Shown: piece by piece, positions 1 through 64,000 of the stretch | Position numbering within the stretch: position 1 is the stretch's first letter | Layout: each line of letters opens with the position of its first letter | IMG/VR virus record: IMGVR_UViG_3300023184_008416 | Location: 1 to 64,000 of that record | Source of the DNA: a virus | Reading direction: 5' to 3' (one strand) | DNA length: 64,000 nucleotides | Position numbers and translations under genes: made by a program | Notes under the pieces: generated by a model | Told to the model about the DNA's origin: nothing | The model's input: only the letters and a program-made list of their open reading frames with translations | Database searches by the model: none

Positions 1-2799
1 TTGAGAATCCTGTGATATGGGGTTTAATCTCACGATATCATAAGATTTAGAATTATCACCAACTGGAATTATCGTTCCGCTGAGGATGACTTCACGGTGT
101 GAAAAATCGTAGTGCCTTTGTCCTGTAAAGCTGAAATTATCAAGGTACTTGTTTCTATTTTCTTTTATGAGTCCAAAAGTAACACAAGGTCCACCAACGT
201 CAACAGCATCACACAAGTCTGTCGGTGCGGCCGCAGACATTATGATACCTTTTAAGAAATTGGTTAATTTAGTGGTTGCATTACCCACGCCAAATCCCAT
301 TCTTATAGGACAAGAAACAGTATATGTTGGTGCCATTGCTCCTAACGTGATAGTTCTTTCAAGTCCACCGGTTTCTGTGAATGTATTGGATCCATCAAAT
401 ACAAAAACGCCAGTACTGTCTCCAGATAAAACGTAATTTAAACTTGAGCTATAAGGCGAATCCTGCGTGAGAACGTAAGATGGACCCATTGGGTCAGAAT
501 TGGTTAAAGTATAAATTGTGGGTAAAACAAAAAGTGGATCATTGCTTACCTCATAAGTTCCAGAAGATTCAATGCATTCTTCAGGTGGTGGAGGTCCAGG
601 AGGAGGTTCACATGTGATGTTATATGTGCCGACCAGACCGTCGCTGCTTATCGTTAGAGTTCTGTTTAATCCACTATTTTCTGTAAAGACAGTAGACCCG
701 TCAAAAGTAAACGTTGATCCGTCGGAAGAATTAAAAGTTGTGCTTGCAATACCGTCTTGGGTTAAGATTAAAGACAATCCTCCCCCGGGGCCAGTGGTAT
801 AAAATTTATAGGTTTTTATTCCTGATAAACCAGAAGTTGTTCTAGAAAACCTTCCTGATTCAGGAACGCATTCATCAGGAGGAGGAGGAATACAAATATC
901 TTCACAAGTAATGGTAAAATGATGTGTTGGAGTTTCTGCTTCTAAATTTGTAACAGTTAGTGTGATGGTTCTTCCACTCCCACCATTTTCTGTGAAAATT
1001 CCTGCATCGTAAGAAGTCGGTGAAAAATCGAAAGTTCCGCTTCCGTCGCCACCCATTGCATAAGTTGTTCCAGAAACTAAAGTTAATGTATAGGTTTTTG
1101 AGGAAGGTGCGTCAGTATAAAGTGTATAAACATGTGTGCCAGAATCATAACTCCATGAAACTTGATCGTTTCCTGCGTCTGGAAGACAACGATCTTCAAC
1201 ACCATTGCATCTATTAATTTTTCTTGCAACCGTTCTGTCGTTGAACCATCCTGGGCCCGCAGCGAACGGCAATTCAACAATTACTTTTTCTAATAAGAAG
1301 GGTGATGATGAATCATTTTGGAAAATGATGGGTTGAATTTCGTTCTGATCAAACCCAAAAGCTGGGTCTTGAGTTGCATTTTCTGCCAAAACATATTGAT
1401 AAGCATCACTGACATTTTTTAGTGTTAAATCGCCTTGTACCCAAGGATGAGGCAACAAAAATGGGCTAACGTTGGTGGTAACTTGAGAATTATGAATTGT
1501 TGATATTCCCGCATTTCCACTTGCAACCTGTGTACCGAATGCTGTATAAAGTCTTGCGTCACCAAAAATTGCTAATGACGTTTTGGGATCTTGATCATAT
1601 CCTGCTTTTCTAAAAGATTTGGTATAGGAATCGTAGTAAGACAACGTAGCAGTTGTGGGCAACAATACATGAGGAGCTTGAATCGGTAGCTCATATTTTA
1701 TGATTGTTTTTTGACCCAAATTACCATCGAATCCCAGTCCAACGTCTTCGACTGCTGAACCTATTTTATAGAACGAAGTTTCTTTGATGTCTTGTTCGAA
1801 TAATTGTGTTTCTGAGAATGCACCAATGATACCTGGGTCTTTAGGAATCCACGGATCAACTGCGTCAGGTCTTAAAATGCCAGCTACTTCAATGTCAGTA
1901 TAGAGTGAAGCGTCTGGATTATCAAATGTTGATAATTGGCCAAATAATCTTGGTAGATGGGTGGGCATGTTAACAACGGTTTCACCAAAAACTAGTGATT
2001 TTCTGTCGTCAAATAATCCATTCACGAAAATTGGAGAATTGCTGTCTTGATTTCTTAATTCTAACCGAGGCAAGATTTTTTTGGTGTGCTCTGGTGGTGG
2101 AACAAAACGGTATAACGCACCAAAGACTGTCTTTCCCGGCCAGGATGTATTGTTAATAGCAACAGGAATGGAGATTCCTCCCGTTTGTCTTAATCCTCCA
2201 AACTTACTGTTTTGATTTTTAATTGACGGATCACACACTTCTATCGTTGTTGATGGTGAACTATTCCCATTGTCGTACCCAATTACGTAACAATTCGCGA
2301 CGCCTGACTCCGAATAATTAAAATAATCTCTTGTTGTTGTTAGAGAATCAAACGACGAGTATCCCCACTCTATCACACCAGATTCGTATATCATGCAATC
2401 AAATTCATATTGGATGATATTGATGTTGCTGGCTAAGAATCTCCACTTAACGTATGTTCCGCTCTGAGTATGACCTGCCCAGACACCACACTTTTTTAGT
2501 CTTTTGCCTAGGTTAATTTGATCTGCTACGTTTTTATCGGAGTAAAAATTAGGGGTATCGTAGCTCCATGGATATAAAGTTACTATACCTGTACCTCCGG
2601 GAGTATATAGGGTAACCCTTCCGTCGATATTTACGATTACGTAAGAAATATCTGCGTCACAAAATTTTGATTGGCAACTGACTGTGTGGGTCGGTGAAGA
2701 CGTGTCTAACCTGGTTAAAAGATCTTCATTGATGAATTTAATCCCAAATTTGGGACCCACTTGCGATTGAAAGACGTAATTCTGTAGGAGATTTGACAT
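1..2799 (-). CDS. Large putative virion/tail-associated protein, 3'-partial (>=933 aa, runs off the window)
   Basis: Absent from the ORF track. My translation from ATG 2799 (overlapping the TGA of the upstream gene) stays open to position 1: MSNLLQNYVFQSQVGPKFG...FLLEKVIVELPFAAGPGWFNDRT...DVGGPCVTFGL. It is coupled to the baseplate operon. Confidence 0.8.
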   Translation of the reverse strand, partial: MSNLLQNYVFQSQVGPKFGIKFINEDLLTRLDTSSPTHTVSCQSKFCDADISYVIVNIDGRVTLYTPGGTGIVTLYPWSYDTPNFYSDKNVADQINLGKRLKKCGVWAGHTQSGTYVKWRFLASNINIIQYEFDCMIYESGVIEWGYSSFDSLTTTRDYFNYSESGVANCYVIGYDNGNSSPSTTIEVCDPSIKNQNSKFGGLRQTGGISIPVAINNTSWPGKTVFGALYRFVPPPEHTKKILPRLELRNQDSNSPIFVNGLFDDRKSLVFGETVVNMPTHLPRLFGQLSTFDNPDASLYTDIEVAGILRPDAVDPWIPKDPGIIGAFSETQLFEQDIKETSFYKIGSAVEDVGLGFDGNLGQKTIIKYELPIQAPHVLLPTTATLSYYDSYTKSFRKAGYDQDPKTSLAIFGDARLYTAFGTQVASGNAGISTIHNSQVTTNVSPFLLPHPWVQGDLTLKNVSDAYQYVLAENATQDPAFGFDQNEIQPIIFQNDSSSPFLLEKVIVELPFAAGPGWFNDRTVARKINRCNGVEDRCLPDAGNDQVSWSYDSGTHVYTLYTDAPSSKTYTLTLVSGTTYAMGGDGSGTFDFSPTSYDAGIFTENGGSGRTITLTVTNLEAETPTHHFTITCEDICIPPPPDECVPESGRFSRTTSGLSGIKTYKFYTTGPGGGLSLILTQDGIASTTFNSSDGSTFTFDGSTVFTENSGLNRTLTISSDGLVGTYNITCEPPPGPPPPEECIESSGTYEVSNDPLFVLPTIYTLTNSDPMGPSYVLTQDSPYSSSLNYVLSGDSTGVFVFDGSNTFTETGGLERTITLGAMAPTYTVSCPIRMGFGVGNATTKLTNFLKGIIMSAAAPTDLCDAVDVGGPCVTFGLIKENRNKYLDNFSFTGQRHYDFSHREVILSGTIIPVGDNSKSYDIVRLNPISQDSQ
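310..1188 (-). repeat. Three tandem ~87-95 aa Cys-bracketed beta-rich protein repeats with polyproline linkers
   Basis: Units lie at 1188-904, 870-610 and 576-310. Each starts and ends with Cys and shares F.F...FTE.(G/S)G..RT(I/L)T(L/I)...(Y/F).(I/V)(T/S)C. Linkers are IPPPPDE and EPPPGPPPPEE. Confidence 0.75.
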
Positions 2800-3665
2800 C
2801 ATGTGTAAGTCATGCCTCCGAAAGCAAGCGAATCTGTTCCCAATTTTGTTCCATCATATACAAACCCTGTTGTATGTGAAACGTATCCATCGGGAACATA
2901 ACCATTATCACGATAGTTTAATTCATTTGTCACATTTGTTATCGGTCCACTTAACAGATTCTTGACAATTTGATTATTGTCGGTGTCAACGAACGGCAAA
3001 ATTCTATTTTTTTCCCAAAAAAAGATCCCGTTGCCGGGTTTACCGTAGCTGTCAGTTTCATTTCTATCAAGAAACGGGATGTTTCCACCAAATTTTATTT
3101 GAGACGTTGAAACAACAAAATCAGAAGATCTAGTGTGGCTTTCATTACCGTTACCCACAAGACCCCAAACGCCGTGAGCTTCATAAGGAAAATAAGTGGA
3201 ACGTAAACCTGCTACATCACGAATTGTAAGTGGCTCCATGGTCGCAAGTACGCTGCCATAAGGACCCAACATTTGATCCCCTGAATTTTTAATGCTGAAA
3301 GGATATGATAGTTCATTTTTAACGTGCTTTATTGGATCAAAAACTTCTCCATCAGTAAAGCTAGTATTATAAACCTGTGGTAGAACGTCATTATAGACGA
3401 CGTCTTGTCCAAAAGAAGTGCGACTTAACCTGTGGCCAGGTTCACCTGATAAAATTTTAGCATATCCTGCAACGTATCCCCTCATAGATCTTAATTCAAT
3501 GCCTTGATGAAAGGGATAAGCTTCTGTTAGATTGCTGTGAGGGGCTGAATTGATTTTTACTCTGGGTTTATTACAGTCATCAAAATATGATTTATCATCA
3601 ACTTTGCTTTCTTCAAGTTCAAGAGGTGAGTGATATGACGCTTGTAATGTTTGGCTTAAATTCAT
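2799..3665 (-). CDS. Hypothetical protein, probably virion-associated
   Basis: 288-aa ORF tightly packed in the baseplate operon; no recognisable motif. Confidence 0.6.
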   Translation of the reverse strand: MNLSQTLQASYHSPLELEESKVDDKSYFDDCNKPRVKINSAPHSNLTEAYPFHQGIELRSMRGYVAGYAKILSGEPGHRLSRTSFGQDVVYNDVLPQVYNTSFTDGEVFDPIKHVKNELSYPFSIKNSGDQMLGPYGSVLATMEPLTIRDVAGLRSTYFPYEAHGVWGLVGNGNESHTRSSDFVVSTSQIKFGGNIPFLDRNETDSYGKPGNGIFFWEKNRILPFVDTDNNQIVKNLLSGPITNVTNELNYRDNGYVPDGYVSHTTGFVYDGTKLGTDSLAFGGMTYT

Positions 3666-3673
3666 AATTACTT

Positions 3674-6600
3674 TTAATATTTTTTAAGTACAACGTCGTA
3701 TGACCAACCGACTGGTTTAATTTTGGAAGGATCAAAATTTTGTGTTCGAAGACTGTAATTTTCAAAGTAATAATAATTGTGTTTTGATCTTTCTAACATG
3801 TGCGGTTCAACCATAAAATTGACACCCTTGAACCTTGTTTTCTTGGGCAATAATTGATCAATAAAAGTTGCAATTGAGGTATCAAACCATCTATAAAATT
3901 CAAAAAACTTTTCAAAATTAATTTTTGAAGATAAACGATTAAAATAAACGTCACGTAATTTTTCAATGTCAGGATATTCTGTGCTGAATAAAAGATTCGG
4001 GTCGCCTATGGCGTTATTTAACGTCTCGTAAGAAGCAAATAAATTTACAATATCTTTATTTAAAGAATCTACAAGAGAAAAATCAACTGAAAATCTAAGA
4101 TCATCGATTGGTTCATCATTTCTAGGAACGTAATAAACAGGCGCAGTTCGAGCCCACTTTGAATTTTCTACTATATTTTTATAATCCTGTAATCCTCGAG
4201 GTCTGACTTTGTCGCTAGTTGCAGTTTCGTCAAAATAGGGTGAAAGATTACTGTAATTTATAATTGATGTTTCAAAATTATTAGATCCCGTTAAGTAACC
4301 GGTTCCTGTCATTGAAAATCCATTTTGACTATAATCAAAAAGTGATATGAAACCCGTTGAGCCAGATGCCAATGTTTCTGGTTGTTTTTGAATACAATCG
4401 AGTCTTAATTTTTCAAAACTACCCGTTAATTTATTCACAAAATTATAATGAAGATTGGGTTGATCAACACCTCTAGATTTATGATTTTTTGTATGTTCTA
4501 GAAATTCTGTTTCAGATATTGATTTTGACCAGAATCTAACGTTTGAAATTGTTCCACTAAAATATGCAAGAGAAAAGGAGGGATCATTTAAAAATATTGA
4601 AGATAAATTTATGGTATCATTGGCTCCGATGGCGATATATGAACCTGAAGAATTATAATCCGGTGAAAGAGATCTAAACAAATTTTTGTATATTGTAGGT
4701 GTGTCAGGACTTTCATTAAAAAAGCTGGAGGTTTGATATAGGTGTGTAATTGTGCCGTTTAATTGTTGTGATGCTCTTACAAAGTAAGATGATGAAATTT
4801 CAGAATTAATTTCATCATTTCTGATGCAACCAAAAGAAATCAACCAATGATTTCCATCATATATTCCACTTCCTGATAAATTTAAGGGTAACGACAGCAT
4901 TGGAGCATTAATATCTCCATGAGGTCTAACATATAGAGTTATTTTACAATTATCAAAAATGTCGATCGGAGGAGAAACAATTAAGTTTGTTAGTAACCAA
5001 GGTCCTCCATTTAAAGATCCCGACGATTCAAAACGAACTAAACTTTGTGAAAGCGCTCCGTTCAAACCTGAATCATTTAATAAATCCGTTATAACAGAAT
5101 TACCATCGTTGGCAACATTTTGTTGTTTAAACAACTTATAATTTGATTCAAAAGTCCACGAACCTGAAGTTAAAAGTTTGTCGTTATTAGTGCCTTCTGG
5201 TAAAGGAAAACCGGGTTCTATCCTGGGTGATGATAAATATGAACTTGAGACCAAACTATTTTTATCAAATTTTAAAGCAAATCCAACTTCACTTCTTATA
5301 TCTCGTGTTGAATCAAGGGTTCTTTGTGTTACACCACCGTATTCTCGAATTCTAATTGAATTATCTGGGTCAATTCCCACAGCTCGCAAAAAAGCCTTAA
5401 TTGAATGTTGGGTTCCTTTTGATGCAATTATGTGAGGTAAGCTTACTAAGAGTCTTCTTGTAATTTGGTTCTGTATAAATTTAAGTGTGTATTGTGAAGT
5501 ACTAATGTCGTCTTCGATATTTTCGGCTTCAAGGTATTGTTCAAGTGTAGAATCTGTAAAAAGTGATGGTAAATTTAAACCAAGACTTTTAACTAAAAAT
5601 GGTAAAAAATTATCAGGAACAGTTTCGTTTAATTCATAATCAACAAAATTTAAAGTTTTAAAACTGTCAATGAATAATTTAATTTCATCAAAAAATTTTG
5701 CCCAAATATACAATAACGATAACATTAATTGTTGTGATCCAATTTTACCGGATCCAGGAATACTGTTACCTTCATATGGTTGTATGGCATTACCATCTAT
5801 GTCCAAACCGTATCCCTCTGCTGATGCCCCTTCAAGCAAATAGTGTGGCGGAATTAAACGTGTAATTAAATTTGGGTTTTCAATATCATATAAAGATGAA
5901 CTCATCAATAAATTTGTGTTTAATGAAACCACATCTGGGTGCATTGGAAAAAGAATGGGATTAAATAAATCTTTTTCATACATCATTACATTGTTGTTAA
6001 TGCTATCAAATTTTATTCTAAATGATCCTTGAAAATTTTCAACATAAGAGTGTAAAGAATTTCCAGAGCTGTCTAGAACTATATTATCAATACCACTACC
6101 AGAAAGGAAGGGTTCATTAAATTTATAATACAATTTTAATTCTGGTGTTGCAAAAATTCCCTTTTGAGAATATAAAGATTGTAATTTAGTATCTCGATTT
6201 GAGTGAAATAATCTAAGTTCATCAATCGTTCCAGAAAGTGTTAATTTGGGTGTAAATTTATCACCATTTGAATTTACAACAATTGATGATCCACTTCCTA
6301 TAATAAAGTTTGATGTATCAATATCAAGTTTTTTTAGTTTGTTCCCCGTGCCTGTTTCAGCCAGTGATTCATTGACATAAAACAGACTAGAATCTAGACC
6401 CATGTTAATGGATCTATCTAACGTAACACAAATATGATTATACTTTCCTTTTAAAATTTGGGCAGATGATGAAACGACATGGCTACCTGACACAATTACA
6501 AATTGGCAAGATGCTGAAACAGCAGATAGACTGGGTAATAGATGTAACGAAAATCCCTGTCTTTCGCCATTTATTTTTTGACAAATAATTGATTCGTCAT

Positions 6601-7117
6601 TTGATTCTGTCGGTAATTTAAGTTGCAGTTCAATTGACAAGGGTGTAAACTCATCAGGAGGATTTAGTACTGATACACCACTATTATTTTTTGAAAGATC
6701 GGGAAATAAAGTTCCGGGGGCATCAATAACTGAAATATAACTGCCACCGGTAAAGTGAAGTGAACCACGATTTTTAGGGAAATTTTCTAACACCCAGCGA
6801 TCAAATCCAGTAAGGTTATCTAAGAAAATTTGCACTTCTTTTTTTGAACCGTCAAAAGGAAATTTATTAATTAATTGTTCAAATGCTAAGTTTGTCTTTA
6901 CTTCAGCTGACATGAAAAACGTGTGATTTTCAAATTTTGACCAATCAACGTTTAATTGTTGTGTTGATTTAAGAGGATAACCTTGTGGATCATAAAAAAA
7001 CGATCCTGTTTCGCCAAGACTAGTATCTAAAACTAAGTCTTGAGTTAAGGAATTAAGGTATTTATTTCCGTCAAATTGTTGTTTTATTTTTGACGGTAAA
7101 AAATCTTTTGTTCCCAT
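3674..7117 (-). CDS. Baseplate wedge-like protein (P2 gpI/T4 gp7-like core) with two LamG/ConA-like domains
   Basis: gpI-like core VPDNFLPFLVKSLG...RRLLVSLPHIIASKGTQHSIKAFLRAVGI. LamG-like motifs GKYNHICVTLDRS...LSGTIDELRLF and DGNHWLISF...FSGTISNVRFWSKSIS. Lies downstream of the gp6/J-like gene. Confidence 0.6.
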   Translation of the reverse strand: MGTKDFLPSKIKQQFDGNKYLNSLTQDLVLDTSLGETGSFFYDPQGYPLKSTQQLNVDWSKFENHTFFMSAEVKTNLAFEQLINKFPFDGSKKEVQIFLDNLTGFDRWVLENFPKNRGSLHFTGGSYISVIDAPGTLFPDLSKNNSGVSVLNPPDEFTPLSIELQLKLPTESNDESIICQKINGERQGFSLHLLPSLSAVSASCQFVIVSGSHVVSSSAQILKGKYNHICVTLDRSINMGLDSSLFYVNESLAETGTGNKLKKLDIDTSNFIIGSGSSIVVNSNGDKFTPKLTLSGTIDELRLFHSNRDTKLQSLYSQKGIFATPELKLYYKFNEPFLSGSGIDNIVLDSSGNSLHSYVENFQGSFRIKFDSINNNVMMYEKDLFNPILFPMHPDVVSLNTNLLMSSSLYDIENPNLITRLIPPHYLLEGASAEGYGLDIDGNAIQPYEGNSIPGSGKIGSQQLMLSLLYIWAKFFDEIKLFIDSFKTLNFVDYELNETVPDNFLPFLVKSLGLNLPSLFTDSTLEQYLEAENIEDDISTSQYTLKFIQNQITRRLLVSLPHIIASKGTQHSIKAFLRAVGIDPDNSIRIREYGGVTQRTLDSTRDIRSEVGFALKFDKNSLVSSSYLSSPRIEPGFPLPEGTNNDKLLTSGSWTFESNYKLFKQQNVANDGNSVITDLLNDSGLNGALSQSLVRFESSGSLNGGPWLLTNLIVSPPIDIFDNCKITLYVRPHGDINAPMLSLPLNLSGSGIYDGNHWLISFGCIRNDEINSEISSSYFVRASQQLNGTITHLYQTSSFFNESPDTPTIYKNLFRSLSPDYNSSGSYIAIGANDTINLSSIFLNDPSFSLAYFSGTISNVRFWSKSISETEFLEHTKNHKSRGVDQPNLHYNFVNKLTGSFEKLRLDCIQKQPETLASGSTGFISLFDYSQNGFSMTGTGYLTGSNNFETSIINYSNLSPYFDETATSDKVRPRGLQDYKNIVENSKWARTAPVYYVPRNDEPIDDLRFSVDFSLVDSLNKDIVNLFASYETLNNAIGDPNLLFSTEYPDIEKLRDVYFNRLSSKINFEKFFEFYRWFDTSIATFIDQLLPKKTRFKGVNFMVEPHMLERSKHNYYYFENYSLRTQNFDPSKIKPVGWSYDVVLKKY

Positions 7118-7118
7118 T

Positions 7119-8636
7119 TTATGACACTACCTTAAAAGTAATCGAAGAATTTTTATATATTGTTGATTCATTACCTTCAACTGTCATTATATCAATTGTG
7201 TATGATCTGTTTTGAATTAATGAAAATCCATCTAAATAAAAATACAATCCATTGGAATCTAGGGAAAGTTTTGTAGAATTGTAAGTGGTATCAAATGGGA
7301 TGACAGTGTTAGAACTATCTTCATCCCTGATACTGTAATAACAATTTTTTATAATTTTCCCATAATCATTGATAGCAAATTTAACACTTTGTAATAAAGG
7401 ATTTGTCTGATCAAAAATATGAATCCTGACTAGCATTTTTTCTGATTTTTTTAATTCAATAGGAACTCCATAACATGAAACAGTATATTTTTTTTTATTT
7501 AATGGTGAAGTAAATGTTTGTGGACCACTAAATTTTATTGATGATCCTGTGACAAACGAACTTGATTGATTCAAAGACATCCAAATTGGTGTGAATGTTA
7601 CAGAACCAGAAACATTAAGTTTTTTTTGTAATATTGGATTTAATGAAACATAAACGGGGGCTTGATAAGTTCCACTTAGTTCGAAATTTCCTCTTGAAAA
7701 TTGTGAACCTGTGAAAAAAATATCATAGTTTCCTCCCGATATGGGGGTTGTTAATTTAAGTAGCAGACAATTTGATCCTGTCAAATCATTTGATTCAAAA
7801 TTTATATTTCGGAGACCTTGAGAATCATAATTGTATAAAAACAAACTTCCAGATAGATTGAAATTCATTATTGAAGAATCATCAGAAATAGAATCGTCAA
7901 ATTTAACAATTAATTTAGGTCTGAGAGTCAGATCATAAGCATGTCTAGATGCAAATCTTTTGACAAAATATGTTTGTTGATTACTTTCCACACTTCCGAT
8001 GAAAGATAGTCTGTAACCTTCATCAGGCAATTTATTAATCAACGTAGCAGAAACAATTTTTGTGACATCAAACAATGCATCTTCAGAACCATTTTTGAAA
8101 GATTGTGTTATTTCAAAATTTATATTTTCAGATCCTATGATTCCATTTGTAAAATAATCACAAACATCACCTAATTGACCACCATAGTTTGCACCAGATA
8201 AAATCCATGCATCATTTTCTGATGCTGACAGAAAATTTGCTACATCAAAATCAGTTAGATAAACAATATCTTTACCAATTCCTTCACTAAATGATTTTGA
8301 AAGAGGTGATAAAATTAAACTAAAGTTATTGGGTGTTGTTTGACCACCGTAAACATCTTTTAGATTAACATAACACTTAAAACTTTCATGATTTATGTCA
8401 ATTTTTTTAGAATTTAACAAATTTTTTAAATCTGTTATACCTTCAAAATGTAATAGACTTCTTGAAATTTCTACATTTGGTGTTTGTGTAGCTCCACTGA
8501 TATTAGTAGTAATACCATACAATTTAAAAAGATCAAGAGTAGATGCATAACCTACTGAAGAATTAATACGTTTAACTCCGGATATTACTTTGTCTGTTAT
8601 ATAAGTGTCTTTGTCTGCATCAAATAATTTATACAT
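7119..8636 (-). CDS. Putative virion/baseplate structural protein
   Basis: 505 aa, coupled to the baseplate wedge gene; N-terminal ADKDTYI...SRSLLHF segment typical of beta-sandwich domains; Ser/Gly-rich. Confidence 0.55.
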   Translation of the reverse strand: MYKLFDADKDTYITDKVISGVKRINSSVGYASTLDLFKLYGITTNISGATQTPNVEISRSLLHFEGITDLKNLLNSKKIDINHESFKCYVNLKDVYGGQTTPNNFSLILSPLSKSFSEGIGKDIVYLTDFDVANFLSASENDAWILSGANYGGQLGDVCDYFTNGIIGSENINFEITQSFKNGSEDALFDVTKIVSATLINKLPDEGYRLSFIGSVESNQQTYFVKRFASRHAYDLTLRPKLIVKFDDSISDDSSIMNFNLSGSLFLYNYDSQGLRNINFESNDLTGSNCLLLKLTTPISGGNYDIFFTGSQFSRGNFELSGTYQAPVYVSLNPILQKKLNVSGSVTFTPIWMSLNQSSSFVTGSSIKFSGPQTFTSPLNKKKYTVSCYGVPIELKKSEKMLVRIHIFDQTNPLLQSVKFAINDYGKIIKNCYYSIRDEDSSNTVIPFDTTYNSTKLSLDSNGLYFYLDGFSLIQNRSYTIDIMTVEGNESTIYKNSSITFKVVS

Positions 8637-10504
8637 TAGACGCTCTTTCCTATGATGTTTATGCTGGGATATTTCATTTCAAATATCCCTCCAGGTGGAG
8701 GGACAATTACACCTTTTTGTTTTAAAGTTCCTATCTTGAAATCATAATAAAAATCACTATAAATCTTGTTATTAATTGTGCCAACAAGATTTGTAAATTT
8801 TAATGCACCTGATTCAGGTATAGACAAAACACCATCTATTGAAAATAAGATACTTATTATTTCAGCTGTATAAATAGGTTTGTCTATCTGAGCATTAACA
8901 ACACTAAAATAATTCACAAGTTCAGTATTTATATTTTGTATTACTTGTTCTGTAACATACTCTGGATCTATTATGACAGAATATGACAATTGAAAGTTGA
9001 CTATTGGGCAGTCTAAAATTTCAATTGCGTCTGAAATTAATCTATAGGTGTTAAGATATTTTGCAAGATTTAATTTTAGTGTATCCGTTGTTGTTGTTAG
9101 ATCCCCGTTTTCATCTCTTCCAACGACATAAAGATTTGTACTCAAGGGATTGTCTATATTTTGTCTTATAGCTGCACGAAAAACCCTTCCAAAATTTGAT
9201 GGAATGGTATAAACTCTTGCGAGTAAATCTTCCTTTGTTACTATTCTTTCTTGAGAATTTTTAATTGCAGCTGCTAGATTTTTAAAATCATTAATTGAAG
9301 GAATATTTTCTCCGCCTCTAGCAGGTTCAAGATTAAGAACTTGTGTACTGTTGGTTACGGCTTGACCTAAATTGGGGTCTGGATTTTTGGGGAAAAACAT
9401 TCTGAGGTCAGTTATTTCTCCAATAGAATTTTCAGATACATTGTGTGATGTTCCTCCCCCATATCTATAAGATATTGTGAAGGTGGTGTTTGAAGAAGCT
9501 ACACCTAATGTTCTTGTTGTTAGTAAACTTTGCGGATTTATTCCTTTTCTATTAAATGAATTTGTATTTGGTAAAGGTATGGCAAATTCTGCTGGATCCG
9601 GTATAACGTCATCCTGCAATGAAAGTGCATCCCCACCACCAAATGTTAGGGTTGTTAATCTAGATGCTAAATCAAAGTTTTTTATAAATCTGTAGGGTGC
9701 GGGTATTAATTGAAGTGAGCTTGGTGAAGTATGTGAATCATATCCAAAATTAGGTGTAGCTTTATAAATAACGTCTTCCGCAAGATCATTTACTTCATAA
9801 TAAACGTTACCAAATCCATCAACAACTTTAACTATCTGATAGATGTCGGGGTCTGGTAAAATTATTTTCCTATACGAAACAAATGAACCAACACTGGTGT
9901 AAAATGATTTTTCATTTCCAGACAAAAACTTGCCAGTTTTAGAAACTATGAACGTTTGTACGATTTGATTATTTATCTTACCATTTTTTATAGTTGCGTT
10001 ATAATTTCCATCTGCTTTTTTTTGTGAAAAATCTATATTGTCTATTAATCTAAAACTTATTCCAGATTCTGATGTTACTACAGTTCCTTGTCTTATAATA
10101 GGTAAAGAATTTTCTAGTGGGATGTAAGTTTGATTGCCATTAGGATCTGCACCGATTATTGCAGGAACCTCTATATAAAACGTACAATTTACGCTAGAAG
10201 GAGAAGGTCCATATATTTTTACACCATTATTTTTTAATATGTTAACTATATTGTTAGTTTCAACAGCAGAATCTATATTTAATTCATTAAATTGATGATC
10301 TAAATAGAACGACATATTATCGCCTATAAAGGCTGCCATTTCAAGGAATAATCCTCCCAGGCTGTTTTCAGAAAAATCTGAATTTTTTTCTGAAAAGTAT
10401 AGTCTTGCATATGATAAAATATCTTGTCTTAATGCATCAAAATCTTTTGCAAGATAAGTTCTTTGACGAACTTGTTTTAACACTTCTGAAGGTTTTTTTG
10501 CCAT
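8636..10504 (-). CDS. Baseplate wedge subunit (T4 gp6 / baseplate J-like)
   Basis: YLAKDFDALRQDIL...DFSENSLGGLFLEMAAFIGDNMSFYLDHQFNE N-terminus; ARGGEN...SQERIVTKEDLLAR; GAGG RBS; follows the gp25-like gene. Confidence 0.9.
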   Translation of the reverse strand: MAKKPSEVLKQVRQRTYLAKDFDALRQDILSYARLYFSEKNSDFSENSLGGLFLEMAAFIGDNMSFYLDHQFNELNIDSAVETNNIVNILKNNGVKIYGPSPSSVNCTFYIEVPAIIGADPNGNQTYIPLENSLPIIRQGTVVTSESGISFRLIDNIDFSQKKADGNYNATIKNGKINNQIVQTFIVSKTGKFLSGNEKSFYTSVGSFVSYRKIILPDPDIYQIVKVVDGFGNVYYEVNDLAEDVIYKATPNFGYDSHTSPSSLQLIPAPYRFIKNFDLASRLTTLTFGGGDALSLQDDVIPDPAEFAIPLPNTNSFNRKGINPQSLLTTRTLGVASSNTTFTISYRYGGGTSHNVSENSIGEITDLRMFFPKNPDPNLGQAVTNSTQVLNLEPARGGENIPSINDFKNLAAAIKNSQERIVTKEDLLARVYTIPSNFGRVFRAAIRQNIDNPLSTNLYVVGRDENGDLTTTTDTLKLNLAKYLNTYRLISDAIEILDCPIVNFQLSYSVIIDPEYVTEQVIQNINTELVNYFSVVNAQIDKPIYTAEIISILFSIDGVLSIPESGALKFTNLVGTINNKIYSDFYYDFKIGTLKQKGVIVPPPGGIFEMKYPSINIIGKSV

Positions 10505-10519
10505 TGTTACCTCAACTAA

Positions 10520-11017
10520 TTATCCAATAATACGAAAGGCAACCAAAAGCTTTTTATTGGTTACACCTAATGTTGGAATATCATATGTAATATTTAAATT
10601 AATATTAGATACTCCCTTGCCTGTATTTTGATCAAAATTGATATTTGTTACAAGCGTTTGAGGAGTAACATAAGGCATCCATGATGAAATTGCTTTTCTT
10701 ATACGATTTATTGCGCCTGTTTCAAAATCTTCTTGTGAAAGATTAGAACTAACAAGTTCAGTTAATAACGGTCTTAAATTGGCACCGTAGCTATAATGAC
10801 CTAATCTTTCACCCCAATTTGTTTGTACTAAATTACGCAAATTATCTGTTATCTGGTCAGATAATAAAAAATTCATTCCTAAAAAATCTTCATGATCCGC
10901 CGTTCCCAATTTTACAGGAGTTTTTATTCCTACAGGAATTGAACCAGTAAACAAAGGTATGGTGGAAATAGTTTGTTGTAATTGAACACCTGAACTTTTA
11001 AAATTAAAGGAAGGCAT
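10520..11017 (-). CDS. Baseplate gp25/GPW-like sheath initiator
   Basis: DQITDNLRNLVQTNWGERLGHYSYGANLRPLL...IRKAISSWMPYV matches the gp25 signature. Confidence 0.9.
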   Translation of the reverse strand: MPSFNFKSSGVQLQQTISTIPLFTGSIPVGIKTPVKLGTADHEDFLGMNFLLSDQITDNLRNLVQTNWGERLGHYSYGANLRPLLTELVSSNLSQEDFETGAINRIRKAISSWMPYVTPQTLVTNINFDQNTGKGVSNINLNITYDIPTLGVTNKKLLVAFRIIG

Positions 11018-11043
11018 GATATATTTTTATGTATCAAACCTTG

Positions 11044-12903
11044 TCATTTTCTTGCATAATATTTTTCACCGTCTGATAACGTTATTGTAACAGGTTTATA
11101 TCTGTAGTGATCTTTCGAACTCGGTCCAGGATAATTTTCATAATTACCTTCAGGATGATGATGACATAAATAAATATTTTTTGTATCATTTATACCAATA
11201 ATGTCGGTTCTATTTCCTACAAAATGCATATGATCTTCATGCGACACGTATTTAAAAAACATGGGGGTTACACTACCCCATTTTAATTTTTTATACAGGG
11301 CTTGATGTTCAAAGTTCCATAACTCTCCAAAATTATGTTTGCACCATGCATTAAAAACTTTAAATATATTTTCTCCAACTAATATTCCCCCAAAGGGAGG
11401 ATTATTACCCGTAGTTAATTCCTGTACAATTATATTTTTTTGAATCAACTCTGGTATCCAATCATGAAATAACCACCGTGCCATTTCATACATGGCAGCA
11501 AAATCATGTGGTAATACCTGTCCTTCACCAATTTGTGCATCTGCGTATGCTTTTTTAAGATAATCTGGTTGTTGACCAGGAATGAGGAAGGGGATGTTGG
11601 GACTGCCATATTTATTACTGCTAGAGTTTCCACAACGATATGGTGTTTCGCCCGGTAAACCTTCTTCCATGTTTTGTGATATTAAATTATTTTCGATCCC
11701 AGACAACCACTTACCGTCTTGTTTCATTGGATATGCAGTATCAAAAGAAGCTCCTCCATGTGAGTGTGACCATTGATTATACCTCCATCCAAGACCACCT
11801 GCAGGTTCTTTTCTGGTAATATTTCCAACCTCTAATTTAAAAAATGAATTGGTGTTATCTTTTAAAGATATTGGGTTTTTTGATCCTTGAATGTTGTCTG
11901 TGAATGACATGTGTTCTGCCATTTTTTGTATTGTTTCAACCGTAAATGAATCACCATAATACGCTTTACGTTTTGTAAAATTGACAGTTAATTTTGAACC
12001 GTTATCTTGTAACCTAACCAGGTTATTAAGTGCGGCCTCTTGATCTTCTGACATTTTAGGTTCATTGTATTTAATATAACCACGATAGTTGCCTAAAATT
12101 TTTATTAAATTTGTTGCCCCTACAACTACATGTGCAGCTGAAACTGCTATGATGTCTGCTGTTACCGTTTTTATGGTAGCCAAATTTGTTTGATATTCAG
12201 CAAAATTATCTCCGGGATCAAGCAATAGATTCTTAGTAATTTCTTGGACAATTTGACATGAAGCTTTAAATAATTTTTCAGGTGTAAAGTTTAACCACCA
12301 ATTTTCCTTACCAATTACTGAAATTAATTTTGAAAAAATTTGTGGGACGGCACCAATAATAAATTTTGAATTAAACTCTTGTAAGCTAGCAAAATTTTCT
12401 TGTCCCTGTGGCGGTTTACCGGTAATTGTCGTGGGTTGAGGATTTATTAATCCAATTAAATTGCTATTAAAAGCTATAACTTCAGGCGGAGGTACCAATA
12501 ACAAATTTGCAACCACGGGTATCGGCATTGCAAAGGCACCAATCATTCCAGCTAATCCTAAATCTATTTTAGGTCTACTTAAAACGTCGGCTACTCCTGT
12601 TGGATCAAATACTTTAATTAAAAACGATCTTTGATTAATTGATCTATCCAAGGTATCTAATAATGAAGAAAACACATCATCAATCCATCTTTTATGCCAA
12701 TCAGGGTATAAATCTTTATTTGCTAAATTTGGATTATAAAAAGGATCAGGTTTAATGTTTGGAACACATTCAAAATTTAAATTTATTTTTCCTATTTGAG
12801 AAAATTGTTGATGATAATCAATGATACGCTTTCTTGCGATATCTGACACTGATCCATCAGAATTTCTGACACCAAAAGTTGTCATCACAGTTTCCATGAT
12901 CAC
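11044..12903 (-). CDS. Baseplate-associated protein with a C-terminal MepA/LAS-like Zn-metallopeptidase domain
   Basis: YYGDSFTVETIQKMA...LEVGNIT...GG...SHSHGGASFD...HEDHMHF parallels the MepA motif order (YGHP, IGD, SHxxGxDxD, HxxHMH). Sits between the gp5-like and gp25 genes. Confidence 0.5.
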   Translation of the reverse strand: MIMETVMTTFGVRNSDGSVSDIARKRIIDYHQQFSQIGKINLNFECVPNIKPDPFYNPNLANKDLYPDWHKRWIDDVFSSLLDTLDRSINQRSFLIKVFDPTGVADVLSRPKIDLGLAGMIGAFAMPIPVVANLLLVPPPEVIAFNSNLIGLINPQPTTITGKPPQGQENFASLQEFNSKFIIGAVPQIFSKLISVIGKENWWLNFTPEKLFKASCQIVQEITKNLLLDPGDNFAEYQTNLATIKTVTADIIAVSAAHVVVGATNLIKILGNYRGYIKYNEPKMSEDQEAALNNLVRLQDNGSKLTVNFTKRKAYYGDSFTVETIQKMAEHMSFTDNIQGSKNPISLKDNTNSFFKLEVGNITRKEPAGGLGWRYNQWSHSHGGASFDTAYPMKQDGKWLSGIENNLISQNMEEGLPGETPYRCGNSSSNKYGSPNIPFLIPGQQPDYLKKAYADAQIGEGQVLPHDFAAMYEMARWLFHDWIPELIQKNIIVQELTTGNNPPFGGILVGENIFKVFNAWCKHNFGELWNFEHQALYKKLKWGSVTPMFFKYVSHEDHMHFVGNRTDIIGINDTKNIYLCHHHPEGNYENYPGPSSKDHYRYKPVTITLSDGEKYYARK

Positions 12904-12906
12904 ACC

Positions 12907-14331
12907 TTATTTTATAGGACTAGTTGAACTAACAACTAAAATTTTACTAGCAAACATCCCTTGACCTGCAACTCCTACACCAACAGAAGAATTTGCAGTT
13001 GTACGAATGGGTTGTGAAATAACGGATCCATTATTTTGGATGGCCGGGATATCTGTGCATAGAACTGCTTTATCTGCTGTATCACCACCTAATTTTATAT
13101 ATCCCGTATCACTAGGTTTAAAAATAATATCTCCGTTGGTCTTTATAACAACTGCAGCATAACTGCCGGGCACCCCACTGTCATTATTATTAACAAGTAT
13201 TTCAACATCTTTCCTCGCAATCAATCTCAATTTATCAGTTTTAATGACAATTGCAGGATCACCATCTGCTGAATTTTCAAATGAAAATTGGCCATTAAAA
13301 CTTTCTAGATTAAAAATTGAATCTATGTTTGTTTTTTCTGAAATTCTAATTCTGCTAGAATCATTGATTGGATCTGGATCACCTTCTGATTTTTGATAAA
13401 CTTTAGGTGATTTATTTAATTCTGTATATCCTAATTCATTAATTACTGGAAGACCTCCAGTTTCTGGAGTTTTTCCTCTGCCCGCAACAATATCAATTGT
13501 TCCATATGGAAAATCACTGGTAGGCAAAGAAGGTATGTTTATATTTCCTTTATTTTCATTTTGTAAATTAACACTATTGTTTTTGAGAAATATACTGACG
13601 GGAGTAAAATTAGCTACTGGGCCTTTGCGATCGGTTCCTAAGGATATTAACGTATTATTTGAACCTTCTAAAACTATGTCTCCTGGTCTTTTTTTGTAAC
13701 GTGGAACAGAAGCTGGAACCTTTAAATTACTGGCGTTGAATTGTTGAGAATTTCCTAAAATTCCTCCTGATGATATCCCCGATATAAAAGAAAAAACATA
13801 TTCATTATTTTCTTTGCTAACAAGATCTCTATAGGCATTACTCCCATTTTTAATAAAGTTTGATCCTGGCAGTATTCTTCTAACACCTTTATCGTAGGCA
13901 GGAATCCCGTTGTTAAATTCAAACTTATCTTCTAAATCAGGATTTGAATAAGAAGGTTCATAAGACCTGGGAGGATGTGTATGATTTAAATCATCGGTGG
14001 TTAAAATTTCGGTTATTCTACAAAACCAATAACCTATGTCTTGTCTATAGTTATCTCCCTCGGACACCAAGGCCCAAACGTGTTCCCCCGGATTACAAGG
14101 TAAAGAAAGATGAGGAGGAAAAAAGGGGGCAAAAAACATAGCCTGATCAAGACCTCCTTCTCTATCTAATATTCTTCTTCCCAAGATTGTGTTTCTTGGT
14201 AAAACTAATTTTTTATTAATTTTAAATAAATCATACTTTTTTTGATAAATTTCTATTAAAGCATCAGTAACCATTGATGGATCAACAATTACATCAAGAA
14301 CGACTATTCGAGAAAAAGCCTGATCTATCAT
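12907..14331 (-). CDS. Baseplate hub/spike protein (gp5/VgrG OB-fold-like)
   Basis: PFFPPHLSLPCNPGEHVW...GYWFCRI OB-fold-like segment; PGDIVLEGSNNTLISLG and GYIKLGG beta-strand segments; position upstream of gp25. Confidence 0.6.
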   Translation of the reverse strand: MIDQAFSRIVVLDVIVDPSMVTDALIEIYQKKYDLFKINKKLVLPRNTILGRRILDREGGLDQAMFFAPFFPPHLSLPCNPGEHVWALVSEGDNYRQDIGYWFCRITEILTTDDLNHTHPPRSYEPSYSNPDLEDKFEFNNGIPAYDKGVRRILPGSNFIKNGSNAYRDLVSKENNEYVFSFISGISSGGILGNSQQFNASNLKVPASVPRYKKRPGDIVLEGSNNTLISLGTDRKGPVANFTPVSIFLKNNSVNLQNENKGNINIPSLPTSDFPYGTIDIVAGRGKTPETGGLPVINELGYTELNKSPKVYQKSEGDPDPINDSSRIRISEKTNIDSIFNLESFNGQFSFENSADGDPAIVIKTDKLRLIARKDVEILVNNNDSGVPGSYAAVVIKTNGDIIFKPSDTGYIKLGGDTADKAVLCTDIPAIQNNGSVISQPIRTTANSSVGVGVAGQGMFASKILVVSSTSPIK

Positions 14332-14332
14332 A

Positions 14333-14695
14333 CTATTGTTCCTTTATCATATTAAACATATCATCAGGATCAATTGATTCGTTGCTACGATCTGCCTTGG
14401 CAATAAGTTCAGCAAGTTTTATAAGTTGATCATTGGCGCGGCTCATTCGCTCAATGAAAGTTGATAATGTTTTACCATGAATTGCGTGTTCAGTGCTCTT
14501 GCCCTTCACAATTTGACTGAGCTCAAGAAACATAGCATATGCATGTTGTCTGTCAATGATTGCATTTTCATAAATTTCTTTCCACAATCTTTTCTTTTTA
14601 TCGCTCAATGTTTCAATTTGATCCAAGAGTGTAGAGAAATCTTTTACCTTTTCATTTATTTCTCCCCATGAAACATCGGTCGTATCATTACTCAT
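14333..14695 (-). CDS. Hypothetical alpha-helical protein
   Basis: 120-aa ORF coupled between the sigma-like gene and the gp5-like gene. Confidence 0.65.
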   Translation of the reverse strand: MSNDTTDVSWGEINEKVKDFSTLLDQIETLSDKKKRLWKEIYENAIIDRQHAYAMFLELSQIVKGKSTEHAIHGKTLSTFIERMSRANDQLIKLAELIAKADRSNESIDPDDMFNMIKEQ

Positions 14696-15458
14696 TTTGT
14701 GCCATCCTCAATCTTTTATAATGTCTTTTTATTGTTTGCATGGCAGTCGTCAATTGCTTGGGACTTAAACCAGATAATTCTCTCATGTAAAGAAGAATGG
14801 CACTCTTGTTGAGTAAATCTATCGAATCTATGTTTTCAAAAATTGTGATGACAGAGTTTATGCAAGATAATTCATTTTCAGTTTTTAATGATGATCTAAT
14901 TTCATGTAACAACTTCACCGTTCCTTCTGCATCACCAAACATTGACACAAAAGAATCCTGTGTTGGTACAGTATTGTAGTCTTCAACAATTTTTTGATCA
15001 TTGTTGGACATCGATTCTGTGTAATCCAGACTAACACTCTTTTTAGAGTACAAACTTTTTTGTTTTGTTTTTATGATTAACCAATTTTTAGCAACAACAT
15101 TAAAATATGAAAAAGCGTTAGTTCCACGCGTTGCATCAAACTTATAAATTGTTTCAAACAAAAAATTTATACAATCGTTTTTTAGGTCATCGTAAGAATC
15201 GTACAATCCGACAAATTTGTGTATGTTAATTAGATTTTCTACTAACTTGCGAAACGCAGGTAGAATTTCTTTCATATACAAATCATCTTTTTCAATCTTG
15301 CTCGCGGCACTTTGGTAAGCTACAATGGCTGCTTGCGTTTGTTGATTGAAGTACATTCTTTCCGTTCGGGAATCGATGACTTCTGGTGAATCAGAAGACC
15401 TTCGTCGTCTACGTAATTTTATTTTTTTAGTTGTATCATTGATTTGTATTTTTTGCAT
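14688..15458 (-). CDS. Phage sigma factor (T4 gp55-like late sigma / sigma-70 region 2)
   Basis: MYFNQQTQAAIVAY...YDDLKNDCINFLFETIYKFDATRGTNAFSYFNVVAKNWLI region-2 motif; degenerate C-terminal HTH (LYMRELSGLSPKQLTTAM). Confidence 0.75.
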   Translation of the reverse strand: MQKIQINDTTKKIKLRRRRRSSDSPEVIDSRTERMYFNQQTQAAIVAYQSAASKIEKDDLYMKEILPAFRKLVENLINIHKFVGLYDSYDDLKNDCINFLFETIYKFDATRGTNAFSYFNVVAKNWLIIKTKQKSLYSKKSVSLDYTESMSNNDQKIVEDYNTVPTQDSFVSMFGDAEGTVKLLHEIRSSLKTENELSCINSVITIFENIDSIDLLNKSAILLYMRELSGLSPKQLTTAMQTIKRHYKRLRMAQNE

Positions 15459-15741
15459 CGTTGTCGCTCGAAAAGTTAGTTATCTTGTTTGCAATTATTA
15501 ATAAAGCATCACGTGAGGTGGCTATGTCTTTGACCACACCCTTAATGACAGGTTCATCATAGAGAACCGGCACTTGTGAAGCTTCCGAGATCCTGCGATA
15601 ACAACCGTCGATTATGTCCAACGATTCTTCAACCTGATCTTCTAATGAAAAAATTAATTTACTTAACCTATACGTCATCATCCCAAGACCGATTGTGGTG
15701 GCAAAAAAAATAACCGCAATCAGTGACATCAGGATTAGCAC
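15436..15741 (-). CDS. Small membrane-anchored protein
   Basis: N-terminal hydrophobic helix MLILMSLIAVIFFATTIGLGMM followed by a helical acidic region. Confidence 0.6.
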   Translation of the reverse strand: MLILMSLIAVIFFATTIGLGMMTYRLSKLIFSLEDQVEESLDIIDGCYRRISEASQVPVLYDEPVIKGVVKDIATSRDALLIIANKITNFSSDNDAKNTNQ

Positions 15742-16907
15742 AAATATTCTCCTATTTCATTATCCAGGTAACCATTGATTGCTTCTTGAGAATATTCCTG
15801 AATCAATCGAGGAGCCAGTTCACCGGCCCAACCAAGAGGAACGGATTGGGATTCAATGAATTTTTTTGCTTTTCTTTTGAAATCTTCTTCAGAAGGTGTT
15901 GCCCACTTTGCTCCTTGAACAAAAATTTTACCATCAACCCGACTGGGATGAATTTCTTCCAATTTATGATCAATAGAAATAAATTTACCTTTATTCAAGA
16001 AATCAAGATGTCCAGACCATCCCGTTGCAATTACTGGTAATCCGGCTACTGCTGCTTCCAATAATGGTAAACCATAACCTTCTCCGCGAGTAAGTGAAAC
16101 CAAGGCTTTGATTTTAGGATGTCTATATAATGAGTTCATTTCCTCGTCAGACATTGAACCGTGCAAGAGATGGATTTTAGGAAATTGTTTGTTTCCTCTG
16201 ACCTCTTTTAAGAGTTGATCAACTAAATTCGTGACAGCTTTTTTATCAATAGTTGTATTACGACCAATGTTTGTTTTTAATACAATTCCTACATCACTGC
16301 GATCAGCAAAGGTTTCACAAATCCATTTTATTGCAAAAAACGTATTTTTTCTGTCAGAGAACGGATTATTTCCCGTTATTTGAGCAACAATAAGAAAATT
16401 ATTTTCAGCTTTTAAAGATAAATTAAAAGGGGTAACGTTCAATGAATTTTTTAACGCTTCAGGATAAGCTTCAGGAACTACGGAAATTTTTGTTTTTGTT
16501 TGCCCCGTTTGCTCAAAAGTTCTTTTTGAAAATTGAGAAGGAACAACAACGTGTGTCATAGCGTCACAGCATTTTAACCAATCAGGATTACATACATTGG
16601 TTTCTACACCTGCAGTTAATCCGATATTTAATTTCCCAAGATTTGGATTCCATTCATTAGGAAGTTGTAATTGAAGTGTCACATCTGCATCCGACACAGA
16701 ATTATTTGGAACTGTTTTTTCCATTATTTGACCGATCAGACCATCACATGAATCTCTGTTTAATAACCAAGGTGTATCACCCCACATGACTGGTGAGATT
16801 TTTAAATCTATGTTTTTCTTGGTCAATAACCATTTTGTTATTTGACGAGCGTGGACGCCGTATCCTGACTGCGTCAATACAGGTGCAACAAATACAACTG
16901 ATTTCAT
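15735..16907 (-). CDS. Glycosyltransferase, GT-B (GT4-like)
   Basis: SGYGVHAR N-terminal loop; RGEGYGLPLLEAAVAGLPVIATGWSGHLDFL (E-x7-E). Confidence 0.9.
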   Translation of the reverse strand: MKSVVFVAPVLTQSGYGVHARQITKWLLTKKNIDLKISPVMWGDTPWLLNRDSCDGLIGQIMEKTVPNNSVSDADVTLQLQLPNEWNPNLGKLNIGLTAGVETNVCNPDWLKCCDAMTHVVVPSQFSKRTFEQTGQTKTKISVVPEAYPEALKNSLNVTPFNLSLKAENNFLIVAQITGNNPFSDRKNTFFAIKWICETFADRSDVGIVLKTNIGRNTTIDKKAVTNLVDQLLKEVRGNKQFPKIHLLHGSMSDEEMNSLYRHPKIKALVSLTRGEGYGLPLLEAAVAGLPVIATGWSGHLDFLNKGKFISIDHKLEEIHPSRVDGKIFVQGAKWATPSEEDFKRKAKKFIESQSVPLGWAGELAPRLIQEYSQEAINGYLDNEIGEYLC

Positions 16908-18151
16908 AACACCACCTCAGACCATTTGGATTTCTGAGACCACGAGTTCATAGTATCTTGTAAGGTTCTGTCCCATTCACCAATCAATCTGTCTATTGAA
17001 AATTCTTTCATTGCATAATCTCTGCCTCTTAAACCGAGAGTTTTTCGACCTTCTGGACCCATATTGTAAACTTTCATAATTGCATCAGCATAGGTTTTGT
17101 GAGACACAAAATCTTCATAAATGTATGGTACCATTTGATTGCCGACCAAAGAACGAACTTCGGGATCAAGCCCGACGCCATATTCTTCTCCTGTTTCCCA
17201 ATTAATGACTTGACGTGTTAATCCACCTGTCTTGATCGTAATCATCGGTTTACCACAATACAACCCTTCAAGGGTTGACAGACCAAACCCTTCATTGCAA
17301 GATCTATTAAGAACAACGTCAGATGTGTTGTACAACGAAACCATTTCTTCAAATCCAACTCTGTCTTTAGAAAAGAAAACATTACCTCTTAGACCAAAAA
17401 GATCTATGACGTGGTGAAGATTAGGTCCTTCATGATCATTTGGATCTGTGTGCATTACAAGTGTCGCTTTTCTGTGACCGTGGGTTGCTTCAAGTTGGTC
17501 CAAAAATATTTTCCAAGATTGAATAAGATCACTTGGCATTTTTCTACGAGCATTACGGCTGACATATAATCCAACAAAATGATCTGAACGAGCATCACCT
17601 AGCAATTTTCTTTTCACATCTAAGGCTTTGTCTTCAGGAAACGGTTGATAAATGTCTGAGGGTAGTGCGTGAGGAATAAAATTGGTTTTTTCGGGGAATC
17701 TTTCATGAACCATTTTATAAGTTGGATAGTTGATGCAATTGATAAGATCTGTTGATTCATATAATACTTTATTAAAATCTGGCCATGGATCATTGTCCCA
17801 TAGATGATTGTAAACAATAGGACAAATTTGATGAATTTCGTCTTCCATTTCCCATGTCCAAATGAAAAATCGTGGATCAGTAAATAGAAATAGTGCATCT
17901 GGCTTTTCGGTAGCCAGTAAAACTCTTAGCATATTTCTATCACCAAATCCATCGATAGGTTTAATGATGAAGTCAGGATTTACGGACACAGTTTGGTAAT
18001 CGTTGTGTTTTACTGCTGCCCCTAAACACCTGAAAGTATATTTCCCTGTGTTTAATAAACCATTAATTAACCATCTGGCTTGAATTCCAACGCCGCTTGT
18101 CGATAGTGGGTGATCACTAATAAAGAGAATCTTTTTCTTTTTTTCTGTCAT
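16904..18151 (-). CDS. Glycosyltransferase, GT-B (GT4-like)
   Basis: KILFISDHPLSTSGVG; RNARRK; NEGFGLSTLEGLYCGKPMI (E-x7-E). Confidence 0.9.
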   Translation of the reverse strand: MTEKKKKILFISDHPLSTSGVGIQARWLINGLLNTGKYTFRCLGAAVKHNDYQTVSVNPDFIIKPIDGFGDRNMLRVLLATEKPDALFLFTDPRFFIWTWEMEDEIHQICPIVYNHLWDNDPWPDFNKVLYESTDLINCINYPTYKMVHERFPEKTNFIPHALPSDIYQPFPEDKALDVKRKLLGDARSDHFVGLYVSRNARRKMPSDLIQSWKIFLDQLEATHGHRKATLVMHTDPNDHEGPNLHHVIDLFGLRGNVFFSKDRVGFEEMVSLYNTSDVVLNRSCNEGFGLSTLEGLYCGKPMITIKTGGLTRQVINWETGEEYGVGLDPEVRSLVGNQMVPYIYEDFVSHKTYADAIMKVYNMGPEGRKTLGLRGRDYAMKEFSIDRLIGEWDRTLQDTMNSWSQKSKWSEVVL

Positions 18152-18230
18152 TTTAGATAGTTGTTAATATCGGTTGTTAAAATCAATTGTATATAAAACA
18201 TCGTGCGTTTTTGATAATTTTTTGTTAAAA

Positions 18231-19058
18231 TTAACCACAATGTTCTGTGTTGTGATAGTCACAATAAGTGCAAGATGACCTGTTTTTTAGTGCAATACCT
18301 CGTTTTACAGAAGTCACCATATCATTTACTAATTTTAAATTTCTTTTAATTGTAACATCACCTACAGAAATTGGAAAAAGCTCACAGTGTTTTCCGGGTT
18401 TAGCTGACTTTTTGAGGATGACAAATGCACATCTAATTTCTTTCAGGTTTATATTGTGTTTTTGAGACCAAAAACTCTTATAAAGAACTAATTGGGCTGA
18501 TGTTAGTTTGTCCTGTCTTTTTTGACGTAACCAACCTCTATTTGAGGTTTTCCAATCTAATAACCAAACTAAATCTTCACCCCGTTTACCTTTGGATTTG
18601 ATGACACCGTCAATGAATCCTTTGAATGCGTGTGGATGAGGATTGATTGATTCATAAAGTTGTTCTTCTGCGGCTATAAATTCCCAATCAGGAAATTCTG
18701 TTCCCATGAAATTTGGAATTTCTGCCAAAATGGCAAGACTTTCAGTCTTAGCCCTTTGTAAAGAGGTTTCATCAAATCCCTTTACGCCTTCATTTTTCTT
18801 CCACGCTTCTTCTAACATTGAAATGGTGATTGTCGTGTCCATCACCTTTGTTTTTAAGAAATTTTCACATGCTGCGTGAACGGCAGTTCCAAAATCAAGA
18901 TAAATGCTTGGTTTAAATAAATCTATCTTTTTTACGTGTTGTAACTGATGTCTGTAAGAACACTCGGCCCATGATTTAATTTCAGAGTAAGATACATGTG
19001 GCTTTCCCGTAGGAAGCAACTCAAAAGAGTGATTATTCATTGTATCTAGACAATACAA
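18231..19058 (-). CDS. PD-(D/E)XK exonuclease, Cas4/AddB-like with a predicted Fe-S staple
   Basis: HVSYSEIKSWAECSY, FGTAVH, FKGFIDGV...LLDWKTS, QLVLY and C-terminal CTYCDY..C. Likely start is ATG 19040. Confidence 0.85.
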   Translation of the reverse strand: MYCLDTMNNHSFELLPTGKPHVSYSEIKSWAECSYRHQLQHVKKIDLFKPSIYLDFGTAVHAACENFLKTKVMDTTITISMLEEAWKKNEGVKGFDETSLQRAKTESLAILAEIPNFMGTEFPDWEFIAAEEQLYESINPHPHAFKGFIDGVIKSKGKRGEDLVWLLDWKTSNRGWLRQKRQDKLTSAQLVLYKSFWSQKHNINLKEIRCAFVILKKSAKPGKHCELFPISVGDVTIKRNLKLVNDMVTSVKRGIALKNRSSCTYCDYHNTEHCG

Positions 19059-19084
19059 TTGATTTGACGATTAGATCAAATTTT

Positions 19085-19891
19085 TTATTTGTTGATGCTT
19101 TGCATGACCCTAGAATATTCTTGAGCAACAAAATTTATATCTATGTGTTGCAAGTTCCAAGGATATTCTGGCCTTATCCATGAATCATTGGGACAAGTCG
19201 TACCGTATGCCCCAACAACCTCGGGTACACCTGGTTGATTGTTGTGAATGATTGGTGTACCTTGAGACAAGGACTCTAAAATTTCATAAGGACAAGACAC
19301 TCGCGTTGAATGACAAATTGTCCAATTTGACATTGAAAACAATTCTAATCTTTCTTGACGAGGTAGACTCGGTACAAAAAAAACATCATTTCCTTTTGCC
19401 TGTCTTAGATCGCCGTCACCATGTAGTATTAAACACGAATTTGGGTTATTGGATTTTAAATTTTTATATGTTTCAATAACTGTTTTTAAAGAATCATCTG
19501 TTGACCAGGCTGGCGATGAAGCTATAAAAATACTCTGATAATCTTTGTGTATTGAAGCAAGTCCATCATTCAAATTCGTTGGTTTGACATTAATATCAAC
19601 TGCTTCATGTATTGTGAACGTATTTTGGTAATTTAAATCATTGCTATTATGTGTTGAAAAAATAACTGCTCTGGGATTAAATCTTAATGATTCTTTGTTA
19701 CAGGTTTTGTCCCATCTTAATAAGACATTATCAGAATTGTTTAATTCAGAATCATTACCAAATGATAAAAGTATGTCAGGATCTTTGTCTACAATTTTAT
19801 GTCCCAGTCCTGAGAGTTGAGGAATCAAAAGTTGTAGAAATAGTCTAGTGTCAGGTTGGGTTAGAGATTCACCAGCTAATTTATAATTCAT
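19085..19891 (-). CDS. Divergent GT-B glycosyltransferase-like protein
   Basis: C-terminal SCPYEILESLSQGTPIIHNNQPGVPEVVG resembles the GT4 nucleotide-binding motif, with the first Glu missing. Confidence 0.65.
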   Translation of the reverse strand: MNYKLAGESLTQPDTRLFLQLLIPQLSGLGHKIVDKDPDILLSFGNDSELNNSDNVLLRWDKTCNKESLRFNPRAVIFSTHNSNDLNYQNTFTIHEAVDINVKPTNLNDGLASIHKDYQSIFIASSPAWSTDDSLKTVIETYKNLKSNNPNSCLILHGDGDLRQAKGNDVFFVPSLPRQERLELFSMSNWTICHSTRVSCPYEILESLSQGTPIIHNNQPGVPEVVGAYGTTCPNDSWIRPEYPWNLQHIDINFVAQEYSRVMQSINK

Positions 19892-20253
19892 GATCGTTTT
19901 TTGACTGTTTCAATTACGGGCACTGCGTATGGTGTACCTTTTAACATCACTGCTAACAATGCTAGTTCTTTTGTTTCTACATTTTCAAGTGAAGCACGTT
20001 GGGTAAAAATATTGGGATCCAATTCTTGGGTGTTGTTTATTGCTACTGAATCATAATAAGCTTGTGCTATCCAATTCAGCGATTCATTTGAAATTTTTAC
20101 CTCAGATGAAACAAACACTTCTTGTAATGATTCAAAAATTGTTCCATAGATTGAAATACACGTCTCTTTGTTTAAAGATTTATCTTTGTATTTAGTGAGT
20201 CTTTCCACCAATAATTTTGAAACAGATTCATGAAAATTTCCATGTTTGCTCAT
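19888..20253 (-). CDS. Hypothetical protein
   Basis: 121-aa ORF with ATGA overlaps on both sides. Confidence 0.65.
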   Translation of the reverse strand: MSKHGNFHESVSKLLVERLTKYKDKSLNKETCISIYGTIFESLQEVFVSSEVKISNESLNWIAQAYYDSVAINNTQELDPNIFTQRASLENVETKELALLAVMLKGTPYAVPVIETVKKRS

Positions 20254-21215
20254 TTGTCATTAACTTTCTTTGTAACTGCTCTGCCAAGCATATGTTCCCA
20301 ATCCCTATTATTTTCAGGTCTTATTTCAAGATTTTTATCCCAAGCTGCCTGTAACATGGTAATCTTGACACCAAGGTCTTTACTGAGACTTTTTAATGCG
20401 TTCAAGTCCTTCGGGAAACAGTGACCTCCAAACCCGCGGACATAGCGACCATCATGAGTTGGAACAGGGCCGGGAACAGACCAATGAGAAGTGCCAAGGC
20501 GTGTGTCAAATTTAGCATATTCAATGACCTTATCATAATCAATGTTTAAACCCTTACCATCGAGCGCCTCACAAATTTGTGCAATTTCATTGGCAAAAGA
20601 AACCTTGACAGCAAGAAACGTATTGATTGTGTACTTCACCATCTCTGCAGTTGTTGACGAAGTTTTGATCAATGGTACCTTTGGGAAGGCAGCCTGGAAA
20701 ACCTGCTTCACCTCGTTGATCCATGGTCGAGGACCACCAAGAATAATGCGATTTTGATTGCGCATGTCATCAAGCGCGTTAGCTTCTGTTAAAAATTCAG
20801 GATTAAATACAACATACAGACCTTGCTCGTTAAATCTTCTATTCCAACGCTCTGTTGATCCAGGTGGAACTGTAGACTTTATGACGGCAATTCTATCTCC
20901 AGGAACTTTTGCTAATTCTTCAAGAGCACCCTCTACAATGGAAAGATCAGCTGATCCATCCTCATGCATTGGTGTTGGTAGACACACGAAGTAAATGTTA
21001 GAAAAACCAGGTGTTCCACCATCTTCATTGTCAAGAATTAATTCTTTGACTGAATCCGGATAACCTGCTACCGGATCTGAATGACTTGGTAGAGCACCTC
21101 TGGCGTATTTACCTGCTTTATCATAAGCATATACATCAAATCCGCGTTCAGAAAACACCGTTGTTAGAGTTCCGCCAACAAAACCTTGACCAATGACGGC
21201 AATTGATTGCTTCAT
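20250..21215 (-). CDS. UDP-glucose/GDP-mannose 6-dehydrogenase family protein (short, no C-terminal domain)
   Basis: GQGFVG, IKSTVPPG, FNPEFL, AEMVKY..NTFLAVKVSFANE and catalytic GFGGHCFPKD. Confidence 0.9.
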   Translation of the reverse strand: MKQSIAVIGQGFVGGTLTTVFSERGFDVYAYDKAGKYARGALPSHSDPVAGYPDSVKELILDNEDGGTPGFSNIYFVCLPTPMHEDGSADLSIVEGALEELAKVPGDRIAVIKSTVPPGSTERWNRRFNEQGLYVVFNPEFLTEANALDDMRNQNRIILGGPRPWINEVKQVFQAAFPKVPLIKTSSTTAEMVKYTINTFLAVKVSFANEIAQICEALDGKGLNIDYDKVIEYAKFDTRLGTSHWSVPGPVPTHDGRYVRGFGGHCFPKDLNALKSLSKDLGVKITMLQAAWDKNLEIRPENNRDWEHMLGRAVTKKVNDK

Positions 21216-22132
21216 TTAATTCCTCTTAAGTTTAAATAATTCTTTTCAAAGAATTCTATTGTTTCCACTAGGCCTTGTTCAAGAGGAGTATAGATAATTT
21301 TGCAACCTAGATTTTTTAGTTTTTCGTTGCTGCTTGGTTTTCTGTGTTGCCCATTTGGTTTGGTGGTATCAAATTTGATGTTGCCATTAAATCCTATTAT
21401 TTTTCCGATGAGAGAAGCAAGGTCACCAATTGATATTTCGTCTGTGCAACCGATGTTTATTGGAAATTCATCATTGTAGTTTTCCGCCAACCACCAAATA
21501 ATTTTTGCTGCATCACGAGCAAAAGTGAATTCACGAAGAGGAGTTCCATCGCCCCACAAGACGACATCCGTGCCATCACGTTTGGCTTCATAAAACTTTC
21601 TAATTAGAGATGGGATTACATGTCCACTATTTAAATCAAAATTATCGTGAAGCCCGTAGAGGTTATTTGGGACGATGGTGATATAATTGCATCCCCATTG
21701 TTGTCTATAGGCTCGTGATTGAACGTCGACCATTCTTTTGGCGTATGCGTAGCCAAAATTAGATTGATGAGGTGGGCCGTTATGAAGTTGATCTTCGGTT
21801 AGTGGATATGAAACATATGCAGCGTCGGGATAAATACAGGTGCTTAAAATAGAAATTAATTTTTTTACTCCGCACTCTTTGGCGCCCTGAAAAACGTTGT
21901 TATTGATGGCTGAGTTAATTTTATAAAAATCTGCAACATAATCAGTGTTGACTTTTACTCCGCCTACTTTTGCGGCGCAATTAATCCATACATCGTTGTT
22001 GCTAGAAATTGCCTGGTGTAATTCTAAGTTTAATCCGTAAGAAGTGGGGGCATAAATTTCTGTTTGTTTTGGTCTTTCACAAATAATTTCATGTCCCAAT
22101 AACCCAAATCCACCAAAAACCGTTGCTTTCAT
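21212..22132 (-). CDS. fcl: GDP-L-fucose synthase
   Basis: [54 protein letters not shown]; adjacent to gmd. Confidence 0.93.
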
Positions 22133-23094
22133 TTTAATTCTCTTTGAAGATCAGCTTCATACATCATTTTTATTAAATCGTTAAAACTTGTTTTTGGTGT
22201 CCATCCCAATTTTTTTCTTGCTTTGCTGGCGTCACCTTGAAGAAAAGGAACTTCATGAGGTCTATATAATCTTGAATCTATCTCAAGATATTTCTTGTAG
22301 TCTAAGTCGGCCAATGCGAATACTCTTTCCACAAATTCTTTGACTGAATAACATTCTCCTGTCGCAATCACATAGTCGTCGGGTTGATCCTGTTGCAACA
22401 TGAGCCACATGGCTTCAACATAGTCTCCTGCAAATCCCCAATCTCTTTTTGCATCCAGGTTACCTAGAAATAATTTGTCTTGCTTACCAAGTTTAATCCT
22501 AGCAACGGCTCTGGTGATTTTTCTGGTGACAAATGTTTCACCTCTGCGAGGGCTCTCGTGATTAAAAAGGATACCAGTAGATGAATGCATTCCATAACCA
22601 ACTCTATAATTTCTCACGAGGTTATGAGAAAATAGTTTTGCGCATGCATAAGGAGATGCGGGAGTCATTCTTGTTTCTTCATTTTTCATGGGATCCATGT
22701 TATCCCCATACATTTCTGAAGATGATGCTTGATAAAATCTAGCATTCGGAACCACATTTCTACAAGCTTCCAATAATCTCATGACTCCCATGGCTACGGA
22801 ATCAACCGTTTCTTCTGGGACATCAAAAGATGTACGAACGTGTGATTGAGCTGCTAAATTATAGATTTCATCTGGTCTATATTCTTGAAGAATTCGATAC
22901 ATGGACCCAACGTCATTCAAACTTCCGTACTGGAGTTTTAAATTTGGATTGTCATATAAATGATCAATATTTGACGTATTGATTACGGATGTTCTTCTTT
23001 TTAGACCAACTACTGTATAACCCTTTTGAAGAAGAAATTCTGCGATGTAAGAGCCGTCTTGACCGGTGATACCAGTAATTAAAGCCTTTTTCAT
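22129..23094 (-). CDS. gmd: GDP-mannose 4,6-dehydratase
   Basis: [72 protein letters not shown]. Confidence 0.97.
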
Positions 23095-24089
23095 GATAAA
23101 ATCTTTTTCACCGCAATGGTTTTTAACTTATTATAGGTTTCCGTAGTAAATGAAAGATAATTTGAGCCCGATTTATAGTGAAGAATAAAATGTTTATCTG
23201 AGCCTGCTTCAGCAATAAATGCAATGTGATATGGATCTGGTAAGTTTGCTTTCTTTTCTTTTATTAAAGAAAGAATTTTTTTTACCATGTCGGAAGTATA
23301 TACATCATATGAACAATAATCCTTTTCATATGGAAAGGATTTCATTTCATTAAACTTTTGGCCGCCAGTGTGTTTAAAATCAACTAAATTCATTTTTTTG
23401 TCAAAATCTAAATGGTAATTTATATTCCCATTTAAGATGTAATGTATTTTTGTTCCAAATTCATTATTAATTTCATCACGAATACTATGTTCTTCTAACA
23501 AAAGAAAATTTAACATTTTATTTTTTAAATAAAAGTGAGTTAGTGCTCCAACGTCCATATTTTCATTATGGATTGGCGCTGGTGTCCATTCAAGATTTTT
23601 CAAATCAGGATTTTTTTCTAAATTTAGAATTACAAAAGCATTCCACATATAGTGAATTTGATGATTTTGTCTATACTGTGGTATGTAGACGACGTCTTTA
23701 TCTACAATTAATTTTTCTAGGTCGACATAATCGATGAAAAACATATCCGAATCAATGATACAAATTTTTTTTTCATTAGTTACATAGTGTTTAAAAGACC
23801 ACATTAATGGATATGAACATGCGACATTTGGTGTAGTGTACCTATTTCCAATAAAATTGGTGACCCCCTGGGTCACTTGCATTTTGGTATCTAGTTTTAT
23901 GTCTACGCATTTAATGTTAAGATTATTGCATACTTTTTTTATTTGTTCATATTGAACTTCATTATCAACAGCATTGTTAAATACTACAAATTCGTAATCA
24001 CACTGCAAATATTTTTGCATTGATTCATACTGCATTTCAATAAAATCGGGTCTTTTATGCGCGTATGTGAATATTGTTATTTTGCTCAT
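23091..24089 (-). CDS. Putative GT-A fold glycosyltransferase
   Basis: [13 protein letters not shown]...[10 protein letters not shown]-terminus and [11 protein letters not shown] (DxD) motif; cluster context. Confidence 0.55.
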
Positions 24090-24934
24090 TTTATCATATG
24101 CCTATAAAGATTTAAATTTTCTAATATGTATGCAGGATAGCTGCTGTCTATGTCAACAATATTGAGTCGATCTCTAAAGAATGGATCAATGTTGTTAACC
24201 ATATTATTTTCTATAGAATTTAATACGTGTGGATTTAACATATCACGTGCAGAATAACTGGTCAATTTTGTCTTAACCATGTCTTTTCCTCCCATGAAAC
24301 TAAAATGCCATCCCCCATTTAGTATTTTTGTGCTTATTTTTTCATCTCCTCTTACTTCGTTAAAAGAAAGATTCTTTAATTTTTTATATGTTCCAATTTT
24401 TGTTCCGTACCAATCGGTTTGTTTTAAAACATTAATATAATAATAATATGTTTTTTGATTTAAAGAATAAATGGTATTTGTATCAAAACTTTCTTTCTGT
24501 TTGATAAGATCAGGATTTGGAATTTCATCTGCGTCTGAGAGCATTATTATATCTTCATCATTACATCCAACTAGAGCTCTTCGTACGCTTTCTTTTTGAA
24601 AGAAATCTCTCCCATAATCAGGTTGTGTGTGTACGTTAAAACGATTTTTTTGTGTCTTAACATAATCATGTATTTGTTCTAAAACAGGATCATTTGTTTT
24701 TGCAAGATTAGCAAAATCAATTGGATTGTCTTCTATGTGATAAGAAATTATTTTTGGTAAAAACCTTGCAAATCGATGTTTATTTTCTTCAAAGAAATAA
24801 GGTTTTGGTTCACCTGAATGTTTGAGGTTTGATTCGACAATCACGAAGTGATCTACTACCTCATCAAGTATGTTTAGTCTCATTTCGAGAATGTCAAGCT
24901 CATTAAAGAAATTAAAACAATCGTATACTTTCAT
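24086..24934 (-). CDS. GT17-like (beta-1,4-N-acetylglucosaminyltransferase family) glycosyltransferase
   Basis: MKVYDCFNFFNELDILEMRL..LDEVVDHFVIVES, IMLSDADEIP, GGWHFSFMGG. The family start is ATG 24934 rather than 25003. Confidence 0.85.
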   Translation of the reverse strand: MKVYDCFNFFNELDILEMRLNILDEVVDHFVIVESNLKHSGEPKPYFFEENKHRFARFLPKIISYHIEDNPIDFANLAKTNDPVLEQIHDYVKTQKNRFNVHTQPDYGRDFFQKESVRRALVGCNDEDIIMLSDADEIPNPDLIKQKESFDTNTIYSLNQKTYYYYINVLKQTDWYGTKIGTYKKLKNLSFNEVRGDEKISTKILNGGWHFSFMGGKDMVKTKLTSYSARDMLNPHVLNSIENNMVNNIDPFFRDRLNIVDIDSSYPAYILENLNLYRHMIK

Positions 24935-24938
24935 AGAT

Positions 24939-25616
24939 TTATTTGCATTTCTTGTTAAACATAAGAATGTTACAACCGCAACCAACGTTTGTATAACTTT
25001 CAATTTTTTCTATAAATGAATCATTAATAGTTGTTAAAAGCGGAGCGCTCTCTGTATTTGTTAATGGGTGATTGATGTCTTTAACAAAATAAAATTCATG
25101 GGATGTTGCATACGTATCACATATATTTTTTATGTTTGTTTTTGAACGATCCCAAACTTGACCATACTCAAACTGAATATATTTTATATTATTTATTATT
25201 TCCGTGTAACACAGGATTTCTGGTTCACAACCTTCAATATCCATTTTTAAGAAGTCGATATTTTGGATATTTTTCTCAATAAGAATTTCATCAAATTTAC
25301 GAATATCACACTCAATTATATTTCCCCAAGGGCGATATATTGATTCGCTTGCTTCACCGTACTTAACTTTGGCATTTTTGTTTGATAATCCGATGTTATA
25401 AAGATTTATTTTGTGTTTTAGTGAGGAAATTGTGTTGATTAATTTATCAACATGTTTTTGATTGATATCAAATAAATGAAAATTAGCATTTGGTTTAATG
25501 AAATAATAATCTAGATTATCTCGACATCCTATGTCAACAACAACATCAATGTTATTCTTAAATTTTTCAAATAAACTTAATTCATAAGAATTTTGTTTAA
25601 TCATAAAATTACTCAA
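24939..25616 (-). CDS. FkbM-family methyltransferase
   Basis: VVVDIGCR, NIGLSN, IDFLKMDIEGCEPEIL, YIQFEYG. Confidence 0.85.
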   Translation of the reverse strand: MSNFMIKQNSYELSLFEKFKNNIDVVVDIGCRDNLDYYFIKPNANFHLFDINQKHVDKLINTISSLKHKINLYNIGLSNKNAKVKYGEASESIYRPWGNIIECDIRKFDEILIEKNIQNIDFLKMDIEGCEPEILCYTEIINNIKYIQFEYGQVWDRSKTNIKNICDTYATSHEFYFVKDINHPLTNTESAPLLTTINDSFIEKIESYTNVGCGCNILMFNKKCK

Positions 25617-26269
25617 AAATTAAAATCGAATTTTTTGATAAAGACAATGCTACGATAAAGGTGAACAAACTCTAACATTTTTTCCCAATCATTTAATGGA
25701 TTGGTGAATAGATTATTTTGAATGTAGTGTCGATCATTATAAGAGTTTTTAACATCTGCATTACCACACTTACCGTTTGCATTAGTAACATCTAGAAGAT
25801 TTCTCAACATAGACATAAAAGAATATCCACCAGTTAAATCTGGCCAATAACAACAATGTAAATCTTCAACTACATATAATCCCCCAAGTTTAAGAAGAGG
25901 AAACATGTATTTGAAGGTGGTACTCATGTGATAACTAATGTGAGATCCGTCATCAATGATGATGTCAAATGGGCCATATTTTTCATTAATTTCTTGCAAA
26001 CGCTGAGTGTCAGTTTGATCACACTGAACAATGGTGATTCTATCTTCACCGAACCTAGAACAATCTACGATGTCTAAGCCATATATTTCACTATTAACAA
26101 AATAGTCTTTCCACATTTTGAGAGAATGACCGTTTTGCACCCCAATCTCAAGGATTTTAAGTTTTTGATTTCTTAATGGCTCAAAATACTGTTCATAACG
26201 AACAGTATAATTATGTATGTTACTAGCCTTATCGGTCCCATACTTTAGTCCAATTTCATCTAATTTCAT
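25613..26269 (-). CDS. Class I SAM-dependent sugar O-methyltransferase (MycE/TylE-like)
   Basis: GTDKAS.IHNY, KILEIGVQNGHSLKMWKDYF, PFDIIIDDGSH, GGLYVVEDL. Confidence 0.8.
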   Translation of the reverse strand: MKLDEIGLKYGTDKASNIHNYTVRYEQYFEPLRNQKLKILEIGVQNGHSLKMWKDYFVNSEIYGLDIVDCSRFGEDRITIVQCDQTDTQRLQEINEKYGPFDIIIDDGSHISYHMSTTFKYMFPLLKLGGLYVVEDLHCCYWPDLTGGYSFMSMLRNLLDVTNANGKCGNADVKNSYNDRHYIQNNLFTNPLNDWEKMLEFVHLYRSIVFIKKFDFNF

Positions 26270-26280
26270 TGTAACCTCTT

Positions 26281-26919
26281 TCAGTAATCAACTAATTCAA
26301 TATCAAAGTCACCAAAAACTATTGCACCCGTTCCAGAAACGTGTCCCAATTTTGTTATATCATATTTCTTTTGACTTACGCTAGAAAACCAATTTATCAT
26401 TTGATGATTTAATAGAATGTCATCACACAATACTATTCCATTAAAATTAGCCTTAACAAGCTTTTGTATAAAGGCATGTTCAGTTTCACCATCATGACTA
26501 ACATTTAGAAAAATAAGACTAGTTGATTTAATCAAGTCATCTTCAATTGACAGTATGTTAGAATTATGAAATTCAATATTTGGATATTGAGAACCTATTG
26601 GAGTGTGTTGTAATGAGTTTCCTACGTATTCAAAAAAATTATTTCTATTTACGGTATAAAAATCATAACTATGAACTTTATTAGTTGGATTGTTGGCTAG
26701 GCATACAGCAGATATTCCTTGATGTGTACCGGCGTCAATTATGACTGAATTTTGAAATTGTTTAGCAAAATATGCTAACAATTTATAATGTTGAATTTGA
26801 GGATATACAACTGTCTGAGCTGTTTCAACATGACCGTGTTTATTGTATATGTTATATAAAAACGTACAATCAGTATTTAAGACGTCCATTTTTACTATAA
26901 TTTTATTTATCATTTCCAA
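26281..26919 (-). CDS. Class I SAM-dependent methyltransferase (Methyltransf_24-like)
   Basis: IIDAGTHQGISAVCLA, LIFLNVSHDG, GIVLCDDI, GHVSGTG. Confidence 0.7.
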   Translation of the reverse strand: MEMINKIIVKMDVLNTDCTFLYNIYNKHGHVETAQTVVYPQIQHYKLLAYFAKQFQNSVIIDAGTHQGISAVCLANNPTNKVHSYDFYTVNRNNFFEYVGNSLQHTPIGSQYPNIEFHNSNILSIEDDLIKSTSLIFLNVSHDGETEHAFIQKLVKANFNGIVLCDDILLNHQMINWFSSVSQKKYDITKLGHVSGTGAIVFGDFDIELVDY

Positions 26920-27851
26920 TAATCCTTATTTTGATTCTCATAGTCGAGCTTTTGCTGTAGACACTGTTCATACGTATAAAAGTTGCCGTCTCTATGCGCA
27001 TAATTCCAATTTGGAATTAATGAATCACCACAGGACCAGTATCCATCACTTCCTTTATAATCGCCCCAATACATGGGGGCGATTACATTAACATTGTCAT
27101 TTAACCAAATAGGCCAAAAGCTGAAACTGGATGCTGATATAATCACATTTTTTGCGTTATATAGGATTGTCCAATCCATCCATGTTGGCCCTCCTATATG
27201 GTGTGATGCTTTTAAATTATCTTTTAACTGAGTTGTTGATCCACCTACAATTGGAACGCCGGGACAAACATTGGAGCAGTATAGTGGATCGTCAGTTACT
27301 GCCACAAACTTAATACGTGAATTTTTTTGTAACATTTCTTTCATTCCACGCGTGTAGTATTCTCTAAGCAAAAATGCACTGCTACCTAGAAAATCTCCAC
27401 CCCTAACGTGGATAACGCAGATATCTTTATCTGACCATTCTGTTATATTGTGACTTATTTTTGGTTTAATCCATTCTTTCAAATCATTACGAAAATTTTG
27501 AATATAATTGATCGATTGCATAACTCCATCGATCTTTGTGTTGTCTTTTATTTTTAAAAGGTTTTCATCCAATTTTCCAATAAAAATTTTTGTTCTTGGA
27601 TGTGTGTGTCCCTTTTCTCGATAATAAAAATTTATCTCGTTTGGCAGGGTATGAGGTGGACCACCTTCAGGACCATTTCCTCCCACTACTTTCATTCCCA
27701 TGTCAATTTCTAAAAATTCACTACCTTTGTATTTATGTTGGCTTTGAATACCAAAATTAAAACCTCTTAGCTTTGCAACACACCTTGTAACTGCATAACA
27801 CCACAATTGATTTCCCAGGCCTTGACCATCATAAAATTCTGTTATTATCAC
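26910..27851 (-). CDS. GT11-like alpha-1,2-fucosyltransferase
   Basis: GLGNQLWCYA, IHVRGGDF, VTDD, ISASSFSFWP. Confidence 0.85.
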   Translation of the reverse strand: MIITEFYDGQGLGNQLWCYAVTRCVAKLRGFNFGIQSQHKYKGSEFLEIDMGMKVVGGNGPEGGPPHTLPNEINFYYREKGHTHPRTKIFIGKLDENLLKIKDNTKIDGVMQSINYIQNFRNDLKEWIKPKISHNITEWSDKDICVIHVRGGDFLGSSAFLLREYYTRGMKEMLQKNSRIKFVAVTDDPLYCSNVCPGVPIVGGSTTQLKDNLKASHHIGGPTWMDWTILYNAKNVIISASSFSFWPIWLNDNVNVIAPMYWGDYKGSDGYWSCGDSLIPNWNYAHRDGNFYTYEQCLQQKLDYENQNKDYWK

Positions 27852-27894
27852 TTGATAAGTGTACTAAATTTAGTCTTTAATGTTTACTTTAATA

Positions 27895-28695
27895 CTATTT
27901 TTTTACCATATGAGCATCCCACCAATGTTTGGGAATTTTATCCCAAAATACAGGGAGAACAACGTTTTTATTACAACCACTTAACCACCAAGAACACTCA
28001 TTAAAAGTAGTACCCAATGTAAAAACCATTTTTTTACACTTAGATAGTAAAATCATTTCTACTAAAGCTTGCATGTTTTGATCATAATCAATTGTATATC
28101 CACTATCTATTATTTCTTTTCTTTCATAGACTAAACATCTATTTTTGTATTTATTTTTATAATAATTTTTTACTGATAAATCGTCTGATGCTAGAAAAAA
28201 TGTTTCTTTAGTGTTTTTTATTTCATCCTCAAATCCTTGAAAATTGATAAAATCAAGTTGTTGAAAATCATTTCTACGATACCTAATATTTAAACAAGTC
28301 ATATTATCAAAATCCCAATCTTTTGATAATTCATCAACTTTTTCAATAATTTTTTTGTTTATATTTATTTTTAGTGTATCCCATATTGGGAGATACTTTT
28401 TGATAAAGTAGTTGGGCGTATCATTAAATAAAAAATCAATTGTTCTATATTTTTCAATATATTCTTCTTCTTCTGGATCTGCTAAAAGTTGCCATACAGC
28501 ACCAGTGTTTGGGTATTTTTTGATATCATCACTAGTCGCCAATTTTAAATTATCAAAAAGTAAAGCATCTGCTGGATGTTCAATTAAAATTTGATCCCAT
28601 CTTGCCAAGTGCGATACATATGACTTTAATCTATTTCCCATGCCTGCTGATTTTAACACAACAAACGTTCCTTGATTTTTTATTTTTTTAATCAT
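27895..28695 (-). CDS. Fucosyltransferase-superfamily protein (GT11/GT23-NodZ/O-FucT-like)
   Basis: AGMGNRLKSY, LNIRYRRND, FFLASDD, EMILLSKC...TTFNECSWWLSG match fucosyltransferase motifs I-III. Confidence 0.7.
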   Translation of the reverse strand: MIKKIKNQGTFVVLKSAGMGNRLKSYVSHLARWDQILIEHPADALLFDNLKLATSDDIKKYPNTGAVWQLLADPEEEEYIEKYRTIDFLFNDTPNYFIKKYLPIWDTLKININKKIIEKVDELSKDWDFDNMTCLNIRYRRNDFQQLDFINFQGFEDEIKNTKETFFLASDDLSVKNYYKNKYKNRCLVYERKEIIDSGYTIDYDQNMQALVEMILLSKCKKMVFTLGTTFNECSWWLSGCNKNVVLPVFWDKIPKHWWDAHMVKK

Positions 28696-29312
28696 AAATT
28701 TTTATTTTTTAATAAAACGTCCGTTTTGAAATCATACACTAGTTCCCAACTATCACCTAATAATGATAAAATTTTTGATAAATTTGCTTGTTGAGCATAA
28801 TACTCTTCATTTGAATATTCTGTATAAAAATATTTGACATTTTTTTCAAATGAATTTTTACCACTCAAAATTAAGTCTTCTTCTGCACCTTGAACGTCGG
28901 CCCAAATAAAATCAATATACTCAATATTATTTATTTCACAAAAAGTATCTAATTTGGTTGAATTTACTTCTATTTGTTGATCAAATTTAATAAAAGGCCA
29001 AGTCTCTATGTGCTTTTTAGGCTTTTTTATGCTGCCAGAATAACACAAGTCATCTGGATTATCAGATCTTGATCTATTAAAGATTAATTTTCCATCAATA
29101 TTAGAAACAACTCCCTCATAAAGATGATGTTTTGAATACTTTATGTTATCTTTGACAATCTTTATGTTTTTGGGTTCAGGCTCAAAACAATAAATTTCAA
29201 CATCATTAAACGTATTAATAAATTCTTGTGTATCTTTACCATCAGCACAACCAATTTCAAAAATAACTGGGTTATCTTTTTTTAAAAGATGTTTAATCGT
29301 TTGTTTATTCAT
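28692..29312 (-). CDS. FkbM-family methyltransferase (NoeI-like)
   Basis: VIFEIGCADGKDT, YCFEPEP, YSGSIKKP, IDFIWADVQGAE, YFYTEYS. Confidence 0.88.
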   Translation of the reverse strand: MNKQTIKHLLKKDNPVIFEIGCADGKDTQEFINTFNDVEIYCFEPEPKNIKIVKDNIKYSKHHLYEGVVSNIDGKLIFNRSRSDNPDDLCYSGSIKKPKKHIETWPFIKFDQQIEVNSTKLDTFCEINNIEYIDFIWADVQGAEEDLILSGKNSFEKNVKYFYTEYSNEEYYAQQANLSKILSLLGDSWELVYDFKTDVLLKNKNL

Positions 29313-29971
29313 TTCTTGAACCTTTCATAATAAAAATTTTTACCATGAAATCCAAAAGGAACTATTCCTTCAATTTCAGGTATTTTTGTTTCGTGAGAAA
29401 AATATTTTGCAATATCAATGTTTGCAAAATTACAACCATTTTGTTCATAAATGTGTCGATAATTACAGGTAATGAATCCATCTTCATTATAAAAGCCATG
29501 GAATGGCTTCCATTCCAAATTTATATTGTTGGGTAAATCAATTAATTTTTTACTTCTTAAAGAAAAGCCACCATTACCTACCCTAATCAAATTTTTATTG
29601 ATATCTCTATAAGAAAAATTATCTTTTGGAATAGGCCATGGTGCACCTATGTAATCATAATTTAAAAATTCATTAATCCAAGCACTTGGGTTAATTACAA
29701 AACCATCATATTGTACAGTAAGTGCATAAGGTGTTTCTATGTACTTACCTAAAGAATAAATCATATGGTAACTGTATTGATCTATATTTTCAATTTTTTC
29801 AATTTCATTAAATTGAATTTTTGTAGGCAAATTAGACGGCAAATTATGAGTTATTAATTTGATGTCAGCAAAGTTTATTTGCTCACAACTTTTTTGTAAT
29901 GCAAAAATTGTTTCATCTATCTTTACAGAAGATAAAGCAACCAGTGTAACATCTTTTAAATTCAGCATCAT
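29309..29971 (-). CDS. DUF5672-like putative glycosyltransferase
   Basis: TVQYDGFVINPSAW..EFLNYDYIGAPW, RVGNGGFSLRSKK, NEDGF, PFGFHG. Confidence 0.75.
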   Translation of the reverse strand: MMLNLKDVTLVALSSVKIDETIFALQKSCEQINFADIKLITHNLPSNLPTKIQFNEIEKIENIDQYSYHMIYSLGKYIETPYALTVQYDGFVINPSAWINEFLNYDYIGAPWPIPKDNFSYRDINKNLIRVGNGGFSLRSKKLIDLPNNINLEWKPFHGFYNEDGFITCNYRHIYEQNGCNFANIDIAKYFSHETKIPEIEGIVPFGFHGKNFYYERFKK

Positions 29972-30000
29972 TTGATTATATTTTTTATCAATGAATATGT

Positions 30001-30714
30001 TTAAAATATTTTATTTGAAAAAGTCTGAAATTTGGACATAACATAAAGCAATTCTTTTCTTTTTGTTTCCTCAGATATAAAATTGCTCAATTGAAAGCTT
30101 GATGTTCTATTCACCACGGTTATTTCATTTAAAATAATTGGATCACCAAATTTTTGGTGCAATCTTTTGTAATATTCGACATCCATTAACCACACCAAAT
30201 TTTCATCAAAAAATATTAAATTAGGATTATTTCTAATTGTTAGAACACTGGGTGAACTTATTGTGTTATTTCCTAAGTGTATTTGATCATGGTATTTTGG
30301 AAAAAATTTTCTGGTCATCTGGTGACCGTCTGGGCTGTGTTCGCAAGCGCTAATTAGCCAATCCCCGGTTAGTTGTTTCTTTATTTCATTTGTAGTGTTT
30401 TCTAATGAATTAGAATTGAATAAAAAATCATCCTGAAACAGGATTTTTATCCAATCACCGTTGCAATGTCTAACTGCATTATTAATGTTAGATGATGAAT
30501 TTCCTATTTTTTCTTCATTTTTAAGATATTTAATTTTTAATTTTGTTGACCATAGATCACATAAATTTTTAATTTCATTATCTTTACTGTGATCTGAAAT
30601 GATTATTTCAAAGTCATGAAAAGTTTGTTCTAACAATTTTTGAAAACTAAATTCTAAAAATTCTTTACCTTTTCCATGCATCTCGTAAGTTGGAATTGCA
30701 ATTGAAAGTTTCAT
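30001..30714 (-). CDS. GT2 glycosyltransferase
   Basis: MKLSIAIPTYE, QTFHDFEIIISDHS, IKILFQDDF, ISSPSVL, WLMDVEYY. ATGA-coupled start at 30714 (ORF track starts at 30726). Confidence 0.88.
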   Translation of the reverse strand: MKLSIAIPTYEMHGKGKEFLEFSFQKLLEQTFHDFEIIISDHSKDNEIKNLCDLWSTKLKIKYLKNEEKIGNSSSNINNAVRHCNGDWIKILFQDDFLFNSNSLENTTNEIKKQLTGDWLISACEHSPDGHQMTRKFFPKYHDQIHLGNNTISSPSVLTIRNNPNLIFFDENLVWLMDVEYYKRLHQKFGDPIILNEITVVNRTSSFQLSNFISEETKRKELLYVMSKFQTFSNKIF

Positions 30715-31481
30715 ATTGTTAACCACCCATCAGGAAACAAGTCTTGTGTATCTTTTGGACCTTTTGGACCAAACCAGTTTAATGGTGCAACAATTTTTCC
30801 ACCATTTTGATGTGGTCCGAGGTATGCTCCCCACCAAGAAAATGAAGAATTTGCTATGATTGCATTACGACATTTTGACATTAAAAGTAGATCAGTTACG
30901 TCATCATAACTAAATTCATTAGCAAACACTATGTTTAATGAATGATTTATTATTTCATTTATAAATGTTTGTTTACACCACATAATGTCGTCACTAAATA
31001 CTATTACTTTTTTAGGATCAATCGCCGAGATAGCTTTCCTATAATAATCAAGTTCTAAATTTGTGTGATAATCAGATTTATTTAAATAATCTGTTCTTCT
31101 AACATGTAGGAAACAATTATCTTCACAAACTTTTTGTAGATTGTTGTCTATCGCACTTTTAAATTCAAATAATTTTAAAATTTCATCTTCGCAGTGATCC
31201 CAATACTTTTTTGTTTGAAAATAACCCTTGATGTCAATGTTGTCTGGAGTTTTTTCAAAAAATTCAGAATCAAATGAAAACTGTCTTTCTTCTATTCTGG
31301 TCTTTGGAAGATCAGAATACTGAACACTTTTTTTATCATGCATTTTAAAAACATCAAAAAGTCTTCCACCCGGTGAGTAATAATCATATTTTTTATGATT
31401 TGCTATACCTACCAGTGAAGCATATTGAAACATTTGATTTCCAAGTCTGCCGTTACTTCCTATTGATAGGGCTGTTATCAT
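30711..31481 (-). CDS. GT11 alpha-1,2-fucosyltransferase
   Basis: GRLGNQMFQYA, GYFQTKKY, LHVRRTDY, FSDDIMWC, IANSSFSWWGAYL. Confidence 0.92.
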   Translation of the reverse strand: MITALSIGSNGRLGNQMFQYASLVGIANHKKYDYYSPGGRLFDVFKMHDKKSVQYSDLPKTRIEERQFSFDSEFFEKTPDNIDIKGYFQTKKYWDHCEDEILKLFEFKSAIDNNLQKVCEDNCFLHVRRTDYLNKSDYHTNLELDYYRKAISAIDPKKVIVFSDDIMWCKQTFINEIINHSLNIVFANEFSYDDVTDLLLMSKCRNAIIANSSFSWWGAYLGPHQNGGKIVAPLNWFGPKGPKDTQDLFPDGWLTI

Positions 31482-32152
31482 TCAACACCATAAATTATTT
31501 TATACCATGTTGCAAGAGATCTGGGGATATTAGGATTGTACGTGGGATTTGGAACGTGTTTATATGTCACAAGTGCTTCACTTAAATTTGATAATTTAAA
31601 CCACGGCAAGCATCTCATCCACAAATCAAAATCTTCTGCAAGATTAAATAAATCAAAATATCCTGCACACTTTTCAAGAATTCTTTTTCTAAAGATCACA
31701 CTTGGATGACCAATAGAATTAGATCCGGATAACATTTCTTTTGCAATCAAATCATGACTTAAAGGATAGGAGGTATTATACAAAAAATTATTGTTTTGAT
31801 CAACTACCTTTAATTGAGTGCCCAAAATATCAATTTCTTGATTTAAATTTAAGTATTCAACTTGTTTGATCAATTTATTGTTATGCCAAATATCATCAGC
31901 ATCTTGACGTGCTATTAAATCTCCCCTAGATTCTTTAAGACCTAAATTTAAAGCGGGTACAATGCCAGGGCTTGAATGAAAAATTTTAATTCTTTCATCA
32001 TTTAATTCTTTAATTTTATTTTCAGTGTTATCTGTTGTTCCATTAACAATACATAATATTTCAATATCATTGACATTCTGGTCAATGACGGATTGAATTG
32101 ATTGTTTAATTGTATTTTCTGCATTTTTTACAGGTATGATAACAGATATCAT
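31478..32152 (-). CDS. GT2 glycosyltransferase
   Basis: MISVIIPVKN, ALNLGL, IARQDADD, GHPSVIFRK, AEDFDLW. Confidence 0.92.
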   Translation of the reverse strand: MISVIIPVKNAENTIKQSIQSVIDQNVNDIEILCIVNGTTDNTENKIKELNDERIKIFHSSPGIVPALNLGLKESRGDLIARQDADDIWHNNKLIKQVEYLNLNQEIDILGTQLKVVDQNNNFLYNTSYPLSHDLIAKEMLSGSNSIGHPSVIFRKRILEKCAGYFDLFNLAEDFDLWMRCLPWFKLSNLSEALVTYKHVPNPTYNPNIPRSLATWYKIIYGVE

Positions 32153-32153
32153 T

Positions 32154-34040
32154 TTAATGATTCACTTTTACTTTAATATGTGGTGTTTTTGTTCCATCCC
32201 ATTTCCTGTGCCAAACCCATCCACCGATGTTTTCTAATCTATTTGCTAGTTCTTGTATTTCTTCATCTGTAACATCTACCCAAGGTTTATCAAAAAACAT
32301 ATTATTTTCTTTTGTATCTATTTGAGGAATGTTGTACATGCTTTCCCAAAATCTTGACCAGTATTTTTGGTATGTTTTTATTTTTCTTGGTAAATTTTGC
32401 CAGCTATAATGGACAACATGGGGTAGATTATCTATGACCTGATTGATCCAATTTTCATAAGCACTTAATGCATTTTGATCGCCGTTTAGTGCCAAATGTC
32501 TAATTTTTTCTGATTCTTGAGATATGAAAGTTGCATGAGGAACTCTTTCTCCAGAATCTTCATAAATCATGTCACATGAGTCTGTTCCTGTGGCTGCATA
32601 TAACTTTCCTTCTTCATCATATCTACGTAACTCTTTTGGAATGCCATGAGTAATATTTTTAGAATTTCTGCTTAATCTCCATTTCCATGGAGTAACGTCT
32701 ATTCTAACTTTTCCATTTTTACCCCAAAGATCTATTACGGGTAATGATATGATCTCAAGATTTTTTGACATCTTTTTTGCTAAATCTACAATTTTAGCTT
32801 CATATCCATCTGGCACAATTTCATCTGAATCCATTTGCCAGCAAAAATCGCTGGTACACATTTTTCTAGCCTCGGCCTTCAACAGACCATCAACTTGAAC
32901 AGCAAATCTTTTGTCATTAAAATCTTTTTTGCTGACCTTAAGTTTTAATTTACTTTCTTTTTCAGATAACTCTTGTAATTTTTCTATGGTACCATCTGTA
33001 GAACCACAATCTACTACACATACTTCATCACAAAAGTTTAACATTGATTTAACGCATTGCAAAAATGGGTACTCCCCATCAATGCAATTGTATGTTGTAG
33101 TATACCCACTTATAGTTGGCTTATAATCCATTATTTTTTTAATAGCTGACCAAAACATTTCGGGAGCGCTGTAAAGATAATTGTAAATTTCATCAAATGA
33201 TCCATTGAACCATTCTTCTTTTGAATGTTGTACGTAATCGTTTAATTCAAGTTTACAACCAAGAAGTTTAGCTTCAATAACCATTCTAGGACACGTATCA
33301 GCACCAGACGGCAAATAAACAAATCCTTCTGCAAAAGCCATTTTAGCAAGCATTTCATCGTAAGATACGTTCCATACTACTTCGTAGTCTTTTTGATTGT
33401 CTTTGCACCACTTTTTTGCTGTTTCTGCACCCTTTACCCAAGAATTTGAACCCAAAACTATCCAACCTTTTTTGGAATCTTGAGATGAAATTACTTGATG
33501 TTTCAATAATTTTATTTTTGCGAGTGTCTCTTTGCTAAAAATGCTGGATATTACGATATTGTCTTTTTCATATAAAAATGGAAAGTTTGTAATATATCTA
33601 ATTTTTTGAGACTCTGACATCCACCAGATGCTCTGTGCACCTTGAAAGAAGGCAGAAATAATCTTTCCGTTGAGTTGATTGTGGCAATCACATGGAAGAC
33701 CGGTAATATTCTCGTGCTTTTCTGGTGACCTATAACTGCAATATTTGTAGTCATATTCCAACACAGAATATTTCATGTTTCCGACTATCGTTGGAATTAA
33801 GTTGGAATTAAGTTGAGCAAAATTTCCAAAAATCCAGTGACAATGTTGTCCGGATCTCAAAATATCAATATTAATCTGTGAACTTTTGATTTTTACGTAA
33901 TTTACAGGACATGAATCAATTAATGCCTGAGTTGTTAACTCAGCTCCTCCAACATAATCTTCTATAAAAAAATCAGAAACAAATACTACTTTAGTTTCAT
34001 TGGTAATTTGAGGAGTTACTTGAAATGGACTTTGATTCAT
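32154..34040 (-). CDS. Two-domain glycosyltransferase (GT-B-like N-terminus plus GT2-like C-terminus)
   Basis: N-half GGAELT...KG...DTCPRMVIEAKLLGC; C-half ISGYTTTYNC, VCVVDCGSTDGT, CWQMDSDE. Confidence 0.8.
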   Translation of the reverse strand: MNQSPFQVTPQITNETKVVFVSDFFIEDYVGGAELTTQALIDSCPVNYVKIKSSQINIDILRSGQHCHWIFGNFAQLNSNLIPTIVGNMKYSVLEYDYKYCSYRSPEKHENITGLPCDCHNQLNGKIISAFFQGAQSIWWMSESQKIRYITNFPFLYEKDNIVISSIFSKETLAKIKLLKHQVISSQDSKKGWIVLGSNSWVKGAETAKKWCKDNQKDYEVVWNVSYDEMLAKMAFAEGFVYLPSGADTCPRMVIEAKLLGCKLELNDYVQHSKEEWFNGSFDEIYNYLYSAPEMFWSAIKKIMDYKPTISGYTTTYNCIDGEYPFLQCVKSMLNFCDEVCVVDCGSTDGTIEKLQELSEKESKLKLKVSKKDFNDKRFAVQVDGLLKAEARKMCTSDFCWQMDSDEIVPDGYEAKIVDLAKKMSKNLEIISLPVIDLWGKNGKVRIDVTPWKWRLSRNSKNITHGIPKELRRYDEEGKLYAATGTDSCDMIYEDSGERVPHATFISQESEKIRHLALNGDQNALSAYENWINQVIDNLPHVVHYSWQNLPRKIKTYQKYWSRFWESMYNIPQIDTKENNMFFDKPWVDVTDEEIQELANRLENIGGWVWHRKWDGTKTPHIKVKVNH

Positions 34041-34049
34041 TATGGAATG

Positions 34050-34078
34050 AATTTAAGATTATTACTTGAGATGTACAA
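34050..34078 (-). promoter_or_regulatory. Candidate promoter for the glycan cluster (TTGTAC-N17-TAAATT)
   Basis: Sigma70-like spacing, ending 10 nt before ATG 34040 in the divergent intergenic region. Confidence 0.35.
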
Positions 34079-34136
34079 CAGAATTTTTGTATGTTTTTTT
34101 ATTTGAAAACATATTTATAAACGGGAGATTTCTTCT

Positions 34137-34675
34137 ATGAAGACTTCAGCGGCTAAAACCATCGAAATTGATGATGAGCAAACACCTTCAAGTCAAATTG
34201 AAGATAAACTAAGTCAGCTTTTAGCTGAAGTTAGTCAAAAACTAACTGAAACTTCTACTTTAGAATCTAAGTTTGATAGAATTATATTTAAAGTAGAAAA
34301 GATAGAAGAATCCCAGAATAAGATTCTAGATCAAATATCTGATATACATGAAACAATGTACAATCCGGACAAGGGAATTTTTTCTAGAATTAAAGAAGTT
34401 GAACAAAAAGACAGCAAAAATGTTTTAATATTGGAACAATCAATATCTGAAATCGGTAATTCTCAGGAAGAAGAAAAAAAAAAGTAGAGAACTTTGAATT
34501 AATTCTTCATGATCACAAAGAAAATATTAAAAATATTGAACAAAAAATATCTGATTTTGAAAAAATCAGATCACACTTATCTTCATCAATAAAATGGATG
34601 ATTATAACATTGTTATCGGGAGCCGGCGGTTTATTTTCAAAAGTCATTTATGATCGTATAGGTAAACTTTTTTAA
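34137..34675 (+). CDS. Coiled-coil protein with a C-terminal membrane helix, split by a -1 frameshift in an A10 run
   Basis: The ORF stops at TAG 34485-34487 right after GAA AAA AAA AAG. The -1 frame continues VENFELILHDHKENIKNIEQKISDFEKIRSHLSSSIKWMIITLLSGAGGLFSKVIYDRIGKLF to TAA 34673-34675. Confidence 0.7.
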
Positions 34676-34676
34676 A

Positions 34677-34705
34677 GTGTACTTTTAAAGAAATTAAACT
34701 ACAAT
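34677..34705 (+). promoter_or_regulatory. Candidate promoter (GTGTAC-N17-TACAAT)
   Basis: Good -10 box with 17-nt spacing, just upstream of the GroEL-like ORF. Confidence 0.35.
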
Positions 34706-34711
34706 TTAATT

Positions 34712-35833
34712 GTGATAAATTCTGTAGTAGCACAAGCCGTAAGAATGTTAGAATCAAATGTAATTTTTGAAGGAAAGATATTAAAATTTCCTGCAAATTT
34801 TGCATCTTTAAGATTCAGTGATAAAAATCATTCTTTACACCATCAAATTTTATTAGATGCTTGTCTAAAAGCAGAAAAAATTTTTCCTGGAGGTTCTACA
34901 GAGTTGGTTAGGATTTTAGCCTCCTCCAGAGTTTTTGACACAAAACAAAATCATCTTTTTTACCAGCCGAACAGACAACAATTGTTTGATCATTTGACCT
35001 CTTTAGGTCATGATGATTTTATTTTTAACTTATGTATGACAGCATTAGATTTTGCTGGGTCAAATGGAAAAATAATCATTGAAAAAACTCATTCTAATGA
35101 AACAAGTTTAGAATTACGTACTGGGAGTCAATTTGAAATAAATTCTCCTCTCGGCAATTTTGAAATAAAGGATCCCAGAATTGTTATTTTTGATGGATTT
35201 GTAGAATCAGTTTCAGAAATTCACCATTTGTTGACCCAGGTTTCTGACACTGGAGATGATGTAATTTTAATTGCAAGAGGTTATCATGATGATGTTTTGT
35301 TAACTCTTTCTTTAAATCTTAAACGTGGACTTGTAAAAGTTAGACCAATCACAGTCAAGTTTGATGAAACTGGAATTAATACGTTGAAAGATATGTGTGT
35401 TGTTACCGGTTCAAGTATGATCACAAGTGATATGGGATTATTACTTACAGGAATAAAAATATCAGAATTTCCAAGAATAAAATCTTGTCAAGTAAATGAT
35501 AAAAAGATTTATTTGGAAAATCCATCCCAAAATTACAACATCCAGTTACACTTTCAAGATTTATTGAATCGTATTAAAGATTCTGATACCGAGATGCATT
35601 GTGAACTCTTAAAACTAAGAGCCCAAAGTCTTTCAACCAGACAAGTAACAATTAGATTACCTAATAAGATTTCCGTGGCAGTAATTAGACAGTCTTTAGA
35701 TTCTTGTTTTAGACAAATTTCTCACATTACAAAAAATGGAATGTGTGTTGATAAACAAACATTTATTCAATCTGCACTAAATAATCTGATAGATCAAGTT
35801 AAAATTTCTCTTGATTCATTAATAATTGAATAA
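34712..35833 (+). CDS. Degenerate GroEL/Cpn60-like chaperonin (apical and intermediate domains)
   Basis: GKIIIEK..ETSLELRTG, DPRIVIFDG.VESVSEIHHLL, VILIARGY.DDVLLTLSLNLKRG, LKDMCVVTG.MITSDMG. GDGTTT is replaced by PGGSTE; only 373 aa. Confidence 0.75.
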   Translation: MINSVVAQAVRMLESNVIFEGKILKFPANFASLRFSDKNHSLHHQILLDACLKAEKIFPGGSTELVRILASSRVFDTKQNHLFYQPNRQQLFDHLTSLGHDDFIFNLCMTALDFAGSNGKIIIEKTHSNETSLELRTGSQFEINSPLGNFEIKDPRIVIFDGFVESVSEIHHLLTQVSDTGDDVILIARGYHDDVLLTLSLNLKRGLVKVRPITVKFDETGINTLKDMCVVTGSSMITSDMGLLLTGIKISEFPRIKSCQVNDKKIYLENPSQNYNIQLHFQDLLNRIKDSDTEMHCELLKLRAQSLSTRQVTIRLPNKISVAVIRQSLDSCFRQISHITKNGMCVDKQTFIQSALNNLIDQVKISLDSLIIE

Positions 35834-35869
35834 AACCATTTTATTAAATCTTAAAATTTAAGATAATAT

Positions 35870-36118
35870 TTGACTATGACAAATGATAAGTTAAAAATCG
35901 TCAAATCTACAAAAAACATTTTTGAAAACGCAAGAGACGTAACCGTTTCAAAATTAGTAGAAATGACCAATCAAGGTGTCATAAAATTAGACAGAGATCA
36001 ATTGACAAGAGTTATTCAGGTAGTTCAGACAACCTTAGATAATTCTTATCAAAATAGTATAAAATTTCACGAAAGAGAAATTACAAATGCTTTAGAAGAA
36101 GCATCTAAAAAAAAGTAA
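35870..36118 (+). CDS. Hypothetical protein
   Basis: 82-aa ORF in the plus-strand run. Confidence 0.6.
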   Translation: MTMTNDKLKIVKSTKNIFENARDVTVSKLVEMTNQGVIKLDRDQLTRVIQVVQTTLDNSYQNSIKFHEREITNALEEASKKK

Positions 36119-36140
36119 ATTTACTCTGGAATAAATTTGT

Positions 36141-36602
36141 ATGTATGGTCAAAAACATTTGGTAAAATGTAGGTGTATCTTACCTCAATTTAAGAATAAA
36201 GTAGATCCTCCTACCCATCAATTTATAGTTTTTTCAACCTTAGATGATGAGGGAAATCCAATTATTAAATTTTCTCAATGTAATAATTGTGGAATAATTC
36301 ATAAAATTACTGATATCTGTACCTCAGATATCATCGGTGGAAAAGAACAATTAAATTCAATTGTCACAATTGATGACATCAGACCAACTCTAAACATTAA
36401 TCTTGTGGGAATATTAGAAAAAAACATGGCTGATCTTCCCACTTGGGAAAATGCAAAATTTATTATTGAAAACAAGATGTGGGGCCAAAGAATAACTCTT
36501 TCCCCTGAATCACAAGACGGCTTACGTATGGGAAAGGTTTTGACCATAATGGGAGATTCACAGTTTAAAGTTGATTCCTTTGCAAAGGAAGAAACAATAT
36601 GA
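36141..36602 (+). CDS. Hypothetical protein with a possible Zn ribbon
   Basis: CRC...H...CNNC...C pattern in the N-terminal half. Confidence 0.6.
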   Translation: MYGQKHLVKCRCILPQFKNKVDPPTHQFIVFSTLDDEGNPIIKFSQCNNCGIIHKITDICTSDIIGGKEQLNSIVTIDDIRPTLNINLVGILEKNMADLPTWENAKFIIENKMWGQRITLSPESQDGLRMGKVLTIMGDSQFKVDSFAKEETI

Positions 36603-36868
36603 ACCAAGAAATATACGGTCAGTTAAATTCAGAAAAATTAGCACTTGAGAATCAAAAATGTCGACAAATTGTCAATGAAATACTAGATTTTGGTGTTAAT
36701 CAACGTCAACTAATGATGATTATTTACTTGTTATCTCTTAACGTTGAAAACATAGAAACAGCACAAGAATTATCCACCGTAATCAAGGAATTATCACCTG
36801 AAATTTTTGTCGGTCGTAATGAAGACAATAACACCTTAGAAAGGATCGAATTGTATGGGAAGACCTAG
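36599..36868 (+). CDS. Hypothetical protein
   Basis: 89-aa ORF overlapping both neighbours. Confidence 0.6.
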   Translation: MNQEIYGQLNSEKLALENQKCRQIVNEILDFGVNQRQLMMIIYLLSLNVENIETAQELSTVIKELSPEIFVGRNEDNNTLERIELYGKT

Positions 36869-37460
36869 ATCAGATTCATCTATTGAATCTAAAACAAGAG
36901 TTTCAGACGGGGGAGATAGTCACAATCCTCTCAATTATGGTCACAGTGAAGACGCTAGGATAGTTTATCTAGCTGGAGAGGTTAGTGAAGCATCAATCAC
37001 TAACGTTATTGCACAATTGTTAGGTCTTGCAAGCATTAGCAACAAACCAATACAGCTTGTCGTTTCAACTTATGGTGGTTCTGTAGATGAAATGTTTAGT
37101 CTTTATGACGTGATGAAATTTCTATCTTGTCCAGTTCACACTGTTGGCCTCGGCAAGATCATGTCGGCAGGTATTCTTCTTTTATCTTCAGGCAAAAAAG
37201 GTGCCAGATTACTTGGCAACAACGCTCGTCTAATGATTCATCCCATTGCTGGTCATGCTTTTGGGAAAATGTTTGATTTAGAAAATGAAGTTGCAGAGTG
37301 CAGAAGAATGCAAAATTTAATGATTGAACTCTTGAAAAAAGAGACCAAAATGACAAAAGCCGACATTGACAAGATCATGAATTTAAGCCATGATTTTTAT
37401 TTGACACCTCAACAGGCACTGAAATACGGAATTGTTGATAAAATCATTGGTGCAACTTGA
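36855..37460 (+). CDS. clpP: ATP-dependent Clp protease proteolytic subunit
   Basis: RIVYLAGEV, STYGGSV, GLGKIMSAG (Ser), RLMIHP (His), HDFYLTPQQALKYGIVDKI (Asp). Confidence 0.92.
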   Translation: MGRPRSDSSIESKTRVSDGGDSHNPLNYGHSEDARIVYLAGEVSEASITNVIAQLLGLASISNKPIQLVVSTYGGSVDEMFSLYDVMKFLSCPVHTVGLGKIMSAGILLLSSGKKGARLLGNNARLMIHPIAGHAFGKMFDLENEVAECRRMQNLMIELLKKETKMTKADIDKIMNLSHDFYLTPQQALKYGIVDKIIGAT

Positions 37461-37461
37461 A

Positions 37462-37490
37462 TTGAAATACCTGTCAAACTATGTTATAAA
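37462..37490 (+). promoter_or_regulatory. Sigma70-type promoter (TTGAAA-N17-TATAAA with extended TG)
   Basis: Near-consensus boxes in the short gap before the helicase ATG at 37502. Confidence 0.45.
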
Positions 37491-37501
37491 ATTACAATAC
37501 G

Positions 37502-39127
37502 ATGGGACAGGTAGACTACGATCAATTTTTTCCATTTGAAAAAATTAGATCTGAACAAAGAAAAGCTATTGAATTTGCCCTTGACTCAATTGAAGTTGAG
37601 GGCAAAAAGTTTGTGCTACTCGAAATGGGTGTAGGTTCTGGTAAATCAGCAACCGGTGTAACGATTGCCAGATATCTTCTTTCAAAATTAGAAGGTAAAG
37701 AATCAGGTTCTTATTTCCTGACAACACAAAAAGTTTTGCAAGATCAATACATGAAAGACTTTGGCCCAAATTCCTTGGGTCTCATGAGAACAATAAAGTC
37801 TAGTTCAAATTATAGATGTGCATATCATCCTGCACAATCTTGTGCTGAGTCTAGAAGAGTCCTACCACACCTACGTCAAGTTGAAGAAGCAAAAGATTTT
37901 GTTAAAACATGCAATGAACTGTGTCCTTATTCAAAGGAAAAATCATTTTTTATTCAATCGCAATTAGGAGTAACTAATTTTTCTTATTTCTTAGCAGAAA
38001 CAATGTATGCTGGGAAATTGGAGCCTCGTCGACTCTTAGTCATTGATGAAGCTCACAATATCGAAGCCGAATTATCAAAATTTATTGAGGTCACATTTTC
38101 TGAAAAATTTGCAAAAGATGTATTGAAGTGTAAGTTTACAAACGATACGTCTCAAATTGGTGTTTTTAGTTGGATTAAAAAAGTTTATTTGCCAGCTCTA
38201 AATAAGCACATAAAAAAAACAGAATCATTGGTAAAAAAAGAAATGAATGCTGGTGATTCTATTGATGAATCAAGCAAACGTTATGAAATGCTTGACAAAC
38301 ACGTTTGCAAGGTCAATAGATTCACTGGTATGTATCAACCAGATAAATGGATCATGAATTGTGTTGAAGTAAATAACAAAGGCAATATCCTTAGAAAATT
38401 TGAATTTAAACCAATATCGGTGGCCGAATATTCTCATGAACAACTTTTTAAATTTGGAGAAAAAGTTATCATGTTGTCCGCTACAATATTAAATAAGTCA
38501 GCTTTTTGTCGGTCAATTGGATTAAAAGAATCAGACGTTGCTTTTATAAGCATCCCGTCACCATTCTTGGCACAGAATAAACCAGTTCATATTTTACCCG
38601 TAGGTTCAATGTCTGTTAACAACATTAATGACACTCTTCCTAAAATGGTACATGTTGTTCGTGAAATTATGAACCAACATTCTAATGAAAAAGGAATAAT
38701 TCATGCTGTGAATTACAAGGTTGCAAATTACTTAAAAGAAAATTTGAACGATTCAAGAATATTGACTCACGATTCATCGAATCGTGATTTAGTTTTACAA
38801 CAACACGTGAATAGTAAAGAACCGACTGTATTGTTGTCACCTTCTATGATGGAAGGCGTAGATCTTGCTGATGATGCTAGCAGATTTCAAATCTTGTGTA
38901 AGGTTCCATTCCCATATCTTGGTGATCTTGTTGTCCAAAAAAGGATGAAAAATGATGATCTCTGGTACCCTTATCAGACAGCTAAATCCATTATCCAATC
39001 ACTTGGAAGATCGATTAGAAATGAAGATGATTATGCAATATCCTATTTATTAGATTCTGATTGGCAAAATTTTTATAGAAAACACTCTAACATGTTTTCT
39101 GAAGATTTTTGTAAAGTATTAAAGTAG
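37502..39127 (+). CDS. DinG/Rad3(XPD)-family SF2 helicase with Fe-S cysteines
   Basis: Q motif IRSEQ, GVGSGKS, four Cys (RCAY..SCAE..TCNELCPY), VIDEAH, MLSAT, EGVDL, QSLGRSIR. Confidence 0.9.
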   Translation: MGQVDYDQFFPFEKIRSEQRKAIEFALDSIEVEGKKFVLLEMGVGSGKSATGVTIARYLLSKLEGKESGSYFLTTQKVLQDQYMKDFGPNSLGLMRTIKSSSNYRCAYHPAQSCAESRRVLPHLRQVEEAKDFVKTCNELCPYSKEKSFFIQSQLGVTNFSYFLAETMYAGKLEPRRLLVIDEAHNIEAELSKFIEVTFSEKFAKDVLKCKFTNDTSQIGVFSWIKKVYLPALNKHIKKTESLVKKEMNAGDSIDESSKRYEMLDKHVCKVNRFTGMYQPDKWIMNCVEVNNKGNILRKFEFKPISVAEYSHEQLFKFGEKVIMLSATILNKSAFCRSIGLKESDVAFISIPSPFLAQNKPVHILPVGSMSVNNINDTLPKMVHVVREIMNQHSNEKGIIHAVNYKVANYLKENLNDSRILTHDSSNRDLVLQQHVNSKEPTVLLSPSMMEGVDLADDASRFQILCKVPFPYLGDLVVQKRMKNDDLWYPYQTAKSIIQSLGRSIRNEDDYAISYLLDSDWQNFYRKHSNMFSEDFCKVLK

Positions 39128-39178
39128 TTTTTACTCTTTATGAACTAGATATATTGTATTCATATCGGAGGATTTCTC

Positions 39179-39391
39179 ATGAAGGATGTCGTAAACCAAC
39201 AACTACTTGATCACTGGCACGAGCTTCGCACTATGGTTGACGCTCTTGAACAAGATGTCAATAAAAATGCTCGTGGTGTTTCAGCTGCTGGTGTTAGAAC
39301 ACGCAAAGGTGCAAGAACCTTAAAGAAGAAATTAGCAGAACTTGCAAAAGAAAGCCTGTTGATGGAACACTCAAAGAAAAGCGAAGGGTGA
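39179..39391 (+). CDS. Histone H1-like (Hc1-family) small basic protein
   Basis: DVNKNARGVSAAGVRTRKGARTLKK resembles the Hc1 K..GNKAAG.RARK motif; GGAGG RBS. Confidence 0.7.
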   Translation: MKDVVNQQLLDHWHELRTMVDALEQDVNKNARGVSAAGVRTRKGARTLKKKLAELAKESLLMEHSKKSEG

Positions 39392-39400
39392 GGTTTACAT

Positions 39401-39709
39401 ATGCCTTCACGTCGACCGATTCTAATGGAAATTGAGAAATTAGGTCTTTCTCATCACGAATCTCACACAGCCTCTAGTCTGTCTTCTTTCAAGGGAAAAC
39501 AAGTCAAAGAAAAAAATGTTGAAATTCAACCCCAGGTAGAATTAACTTTACTTAAAGTTGAAGAGCTACCTAAAACCGAAGAAGTTAAAACTGAAATTAA
39601 GGTTGAAGAATCTTTACCTCAAGTTTTTGAGGAAGTTGAAGTTCAAAATTCCGTGGTGGAAGAATCAACAAAAAAGGAAAAAGGATTTCGCAAGAAAAAG
39701 AAGGATTAA
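39401..39709 (+). CDS. Hypothetical Glu/Lys-rich low-complexity protein
   Basis: 102 aa, GAGG RBS, repeated KVEE/KTEE. Confidence 0.55.
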   Translation: MPSRRPILMEIEKLGLSHHESHTASSLSSFKGKQVKEKNVEIQPQVELTLLKVEELPKTEEVKTEIKVEESLPQVFEEVEVQNSVVEESTKKEKGFRKKKKD

Positions 39710-39960
39710 CACAATTCTTTTATTTTATTAAGTATCTTTTTTTCAATTTGACAAATTCTCATTCTTGTTAAACCATAAACAGCTCCAACGTCCTGTAGGG
39801 TCCAGGGGCTGTTTTGTGCTCCTACTATTGAACAATTTTGATGTGATGCATCAGGAAACCAATTATCACAGTTTTTTCTTTGGCAAGGAGTCTTGTGCTG
39901 TTGGTGAACTGAAAAGCAGGTTTTACCTTGTAAGACTGTGAGTTTTTTATTGTTTTCCAT
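39706..39960 (-). CDS. Stand-alone sigma-70 region 4 HTH protein with an N-terminal Cys cluster
   Basis: WTLQDVGAVYGLTRMRICQIEKKILNKIK matches TLEEVG..F.VTRERIRQIE.KAL.KL; four Cys lie upstream. Confidence 0.8.
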   Translation of the reverse strand: MENNKKLTVLQGKTCFSVHQQHKTPCQRKNCDNWFPDASHQNCSIVGAQNSPWTLQDVGAVYGLTRMRICQIEKKILNKIKELC

Positions 39961-40014
39961 TGATTATATATTACAGTTGATTAATTGTGGTGTATTACAT
40001 TACCTACTATTCTA

Positions 40015-41391
40015 ATGAAAAAAACATATGTTTTAGACACAAATGTGTTATTAAGTGATCCCGATAGCATTCAAAGTTTCGAGGACAATGATTTATTGTT
40101 ACCAATTCTCATTTTAGAAGAACTTGATAAACATAAAACAAGATCTGATGATGTTGGTAGAAATGCTCGTCAGGTTAGCAGAAATCTTGACGCCATGCGA
40201 AATCATGGAAATTTTCATGACGGCGTGATGACCCGAGGCGGAGGGATTTTAAGAATAGTTCCGTCCTCTGGGGATCCTCTTGCATTACTTCCAAAAGAAT
40301 TGCAAAAGGGTTCTTCTTTGGATAACATGATCATTGGTTTCATGTTAGAACATCGTGATCAAGACGTCGTTCTCGTATCAAAGGACATCAACATCAGAGT
40401 TAAGTGTGATTCACTCGGATTGAAATGCCAAGATTATCTTAACATGAGAGTATCCTCAGACGTTGAGGATCTGTATCGTGGTGTTAAAGTAATACACGTT
40501 ACCGAGGAAATTGTTGATACTTTTTATAAGGAAGGAAGCTTACCCCTCCAAGGTCTTACACAAGAAAACATATTCCCAAATCAAGTCGTTATCCTTAAGA
40601 CAATTGATGCTGAAGGAAACACTGTTAAATCTGCAATGAGTCGTTGTCACACAGGTGGCGTGTTAAAATCACTTCCCAAATTGGAGAGCGTATTTGGACT
40701 GCGACCAAGAAACAAGGAACAGACATTTTCACTCGATTTATTGTTAGATGAAAATGTCAAATTGCTTTCTCTGACCGGCAAGGCAGGTTGTGGCAAAACA
40801 TTACTTGCCATCGCTGCGGGATTAGAACAGTTAAATTCAATGGGATCTTTACCCAGATACCAAAAGTTAATTGTATCCAGACCAGTGCAACCTGTGGGCA
40901 AAGATATTGGTTATCTTCCGGGAACGTTGGAGGAGAAAATGGAGCCGTGGATCGCGCCCATCCGTGACAATCTAGATTTTTTGTTGGGCGCTAATGAAAA
41001 GAAACCCCAGGGCAATAGAAAGAAAAAATCTGATGAATTCTCGGTATCTTCCAATCCATATCTTGAATTGATGCAGCAGAAAGGTCTCATAGAAATAGAA
41101 GCTATCTCTTTCATCAGGGGTAGGTCTATTCCAAACGCTTTCATAATCATTGATGAAGCTCAAAATTTGACAATACACGAACTCAAGACAATTGTCACTC
41201 GGGTAGGTGAAGGAACGAAGATAGTCCTTACAGGTGACATAGAACAGATAGATAACGTGGACGTTGACATCTATACCAATGGTCTAACATATGCTATCGA
41301 GAAATTTAAAGAATATGACATATCAGGTCACGTGACCCTCTTGAAGGGTGAACGAAGTATTTTGGCTACTTTGGCTTCAAAGATATTGTAA
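40015..41391 (+). CDS. phoH: PIN-PhoH ATPase (PhoH2/YlaK type)
   Basis: KKTYVLDTNVLL PIN start, VSKDINIRVK, GKAGCGKT, IGYLPG.LEEKM.PW, IRGRSI, IIDEAQN, GDIEQID. Likely start ATG 40015. Confidence 0.93.
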   Translation: MKKTYVLDTNVLLSDPDSIQSFEDNDLLLPILILEELDKHKTRSDDVGRNARQVSRNLDAMRNHGNFHDGVMTRGGGILRIVPSSGDPLALLPKELQKGSSLDNMIIGFMLEHRDQDVVLVSKDINIRVKCDSLGLKCQDYLNMRVSSDVEDLYRGVKVIHVTEEIVDTFYKEGSLPLQGLTQENIFPNQVVILKTIDAEGNTVKSAMSRCHTGGVLKSLPKLESVFGLRPRNKEQTFSLDLLLDENVKLLSLTGKAGCGKTLLAIAAGLEQLNSMGSLPRYQKLIVSRPVQPVGKDIGYLPGTLEEKMEPWIAPIRDNLDFLLGANEKKPQGNRKKKSDEFSVSSNPYLELMQQKGLIEIEAISFIRGRSIPNAFIIIDEAQNLTIHELKTIVTRVGEGTKIVLTGDIEQIDNVDVDIYTNGLTYAIEKFKEYDISGHVTLLKGERSILATLASKIL

Positions 41392-41430
41392 TATTTTTGA
41401 TGTTCTAATATTTGTTATCGTGGTATTTGA

Positions 41431-42612
41431 ATGGGAATTTTAGAAAATAAACACAGAATAATTGATTCTACCATCACTCAAGAAGGCCGTCGTCAACTGG
41501 CTTCTGGAATGATGAAGATAGAATACTATTCATTTACCGACAGAGATGTCTTTTATCAAAGTTCTTCTCTTAAATCTGTTGTGACAAACTTACCGGTCGC
41601 GGACGACGCTGCTTCTCGTTTATATTTTGAATCACCCTATTCTCTTCCTGAAGATCAAATAACTCCAGAAGCAGATGATTCAGGTAGATTAAGAATTTTA
41701 GCCGGTGTGGGACAAAAAATTAAAGTTGTTGGCGGAAAGTTATTAGCTTTTGATGTAGACACTGTCACGCAAACTTCAGGAAGCAATGTTCCGTATCTTT
41801 TAATTTCAGGCAGTGCTTTTGCTTCTCAAATTGAAGGATTATTAACTTCTTCATTTGATAACTTTAAGCAACTTAATTTGATAAAATCTCAAGATAGATT
41901 TTTTGATTTTAATACTTCTGATACTGAGTTTGACTTATCAACAAATACACTAAATTTTAGTTCTTCAATAACAAACCGAGTATTTGGTGGTGGTCCAGAG
42001 TACTTTAATTTAAAAGTTGAAGATTATGCAGATTTTTTATCAGATATTAAATTTTCAAATTCAAAAAATTTTGAATTTTTACCACCCATAAAAAAATTAC
42101 CCGTTGGTACGCAAGTTAGTAATTTTACTGAAACACAACTAAATTCTAGTTATTCTTTAGGACCTTATATTAAGGTTCGGCAAGATTTAGTGCCTCCTCC
42201 GGGTAGTCCTAATCCTTTACCTACAAATACTTTAGATTTTAATACTTTAGATAAAACATTTTTACTTTCAGATCAAACAATTTTTTTATTAGGCAAAATT
42301 TCTCAAATAGTTGATACTGATAAAATAATAACTTGGGGCAATTACAGAGGTTTTAATAATTCAATTAGAAAAGGATTTTTAAAAAACGTTGACTTGTTAA
42401 CGTCTGCAATTTCTACTAAAATAGCTTCTCAAATTTTTGAAGTTGATGTAAAGAATAATACTGTAAAAAAACTGGACATTTTAGACATGGGAACTTTTAA
42501 CACTGGAGATAAAGACAGGTCAACTGCCCAGGTTTTTATGGCTGGTAAAGTTTTTGTTGATTCAAAAGGTAGGGATAAATTTTTTCATATTTTTACTCTG
42601 GTGTTTGACTGA
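41431..42612 (+). CDS. Putative virion structural protein (N-terminus paralogous to 49905-50603)
   Basis: MGILENKHRIIDSTITQEGRRQLASG..KIEYYSFTDRDVFY; first gene of a coupled block of large beta-rich proteins. Confidence 0.55.
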   Translation: MGILENKHRIIDSTITQEGRRQLASGMMKIEYYSFTDRDVFYQSSSLKSVVTNLPVADDAASRLYFESPYSLPEDQITPEADDSGRLRILAGVGQKIKVVGGKLLAFDVDTVTQTSGSNVPYLLISGSAFASQIEGLLTSSFDNFKQLNLIKSQDRFFDFNTSDTEFDLSTNTLNFSSSITNRVFGGGPEYFNLKVEDYADFLSDIKFSNSKNFEFLPPIKKLPVGTQVSNFTETQLNSSYSLGPYIKVRQDLVPPPGSPNPLPTNTLDFNTLDKTFLLSDQTIFLLGKISQIVDTDKIITWGNYRGFNNSIRKGFLKNVDLLTSAISTKIASQIFEVDVKNNTVKKLDILDMGTFNTGDKDRSTAQVFMAGKVFVDSKGRDKFFHIFTLVFD

Positions 42613-44930
42613 TGCCACTTTTAACTAAAGATTTAAAAACTGTTGTTAATGCAATCAAATTACCAGAAGATTGCATTTCAATTATTTCTATCAACCAAAA
42701 TGGAAATTATGATATTAAAATTTCTGTCTTGATGGATCTTGAAAAAATAATTTCAAATAAGACTTTTAAAGTTAATTTTAAAGTGTCTCAATCAAAAGAA
42801 TCTTTATTTTCAAGTGAATTAAAAAAAGTATATGACAGTGAAGACATCATTCGAATACAACAATTAAAAATAGACTTTATCAATGGTGTTTATAAGGAAA
42901 ATTATATTTTACAGCAAGAACTAGATTTAACTACTACAATTAATAATTTAAACGTTAATGGATCACTAAAAGAAATAACACCAAATTTAGGGTATAAGAA
43001 ATTTTCAAATTTTAGTGTAAATTCTAAAATAAACTTTCAAAGTGATGCAGAACAGTTTAAAAATGAATATCTACAAACTGAAAATTTGGCTAGCGTTTTA
43101 AAAAGTCAAAACAAAGATCCACTTTCAAAATTAACAAATATTCCATTTATTAGTTTGTTAGAGTCAACAAAAAGTATCGATGGAAATATCAGTGATGTAC
43201 CATCACTATCTGTTCAAGAATTACATTACATCAATGCGTATAAACAAACCTTTAGTAATTTAGACCTTGTTGCTGACGATTTGATACCAACAATTAATTC
43301 TAACTTAAGTTCTGTTTCTAAATTTGAAAAAATAATTTCTGTAAACCCCAATGGATTTGACACCAACAAGTTACAAATCTCTGCAGATTTAATTGATATT
43401 AATGGTCAAACTGTTCAAACAGAAGAAATTACTATTAATTTCCAAAAAATATTACAATTATTCAAATCAATTAATGACGCTCCTCTTATAAAAATTTCAA
43501 AAGCATCATTTCCTCCTAATTTTTTAGCAGTCGAAGTAAGGAGTAAATCAAACAGTTTAGATAAATGTGATCTTTACCTTAGAAATGAAGATCAGGGAAA
43601 TTATCAAAATCAAAAAATCACCCTAAATAATGGATCATTTTATTTTAAATTACCAATGATAAAGAGTAATTTGAATATAAAAACAAATTATTCTTCAATA
43701 GAGGGCAAATCAAATCAAGGATTTAAATTTAGTTCATCAACATTTTCCAATCCAAGACAAAAAACGCTAGTTGGATTTGTGACTGCAACACAAGCAAAAA
43801 AGGATATTTTTGTTTCTGCAAGAAACCTGCACCCGCTTACAACGGGCGTAACATTCTATGTTATAGATAAGACATTAAAATCAAATCCTAGAAAAATTAA
43901 TGCATCTACTGTTACAAATGGGGTAGTTACACAAACAGCTATACACGTAAATCCATTTCCACGACATGTGTATGAATACTATTGTGTTTCTCAATTGTCA
44001 GACGGCACTCATGTTAAGAGCAAATCTGACATTATAGAGTGTTTTTCTTTTTATGATTGTGGAATTGAATTGGGATACAATAATCTGTCAATAACAACTA
44101 ATGATGTTTCTTTTAGTGTGAATTTAAAAAATATTGACACAGTTACCGATAAAATATTTAATTTTGTAAGGTTAAGAGGTCTTGAATCATATTTTACTGG
44201 TGATTTTTCAAATCAAATTTCATCAATTAAGAAGTTACTATCATACCACGTTCACAGAGTCAATGTTTCCAAAGGAAACAGAGATTATTTAGGATTTTTT
44301 GTTGACGGCGAATCATTCTCAGACTCAAGTGCCGTTAGTCTTCAAGGTGCAACCCAAAGATTACAAACAGAAAATTACATTTATCAAATTTTTGTAACTT
44401 TGACAGATTCATCAACTCTCTTTGACAATCAAACAAATCAAGTTTTTTCTGATGATAAAATGCAAAGCTATTCTTTTAATTCACAAAAATTTAAAAATTC
44501 ATTCACAAGACTTAATTCAACATTAATAACACCCAGAGGTATAAAGAAAAAAATACCTGGAACTTTATTTTCTCATGATGTCATAGCTTCAATTAACATC
44601 ATTGTTCCATCGGCAAACAATCTCTCAAGTAATCTTGGGCAAATTAAAATTGACAGAGTTTACAATGATGGAAAAACACTCTTGTCTCTTAAGTGGTCTT
44701 CTTTCAATTCACCTAATATTGATTATTTCTTGTTAAGTAAAGTAGTCTCAGGAAGATTTAATTTTATAGGAAGATGTATAAATCTTTCACGGGGGTCAGA
44801 GTACGTTGATGTTGTTGATCAATATGGAAATATTCACTATTTCATAACCCCTGTTTATTATAATGGAACTTTTGGAACCCCTCTTTCAACTTCAATAGTA
44901 GTTAATCCTCCGATGGAACAGGTGATATAA
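42612..44930 (+). CDS. Large putative virion protein with Ig/FN3-like segments
   Basis: 772 aa, Asn/Ser-rich; C-terminal LSLKW..NIDYFLL...EYVD...HYFITPVYYNG. Confidence 0.5.
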   Translation: MPLLTKDLKTVVNAIKLPEDCISIISINQNGNYDIKISVLMDLEKIISNKTFKVNFKVSQSKESLFSSELKKVYDSEDIIRIQQLKIDFINGVYKENYILQQELDLTTTINNLNVNGSLKEITPNLGYKKFSNFSVNSKINFQSDAEQFKNEYLQTENLASVLKSQNKDPLSKLTNIPFISLLESTKSIDGNISDVPSLSVQELHYINAYKQTFSNLDLVADDLIPTINSNLSSVSKFEKIISVNPNGFDTNKLQISADLIDINGQTVQTEEITINFQKILQLFKSINDAPLIKISKASFPPNFLAVEVRSKSNSLDKCDLYLRNEDQGNYQNQKITLNNGSFYFKLPMIKSNLNIKTNYSSIEGKSNQGFKFSSSTFSNPRQKTLVGFVTATQAKKDIFVSARNLHPLTTGVTFYVIDKTLKSNPRKINASTVTNGVVTQTAIHVNPFPRHVYEYYCVSQLSDGTHVKSKSDIIECFSFYDCGIELGYNNLSITTNDVSFSVNLKNIDTVTDKIFNFVRLRGLESYFTGDFSNQISSIKKLLSYHVHRVNVSKGNRDYLGFFVDGESFSDSSAVSLQGATQRLQTENYIYQIFVTLTDSSTLFDNQTNQVFSDDKMQSYSFNSQKFKNSFTRLNSTLITPRGIKKKIPGTLFSHDVIASINIIVPSANNLSSNLGQIKIDRVYNDGKTLLSLKWSSFNSPNIDYFLLSKVVSGRFNFIGRCINLSRGSEYVDVVDQYGNIHYFITPVYYNGTFGTPLSTSIVVNPPMEQVI

Positions 44931-47900
44931 TGCCCGACCTCTCAGACTTATCTCCCGTAATTTTAGCAATTTCTGAATACAGAAATCTTTCAGATAATAA
45001 GGGTTATGATGTAACCGAATCCTCCTTTGGACTGGATGACAAGAGCATTTATCCATCTATTAATTCTTTAGGCGAATATTTTGATCTTCAAATTCAATCA
45101 AAATACATTGATTCATTGTTATACGATAAAATTTTTGACAACTTATCAGGCAGTTTACAACAACTTAGTGATTCAAATAAAAAATTAATCTCCCCCACTC
45201 TAACCAATTTAATTGATACGATAGATTCAATTAAAAATTATACTGTTATTGCCAAGTCTAGCCTTGACCTGACTCTTAATTCTCAAAATGATATTGCAAT
45301 TAGAGAAATAATTGATCCACAACACAGTTTTATTGATAAACCCAACATCACATCAACCAAAATATGGTTGCAGGCTATTTCAAATATACGTGCAAATTTT
45401 TATGGATTTATTCCAGATTATGCGAAATTAAGTTCACAAGAATCAAAGATTCTTGGATTAGGTTCTGCATATCAAGATCCTCTTAAATGGAATGATACTT
45501 ACACTTTTTTGCAAGGAAATCCCCAATACGCAGAATTCGGTCCTCTCGCACGTGTGATTATTTTACCTAATATTTTAGTACCATTTCAAGATATTCAATA
45601 TGATTCAAAAAAGAATATTGTTGAATTTAGCGGCAAAGAAAGAAAATCAAATGAATTTTTAAGTGCATATGGAAACAATTCATTATATCAAATTTTTAAT
45701 TTTTCATTTGTAGGAAATCGTGCTTCAGATGATTATAAAAAATTCTTATTGTATTTTTCTTGGATTTATTTGCTTTCAAAACTAACACCTGACACATCCT
45801 CCCTTGAAAATCTTAACAATAATTTAACTAATATTTTTGATGATTTTACTCTTCCCAATACACTTTTTAAGTTTGCTTACGACAAATCAAGCGATTTTAA
45901 AAAAGTCCTTACCCTTGAAAATGATTACATACAATACGTGCCAGAAAATAATAAGATTTTAAAACCAGGCACGGCAGAATTTTTTGATGATGCTTTTATA
46001 AATCCAGACAAATTTAAAAAATTACAAACAAAAGTGAGTGAAACCACGGGTTTGCTTCAATTTTTAAAATCAACAATTTCTGACACGGAAAATCTACCAC
46101 TTTTAATGGTAAACACTGACAAAAGAATTGCTGAGATTGTTGGTGATCCATTACAAGGGCGGGTGCCAATTTCTCTTAAAAAAGATAGAATTGGGGTAGG
46201 ATTGTATCTTACTAAACAGGCAGACGTTGTAGGTAAAAATGCCGAATATACTGTTGATCCAATTAGCGAAACTAAACAAATTCAATATGAGTTACAAGCG
46301 TTAGACTTGTTTTCATTTTGTTACAATCAAGTAGTAGTACCAACGGGTAATTTTTTTACGGATGGAGAAAATCCACCAAATTTTCTATTAATTTTAGGAT
46401 TATTTGATTTTATTTCTAAATATGTAAAAAATGGCGATCCATCACCTTCAGAAGCACTGCAATATTTGTTATTTGTACAGTCACAATTTAATAGCGGGAT
46501 TCTAACAATTCAGGGTGGATCTAATGTACCTGTAACTAACCTTTTCGACAATTTGTTAACAACAAGTGATGATTTTAAAGGTGCGTGGTCTACTGCCGCC
46601 GCTGGATCAGAATATAACACTGGAGAACAGAATTCTCAGGCTCAGGCATCAGGTTGGACGGGTCAAGATGCGTTGTTAAAAGCATGCGACAATATTTTTA
46701 AAAGTAACTTATTGAAGTCATTTAAAGATCTTTATACTGAAGCAAATACCATGTTAGATACTGTCTGTATAGATAATAGAACAAAAGTTGGAAGTATACC
46801 AAAAGATTTTATTTTATTTAAATTATTTTTACAGCAGTTGCAATATGTTTTTACTACCGTATCTGGTAAATTTAGGTTCCCCAATCAGAATGAAATAGAT
46901 AAATCTGAATCTGATGCAAATCCACATTTGGGATTTAATGGTGAATTTATTACTAATTCAAATAAAAAATTTATTGAGGATCTGGTCATCAATAAATTAC
47001 AAGCATTTATTGATAAGTTTTCAGAGATAGAGACGGCAATAAATAATTTTGACCAGTATGTTATTAGCCCCGCCACGGGCGGTTTACAAAAAGTAAAAGA
47101 CTATGTTCAACCATTAGGAATTAGTCAAGATACCGCAGCAATGAATGCATTATTTTCAAATGGACAGTTGAGTCTGCTTAGGTCTAGGTTGGAATCAATG
47201 TATGATTACACAGTTGTTTACCCAGATTCAAAGGTACAAATCTTAGACAATTCGATGATAAGATCAACCCAGTCAAAGGCCGCAATCTTTAACATGGATA
47301 CTCACAATTTTGGTAAAGAAGAATTTTTTGACAAGTTTGACATTTTAACCGTGGGTTTACCCAGATTTTTTCATGATTTATTTAGATCTAGATTTAAAAT
47401 CTCAAAATCAAAACAATCATTTCCTATTGGTTTTCAACAATTTAATCAAAAAAAATCAAAACAAGTTGACGTTTTTAAGATAGTAGTTCTTAGAACTGAT
47501 GAATTATATCCAGACATAAAATTTAAACCCATTGAATTTATATTTGATTTTAGCATACTTCCTAATAATCTTCATTACGGTCCTAAAATTAGTGATGTTG
47601 GTTTGTCAGATCCTGAAAATCCAACTTTAATAACTGATCCGAATAGCCCAAAATCAGCTTTAAGTTTTTCTCTTTATAAAAATGTATTAGGTACACAAAA
47701 AGAAGAAGTTTTAAATAATCTTGCAAAGGTTCTTTATAATCATCAAACAAGTCATTTATTGGGTTTATATTTGACAAATTTAACTGGGATTGAAATGAAT
47801 GAACATTCACTTTACACAATTGATGACATTAAGAATGATAAAATTTTAAGAACCAACGCAATTATTACTAGTGTGATTCAACAAAATCAAAAAAGTTTAA

Positions 47901-48178
47901 AATCAAATTTATTGAAAGCTTCAAACAGTTTAATTCGTGGAATTACATCTTTGTCAGATCCAACAGTGATAAATGATTATGCATTAAGACCCAGAGCATT
48001 TGATCGGGTTTATAACATACCCGTTCCTAAAAGGTTTGAATTAGAATCTTTACCACAAAATCCCAAATACTCAGGATTAATTGATTCCATACAATCTTCA
48101 AATTATCTAAGTAGGAGTGCACCGTCAGTCGCACAATATCAAGTTTATGTTCAATCAATCAATGATTATAATAAGTAA
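44930..48178 (+). CDS. Large hypothetical protein, probably virion-associated
   Basis: 1082-aa ORF translationally coupled in the structural block. Confidence 0.5.
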   Translation: MPDLSDLSPVILAISEYRNLSDNKGYDVTESSFGLDDKSIYPSINSLGEYFDLQIQSKYIDSLLYDKIFDNLSGSLQQLSDSNKKLISPTLTNLIDTIDSIKNYTVIAKSSLDLTLNSQNDIAIREIIDPQHSFIDKPNITSTKIWLQAISNIRANFYGFIPDYAKLSSQESKILGLGSAYQDPLKWNDTYTFLQGNPQYAEFGPLARVIILPNILVPFQDIQYDSKKNIVEFSGKERKSNEFLSAYGNNSLYQIFNFSFVGNRASDDYKKFLLYFSWIYLLSKLTPDTSSLENLNNNLTNIFDDFTLPNTLFKFAYDKSSDFKKVLTLENDYIQYVPENNKILKPGTAEFFDDAFINPDKFKKLQTKVSETTGLLQFLKSTISDTENLPLLMVNTDKRIAEIVGDPLQGRVPISLKKDRIGVGLYLTKQADVVGKNAEYTVDPISETKQIQYELQALDLFSFCYNQVVVPTGNFFTDGENPPNFLLILGLFDFISKYVKNGDPSPSEALQYLLFVQSQFNSGILTIQGGSNVPVTNLFDNLLTTSDDFKGAWSTAAAGSEYNTGEQNSQAQASGWTGQDALLKACDNIFKSNLLKSFKDLYTEANTMLDTVCIDNRTKVGSIPKDFILFKLFLQQLQYVFTTVSGKFRFPNQNEIDKSESDANPHLGFNGEFITNSNKKFIEDLVINKLQAFIDKFSEIETAINNFDQYVISPATGGLQKVKDYVQPLGISQDTAAMNALFSNGQLSLLRSRLESMYDYTVVYPDSKVQILDNSMIRSTQSKAAIFNMDTHNFGKEEFFDKFDILTVGLPRFFHDLFRSRFKISKSKQSFPIGFQQFNQKKSKQVDVFKIVVLRTDELYPDIKFKPIEFIFDFSILPNNLHYGPKISDVGLSDPENPTLITDPNSPKSALSFSLYKNVLGTQKEEVLNNLAKVLYNHQTSHLLGLYLTNLTGIEMNEHSLYTIDDIKNDKILRTNAIITSVIQQNQKSLKSNLLKASNSLIRGITSLSDPTVINDYALRPRAFDRVYNIPVPKRFELESLPQNPKYSGLIDSIQSSNYLSRSAPSVAQYQVYVQSINDYNK

Positions 48179-48183
48179 AAAAA

Positions 48184-49821
48184 ATGACTATACCTGATTC
48201 CATATTTTTTAATGATTCAACTCAAACGGGTAATTCAAATCCTGTTTACTCTTTATATATTTCACCGTCTACGACCATAAATGCTGAATTTAAATACTTT
48301 TTCTTTGTTAAAGATGAAAAAGTATCGCCTGCTGTTTACAATCAACAGAATAAATCTTATCCAAGATATATAAAAATTAATTTAAAAAGTAGTTGGAAAG
48401 GACCCGTAGTTAAGGGTATTGTCAATAAAAGTATTCCACCAGCCATAACAGAAAACTTAAATAATAATTTTGTTCCCATTGAGTTACAAAATTTTAATTT
48501 ATTGCCCAACATAAAGATTCAATTAAGTGGCTCATTTTTAGGTTTAGCAGGTGTAGTGAAGAGATCACCGTTACCCCCAATAACACCAAGAATTTTAAAT
48601 TCTATTAATAACTCTGTAATTAATTTTTTAACAGGTGTTAGTATCAATTTTAGCCCAAACAACAATATTAATTTGGGGAGTTTGTCTGACTTAGAAAAAC
48701 AATTTTTTTCAACAGCAATCAACTCATCATACGCAAAAAGCTTAGTTAATTCTGCCAATTTTGTTACTAATAATGCGTTTTTTTCTGGAACTTTAAAGCA
48801 ATATGAAAATGTTTCCCCCAAGGATAAATATAACATTCTTACTCCGTATGACATACCTAAAAAAATTCCATTGGGACAAGTCCCCAACATGGAAATAGCT
48901 TTTGCTGGATTTTATTTAGATAAATATTCTGTTGATGATTTAGACAATTTTACCTTTATAAAATCATTTCTCATTGAAAATGACTTCTTTGAAGACAAAG
49001 AAGTACTCTATGGAAAAAAGTATGCGTATCGAGCAAGAGAAATTTATTCAATGCCGTTGATTACGCCGGCGCCGGATTTTGGATTGAATTTTAGTCATTA
49101 TCTTGTTGCCGTCAATTCAACAAATTTTCAATTTGTAGAAAGTATTATAAATGTTTCCCCTCCACCTCCGGTCGATCTTGACTTTATTTTTGATTATGAA
49201 AATGAAGGTCTCGTATTAACCTGGAATTTTCCGACGTACTCGATTGAAGATATTAAGGGGTTCTTAATCTTTAAAAGATTCAATATTGACGAGCCGTATC
49301 AACTCATAAAAATGTATAGTTTTAATGATGATGTATTGCCCTTACCTTTACCAAATTATCTTTTAGATCCAGAGATTACAGAAATTTTAGACAATCCTAA
49401 GATTACTTTTTTTGATGCTGATTTTAATAAAAATGGTTCTCAAATTTATTCTATTGTTGCTTATACTTCTCATGGTTATTACTCAAATTTATCTCCCCAA
49501 ATTAACGTGACTTTTGATGTATCAAGAAATAAAATAAAGAAAAGTTTGATTTCAAATTTAGGTGCTCCCCTATCGTATCCAAATCTTTATTTTAAACAAG
49601 ATCTGTTCAAAGATTTGATGTTTGTTGAAGGTTATTCTAGGCTCAGGGTTTCTTTTGATCCGGCCTGTAGAAATGTTTCTTTTTCAAACAATTTGCCGTC
49701 ACAAAAATTATATGTTTCAACAAAAGATAATTCTGAAAACAAATATGTAATGACGATGTTAAATGTTGACAATCAATCTTTTCAAAAAATGTCAGTTAGT
49801 ATTTTTGACAATGAAACCTAA
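48184..49821 (+). CDS. Putative virion protein with FN3-like domains
   Basis: FEDKEVLYGKKYAYRAR; PPPPVDLDF...LVLTWNFP...DIKGFLIFKR...YSIVAYTSHGYYSNLS. Confidence 0.55.
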   Translation: MTIPDSIFFNDSTQTGNSNPVYSLYISPSTTINAEFKYFFFVKDEKVSPAVYNQQNKSYPRYIKINLKSSWKGPVVKGIVNKSIPPAITENLNNNFVPIELQNFNLLPNIKIQLSGSFLGLAGVVKRSPLPPITPRILNSINNSVINFLTGVSINFSPNNNINLGSLSDLEKQFFSTAINSSYAKSLVNSANFVTNNAFFSGTLKQYENVSPKDKYNILTPYDIPKKIPLGQVPNMEIAFAGFYLDKYSVDDLDNFTFIKSFLIENDFFEDKEVLYGKKYAYRAREIYSMPLITPAPDFGLNFSHYLVAVNSTNFQFVESIINVSPPPPVDLDFIFDYENEGLVLTWNFPTYSIEDIKGFLIFKRFNIDEPYQLIKMYSFNDDVLPLPLPNYLLDPEITEILDNPKITFFDADFNKNGSQIYSIVAYTSHGYYSNLSPQINVTFDVSRNKIKKSLISNLGAPLSYPNLYFKQDLFKDLMFVEGYSRLRVSFDPACRNVSFSNNLPSQKLYVSTKDNSENKYVMTMLNVDNQSFQKMSVSIFDNET

Positions 49822-49904
49822 ATTTAATCATTTAACCTAAGCAATATTGTTGATATTTTGAGGTTAAAATAATCGAAAAATTGTATTTAAGGTAACAGGA
49901 CAAT

Positions 49905-50603
49905 ATGGGATTTTTAGACAATACAACAAATAACATCATTTTAGATGCTGTTTTAACAGACACGGGAAGACAATTTTTGGCCAAAAATGATGGATCATTT
50001 TCTTTATATAAATTTGCACTCGGTGATGATGAGGTAAATTACAACATAATAAATAAATACGGAAGAACTGTTGGAATAGAAAAAATTCAAAAAAATATAC
50101 CGATTTTTGAAGCAATAACAAATCAAAATTATGCTCTAAAATACAAACTAGTGAGTGTTTCAAATCGATCCTTGACATATTTACCCACCCTCAGATTGTC
50201 TCAAACACAAACTATTCGTTTAAATCTTGCACAAACAGGAAATAGATCTCAGAATTTAATTGTCAATCAGGTTGCCGGTGGAAATGGTTCTGTTGTTGTT
50301 GAAAATGATCTACAAGATTCGTTTTATATTATTGAAGTGAATGATTTATTCATTGATCTACAAGGTGCAAGAAATAACTTACAATTTGTAGATGCTCAGC
50401 AAAAAGCAACTTATAAATTTTTGAGTACCGAATCAAACAGCGACAGAGGGACGGGAGTTAGATTCACGGTTGCTACTAAACCTATATCAACACAGTTGTT
50501 TTCTATTTACGGAAAAAATAATGTGATTACAACTTATGTTAAAGTTACTGGTGGCTTATCTGGGGCTGTTTTAGAATTTCCGGTTTATATATCACTTGCT
50601 TAA
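49905..50603 (+). CDS. Putative virion structural protein (tail-collar/DUF3751-like N-terminus)
   Basis: MGFLDNTTNNIILDAVLTDTGRQFLA..DGSFSLYKFALGDDEVNY. Confidence 0.6.
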   Translation: MGFLDNTTNNIILDAVLTDTGRQFLAKNDGSFSLYKFALGDDEVNYNIINKYGRTVGIEKIQKNIPIFEAITNQNYALKYKLVSVSNRSLTYLPTLRLSQTQTIRLNLAQTGNRSQNLIVNQVAGGNGSVVVENDLQDSFYIIEVNDLFIDLQGARNNLQFVDAQQKATYKFLSTESNSDRGTGVRFTVATKPISTQLFSIYGKNNVITTYVKVTGGLSGAVLEFPVYISLA

Positions 50604-50615
50604 TAGGAAAATGAA

Positions 50616-51809
50616 ATGACACTGTTTAAAAATTTAGAAGACGTTGATATTTCCGCCGCAAAATCTTATCTAAACCAATTAATTGACGTTCTTCAAGAAG
50701 ACATCAGTGGTTCAGCATCAAGAAGAAAATATCAACATTATGTCACTGGGGGTATTGGACCAGGTGTTACTTCTTCTTTGTTTCAAACCGTGTATGATCA
50801 AGACTTTACTCTGCAAACAGCCAATCCAATTTTTGATATTACAATCGGTTTAAATCCTGACAGTAATACTATCACAACAGTCCAAAGTGGCGTTGATTCC
50901 AATGGAAAAGAATTATTTCCGTCAACCACACTTATGATGCGTGAAAAGATGGACAATTATCGCCAATTTTCTCAAGCTCTTTTAGGAGATTCTTCCAACA
51001 AATTTAAGTTTCCGCCAGACTCAAACACGGATGATGACATTGCAGATGTTGCTATGTTCATCTCATTTAAAAGACTATTCTATCGTGACAGAATAAAAGA
51101 TCAAACATACGTCATGAATTTTTATTCTTCAGGTTCTTCAGGTTCTTTGCTTGGACCAAATTTGAACGTAACTTCCATTAATGGCTCGCATTTTTATACT
51201 GATTTTGGAACAAGTTTAAACAAGAACATTGGCGTGGGCGGCTCATTTGCAAACTTAATTGATGCAGCAGATAAGAACGTATCGGTTGGCCAAATTTATT
51301 ATGACAGAGGAATTGTTGTTTGCGACCTTAAAAAGATAATGTCTGGAACAGAACATGCAAGTGGAACAATTTCAACTGTTAATGATGCTTCGGGTTATAT
51401 ACAGATTGGTAATGCATTAGGCAATCCAGAAGCAACATTTATCAAAGATTTTATGACATCAGGTTCAATAGATGATGTGTTGGACCACATTTGTAGCTGC
51501 AGATTTCAAGCGGGGTCATTAACTTCAATGACATTCCAGAACATCACTAATATCAATTCTACACTAATTTTCTGTAAAGCTGCTGCTGATGAATTCAACT
51601 ATTCTCAAAATCCTACATATTTAGATGCCAACAACAGAATAGTAGTAATTGAACCAGGACAAGAGGATACTCAACAATCTTTTACTTTCATTACGACCAT
51701 AGGCTTGTATGATATTAACGATAATCTTTTGGCAACTGCTAAATTGTCTCGTCCAATTTATAAGGACGTAAAGACAGATCTTACCTTTAGATTACGTTTG
51801 GATTTCTGA
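50616..51809 (+). CDS. Putative virion structural protein
   Basis: C-terminal EFNYSQNPTY...FITTIGLYDINDNLLATAKLSRPIYKD...FRLRLDF, shared with the next gene. Confidence 0.6.
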   Translation: MTLFKNLEDVDISAAKSYLNQLIDVLQEDISGSASRRKYQHYVTGGIGPGVTSSLFQTVYDQDFTLQTANPIFDITIGLNPDSNTITTVQSGVDSNGKELFPSTTLMMREKMDNYRQFSQALLGDSSNKFKFPPDSNTDDDIADVAMFISFKRLFYRDRIKDQTYVMNFYSSGSSGSLLGPNLNVTSINGSHFYTDFGTSLNKNIGVGGSFANLIDAADKNVSVGQIYYDRGIVVCDLKKIMSGTEHASGTISTVNDASGYIQIGNALGNPEATFIKDFMTSGSIDDVLDHICSCRFQAGSLTSMTFQNITNINSTLIFCKAAADEFNYSQNPTYLDANNRIVVIEPGQEDTQQSFTFITTIGLYDINDNLLATAKLSRPIYKDVKTDLTFRLRLDF

Positions 51810-51813
51810 TGTT

Positions 51814-54177
51814 ATGTCAATCTTCAAGGTTGATCCTAGCGATGTTGAGACGATTACCTTAACGACCAATCCTAATACTTTTTTTGCATCAAGCTCTAAC
51901 GGTATAACCGGGTCATTAAAAGTTTTTCCTCGTAGATCTCACTCTTTAAAAGAAAGCCTCACTTTTACTACGTCTTCATATTTTGAAGATAAGTTAATAA
52001 ATGTGGACTACGGTGACGAACACTTAGCGGAAGTTTATATACAAAACGTCGGAAAACTTGTAACATATGATCCTTCCTTAGTAATAAATCGATTAGTACC
52101 CCAATATTCAGGACCATTGTCCTACGTTAATTACTTAAAAAAGGTAATATCAGGTACATTAATGCCTCATTATCGAGTTCACTACTCAGATTGTGAGATG
52201 TCATATACAAATTATAATTCTATTAATTTCGTTTCGTCTAGCACAATAGCTCCAGGTACTGCTCTTTTATACCCAAACGTGGGTGTAAATCAACCCAATC
52301 AAATTGGGTGTTATGAAATTCCAGGAGCATTTACTTTTGATTTTCATATTAATGTTCGTAACAAATATGCAAATCCTCGTCCTGGAACAATTCTTCATTT
52401 AAAACAAAGCTATGCTTTAAGTGTCGTATCTGGAACGATTAGAGATGAAAATGGGCTGTGCAGTAAATACGGATTACAATTACAACTTAGTCATAGCGCA
52501 GGAACAATCCCAACAAATGCGGCTCCGGGAGATTTAACATTTAGATTTGACAATGTTTTAAACCATAATTCGTGGCACCATGTCACGATAGCGTGGGGTA
52601 CAAATTCCATTAATAATGGTACTGGTAGCGTTTTAATTGATGGTAACAGCGTAGGTAATTTTATTGTTCCTTCATCTTCAATTTTAAATAGTGCGCAGCT
52701 TCCTCCTGCTCTTGTTGTGGGAAATTATGATGATGCAATGAATACGCAAACATTTTTTAACTTTGCAACGAATTATTTCGGTCCAGTTAGATCTAACGCT
52801 TTTGGAATTAAATCAATAACATCGCCTGATACTTTTGGTAATGATTTTTCAGGAAGAAATAATGTAGGGTATTTTGAATTACATGATTTATCAATTTATC
52901 GAGAGTACAGTGATAAATTAAATTTGTCTTCTTCGTCACCAATACAATTATCAAAAAATTGTATTTTTTATCTACCTCCATACTTTGCAACTTCATCTTC
53001 ACTAAAAACGGGTGATGCCACTTACGGATGCATTCCTCTTACACCTCAAGAAGCCAGTCAAGGATCCACGAGTACACCATTTAATTTGTCTTTGGCAATG
53101 TCTTGTGGTGGACACTACATTAATACTGAAAATTATTTACTTGATTTTGCAAACAATAGTTTTCCAAAACAGTTGGATCTTGTCTATAAACAAGACCCAG
53201 GTGCAATTTCAACGTTGTCTTTAAACGATTATTTTTATCAAGATTATCCCGTTAGAGGCAGAAATTTATTGATTCTTCCTTGCGATGATGGAAACTTTTT
53301 AAATAGTGCACCACTTTCAAGCATTATTCCTGTTTTTAATAATGTTACATTAACTAACTTTGTTAGTGGTTCATATCAATACAATCTTAACATTAATCCT
53401 CCAATAGTATCAACTTTTGCCGATCCTTTACCTGGAATATACGGAAATGGTGAGCAAAGTGAATTTGATAAAATTCGATTTGGTCTTGGTATTACACCTA
53501 ATACCCCATTTAATACTTTTAATCTAGGCATTGATGCTTGGAAAAGCAGCAACAATAGTAAGATATCAAATAATGTTTACCTGTCACAAGATGATAGGTT
53601 ACAACCTGTTGCTTGGTATTGGAAGTATCTGGATAAAGACTCTACACAAGTAGTAATATTTGATGTTAGCAACTTATATTATGGAAATCAAATTGAACCT
53701 GGCACGCTCACTTTGAGTGATTCTTCATTAACTGGATCAAACGGTCAAGTTTCAGTGACGATTAAAGATAATGGATTAGGTGGTCTTTATAGGGCTGATA
53801 GCTCTACACCACATGCAGTGTGGAATGACGTAGGAAACATCTTCTACAACGAAGGTTTGATATTCATAAAAAATCCTTCTCTCTATTTTTTGGGTAAAGA
53901 TCAATATGAAATTTCATTTAAGGGAAACAGAAACATTCACGTATTGAAAATTGAAGCAACTGCGCCACGAAATTATGTCAATTCATCTTCTAATCCTACG
54001 TATAAAGAGCTAAGAGCAAATCAAAATCAAGTTGATGCTGATGATCATTTTGTGTATATAACTGGTGTTAATTTTCACGATAATAATCTTAATGTGATTG
54101 CACGTTCCAAGTTGGCTCAACCCATCATCAAACGTGATAGATCAAAGATAGTCTTTAAAACCAAGATAGATTTTTAA
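51814..54177 (+). CDS. Putative virion structural protein with a LamG-like domain
   Basis: NSWHHVTIAWG...GSVLIDG; C-terminal VNSSSNPTY...YITGVNFHDNNLNVIARSKLAQPIIKR...FKTKIDF. Confidence 0.6.
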   Translation: MSIFKVDPSDVETITLTTNPNTFFASSSNGITGSLKVFPRRSHSLKESLTFTTSSYFEDKLINVDYGDEHLAEVYIQNVGKLVTYDPSLVINRLVPQYSGPLSYVNYLKKVISGTLMPHYRVHYSDCEMSYTNYNSINFVSSSTIAPGTALLYPNVGVNQPNQIGCYEIPGAFTFDFHINVRNKYANPRPGTILHLKQSYALSVVSGTIRDENGLCSKYGLQLQLSHSAGTIPTNAAPGDLTFRFDNVLNHNSWHHVTIAWGTNSINNGTGSVLIDGNSVGNFIVPSSSILNSAQLPPALVVGNYDDAMNTQTFFNFATNYFGPVRSNAFGIKSITSPDTFGNDFSGRNNVGYFELHDLSIYREYSDKLNLSSSSPIQLSKNCIFYLPPYFATSSSLKTGDATYGCIPLTPQEASQGSTSTPFNLSLAMSCGGHYINTENYLLDFANNSFPKQLDLVYKQDPGAISTLSLNDYFYQDYPVRGRNLLILPCDDGNFLNSAPLSSIIPVFNNVTLTNFVSGSYQYNLNINPPIVSTFADPLPGIYGNGEQSEFDKIRFGLGITPNTPFNTFNLGIDAWKSSNNSKISNNVYLSQDDRLQPVAWYWKYLDKDSTQVVIFDVSNLYYGNQIEPGTLTLSDSSLTGSNGQVSVTIKDNGLGGLYRADSSTPHAVWNDVGNIFYNEGLIFIKNPSLYFLGKDQYEISFKGNRNIHVLKIEATAPRNYVNSSSNPTYKELRANQNQVDADDHFVYITGVNFHDNNLNVIARSKLAQPIIKRDRSKIVFKTKIDF

Positions 54178-54578
54178 TGGTTTCACAAAATCCTAAAAAG
54201 AGAAAAAGACGAAGGGGTTATCATAGAGGAACCTACATTTCTCCCGTGGCAGGCGAGTGTAAATATCGCAGTGGTTGGGAAGAAAAGTATATGAATTATC
54301 TGGATTCAAATGCAGATGTGGTTTCCTGGTCCTATGAAAATCTTGTGATCCAATATGTTTCCAATAAATCAACGGGAAAATTAAGAAAATATTATCCTGA
54401 TTTTTATGTTGTGATGAATGACGGTACCAAATTTGTTGTTGAAATTAAGCAAAAGCGCAAATTAAATCAAGCCATCGTAAAAAAAAAGACCAAGGCTGCA
54501 GAGCAGTGGTGTTTGATGAACGGTGCCACTTATAAAATTTTGACTGAAGTAGAATTAAAAGATATGGGTCTACTGTAA
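54177..54578 (+). CDS. T4 gp4-like head completion nuclease / TnsA-like endonuclease
   Basis: YRSGWE..YM.YLD...WSYE...I.Y...RKYYPDFYV...VVEIK...KKTKAAEQWC. Confidence 0.85.
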   Translation: MVSQNPKKRKRRRGYHRGTYISPVAGECKYRSGWEEKYMNYLDSNADVVSWSYENLVIQYVSNKSTGKLRKYYPDFYVVMNDGTKFVVEIKQKRKLNQAIVKKKTKAAEQWCLMNGATYKILTEVELKDMGLL

Positions 54579-54611
54579 AATGATTTTATCTAGTGACACG
54601 AGTGTTAATAG

Positions 54612-55175
54612 TTGATTGTGCCACAATTAATTCTAGGGTTAGACGTTTCAACATCAGTGACAGGTGTTTGTATCTTAAATTCTGACATTATACCTGATGA
54701 AAAAGGTTCGCACATCTTACATCTAGACAGGATTGAATTTAAAAAGTGTAAAACTTTGTGGGAAAAAGCTGACGTTGTTGCGTTGGAATTGTCAGACTTA
54801 TTGAAAAAATTTCCCGGAGACTATCACGTTTTTTTGGAAGAACCATTGTTGGGGTTTCAAAAAGGAATGTCGTCAGCGACCACAATAACCACTCTCATGC
54901 GATTTAATGGAATAGTTTCATACATCTCTAGGGAAATATTCAAAGTTGATCCTGATTATATCTCTTCGTCCCACGCAAGGAAGGTGTGTGGAATAAAGAT
55001 GCAACGAACAGCAATTGCTGGAATGAGTGGTAAGGAACAGGTCTTCAAATACATGTCAGAACATGATTTAAAGCACGTACAGTGGCCAACAAAGAAAAAT
55101 GGCGCAGCTGTTGATTGGTCTCGAGATGCCACTGATAGCTATGTCATTGCTCGAGCTGCATCATTGAAAATGTAA
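54612..55175 (+). CDS. RuvC-like Holliday junction resolvase
   Basis: ILGLDVSTSVTGVCIL, VFLEEP, GKEQV, RDATDSYVIARA RNase H-fold acidic residues. Confidence 0.8.
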   Translation: MIVPQLILGLDVSTSVTGVCILNSDIIPDEKGSHILHLDRIEFKKCKTLWEKADVVALELSDLLKKFPGDYHVFLEEPLLGFQKGMSSATTITTLMRFNGIVSYISREIFKVDPDYISSSHARKVCGIKMQRTAIAGMSGKEQVFKYMSEHDLKHVQWPTKKNGAAVDWSRDATDSYVIARAASLKM

Positions 55176-55215
55176 GATGTACAAAAGTTGTTTGAGGTAG
55201 TCCAATCTATTTGTA

Positions 55216-56166
55216 GTGCAATCGCTGACAGAAAAAGTGAGATTCATCGAGTCAATTTTTGGCCGATGCCAGATGTCTCGTGATGAAAAAAACGTTGCAG
55301 TAAGATGTCCCATTTGTGATCCTAAAGATCCAAATAAAAAAAAGTTGATTATCAGGACAACGGATGACGTCACTCATTGTTGGGTTTGTGGTTGGTCATC
55401 AAGGTCTCTCTTACCTTTAATCAAAAAATTTGGTTCTCGTGACCAATTAAAAAGGTACGCAGAATCTCTGGGATTGCGTGAAAAAATATCTTTAGACGAT
55501 CAACCCACGGTAAAAAAGTTAGACGCTCCCGAAGATGTGTGTTTACTGGCATGTCATGATTCATTTAACCCAGATGCAAGTGCAGTATTGAAATACTTGA
55601 AATCTCGAGGAGTTTCAGAAAAAGATCTTTGGTACTACAGGTTAGCTTTTTCAAATGAGCCTAAGTGGAATCGTCGAGTTATCTTTTTATCATATGATAA
55701 TAGCGGTAACATGAATTATGTCACTGCCCGGGCAGTCGATCGTGACAAGCAACCAAAATATGTGAACTGTGACGTTGAAAGAACGACTGTTGTTTTTAAT
55801 GAACACAACATTTCTTGGGACATTCCGTTGGTATTGTGTGAGGGTCCGTTTGATCTGATCCATTGTGGAGAAAATGCAACTTGCTTGTTGGGATCAGAAC
55901 TCAGCGAGTCTTCTCTATTATTTGACAGGATCATATCAAACTCTACGCCCGTTATTGTTGCCCTTGATTCTGATACCCACAAAATAAAACGTCCCAAATT
56001 AATCAAAAAATTGGTTGAATATGACATCGAAGTTAAAGTGGTCGATATTGGTGATTATTCCGATCCCGGCAGTGCACCGGTTGATTTTATGTTAAAAGCA
56101 ATTAACGATGCAAAACCTGTGGATTGGATGTTTAACTTTTCCAATAAATTGTCTTTTATAATGTAA
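55216..56166 (+). CDS. DNA primase (Zn finger plus TOPRIM)
   Basis: CPICD...HCWVCG, YLKSRG, KYVN, LCEGPFD, ALDSD, DPG. Confidence 0.88.
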   Translation: MQSLTEKVRFIESIFGRCQMSRDEKNVAVRCPICDPKDPNKKKLIIRTTDDVTHCWVCGWSSRSLLPLIKKFGSRDQLKRYAESLGLREKISLDDQPTVKKLDAPEDVCLLACHDSFNPDASAVLKYLKSRGVSEKDLWYYRLAFSNEPKWNRRVIFLSYDNSGNMNYVTARAVDRDKQPKYVNCDVERTTVVFNEHNISWDIPLVLCEGPFDLIHCGENATCLLGSELSESSLLFDRIISNSTPVIVALDSDTHKIKRPKLIKKLVEYDIEVKVVDIGDYSDPGSAPVDFMLKAINDAKPVDWMFNFSNKLSFIM

Positions 56167-56213
56167 GTTCTAAACACTTGATACACAAGTTATTATAGTC
56201 TTATGGATTATTC

Positions 56214-59200
56214 ATGCGAATAGCACACATAGCAGACGTACATTTTAGGTCTTTAAGTCGCCACGCAGAGTACAAAGAAGTATTTGAAGCATTTGCAAGT
56301 GATTGTGAAACACGAGGCGTAGATCAAATAGTCGTTTGTGGCGATATCTTTCATACAAAGACAACAGGTCTTTCTCCCGAATATATTGATGTCCTAACGT
56401 GGTGGATGAAAAGGTTGAGTTCTGTTGCAACTCTGCACCTTACGTTAGGTAACCATGATGGAAACTTGACGAACAGAAATCGTCAAGATGCGGTGACACC
56501 CATCTATGAAGCGGTTAAAAAGAACAGTGACCTAAAAAATAACATCTTCTTGTATAAGAACAGTGGTGTCTATCCAATTGATGACAAACACAATCTCTGT
56601 GTTTTCAGTCTTTTTGATGAAGAAGGTTGGGATTCAGTTAAACCCGAATTAGGAAAATATAACATCGCAATCTATCATGGTTCGGTTGACACAGCTTTGA
56701 CAGAAACAGAGTGGGTGCTTAAATCACACATAAAAGTTGACACATTTAAAGATTACGATTTAGCCCTGCTTGGTGACATTCACAGAACTCAATTTTTGGG
56801 ATATCGTGAGTTAAACGGCAAAAGTGTGCCGTGGATTGGTTACCCAGGATCTACTCTGCAACAGAATTATGCTGAAGCGATAGATCATGGCTATCTATTA
56901 TGGGACATCACCCCCAAGGGCCACGATGTTTCATTTATTAAATTACCAAATCCTCAGCCTTATGTAACCATTAATTGGTCTGATGATTTATCTAATGTCA
57001 ATCTTCCAATCTCTTCAAGAATCAGGGTTAGACACACACGCCCTCTTACCCAAGCAGAGATAAAAGCAACAATGGGTTCTCTGCAGTCCCGGTTTAAGGC
57101 GACCGAGGTAATTTTTAATCTAGATTCAAAGGCACAAATTCGAGAGTTGGTGTCTAAAATTCCTTCTATAAAAGAGAATTTTCACAACGCAGAATCTCTG
57201 TTATCGTTATTACAACGATACGACTCTACACGAAAATTTTCCGAATCAGACTGGGAGTCAATAAAATCAACACTGGTTAGGTACCTCCTTGAATGTAAAG
57301 ATGACATCTCAGCCAGAAATGTCAAGTGGTCTCTGCGAGAATTGAAGTGGGACAATATCTTGGGTTACGGCTCAGGAAATAAAATCAATTTCACAGCACT
57401 TGATGGAATTGTTGGAATATTTGGCCCGAACAGGGCTGGAAAGTCTTCTATCATCGGTGCATTGTTGTACTGCATGTTCAACACATCTGACAGGGGTTCA
57501 ATCAAAAATCTTGACTTGATCAACGTAAGAAAAGATCACTCATATGCTCGTGCAGTGCTAGATGTTAATGGTGAAACTCATGTCATTGAAAGACAATCTG
57601 TCAAAAATACAACCAAAAAAGACATCACTGCGTCGACATCTGTAAATCTTTATAAAATAATTGATGACAATGCAATTGAGTTGAATGGAGAACAAAGGGT
57701 CGATACCGATAAAATCATTCGTTCAATTGTGGGTTCTTCTGAAGACTTCATGTTAATGTCTTTGTCCACACAAGGAGACATTGACAGATTTGTGAGAGAT
57801 GGTTCTACACATCGCAAACACACACTTGCAAGATTTTTAGATCTTGATTTTTTTGATAGGCTCCATGAGATTGCAAAATCAGAAGTTACTTCATTAAAGG
57901 CAGAAATAAAAACTCTACAGTCTTCAAAAATTATTGATCCCTCTCTTCTTGCAACTGCACGAAAAGAGAGTAAGGATGAAATTTCTACACTGTTGAATCA
58001 ACGTGATGAATTATCAGAAAACGTACAACGTCTTGTTTCTGACGTTAAGATGTCAGGATTCCAGGAGATTGAATCGCAGTTTCGAAAAAAAGAAAATGAG
58101 TTAAACTTACTTCGTAAAAACTTTAGTGATGTTGAGAGTGAATTAAAAACTTATCGTGAGGTTCTGTTCAAAACAGAAAGAAGACATGATGAATGCCTCT
58201 CAGAATTCAACTCATTTGATCTGCAGGCTTTAAGAGAAAAATATACAAAGATAAAGGAATTGAAGCAAGTTTCTCTTACTGCAAAGCATGCTGTTGAAAA
58301 GTGGGAACTAGAGCTTCAACGAAAGAAAAAATCAATTAGTGTCCTGTCTGAAGTCCCGTGTGGTGATTCGTATCCAACTTGTAAATTCATAAAAGACGCC
58401 CATCTTGACAGAGGGGCGTTAGATAATACAACCCAAGAATTGTCATTAGCAACTGAAAACTTATCAAACATTACTCTGTCGTTACAAGAACTCGAATCTT
58501 CAGGACTAGAAGTCTTGATTCGTAAGGCAGATGAGCTTAGAACAGAGTCTAGAGATCTTGAATTGTCGCTTCACAAGTTACGTTTAAATGTTTCTGATCG
58601 TGAAGAAAAATTTTCTACTACACGAGACAACCTTGCTAATTGCGAAGCTGAGCTAAAAAAATTAGATGGTCGTCTCAAAAAATCAAAGTCAGCAATAAAA
58701 AATGGAACAGTGGATACTCTACAGGAATTGAAGTCTGAACTTCGTTTGGTCGAAGAAAAATTATCCGCTCTTCATGCTAAGTTGGGAGCTCTTGATGAAC
58801 AAATGCGTCAATCATCTGAAATAACAAATTTGGTTGATTCAAAAGTAAAAGCATTGTCTGTGATAGAATACGTCATGACATCCTTTTCTAAGCGAGGAAT
58901 ACCCAGCAAAATTTTGTCAGAGCAATTACCCGTCATCAATTCTGAGATTTCTAGTGTTTTAGCTGGAATTGTCAATTTTAACGTTGAATTAGAGTGTAGT
59001 GACAATAACAATCTGGATGTTTTCATCAATTATGGAGACTCTCGTAGAATCATGGAACTGTGTAGTGGCATGGAAAAAATGATTAGTTCAATTGCAATTC
59101 GAGTTGCTTTAACTAATGTTTCTACAATGCCTAAATCAGATGTTTTTATAATTGACGAAGGTTTTGGAACCTTAGATGATGCAAATGTTGATGCTTGTAA

Positions 59201-59336
59201 AAGACTATTAATGTCGCTAAAAAAGTATTTTAAGTCTGTTTTAATTATCAGTCACGTACCTGCAATTAAGGACGTAGCTGACATTATATTGGAGGTGCAA
59301 CGTGTTGAAAATGATTCCAAAATGTGTTACGGATGA
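56214..59336 (+). CDS. Fused SbcD-SbcC (Mre11-Rad50; T4 gp47-gp46-like) recombination nuclease/ATPase
   Basis: HIADVH, GDIFH, GNHD, LGDIH, YPGS phosphoesterase motifs, then GPNRAGKSS, coiled coil, CSGME and IIDEGFGTLD, IISH in one ORF. Confidence 0.92.
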   Translation: MRIAHIADVHFRSLSRHAEYKEVFEAFASDCETRGVDQIVVCGDIFHTKTTGLSPEYIDVLTWWMKRLSSVATLHLTLGNHDGNLTNRNRQDAVTPIYEAVKKNSDLKNNIFLYKNSGVYPIDDKHNLCVFSLFDEEGWDSVKPELGKYNIAIYHGSVDTALTETEWVLKSHIKVDTFKDYDLALLGDIHRTQFLGYRELNGKSVPWIGYPGSTLQQNYAEAIDHGYLLWDITPKGHDVSFIKLPNPQPYVTINWSDDLSNVNLPISSRIRVRHTRPLTQAEIKATMGSLQSRFKATEVIFNLDSKAQIRELVSKIPSIKENFHNAESLLSLLQRYDSTRKFSESDWESIKSTLVRYLLECKDDISARNVKWSLRELKWDNILGYGSGNKINFTALDGIVGIFGPNRAGKSSIIGALLYCMFNTSDRGSIKNLDLINVRKDHSYARAVLDVNGETHVIERQSVKNTTKKDITASTSVNLYKIIDDNAIELNGEQRVDTDKIIRSIVGSSEDFMLMSLSTQGDIDRFVRDGSTHRKHTLARFLDLDFFDRLHEIAKSEVTSLKAEIKTLQSSKIIDPSLLATARKESKDEISTLLNQRDELSENVQRLVSDVKMSGFQEIESQFRKKENELNLLRKNFSDVESELKTYREVLFKTERRHDECLSEFNSFDLQALREKYTKIKELKQVSLTAKHAVEKWELELQRKKKSISVLSEVPCGDSYPTCKFIKDAHLDRGALDNTTQELSLATENLSNITLSLQELESSGLEVLIRKADELRTESRDLELSLHKLRLNVSDREEKFSTTRDNLANCEAELKKLDGRLKKSKSAIKNGTVDTLQELKSELRLVEEKLSALHAKLGALDEQMRQSSEITNLVDSKVKALSVIEYVMTSFSKRGIPSKILSEQLPVINSEISSVLAGIVNFNVELECSDNNNLDVFINYGDSRRIMELCSGMEKMISSIAIRVALTNVSTMPKSDVFIIDEGFGTLDDANVDACKRLLMSLKKYFKSVLIISHVPAIKDVADIILEVQRVENDSKMCYG

Positions 59337-59640
59337 AAATTTAAAAAATCTTGAATGGAAAGATTATTTGGGGGACAGGGTGATAGCATTTCATCCATCT
59401 GGATTTCACGTTATAGTTCCAAAAGACTGTGATCCTGCTGTACCTCTATTTTGTCCCGTTTGTCAATGCGCATTATCAACGGGTGAAGATGTCTCAACGT
59501 GTAGAGATTTTGGATGTTGTGATCACTGCAAAGATCGTTGGTATTACCCAAACAAAGAACAATGGTCAACAGGTTGGAGACCAGTTCAGGAATCACGGTG
59601 TGAGCATAAAAAAACCGTAATAGTTGATGTAGCTCGATAA
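59302..59640 (+). CDS. Small Cys-rich Zn-finger-like protein
   Basis: PLFCPVC...GCCDHC..RW...W..GWRP. Confidence 0.65.
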   Translation: MLKMIPKCVTDENLKNLEWKDYLGDRVIAFHPSGFHVIVPKDCDPAVPLFCPVCQCALSTGEDVSTCRDFGCCDHCKDRWYYPNKEQWSTGWRPVQESRCEHKKTVIVDVAR

Positions 59641-59654
59641 TTAGACAAAAGACT

Positions 59655-60071
59655 ATGAAAGACACCCTAGACCCAAACATTAATGTTTTTGACCCCGAGA
59701 TAGACGTTAATGCCCTGGGACAAGCCTTGGATTCAACGTGGGGAAGAACAACTACACCAAAAACATCCCAGTATTCAGTTAAATTTTCTTTAACTGGAGG
59801 TTGTTTGCAGGCTTCTTACGCAGCTATCGTGAACTTTGCGTCTGAGCGTGAAATGATCATGATGAAAAGAAGATACGAAGAAGAAGCTCGCTCCGTGATT
59901 GAAAGCGTAGCAAAAACAATTTCTAAGACTTACAAAGAAATTTGTGGTAAAACTTTAAAACTTAAATCACGCTTACACACTGATTCTGTTGAAGTCATTA
60001 GCAATTCTTCTAACAACCCCAAACGAACTGCCTACTATCGTAGTAAGTGTCTCTTTGACATGGTGGGTTGA
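59655..60071 (+). CDS. Hypothetical protein
   Basis: 138-aa ORF directly upstream of terminase. Confidence 0.65.
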   Translation: MKDTLDPNINVFDPEIDVNALGQALDSTWGRTTTPKTSQYSVKFSLTGGCLQASYAAIVNFASEREMIMMKRRYEEEARSVIESVAKTISKTYKEICGKTLKLKSRLHTDSVEVISNSSNNPKRTAYYRSKCLFDMVG

Positions 60072-61708
60072 TGCCCAAAAATCACCTTTCATTGACCCGA
60101 GAAGAACAGGTCAGAGAAATCGTGCGTTGTGGCAAAGATCCAACGTACTTCACAAAAAATTACGTAAAAATCCAACATCCAACAAGGGGAACAGTACCGT
60201 TTGAAACGTATCCTTTCCAGGATGATTGCATCAGTGATTTTCAAAAGAATCGTTTCAATATTGTTTTGAAATCACGCCAGCTAGGCTTGTCAACCATCTG
60301 TGCTGATTATGCGACATGGGATGCCATATTTCACCGTGACAGAAACATACTAGTCATTGCAACCAAACTAGACACTGCAATCAACTTTATTAAAAAAGTT
60401 AAGGTAATGTTACAAAGTTTGCCTAAATGGTTATTGCTCCCCAAATTTGAAGACAACAAAAGATCTATCAGATTTAGTAACGGATCAGTTATAACTGCAA
60501 TTCCAACTTCGCCAGATGCAGGCCGTTCAGAAGCTTTGTCACTTCTCATCGTAGATGAGGCTGCATTTATTAGAGACTTTGAAGACATATGGACCGGTCT
60601 CTATCCAACAATCAGCACCGGTGGTAATGCGATCATTTTATCTACACCAAATGGTGTCGGTGGACAATATTATAAATTATGGACCCAGGCTGAGGCAGGG
60701 TTAAATGAATTCAATCCAATTAGATTGCCTTGGCAAGTACATCCAGAACACGACCAGGAATGGTTTGATAAAGAAACTCGCAACTTACCCAAACGAAAAG
60801 TAAGTCAAGAATTTTTGTGTGATTTCATATCATCTGGTGACACTTACCTTCAAAGCGAGGTAATGGATAAAGTTCGAGACAATATCACCCCACCAACTGA
60901 AAAATCTTCTATTGATAGAAACATTTGGATCTGGAAAAAACCAGAACTTGATCATCGTTACGTCATATCAGCCGATGTTGCCCGAGGTGATTCAAACGAT
61001 TTTTCTGCATTTCACGTGATAGACGCAAATGCTTCTGAGGTTGTTGCGGAATATAAAGGTAAAACAACACCTGATCGCCTCGCAGATTTATTGGCAGACT
61101 TCGGTAAACAATATAATAATGCTTTGTTGTGTCCTGAAAACAATACGTTTGGTTATACGACTTGCATTAGGTTAAAAGACATGGGTTACCCTCGTCTCTA
61201 TTATTCTTCATTCAAGGGAGACCCCTTTGAACACAAGCTCGTTGATCCGGATGAAATACCGGGATTTTCTACGCAACAAAAAAGTAGGATTCAGATCCTG
61301 ACTCACTTGGAAGAAGTGATTCGTAATTCAACAATCAAGATACACAGTCAAAGATTGTACGATGAATTACAATCATTCGTGTGGCACGGCGTTAGAGCTC
61401 AAGCCTCAAAAGATGGTAATGATGATTTGATCATGAGTCTGGCGATCGGAGCCTGGTTGGCCCTTGGAACGACAGGTTCGACAACAGGTGCAATGGAAAT
61501 AGCCAATGCGTTGTTAAAGGCAACAGGAATAATCAGAACAGACACAACTCAAATGTCTGCTGGAATAAACCAGGTTGGTCCTCTTAAAAACCACTGGTCA
61601 TCAATGAATCAACATGCCAACTCAAGAAATTACTTAAAACCTAAGGACGCAGATTCTGTGGGAGGAAAAGATCCATCTATCCACGATTTTTCTTGGCTAT
61701 TGAGATAA
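60068..61708 (+). CDS. Terminase large subunit (T4 gp17-like)
   Basis: YPFQ, LKSRQLGLST, LIVDEAAF, LSTPNG, QEFLCDF, VISADVARG..D.SAF, ENN, DDLIMSLAI. Confidence 0.96.
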   Translation: MMPKNHLSLTREEQVREIVRCGKDPTYFTKNYVKIQHPTRGTVPFETYPFQDDCISDFQKNRFNIVLKSRQLGLSTICADYATWDAIFHRDRNILVIATKLDTAINFIKKVKVMLQSLPKWLLLPKFEDNKRSIRFSNGSVITAIPTSPDAGRSEALSLLIVDEAAFIRDFEDIWTGLYPTISTGGNAIILSTPNGVGGQYYKLWTQAEAGLNEFNPIRLPWQVHPEHDQEWFDKETRNLPKRKVSQEFLCDFISSGDTYLQSEVMDKVRDNITPPTEKSSIDRNIWIWKKPELDHRYVISADVARGDSNDFSAFHVIDANASEVVAEYKGKTTPDRLADLLADFGKQYNNALLCPENNTFGYTTCIRLKDMGYPRLYYSSFKGDPFEHKLVDPDEIPGFSTQQKSRIQILTHLEEVIRNSTIKIHSQRLYDELQSFVWHGVRAQASKDGNDDLIMSLAIGAWLALGTTGSTTGAMEIANALLKATGIIRTDTTQMSAGINQVGPLKNHWSSMNQHANSRNYLKPKDADSVGGKDPSIHDFSWLLR

Positions 61709-61713
61709 TTCAA

Positions 61714-61721
61714 TATAAATA
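61714..61721 (+). promoter_or_regulatory. T4 late-promoter-like TATAAATA
   Basis: Exact octamer in the 34-nt gap ahead of an AGGAG RBS and the small gene/portal pair. Confidence 0.4.
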
Positions 61722-61742
61722 ATCTATCAGGAGACAGCACCC

Positions 61743-62081
61743 ATGCCCAGCATTACTCAAAAAAGATTGCGACAAATTATAGCAGAAGAAGTCAAAGCAG
61801 CAGTGGAAGATAATTCTGCCAACGAAAGAAAGATGGTGCCTGCTATCTCAACAGCTGCCTCTAATTTTCTTGATGCTTTAATGACATTCAAAGAAAAGTG
61901 TCCCACCGATTGTCTGTCGTCTGTCTCCGGTCTAGAACAACTAGAAAAAACACTAGAAAATATGTTCATGCACCCAGGAGATTATTTGCCCCGCGCTTCT
62001 CGACCATCTGTCAGAGATGACGTTCAGGAACTGATGCCTAAAGAGCCAGAAGCAGATGAAGACGAAGAAGAACAAATTTAA
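61743..62081 (+). CDS. Small acidic protein, possibly head-associated
   Basis: AGGAG RBS; MPSITQKRLRQIIAEEV N-terminus and acidic tail; lies between terminase and portal. Confidence 0.65.
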   Translation: MPSITQKRLRQIIAEEVKAAVEDNSANERKMVPAISTAASNFLDALMTFKEKCPTDCLSSVSGLEQLEKTLENMFMHPGDYLPRASRPSVRDDVQELMPKEPEADEDEEEQI

Positions 62082-62143
62082 CAATTATTATAAAAAACCA
62101 ATATTGATCTAAGGGCCGAACCTCGAAATAGGTCGGTGTATCA

Positions 62144-64000
62144 ATGGCAAATAAAGAATCACAAGAAAGCCTCTTTAAAAGATTAACTCGCCTCTTTCGT
62201 AGCGGACCGGTAGTAAAACGAAAGATCAGAACCGCTGATACGACCATCGCCGTTCCTGACAGGACAAAATCTTCTGGGGCTTTGCTTTTTCAAAAGAGTT
62301 TGTCACCTACATACGCAACTATCACTTCAAACGCTTATAACCTCTCAGAGCGCCTGATGAGGTACCAAGATTTTCAAGAAATGGAATATTCACTGGCAAT
62401 TTCTACAAAAATTGCTACGCCTGATGGATTCAAAACTATCGGTGAGTTGACGGAAGAGTGCGAAAAAGATCCGAACAAGACCTTCGTCGTTTATTCTTAC
62501 GACCATGTACAGAAAAAAATAGTACCCGCTTTAGGTAAACAAGCTCGTCAGACTTGCGTTGACCATGCGTGGAAAGTCAAATTTGATAACGGCAAGGAAA
62601 TAATTGCCAGCCCAGAGCATCGTTTGATGTTGCGAGATGGCACCTACAGGAAGGTTGAGGATTTGCAGCCTGGGGATTCCATGATGCCCTTCTATCGCAA
62701 GGATCTTTTTGAAGGTGCCAAGGAAGGTACCAGGGGATATTCTTGGATTTATACGATGGACGATAGGTTCCGTGGATGGACCAAAGAGCACCAGATGGTT
62801 GCCGAGTGGATTGCGGGTAGAAATTTGGCAGAAGATGAAGTGGTTCATCACATTAATTTTGTGAAGACCGACAATCGACCAGAAAATCTAAAAATTATGT
62901 CGAAGTCGGATCACGATTCTTATCACACAGCCTTAAATAATAATGTAAAATGGTCGCCTGAAAATGGGGAATGGATAGAAGACTTTAAAAAACGTCATTC
63001 CGCATGGATGCGTGACAATGCCCCAACCGCCCGCACCGACGTTACATTTTCTAGGATACTGGAAGTGGCCGAGCGCGTCGGTTTTAGCATGCCTGCGATT
63101 GCGTCGACCTTGGATGTGACCTGGAATTTGATATATTCCCGGCTGACAGCACATGGATTTGCCAATTTTGAGCAATTTGTCGAAGCTTATCGCGATGGAC
63201 AAAAAGATTCTCTGATCGATGGTCGTCCTGGATTGTTGACAAGAGACTTGACGTTAGATATGATACGTTCTGTAGTTCTTCCCGAGGACACAAAGCGATC
63301 TTTGGCCATTAAATTAGGTTGTACCACCAATGTGCTGGATAAATTTTTAGCAAAAAGAGAACGAATGACCTGGACACAGCTGAGGTCTTCTTTGGGATAC
63401 AATGATCAAGGAAGCACTGGCTTTCCAAACTTGCTCCGCCGTGGTGGAAGGCCTAAGGAAAAGAATAATCACGAAATAACATTTCAGCAAATATGTGACG
63501 CTTATCTACCCGGCCGAACTCTCCCCAGATTGGCTTCTTCTTTAGGTGTTAACAAGAACACTGTCATTTCTCGATTGGCGCAACAAGGTCACAAGAGGTA
63601 CAGCGATTTTGCTTCGGCTTATCAAAACTGTAAAGTGGAATCCATAGAATACATGGGAGTTATTCCGCTCTACGACTTAACCGTCGATGGATATAAGAAT
63701 TTTGCGACCGATTCAGTAATGTCTCATAACACACCGGAGTTGGCAGCTGCAATGGACATCTATGCAGATGAAACGGTCGCCTCTGATGAAAAGGGAAAGG
63801 TACTCCACGTTTACTCAGATAACCCTAAAATAAAACAGATTTTAGATGACCTATTTTATAATACCCTAAACGTTGAATTTAATTTGAGGTCATGGGCAAG
63901 GAATCTTTGTAAGTTTGGTGATTTCTTTTTATACAATGATGTGTCACCACAGCATGGCGTTATTAATGCTTTCCCCATCCCAGTCAATGAAATTGAACGT
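62144..64000 (+). CDS. Portal protein (T4 gp20-like), intein-containing, 3'-partial
   Basis: Absent from the ORF track. Open from ATG 62144 to the window end. The spliced product reads ...RYQDFQEMEY|TPELAAAMDIYADETVASDEKGKVLHVYSDNPKIKQILDDLFYNTLNVEFNLRSWARNLCKFGDFF. Confidence 0.9.
   Translation, partial: MANKESQESLFKRLTRLFRSGPVVKRKIRTADTTIAVPDRTKSSGALLFQKSLSPTYATITSNAYNLSERLMRYQDFQEMEYSLAISTKIATPDGFKTIGELTEECEKDPNKTFVVYSYDHVQKKIVPALGKQARQTCVDHAWKVKFDNGKEIIASPEHRLMLRDGTYRKVEDLQPGDSMMPFYRKDLFEGAKEGTRGYSWIYTMDDRFRGWTKEHQMVAEWIAGRNLAEDEVVHHINFVKTDNRPENLKIMSKSDHDSYHTALNNNVKWSPENGEWIEDFKKRHSAWMRDNAPTARTDVTFSRILEVAERVGFSMPAIASTLDVTWNLIYSRLTAHGFANFEQFVEAYRDGQKDSLIDGRPGLLTRDLTLDMIRSVVLPEDTKRSLAIKLGCTTNVLDKFLAKRERMTWTQLRSSLGYNDQGSTGFPNLLRRGGRPKEKNNHEITFQQICDAYLPGRTLPRLASSLGVNKNTVISRLAQQGHKRYSDFASAYQNCKVESIEYMGVIPLYDLTVDGYKNFATDSVMSHNTPELAAAMDIYADETVASDEKGKVLHVYSDNPKIKQILDDLFYNTLNVEFNLRSWARNLCKFGDFFLYNDVSPQHGVINAFPIPVNEIER
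62390..63730 (+). mobile_element. Intein (447 aa) with an HNH homing endonuclease and three HTH-like repeats
   Basis: Block A SLAISTKIATPDG, block B IIASPEHRLMLRDG..LQPGD, HNH EVVHHINFVKTDNRPENL..H...H, blocks F/G LYDLTVDGYKNFATDSVMSHN followed by Thr+1. Visibly more GC-rich than most of the window. Confidence 0.93.

Follow-up and report, generated by a model that had tools for sequence, protein, structure and literature searches.

The window, meaning the whole stretch of 64,000 nucleotides that was analysed (positions 1 to 64,000 of IMG/VR virus record IMGVR_UViG_3300023184_008416, an uncultured giant phage), contains a group of baseplate genes, a large cluster of soluble glycosyltransferase (GT) genes and several proteins rich in the tripeptide [ST]-G-[ST]. 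These are listed in Table 1, together with two further motif-rich proteins from elsewhere in the genome.

Table 1. Motif-rich proteins, baseplate context and glycosyltransferase genes of the phage.
Feature	Coordinates	Strand	Basis
1147-aa protein, enriched	3674..7117	-	counts
505-aa protein, enriched	7119..8636	-	counts
gp6/baseplate-J-type wedge subunit	8636..10504	-	phrog_219 baseplate wedge subunit, E=1e-11
GT4a	15735-16907	-	Pfam Glycos_transf_1
GT4b	16904-18151	-	Pfam Glycos_transf_1; tandem with GT4a (pair 15735..18151)
Rest of soluble glycan-building cluster	19085..34040	-	Pfam
397-aa putative virion protein, enriched	50616..51809	+	counts
787-aa protein, enriched	51814..54177	+	counts
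Major head protein, enriched	70780-72681 (genome coordinates)
One of two sheath paralogues, enriched	94375-97401 (genome coordinates)

Besides its PHROG match, the product of the gp6-like gene has a tblastn match to the 'baseplate wedge protein' of phage immuto. The gene order gp6-like, 505-aa, 1147-aa is kept in immuto, Mel-JY01 and LR756508, and in T4 gp6 is followed by gp7. The 1147-aa protein, encoded two genes past the gp6-like gene, belongs to the baseplate periphery and corresponds to gp7 by position only; its family HMM matches no T4 ORF at E<=0.01. Searches of PHROGs gave no match for the 1147-, 505-, 397-, 787- and 393-aa proteins, and the reference phage collection holds no close relative of this phage.

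By BLASTP, the GT4a/GT4b pair is 30-34% identical to two genes that are likewise neighbours in immuto (49128-51883) and in Mel-JY01 (84024-86302); no other GT of the cluster has orthologues in these two phages. The rest of the cluster encodes a third GT4, a UDP-Glc dehydrogenase, an epimerase, a GDP-mannose 4,6-dehydratase, a GT17, two GT11, three GT2, and FkbM and other methyltransferases. No ORF of the cluster contains a 19-residue hydrophobic segment above 1.6. The fucose part resembles that of P-SSM2 (GMD 54%, GT11 40% identical).

Motif enrichment

Six proteins carry [ST]-G-[ST] four to seven times above chance, and we confirm that this enrichment is real. The initial annotation had counted SGS and TGS by hand and proposed a possible glycosylation sequon confined to structural proteins; every one of its counts was reproduced by our recount. 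The 1147-aa ORF holds 11 [ST]GS and four SGT/TGT, together 15 [ST]G[ST], where 1.5 and 2.2 are expected, and the observed count was reached in 0 of 2000 shuffles. Five [ST]GS (six sites with SGT) fall within residues 262-365 of the 505-aa ORF, against 0.8 and 1.3 expected (p=0.001). The 397-aa and 787-aa proteins each have four [ST]GS and six [ST]G[ST], against 0.5 and 0.9 expected in the former and 1.0 and 1.6 in the latter. Two sites in the ORF at 41431-42612, with 0.4 expected, do not reach significance (p=0.06), and the 1040-aa and 546-aa ORFs, whose names SbcCD and terminase come from the initial annotation only, have zero and one.

The six proteins account for the entire excess, which, contrary to the initial annotation, is not spread over structural proteins generally. 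The portal, the second sheath paralogue, the 1803-aa and 1181-aa large ORFs and the gp6-like wedge are at or below expectation. The wedge (0 sites here; 0.4 in its family versus 0.85 expected) is unenriched and so serves as an internal negative control, in addition to setting the baseplate context. The excess is present in at least four unrelated folds of one phage, namely LamG, Ig-like, head protein and sheath.

The excess in the 1147-aa protein withstands composition control, under global shuffles as well as shuffles within blocks of 20, 40 and 100 residues (15 observed versus 2.4-2.7 expected in block shuffles). As a composition-free control, we set the order X-G-X against the permuted orders G-X-X and X-X-G, which gave 45, 10 and 14 occurrences in the six enriched proteins versus 64, 62 and 65 in the remainder of the genome. 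The motif is two-sided and hydroxyl-specific, with [ST]G[ST] at 4.8 times expectation versus about 1.1 times with Asn/Asp flanks. Residues -3 to -1 before the motif are 53-62% hydrophobic, and no wider consensus was found beyond this. A motif at the DNA level is ruled out, because the nine-base words at the 15 sites of the 1147-aa ORF all differ.

Predicted folds and conservation

The 1147-aa protein contains two LamG/pentraxin-type jelly rolls, at about residues 145-310 and 650-865. Pfam Laminin_G_3 (PF13385) matches residues 145-306 (38.1 bits versus a cut-off of 27.6, E=2.2e-9), and the second jelly roll is assigned by fold alone. With the AF2 model (pLDDT 71), Foldseek returned probability 1.00 to neurexin LNS, laminin LG, PTX3, PAPP-A and perlecan LG3, and multi-LNS chains align over both sandwich regions. 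In the structured parts of this model, 11 of 14 sites overlap or abut a strand end. S210-G-S forms a two-residue hairpin joining strands 201-210 and 213-223 (pLDDT about 95), sites 295, 651, 824 and 854 open strands, and 699 and 918 close them. As modelled, the sites thus sit at hairpins and strand ends, which are usually exposed.

The motif is conserved among 120 homologues of 45-56% identity. Eight of the 15 sites (210, 275, 295, 651, 699, 824, 898 and 937) lie in conserved family columns, and S651-G-S-W is invariant across all 120. Nine columns filled in at least 50% of the 121 sequences contribute 7.8 sites per protein; rarely filled columns contribute 3.0 versus 2.5 expected, which leaves no lineage-specific surplus.

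The 505-aa protein matches no Pfam family and is modelled by AF2 (pLDDT 81, pTM 0.82) as Ig/FN3-like beta-sandwiches, with scFv/diabody tandem Ig domains, contactin FN1-3 and CbhA FN3 as top Foldseek matches. Five of its six sites overlap strands in the model; four (286, 309, 343 and 363) are conserved, and the excess is repeated in 79 homologues (6.6 sites in the family versus 1.5 expected). The motif-rich segment, an Ig-like insertion at about residues 262-372, is absent from the shorter orthologues in immuto, Mel-JY01 and LR756508, to which HMM matches skip roughly positions 242-381.

For the 397-aa protein, which has no Pfam match, eight homologues carry 3-8 sites versus 1.2 expected, and the central Gly often swaps with Ala (SGS/SAS) in relatives while both serines are retained. 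The 787-aa protein has a weak, sub-threshold LamG_3 match at 220-305 (19.8 bits), and its counterparts in relatives have a C-terminal region in common with the 397-aa protein.

Comparison across phages

We scored a panel of 14 phages for ordered excess, that is X-G-X versus its permuted orders. The three highest scores belong to precisely those phages that have the GT4 pair: this phage, the Flavobacterium phage vB_FspM_immuto (host Flavobacterium sp. LMO8) and the Microcystis phage Mel-JY01; a literature search on Mel-JY01 found no publication. Immuto and Mel-JY01 are cultured, distant relatives that both show the excess, the motif recurring in segments of their orthologues that are non-homologous to those of this phage. 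Their motif-bearing ORFs include 85576-89373, 92327-93400, 96965-100775 and 135031-136152 in immuto, and 165362-166522 and 167764-171774 in Mel-JY01. All three belong to one baseplate lineage, and HMMs of the GT4 pair match only these three in the panel. LR756508 has GT4b, lacks GT4a and shows a weak excess.

The initial annotation had tied the motif to the presence of a large soluble GT cluster, and this link did not stand. P-SSM2 carries a homologous fucose-type GT island without the GT4 pair, yet its ordered ratio is 1.07, with no excess; a single ORF of this phage scored as 'significant', but it is rich in S, T and G, and local composition accounts for most of its count. The fucose-type island as such is thereby ruled out as the cause of the motif. 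S-PM2 and A511, in which no GT is recognisable, show a mild ordered excess of 1.34 and 1.24. Searches with GT8, Glyco_trans_1_4 and Glyco_tranf_2_3 for missed GTs in the GT-less phages changed nothing, and no diverged GT4 pair was found in S-PM2, HTVC008M or A511 even at E<=10.

No excess is present in T4, KVP40, phiKZ, BCD7 and Myrna (ordered ratios 0.83-1.08), and 25 virion proteins of T4 hold 15 sites versus 18.6 expected. These phages rule out a generic property of virion or beta-rich proteins. We also sought relatives without GT genes, and found GTs in 10 of 11 long contigs and in immuto and Mel-JY01; as all relatives that allowed a judgement carry GTs, this comparison has little power.

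Discussion

How might a hydroxyl-glycine-hydroxyl tripeptide become fixed in so few proteins of one phage lineage? Enrichment, specificity, conservation and position in predicted secondary structure are direct observations. The reading that we put forward, with confidence that is about evenly balanced, is that [ST]-G-[ST] is a conserved structural strand-edge motif of beta-sandwich domains. The motifs would be conserved structural elements of the beta-sandwich modules in outer baseplate and fibre-type proteins of this lineage, the modules being the two LamG/pentraxin-type jelly rolls of the 1147-aa protein and the Ig/FN3-like sandwiches of the 505-aa protein. How the side chains are arranged, and why hydroxyls are preferred, we infer as follows. 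Every motif would straddle the end of a beta-strand or occupy a bent strand, with the Gly providing a position without side-chain room, where the chain turns tightly, bulges or packs inwards. The flanking pair would face the opposite way and be restricted to small residues with a hydroxyl group, which strands tolerate and which can cap them, and Asn and Asp, as poor strand formers, would be disfavoured flanks. Sites may have been fixed early and then inherited within families, in which case the enrichment would amount to about nine frozen positions in the 1147-aa family and four in the 505-aa family, not to a sequon maintained by turnover.

Nine fixed columns without a lineage-specific surplus are what a structural motif predicts. 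The family profile 'tlSGtldelRvf' aligns with human PTX3 'AFSGRLTGFNIW' and the family hairpin 'vvSGSv' with PTX3 'VVGGEEN', and by this alignment these Gly and turn positions belong to the fold. The exchange of the central Gly with Ala in relatives of the 397-aa protein fits an inward-facing small residue, and the mild ordered excess in S-PM2 and A511, without recognisable GTs, also counts for the structural reading. Several observations count against it. A turn or bulge would not normally require so strict a choice of hydroxyl residues on both sides, the motif spreads over at least four unrelated folds within one phage, the beta-rich virion proteins of T4, KVP40, phiKZ, BCD7 and Myrna lack the excess, and enrichment is highest in just those three phages that have the GT4 pair. 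The orthologues in immuto and Mel-JY01 also show the excess in segments that are not homologous to those here, which points to a cause at the level of the lineage, not to a quirk of a single fold.

A tentative possibility is that the motifs are acceptors for cytoplasmic O-glycosylation of outer virion proteins, in which the GT4 pair would add the first sugar to Ser/Thr at the tip of a strand-turn-strand element and variable GTs would extend it to a methylated, fucose-containing coat. Such acceptors would suit a motif that is ordered, two-sided and hydroxyl-specific, carriers that include outward-facing proteins (baseplate periphery, head, sheath) next to an inner gp6-like wedge that has none, and cluster proteins without hydrophobic segments; precedents exist in TibC/TibA, chloroviruses and mycobacteriophages. 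The pair alone is kept adjacent in immuto and Mel-JY01, the only panel phages that share both it and the excess, the latter partly in non-homologous segments. Should the motif be an acceptor, these two GTs are therefore the candidates for modifying it. LR756508, without GT4a, has only a weak excess. However, because the three phages are one baseplate lineage, the association of the pair with the motif rests on roughly one independent event. Glycosylation is also at odds with P-SSM2 (1.07) and GT-less S-PM2 (1.34), and with the lack of surplus among lineage-specific sites, unlike glycan shields, which turn over. The GT4 pair moreover resembles generic GT4 families alone: the nearest (MshA, BshA, TreT, MSMEG_0565) score far below cut-offs, the nearest PDB entries are 3c4q, 2x6q and chlorovirus B736L (3oy2), and no match was found to families known to glycosylate proteins, so that profile and PDB comparisons leave a GtfA/GtfB-like or BAHT-like identity unsupported. 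Published work has interpreted host recognition clusters and GT sets of such aquatic myophages as modifying the host O-chain (PMC7029224). In its fullest form, which we regard as doubtful, the strand-end motifs would be attachment sites of a phage-made glycan coat, started in the cytoplasm at beta-hairpin tips by the conserved GT4 pair and built by swappable island GTs into a strain-specific, methylated, fucose-containing chain.

Unlikely, in our estimate, is that the paired hydroxyls serve another role shared by outer virion proteins, such as baseplate subunit contacts, carbohydrate binding by lectin-like domains or edge-strand protection against aggregation. In favour are the lectin-type folds of the domains, the restriction of the excess to particular proteins and the invariance of S651-G-S-W in 120 homologues, which exceeds the usual conservation of a surface turn; against it, the sites occur at many strand ends in different folds and form no single pocket or face in the secondary-structure maps. 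That composition, low complexity, internal repeats or post hoc motif choice produced the enrichment is highly improbable. The motif class was picked after looking at the data, and SGS, although the top over-represented tripeptide of the 1147-aa protein (8 versus 1.03 expected), reaches only about 0.1 in that protein alone once all 8000 tripeptides are corrected for. Most of the signal disappears under a first-order Markov control, which is uninformative because the SG and GS dipeptides themselves carry that signal. Local block shuffles and same-composition permutations, however, leave the excess in place and rule out composition and low complexity, and the excess reappears in both sets of homologues (120 and 79 sequences, about 45% identity) as well as in two cultured phages.

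Islands of GT genes without export genes have long been known in large aquatic phages. A short, ordered and conserved motif in few virion proteins, common to two cultured phages with the GT4 pair, makes the targets of such enzymes accessible to bench work. If the sites are glycosylated, they would define a new O-glycosylation sequon of bacterial viruses and a glycan coat on the virion, giving a function to exporter-free 'LPS-type' GT islands; if they are not, they would represent a clean strand-edge structural motif that is apt to mislead sequence-based sequon hunting.

Such 'LPS-type' islands of cyano- and pelagimyophages place GT and deoxy-sugar genes beside tail and baseplate genes, as in this phage. 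The GMD, the epimerase and one GT11 are 40-54% identical to genes of P-SSM2, which differs in having neither the GT4 pair nor the ordered motif excess. In mycobacteriophages, capsid and tail-tube proteins are reportedly glycosylated close to their C-termini (Freeman et al. 2023). Both chloroviruses (PMC9614988, PMC7019647) and mycobacteriophages (PMC11256854) are described as glycosylating their virions with their own GTs, and the likeness to this phage lies in soluble virus-encoded GTs without export machinery. Chlorovirus glycans also contain fucose and methylated sugars, like those that this phage's cluster could make; they are N-linked at atypical sites, and no S-G-S motif is used in either system as described. 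The model for a sequon comes from the bacterial autotransporter heptosyltransferases (BAHT) of the TibC/TibA and Aah/AIDA-I systems, in which a cytoplasmic enzyme modifies Ser in short inter-strand loops of a surface protein rich in beta-strands. The loop residues of the TibA beta-helix that TibC glycosylates are serines and not threonines, and one of the sites reads QN-S-GG (PMC4358343). In contrast, this phage encodes no BAHT-type enzyme, its conserved GTs belong with generic GT4 families, and a sandwich domain, not a beta-helix, would be the substrate.

For the structural reading, the closest parallels are the folds themselves. The 1147-aa protein shares the LamG/LNS/pentraxin fold (PF13385; PTX3, neurexin, laminin LG), with a Pfam match over threshold. 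PTX3 'FSGRL' aligns with the conserved 'x-S-G-x-hydrophobic' strand that precedes the domain's C-terminal end in the 1147-aa family. Unlike PTX3, this family has fixed Ser/Thr on either side of Gly at eight or nine positions, of which PTX3 has no more than the S-G of site 295 and a Gly-containing turn at 210, with Q-E-K at 275. Antibody light-chain framework 3 'RFSGSGSGTDFTL' has invariant hydrophobic-S-G-S/T runs at the strand edge of an Ig sandwich, where they are structural and not known to be glycosylated. The motifs of the 505-aa protein differ from these runs in being single tripeptides about 20-24 residues apart; its best fold matches are scFv/diabody, and the two are alike in their Ig-type sandwich, a likeness by fold and not by sequence homology.

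Results

The [ST]-G-[ST] tripeptide, which the initial annotation had proposed as an O-glycan acceptor sequon on virion proteins, is present in excess in this phage, and the excess is more specific than was described there. A recount reproduced all of the hand counts. The 1147-aa protein contains 11 [ST]GS (1.5 expected) and 15 [ST]G[ST] (2.2 expected), a level reached by 0 of 2000 shuffles, and SGS is its most over-represented tripeptide of all. The 505-, 397- and 787-aa proteins have six [ST]G[ST] each against 0.9-1.6 expected, and the 1040-aa ORF previously named SbcCD has none. Composition does not account for these numbers, as the excess stays in global shuffles, in block shuffles of 20, 40 or 100 residues, and in an ordering control of X-G-X against G-X-X and X-X-G (X = Ser/Thr), which uses the same residues and needs no composition model. 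These orders occur 45, 10 and 14 times in the six enriched proteins, and 64, 62 and 65 times in the rest of the genome. Codons at the motif sites differ from one another; that the excess is an artefact is extremely improbable.

Six proteins hold the whole genome-wide excess, with 45 sites observed against about 10 expected (remainder: 64 against about 57): the 1147-, 505-, 397- and 787-aa proteins, the major head protein and one of two tandem sheath paralogues. "Structural proteins", the class to which enrichment had been ascribed, is therefore too broad a label; the claim holds for these six, whereas the gp6-like wedge, the portal and the other sheath paralogue are at or below expectation, as are the 1803-aa and 1181-aa ORFs. 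Only the second sheath paralogue is enriched (6 sites versus 1.9 expected; 3 versus 1.7 in the first). In the head protein the phrog_138 match covers residues 342-615 only, so that about 340 residues extend N-terminally of it, and five of the six motif sites (158, 215, 301, 336, 352) are within this extension or at its border. Residues about 305-397 of the 397-aa protein match the larger neighbouring ORF (the roughly 790-875-aa proteins of relatives) at 23-31% identity (L229-L239), and the two enriched genes at 50616-54177 (+) are thus partial paralogues. In two related contigs (G001, G008) the 397-aa match returns as two separate pieces inside one 423-438-aa open frame. The 934-aa ORF downstream of the 1147-aa gene, which has relatives at only about 28% identity, contains six S-G-T, all in one orientation, and lacks [ST]-G-S; six sites versus 3.3 expected is not significant (p=0.10).

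The window covers the first 64 kb of one viral contig of 161.9 kb. Because the CheckV completeness of this contig is about 45% and relatives that share its baseplate gene measure 309-369 kb (up to 369 kb with terminal repeats), this 162-kb contig represents about half of a jumbo-phage genome, and gene absences from it are therefore provisional. No close relative was found in the reference phage collection. On the minus strand, the gp6-like wedge gene is followed by the 505-aa and then the 1147-aa ORF.

Coordinates of the features discussed (window and genome refer to this phage)
Feature	Position	Strand	Remarks
934-aa ORF	window 1-2802	-	3'-open
1147-aa ORF	window 3674-7117	-	
505-aa ORF	window 7119-8636	-	
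gp6/baseplate-J-type wedge	window 8636-10504	-	phrog_219; 31% identity to immuto "baseplate wedge protein"
101-aa ORF	window 15436-15741	-	
GT cluster	window 15.7-34 kb		three GT4, three GT2, two GT11, GT17, GDP-mannose dehydratase, epimerase, UDP-glucose dehydrogenase, several methyltransferases
GT4a	window 15735-16907	-	
GT4b	window 16904-18151	-	
PD-(D/E)XK nuclease	window 18231-19058	-	PF12705, E=1e-16
Methyltransferase	window 25613-26269		
397-aa ORF	window 50616-51809	+	
787-aa ORF	window 51814-54177	+	
Major head protein, 633 aa	genome 70780-72681 (L083:6780-8681)		phrog_138
Tandem tail-sheath paralogues, about 1010 aa each	genome 91282-94329 and 94375-97401 (L084:7282-13401)		phrog_23
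GT4b orthologue	LR756508 305435-306712		33% identity, E=2e-40
805-aa ORF	Mel-JY01 (PP395634) 635-3052		
Roughly 1230-aa ORF	Mel-JY01 (PP395634) 4747-8430		

The 1147-aa family comprises 555 proteins at E<=0.001, and its best 120 (44-56% identity) average 12.0 sites against 2.5 expected. Pooled with the query, these 120 homologues show [ST]-G-[ST] at 4.8 times expectation and [ST]-G-[ND], [ND]-G-[ST] and [ND]-G-[ND] each at about 1.1 times; the signal is two-sided and hydroxyl-specific. Proteome-wide, Gly is the only middle residue that stands out in [ST]-x-[ST]; the three positions preceding the motif are 53-62% hydrophobic, and no wider consensus surrounds it. Across the best 120 of 555, the same alignment columns keep sites 210, 275, 295, 651, 699, 824, 898 and 937, and S651-G-S-W is invariant. 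Nine columns that are filled in 50% or more of the sequences explain the family excess (7.8 sites per protein); rarely occupied columns have 3.0 sites per protein versus 2.5 expected, so that the motif itself is not under ongoing selection. The 505-aa family has 6.6 sites versus 1.5 expected, four of them conserved, unlike the gp6-like family next door (0.4 versus 0.85), and the head-protein family has 4-8 versus 2.1, three of them invariant. At four sites of the 397-aa family the central Gly is often swapped with Ala (SGS/SAS, TAS) while both serines are kept; conservation is thus stronger for the two hydroxyl residues than for the Gly between them.

As modelled by AlphaFold (pLDDT 71), the 1147-aa protein contains two jelly rolls, which best match neurexin LNS, laminin LG, PTX3 and PAPP-A LamG domains; the first has a Pfam LamG_3 match above threshold. 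In this model, 14 sites fall in structured regions, and 11 of these are predicted to lie across or directly beside a strand end; S210-G-S would form a two-residue hairpin (local pLDDT about 95). The 505-aa model (pLDDT 81, pTM 0.82) is a predicted chain of Ig/FN3-like sandwiches in which five of six sites would overlap strands. Alignment of the family profile to the pentraxin domain of human PTX3 is weak but consistent: it pairs "tlSGtldelRvf" with "AFSGRLTGFNIW" and the hairpin "vvSGSv" with "VVGGEEN". The Gly/turn positions are therefore features of the fold, and the paired hydroxyl flanks are peculiar to the 1147-aa family.

The glycosyltransferase (GT) cluster invoked for the sequon is real. 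Its ORFs all lack a hydrophobic stretch of the length that a membrane helix requires, and the adjacent genes GT4a and GT4b (the GT4 pair) show no likeness to a GT family with known protein substrates. GT2 genes are present in 10 of 11 long contigs from relatives; the remaining contig is a fragment with an estimated completeness of 23%, and the comparison with relatives thus covered GT-bearing phages. The nuclease gene separates the GT4 pair from the third GT4. Just downstream of the pair, the 101-aa ORF is the only one scanned in 15.4-34 kb to contain a strongly hydrophobic segment, residues 1-19 (Kyte-Doolittle 2.52), a possible signal or membrane anchor.

We scored 14 whole genomes, 13 named phages and this one, by the composition-free ordering ratio. 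It is 1.44 for this phage, 1.72 for Flavobacterium phage immuto and 1.89 for Microcystis phage Mel-JY01, both distant relatives; 1.34 for S-PM2, 1.24 for A511 and 1.20 for HTVC008M; 1.08 for phiKZ, 1.07 for P-SSM2 and SPO1, and 1.04 for KVP40; and 0.94 for Corndog, 0.91 for BCD7, 0.87 for Myrna and 0.83 for T4. About nine ORFs each in immuto and Mel-JY01 pass the local-shuffle test, including the two after the gp6-like gene; these two are genuinely homologous to the 505- and 1147-aa families, with homology that omits the motif-rich segments of this phage. The GT4 pair, adjacent in all three, represents the only GTs common to this phage, immuto and Mel-JY01, and its HMMs have no match elsewhere in the panel. 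Searches for GT8, Glyco_trans_1_4 and Glyco_tranf_2_3 left the set of GT-less phages unchanged. The fucose part of the island is also present in P-SSM2 (GDP-mannose 4,6-dehydratase 54% identical), yet this phage has no ordered excess. LR756508, an uncultured 484-kb phage and more distant member of the baseplate lineage, encodes a GT4b orthologue about 200 kb from the baseplate genes and has no GT4a and no GT2; its baseplate enrichment is weak (505-aa orthologue 0 sites, 1147-aa orthologue 5 versus 1.5 expected). In Mel-JY01, an extremely Ser/Thr/Gly-rich 805-aa ORF with 112 [ST]G[ST] sites adjoins the roughly 1230-aa ORF, which carries a GT4 domain and a methyltransferase related to that of the window; the former may serve as a dedicated serine-rich substrate of the adjacent transferase.

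Discussion

What is the role of the motif in these proteins? We give about an even chance to its being a structural feature of strand ends. The strand-end position, the fixed columns and the lack of a surplus of lineage-specific sites speak for this, as do the Gly positions common with a human pentraxin, the mild excess of phages that lack GTs, and the finding of no GT from a family with known protein substrates. A glycan acceptor site seems distinctly less probable. The strict hydroxyl preference on both sides, the presence of the motif in unrelated folds of a single phage, its reappearance in distant orthologues in segments that are not homologous, the T4-type and other controls without excess and the coincidence of the excess with the GT4 pair point to it; however, the three enriched phages are one lineage, so that the association with the GT4 pair rests on roughly one independent event. 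Location in a beta-turn is no argument against an acceptor, because TibC glycosylates, in the cytoplasm, a Ser in the QN-S-GG loop of the TibA beta-helix (PMC4358343). Some other function shared by the motif-bearing proteins is improbable. The choice between a structural feature and an acceptor site lies beyond computation, and as immuto and Mel-JY01 are cultured, the virion chemistry of the motif is within reach.

GT sets of this kind in pelagimyophages have been interpreted as serving host O-chain modification (PMC7029224). The order of the gp6-like gene and the ORFs after it matches that of T4, in which gp6 is followed by gp7. Framework 3 of antibody light chains carries an invariant "RFSGSGSGTDFTL", which is non-glycosylated and represents the same pattern in an Ig sandwich.

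Follow-up and report, generated by a model that had tools for sequence, protein, structure and literature searches.

Chloroviruses and mimiviruses encode soluble glycosyltransferases together with GDP-fucose and UDP-sugar dehydrogenase enzymes and make their glycans in the cytoplasm; these glycans are O-methylated and rich in fucose, and carry strain-specific decoration on a conserved core. In bacterial serotype loci, structure-specific Wzx/Wzy or Wzm/Wzt proteins normally travel with the transferases. Most O-antigen glycosyltransferases are soluble, and Und-PP-linked assembly, too, generally relies on soluble enzymes. Virion glycosylation was reportedly described for mycobacteriophages Che8, Corndog and Myrna by Freeman et al. 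in 2023. We count as precedents the glycans on the mycobacteriophage capsid and tail tube (PMC12619734) and the virion glycoproteins of jumbo phage XacN1 (PMC5852040). For the cyanomyovirus S-SCSM2R, 13 glycosyltransferases, 22 genes and a pgaA-like export gene have been reported, and for S-SCSM1, gmd, fcl and three fucosyltransferases (PMC9602691, PMC12801897). The "Moraphage" lineage consists of freshwater jumbo phages with predicted Bacteroidota hosts and a Rhodothermus phage among the relatives; four of its core orthogroups are putative glycosyltransferases (PMC12619734).

We analyzed a block of minus-strand genes (positions 15735-34040) of an uncultured jumbo phage in a window of 64,000 nucleotides, which is positions 1 to 64,000 of the IMG/VR record IMGVR_UViG_3300023184_008416. 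The block is a tightly packed, 18-kb operon that runs on into a late-sigma-like gene and baseplate genes, all co-oriented (Table 1). Profile and structure searches of the ORFs showed that the coordinates and gene content given by an earlier, sequence-only reading were right. Its estimate of about 12 glycosyltransferase genes agrees with the 12 glycosyltransferase-like ORFs counted here, the DUF5672 and DUF6492 proteins being only putative transferases; its three GT4-like genes correspond to two full GT4 and one compact 268-aa GT1-family protein; and the two GT2, the GT-B/GT2 fusion, the two GT11 and the GT17 were all recovered by Pfam and, for the fusion, by an AF2 model. The sigma-like gene (PHROG 234) and the baseplate wedge gene (PHROG 219) do share the orientation of the cluster.

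Table 1. Features of the gene block and its flanks, in window coordinates.
Feature	Position	Strand	Evidence
Divergent intergenic region, head of operon	34041..34136	.	ATATTTA motif oriented toward the plus-strand gene, not the glycan operon
628-aa bifunctional glycosyltransferase	32154..34040	-	Compact GT-B (GT4-like) N-domain and GT-A (GT2) C-domain; conserved anchor heading the locus
GT2 glycosyltransferase, 224 aa	31478..32152	-	Pfam PF00535, E 1.8e-26; homologs in 4 related loci
GT11 (alpha-1,2-fucosyltransferase family), 256 aa	30711..31481	-	Pfam PF01531, E 1.6e-22
GT2 glycosyltransferase, 241 aa	30001..30726	-	Pfam PF00535, E 1.8e-11; zero homologs among 14 related loci
DUF5672 protein, 220 aa, putative transferase	29309..29971	-	Pfam PF18922, E 2.2e-20; no sequence relative in PDB
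FkbM-family methyltransferase, 206 aa	28692..29312	-	Pfam PF05050, E 3.8e-11
NodZ/FUT8/O-FucT-superfamily fucosyltransferase-like protein, 266 aa	27895..28695	-	Atlas features and structure only
GT11-family protein, 313 aa	26910..27851	-	Pfam PF01531, E 1.3e-6, above cut-off
Probable class I SAM methyltransferase, 212 aa	26281..26919	-	Methyltransf_24, E 4.7e-4, below Pfam gathering score
Probable class I SAM methyltransferase, 218 aa	25613..26269	-	Methyltransf_24, E 2.9e-4, below Pfam gathering score
FkbM-family methyltransferase, 225 aa	24939..25616	-	Pfam PF05050, E 1.4e-8
GT17-family glycosyltransferase, 305 aa	24086..25003	-	Pfam PF04724, E 3.7e-26
DUF6492 protein, 332 aa, putative transferase	23091..24089	-	Pfam PF20102, E 5.4e-7; no PDB relative
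GDP-mannose 4,6-dehydratase (Gmd)	22129..23094	-	NCBIfam TIGR01472, 456 bits, above cut-off; Pfam E 3.5e-131
GDP-L-fucose synthase (Fcl)-like SDR	21212..22132	-	NCBIfam NF047922 best match, E 1.2e-67, below equivalog cut-off
Two-domain nucleotide-sugar dehydrogenase, 321 aa, without C-terminal UDP-binding domain	20250..21215	-	TIGR03026, 204 bits
121-aa protein	19888..20253	-	Recurs in cassettes of 4 related loci (L001, L003, L008, L014; 47-56% identity); no Pfam/NCBIfam match
Compact GT1/GT4-family glycosyltransferase, 268 aa	19085..19891	-	Pfam PF00534, E 1.2e-8
PD-(D/E)XK nuclease	18231..19058	-	Pfam PF12705, E 9.5e-17; adjoins GT4 pair
GT4a, retaining-type GT-B glycosyltransferase, 415 aa, conserved	16904..18151	-	Pfam PF00534, E 4.6e-14
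GT4b, GT-B glycosyltransferase, 390 aa, conserved	15735..16907	-	Pfam PF00534, E 6.5e-8
101-aa protein, one N-terminal hydrophobic helix	15436..15741	-	Overlaps GT4b end by 7 nt
Late-sigma-like (gp55-type) transcription factor	14688..15458	-	PHROG 234, E 2e-6; directly downstream, co-oriented

Other assignments stood in part. The further fucosyltransferase resembles NodZ/FUT8/O-FucT clusters by Atlas features (score 0.96-0.97) and structure (TM 0.68-0.71) and has a GMGNRL motif at the N-terminus, but it has no match in Pfam or NCBIfam. Gmd exceeds its NCBIfam cut-off, whereas Fcl, though the best match, does not. The nucleotide-sugar dehydrogenase keeps the GxGxxG and GGHCFPKD motifs (NAD motif, catalytic Cys) and is of equal length in six related loci, but it matches profile positions 2-308 of 413 and lacks the C-terminal domain. 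Two of the four methyltransferases are solid FkbM enzymes, while the other two fall below the gathering score. The PD-(D/E)XK nuclease and the 121-aa ORF lie inside the block and had been passed over in the earlier reading.

The locus is not a one-off, as its synteny is shared by at least 87 independent contigs, and the 628-aa anchor gene is carried by at least 305 IMG/VR contigs. Because of this recurring synteny and the presence of T4-like TerL, MCP and baseplate genes, the locus is phage DNA and not a misassembled bacterial fragment, an outcome that the sequence-only reading had named as fatal to its proposal. Four GT domains (the GT-B/GT-A fusion, GT4a and GT4b) are conserved in a large clade of jumbo phages that are uncultured and of freshwater type. 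The cassette between these core genes is exchanged horizontally and is hypervariable, its length ranging from 0 to over 13 kb; one locus (L084) lacks it altogether. Grouping 155 cassette ORFs gave 95 families, of which 75 are singletons (mean Jaccard index 0.07).

The fusion protein has more than 2460 homologs, the best 120 of which share 56-66% identity over the full length, and no match in any cultured phage; C101, H109, C117 and C119 are invariant among the homologs compared. In its AF2 model (pLDDT 91), residues 14-307 form a GT-B/GT4-like domain (VIA Z about 20 vs SPS, BshA, PglA and PimA). The Pfam GT2 match covers residues 315-437, and for the GT-A domain (residues 303-619) SunS (Z 15.6) and ThuS are the top structural matches. 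SunS and ThuS are peptide S-glycosyltransferases, and the modeled likeness may lend weak support to a protein acceptor. GT4a orthologs are 47-66% identical with an invariant EX7E region, and GT4a is 29-33% identical to proteins of immuto, Mel-JY01, LR756508 and RM378; in nine GT4b orthologs E276/E284 and G15-G17 are invariant. The nuclease occupies the same place in all relatives, and the nuclease-GT4a-GT4b trio has the same gene order, with reciprocal similarity, in two cultured phages: Flavobacterium phage immuto (28%, 32% and 34% identity, respectively) and Microcystis phage Mel-JY01 (28%, 30-38% and 31%). What would have been annotated vaguely as many glycosyltransferases becomes a defined, testable module, whose conserved part is present in these two cultured phages.

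Downstream of the block, the position of the late-sigma-like gene is conserved among relatives. The 101-aa putative membrane-anchored protein, conserved in most relatives, is translationally coupled to GT4b. An ATA-N-TTA motif precedes many other genes, including the baseplate wedge gene, which has the same orientation as the block; no promoter-position copy was found on the coding strand of the glycan operon. Since the operon lacks this motif there and runs into the late-sigma gene, its enzymes may precede the late proteins.

Profiles of five priming and export families were searched: PF02397 (WbaP/PglC-type) and PF00953 (WecA-type initiating phosphoglycosyl transferase), both with positive controls, PF01943 and PF04932 (flippase with polymerase), and PF01061 (ABC-2 permease). 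None of the five was found in G000 and four partial relatives, or in four genomes with a completeness of 92% or higher, two of which have terminal repeats; PF02397, PF00953, PF01943 and PF01061 were not found in the complete immuto and Mel-JY01. The lone match in the flippase, polymerase and permease searches was sub-threshold and contained stop codons. By hydropathy, the block proteins have zero transmembrane segments, none of 921 cassette ORFs from 87 loci has three or more hydrophobic segments, and in a complete, 298-kb genome (G006) multiple segments occur only in tape-measure-like and small holin-like proteins. The earlier statements that the window has no initiator, Wzx/Wzy or Wzm/Wzt and no multi-pass enzyme are thus upheld, the former well beyond the window, in the four near-complete genomes, the two cultured relatives and the 921 cassette ORFs.

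Two bacterial-type arrangements were compared. Cytoplasmic transferases and NDP-sugar genes with a variable center between conserved flanks are found here as in Wzx/Wzy- or ABC-transporter-dependent loci, but no initiating phosphoglycosyl transferase, flippase/polymerase or ABC-2 permease was found in the genomes searched. For GtrABC-type serotype conversion, hydropathy revealed no multi-pass membrane protein in the cluster, contig or cassettes.

With this locus the phage encodes a glycan assembly line whose enzymes are all soluble. The cassette is predicted from sequence to supply GDP-L-fucose (through Gmd and Fcl) and probably also a uronic-acid-type precursor. With its four GT domains, the conserved gene core would build an inner core of at most four sugars; the cassette contributes about eight more transferases (three fucosyltransferase-like) and four methyltransferases. 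Judging from this enzyme content, the product would be a strain-specific, fucosylated, O-methylated oligosaccharide on the conserved inner core. The earlier reading of a complete cytoplasmic pathway is sustained as far as the enzymes are entirely soluble, but absence of export genes from the phage does not show a cytoplasmic end point, because host Und-P priming and export could serve, and solubility does not separate the readings, because Und-PP-linked assembly also uses soluble transferases.

We tentatively favor a model in which the whole chain is assembled in the cytoplasm of the infected cell, straight onto an acceptor that the phage itself encodes; exposed virion proteins are the likeliest candidates. 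The constant core beside a changing cassette fits a constant, phage-encoded acceptor; diverse cassettes that all lack flippase and export genes argue for an end point needing no flipping; and virus-encoded soluble transferases with nucleotide-sugar enzymes occur together here, as in autonomous viral protein glycosylation. Adjacency to baseplate genes is weak evidence for a virion acceptor, because the neighbors of the homologous module in immuto are genes for replication, chaperonin and lysis and not structural genes. The 1147-aa wedge-like protein is enriched for [ST]-G-[ST] (15 observed vs 2.2 expected), which is a lead only; the residues before these sites are hydrophobic, and the sites may be no more than strand-turn motifs. 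It is possible, though we hold it with considerable doubt, that a very abundant aquatic clade of tailed jumbo phages coats its virions with a serotype-like glycan: soluble cytoplasmic enzymes would place a conserved four-sugar core on structural proteins, and exchanged cassettes would add the outer sugars, in this phage fucosylated and O-methylated. If so, widespread environmental phages would have variable sugar coats, which could alter adsorption, stability, grazing and recognition by host defences, and the four-domain core, as a new system for glycosylating proteins in the cytoplasm, would be of interest to glycoengineering.

Alternatively, the soluble transferases might extend a host Und-PP-linked (or lipid A-core/O-glycan) intermediate at the inner membrane face, and host flippases or ABC exporters with ligases or oligosaccharyltransferases would bring the new glycan to the surface of the infected cell, where it might mask receptors from superinfecting phages or block progeny re-adsorption. 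GT2, GT4, GT11, FkbM methyltransferases, Gmd and Fcl are generally known as typical of O-antigen and capsule loci, and an arms race at the cell surface would yield a hypervariable cassette. In immuto the module is surrounded by early-type genes, in this phage it lies upstream of the sigma gene, and a small putative membrane-anchored protein is coupled to GT4b. For the analogous cyanomyovirus islands of S-SCSM1, S-SCSM2R and P-SSM2, this putative role is the standard interpretation (PMC9602691, PMC12801897). However, we consider such envelope remodeling rather unlikely: with no multi-pass proteins among the cassette ORFs and no PGT, Wzx, Wzy or Wzm in complete genomes, host exporters would have to accept dozens of unrelated structures, and conservation of the four-domain core despite probably different hosts (Flavobacterium, Microcystis) is hard to reconcile with host-specific lipid-linked acceptors. 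If true, lytic jumbo phages would be reshaping the glycans of the cell surface to an extent that experiments have yet to demonstrate.

The glycan might also be attached to a cytoplasmic acceptor other than the virion (a glycolipid, an unbound oligosaccharide, or a host or phage protein that is not part of the virion) and might act, for example, as decoy, osmolyte or an inhibitor of defence freed at lysis. No observation links the glycan to virions, the GT4 relatives BshA, MshA, PimA and sucrose-phosphate synthase act on small molecules or lipids, and the 121-aa protein recurs in cassettes; but no comparable viral product is known to require so many transferases, and serotype-like diversification suggests an exposed, recognized surface, which makes this explanation unlikely. 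Hypermodification of DNA is highly improbable. A glycan on a modified base (e.g., hydroxymethylcytosine) would evade restriction while the PD-(D/E)XK nuclease degrades unmodified DNA; GT-B glycosylation of phage DNA is established in T-even phages, the nuclease is conserved beside the GT4 pair, and cassette turnover could reflect diversifying selection by restriction systems. Yet no known DNA glycan comes close to requiring about 12 transferases, three fucosyltransferase-like enzymes and four methyltransferases, and immuto, which has the orthologous trio, has no glycosylated nucleoside reported by HPLC-UV-MS: its digested DNA yielded canonical dA, dC and dT with formyl-preQ1 replacing dG, and "glycosyl" has zero occurrences in the text of that paper (bioRxiv 10.1101/2023.04.13.536721).

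Among described systems, O-antigen and capsule serotype loci share with this locus the conserved flanks, the variable center of transferases, NDP-sugar genes and methyltransferases, and differ in having an initiating phosphoglycosyl transferase, Wzx/Wzy or Wzm/Wzt, and a ligase. Moraphages are similar by description; they were placed outside the T4 group in a study that did not treat the transferase locus (PMC12619734). The islands of P-SSM2, S-SCSM1 and S-SCSM2R, assigned to "LPS / cell-wall synthesis and modification", likewise belong to T4-like aquatic myoviruses with at least 13 glycosyltransferases and resemble the locus in gene content (gmd, fcl, GT11/NodZ/O-FucT-like fucosyltransferases, GT2; also sugar epimerases). 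To call the locus unprecedented would be too strong, since the literature already contains cyanomyoviruses with gmd/fcl and 13 glycosyltransferases; the earlier reading overstated its case, as similarly large sets are known from the tailed phages S-SCSM2R, S-SCSM1 and P-SSM2, although none of them is characterized. A core with a swappable cassette and the clade-wide lack of membrane partners are not described there (PMC9602691, PMC12801897). Mycobacteriophages, whose own transferases decorate capsid and tail-tube subunits, and XacN1, a jumbo myovirus with virion glycoproteins, resemble the favored virion-protein model, but they have two to four transferases, no comparable nucleotide-sugar pathway and no hypervariable cassette. 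Chloroviruses and mimiviruses infect eukaryotes, and their capsid or fibril glycans are proven, whereas a virion acceptor is here a prediction; the only sequence link is a generic GT4 match to chlorovirus B736L. If the virion-protein model is true, the locus would give prokaryotic viruses a counterpart to the capsid glycans of chloroviruses and would add a new route of protein glycosylation in the bacterial cytoplasm.

The minus-strand block running from position 34040 down to 15735 contains 21 ORFs with almost no gaps, which were assigned using Pfam, NCBIfam, a structure model and Atlas. Twelve are transferase-like: the GT4 pair at the tail (GT4a and GT4b), a 268-aa compact GT1-family protein, two GT2, two GT11, a NodZ/FUT8/O-FucT-like protein, GT17, DUF5672, DUF6492, and the 628-aa fusion protein at the head. 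Sugar-nucleotide enzymes are represented by Gmd (over the equivalog cut-off), an Fcl-like SDR and a nucleotide-sugar dehydrogenase, and methyltransferases by two FkbM and two weaker Methyltransf_24-like proteins. The gene content proposed in the sequence-only reading (about 12 glycosyltransferases, gmd with fcl, a dehydrogenase and four methyltransferases) was recovered, two of the methyltransferases being weak; that reading lacked a PD-(D/E)XK nuclease and the 121-aa ORF inside the block. PDB sequence searches with the DUF5672, DUF6492 and 266-aa proteins gave no useful match. The dehydrogenase has no C-terminal UDP-binding domain at all, but homologs of equal length in six related loci show that it is a conserved two-domain form and not a pseudogene. 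The 121-aa ORF was considered as the missing C-terminal domain of this short dehydrogenase and as the N-terminal half of the 268-aa transferase, and both assignments were rejected, as the respective genes are not adjacent in several relatives; its Atlas model is poor and uninformative. Within the cluster the GC content is 26% at 28-30 kb and reaches 39% at 20-22 kb, where gmd, fcl and the dehydrogenase gene lie; such swings fit a mosaic, horizontally assembled cassette.

Coordinates of the features discussed in the text (window positions unless a related locus, L016, L017 or L084, is named)
Feature	Position	Strand	Remark
628-aa fusion protein	32154-34040	-	contains C101, H109, C117, C119
Nucleotide-sugar dehydrogenase	20250-21215	-	321 aa; NAD-binding GxGxxG and catalytic GGHCFPKD kept
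PD-(D/E)XK nuclease	18231-19058	-	adjoins GT4 pair
PD-(D/E)XK nuclease, L016	7807-8748		adjoins GT4 pair
PD-(D/E)XK nuclease, L017	6932-7828		adjoins GT4 pair
GT4a	16904-18151	-	415 aa
GT4b	15735-16907	-	390 aa
Conserved small protein	15436-15741	-	101 aa
Collagen-like fibre gene, L084	2-3307		same strand as 628-aa gene
Collagen-like fibre gene, L084	3574-8961		same strand as 628-aa gene
ATA-N-TTA	10523	-	motif scan of whole contig
ATA-N-TTA	34111	+	motif scan of whole contig
ATA-N-TTA	59637	+	motif scan of whole contig
[ST]-G-[ST] entry	3674-7117	-	tripeptide counts
[ST]-G-[ST] entry	7119-8636	-	tripeptide counts
[ST]-G-[ST] entry	50616-51809	+	tripeptide counts

The window covers the initial 64 kb of an IMG/VR viral contig of 161,915 bp with a GC content of about 33%, estimated by CheckV to be 45% complete. 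Its TerL is T4-like, the nearest cultured relatives (41-46% identity) being those of the Microcystis phage Mel-JY01 and of the Flavobacterium phage immuto, whose host is Flavobacterium sp. LMO8. Baseplate wedge homologs, a collagen-like fibre and a gp23-like major capsid protein encoded at 70780-72681 are also present, which identifies the source as a distant T4-like jumbo phage. The possibility, raised in the sequence-only reading, that the cluster is a misassembled bacterial fragment is ruled out by synteny recurring in at least 87 independent contigs, some with terminal repeats. Megablast of the whole cluster against cultured phages gave no match.

IMG/VR was searched with the 628-aa protein, then with GT4a and then with an alignment as query, yielding 8, 6 and at least 305 contigs, respectively. 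All relatives whose sequence extends far enough share one gene order: the 628-aa fusion gene, a variable cassette, the nuclease, GT4a, GT4b, a small N-terminally anchored protein, a sigma-like gene and baseplate genes. Between relatives the anchor genes are 42-66% identical, and the cassettes differ almost entirely: 155 cassette ORFs from 15 loci form 95 families, 75 of them singletons, with a mean pairwise Jaccard index of 0.07, and nine of the 17 cassette genes of the window have no homolog in the other 14 loci. Pfam families tallied in 138 cassette ORFs include GT1, GT2, GT11, GT6, epimerases, dehydratases, Gmd, UDP-sugar dehydrogenases, methyltransferases, UDP-galactopyranose mutase and carbamoyltransferases. 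Cassette length varies from zero to more than 13 kb; at L084, the locus without a cassette, the nuclease and the GT4 pair come immediately after the fusion gene, and two collagen-like fibre genes immediately precede it. The EX7E region and the glycine-rich loop are retained in both GT4a and GT4b, which suggests that the two are catalytically active.

A structure model of the 628-aa protein (32 homologs used, pLDDT 91) contains a compact GT-B fold at residues 14-307, with Z of about 20 to sucrose-phosphate synthase, BshA, PglA and PimA, and a GT-A fold at residues 303-619, which most closely resembles the peptide S-glycosyltransferases SunS and ThuS and, after them, K4CP, TarS/TarP/RmlT and SpsA. 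The model bears out the earlier label of a GT-B/GT2 fusion. More than 2460 homologs came up in the protein search, the best 120 of which are 56-66% identical over the full length and come from contigs of up to 351 kb; TBLASTN against cultured phages gave no match. One 628-aa homolog (61% identity), labelled at NCBI as a Caulobacteraceae MAG protein, lies on a 213-kb contig that is probably phage sequence binned into a bacterial genome. Three cysteines and a histidine of the GT-B domain, invariant in the 32 homologs, may form a zinc site, which would be unusual for GT4-like domains.

GT4a is 29-33% identical to homologs in Rhodothermus phage RM378, an uncultured 484-kb phage, immuto and Mel-JY01. 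The last two keep their nuclease, GT4a and GT4b homologs in the same order, and a different sugar cassette comes next; in immuto it comprises GT2, two WecE-type aminotransferases, a PglD-like acetyltransferase, a methyltransferase and an epimerase as well as further transferases. The core predates the clade. The adjacency of the nuclease and the GT4 pair is held across phages whose TerL proteins are only about 41-46% identical; no functional link of the nuclease to the glycan is evident.

None of the cluster proteins has a hydrophobic segment (Kyte-Doolittle, 19-residue window, threshold 1.6), in agreement with the earlier remark that no multi-pass membrane profile is present. Pfam HMMs for PglC/WbaP-type and WecA-type initiating transferases, Wzx, Wzy/ligase and ABC-2 permeases, for which all positive controls worked, gave a single sub-threshold match, containing stop codons, across this contig and four partial relatives. 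They gave none in six larger clade genomes, of which four are at least 92% complete and two of those four have terminal repeats, and the first four models gave none in the complete immuto and Mel-JY01 genomes. None of 921 cassette-region ORFs from 87 loci has three or more hydrophobic segments. The lack of export machinery noted for the window thus extends beyond it and is a property of the whole lineage rather than a window-edge artefact. In the complete 298-kb clade genome several hydrophobic segments occur only in a tape-measure-like protein of 1818 aa and in small holin-like proteins. Pfam assigned no family to two hydrophobic proteins of this contig, 644 and 1803 aa long, or to a 381-aa multi-TM protein near the immuto module. 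The conserved 101-aa protein, encoded between GT4b and the sigma-like gene with a 7-nt overlap with the GT4b end, has a single hydrophobic helix, at its N terminus, and a cytoplasmic part that is also helical; it may act as a membrane tether or in regulating the sigma factor.

Promoter motifs were also considered. TATAAATA was rejected as a T4-type late promoter, having only five copies in 162 kb and no enrichment; the match close to the head of the operon is an ATATTTA read in reverse, which faces a plus-strand gene. Counting both strands, the 162-kb contig has only 79 copies of ATA-N-TTA (often ATACTTAA), yet the motif lies at most 70 nt upstream of 20 genes, the baseplate wedge gene among them, versus 2.6 expected, making it a candidate phage promoter element.

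The cluster encodes many transferases and methyltransferases in a soluble pathway predicted to be able to make GDP-L-fucose, and it is reasonable to suppose that the product is a fucosylated, methylated oligosaccharide on a conserved inner core. We tentatively favor a phage-encoded acceptor, probably the virion, although we give this reading slightly less than an even chance. It is favored because structure-specific exporters never travel with the very diverse cassettes, because phages that probably differ in host share an unchanging core, and because virus glycosylation has precedents in chloroviruses and mimiviruses. Further precedents are mycobacteriophage virions (summarised in PMC12619734) and the virion glycoproteins of XacN1 (PMC5852040). 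Counted against a virion acceptor are the position of the immuto module, which lies between chaperonin/lysis genes and a run of small ORFs and is not linked to structural genes; the glycan operon leading into the sigma-like gene, with no ATA-N-TTA in promoter position on its coding strand; and the coupling of a small membrane-anchored protein to GT4b. Soluble transferases are, moreover, also normal in lipid-linked assembly. The main rival, rather doubtful in our view, is remodelling of the host envelope via host carriers, the usual reading of cyanophage islands (PMC9602691, PMC12801897). That the glycan is placed on DNA is very improbable, since the enzyme set is far too large and immuto DNA contains only canonical dA, dC and dT plus formyl-preQ1 (bioRxiv 10.1101/2023.04.13.536721).

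The tripeptide [ST]-G-[ST] occurs 15 times in a 1147-aa wedge-like protein versus 2.2 expected (Poisson p ~2e-8) and is mildly enriched in a few other large proteins; as it nearly always follows a hydrophobic residue, these sites may be strand-turn motifs and not sequons.

Large glycan gene sets have been published for the tailed phages S-SCSM2R (13 transferases), S-SCSM1 (gmd, fcl and three fucosyltransferases) and P-SSM2 (PMC9602691, PMC12801897) and for the 'moraphages', with four core transferase orthogroups (PMC12619734), so the bare observation of such a set is not new. New are the definition of a four-domain core, with a fusion protein that lacks a cultured representative; the serotype-like turnover of the cassette; the showing, from complete genomes, that these phages encode no membrane partner; and a connection to two cultured phages, which makes the question of the acceptor accessible to experiment.
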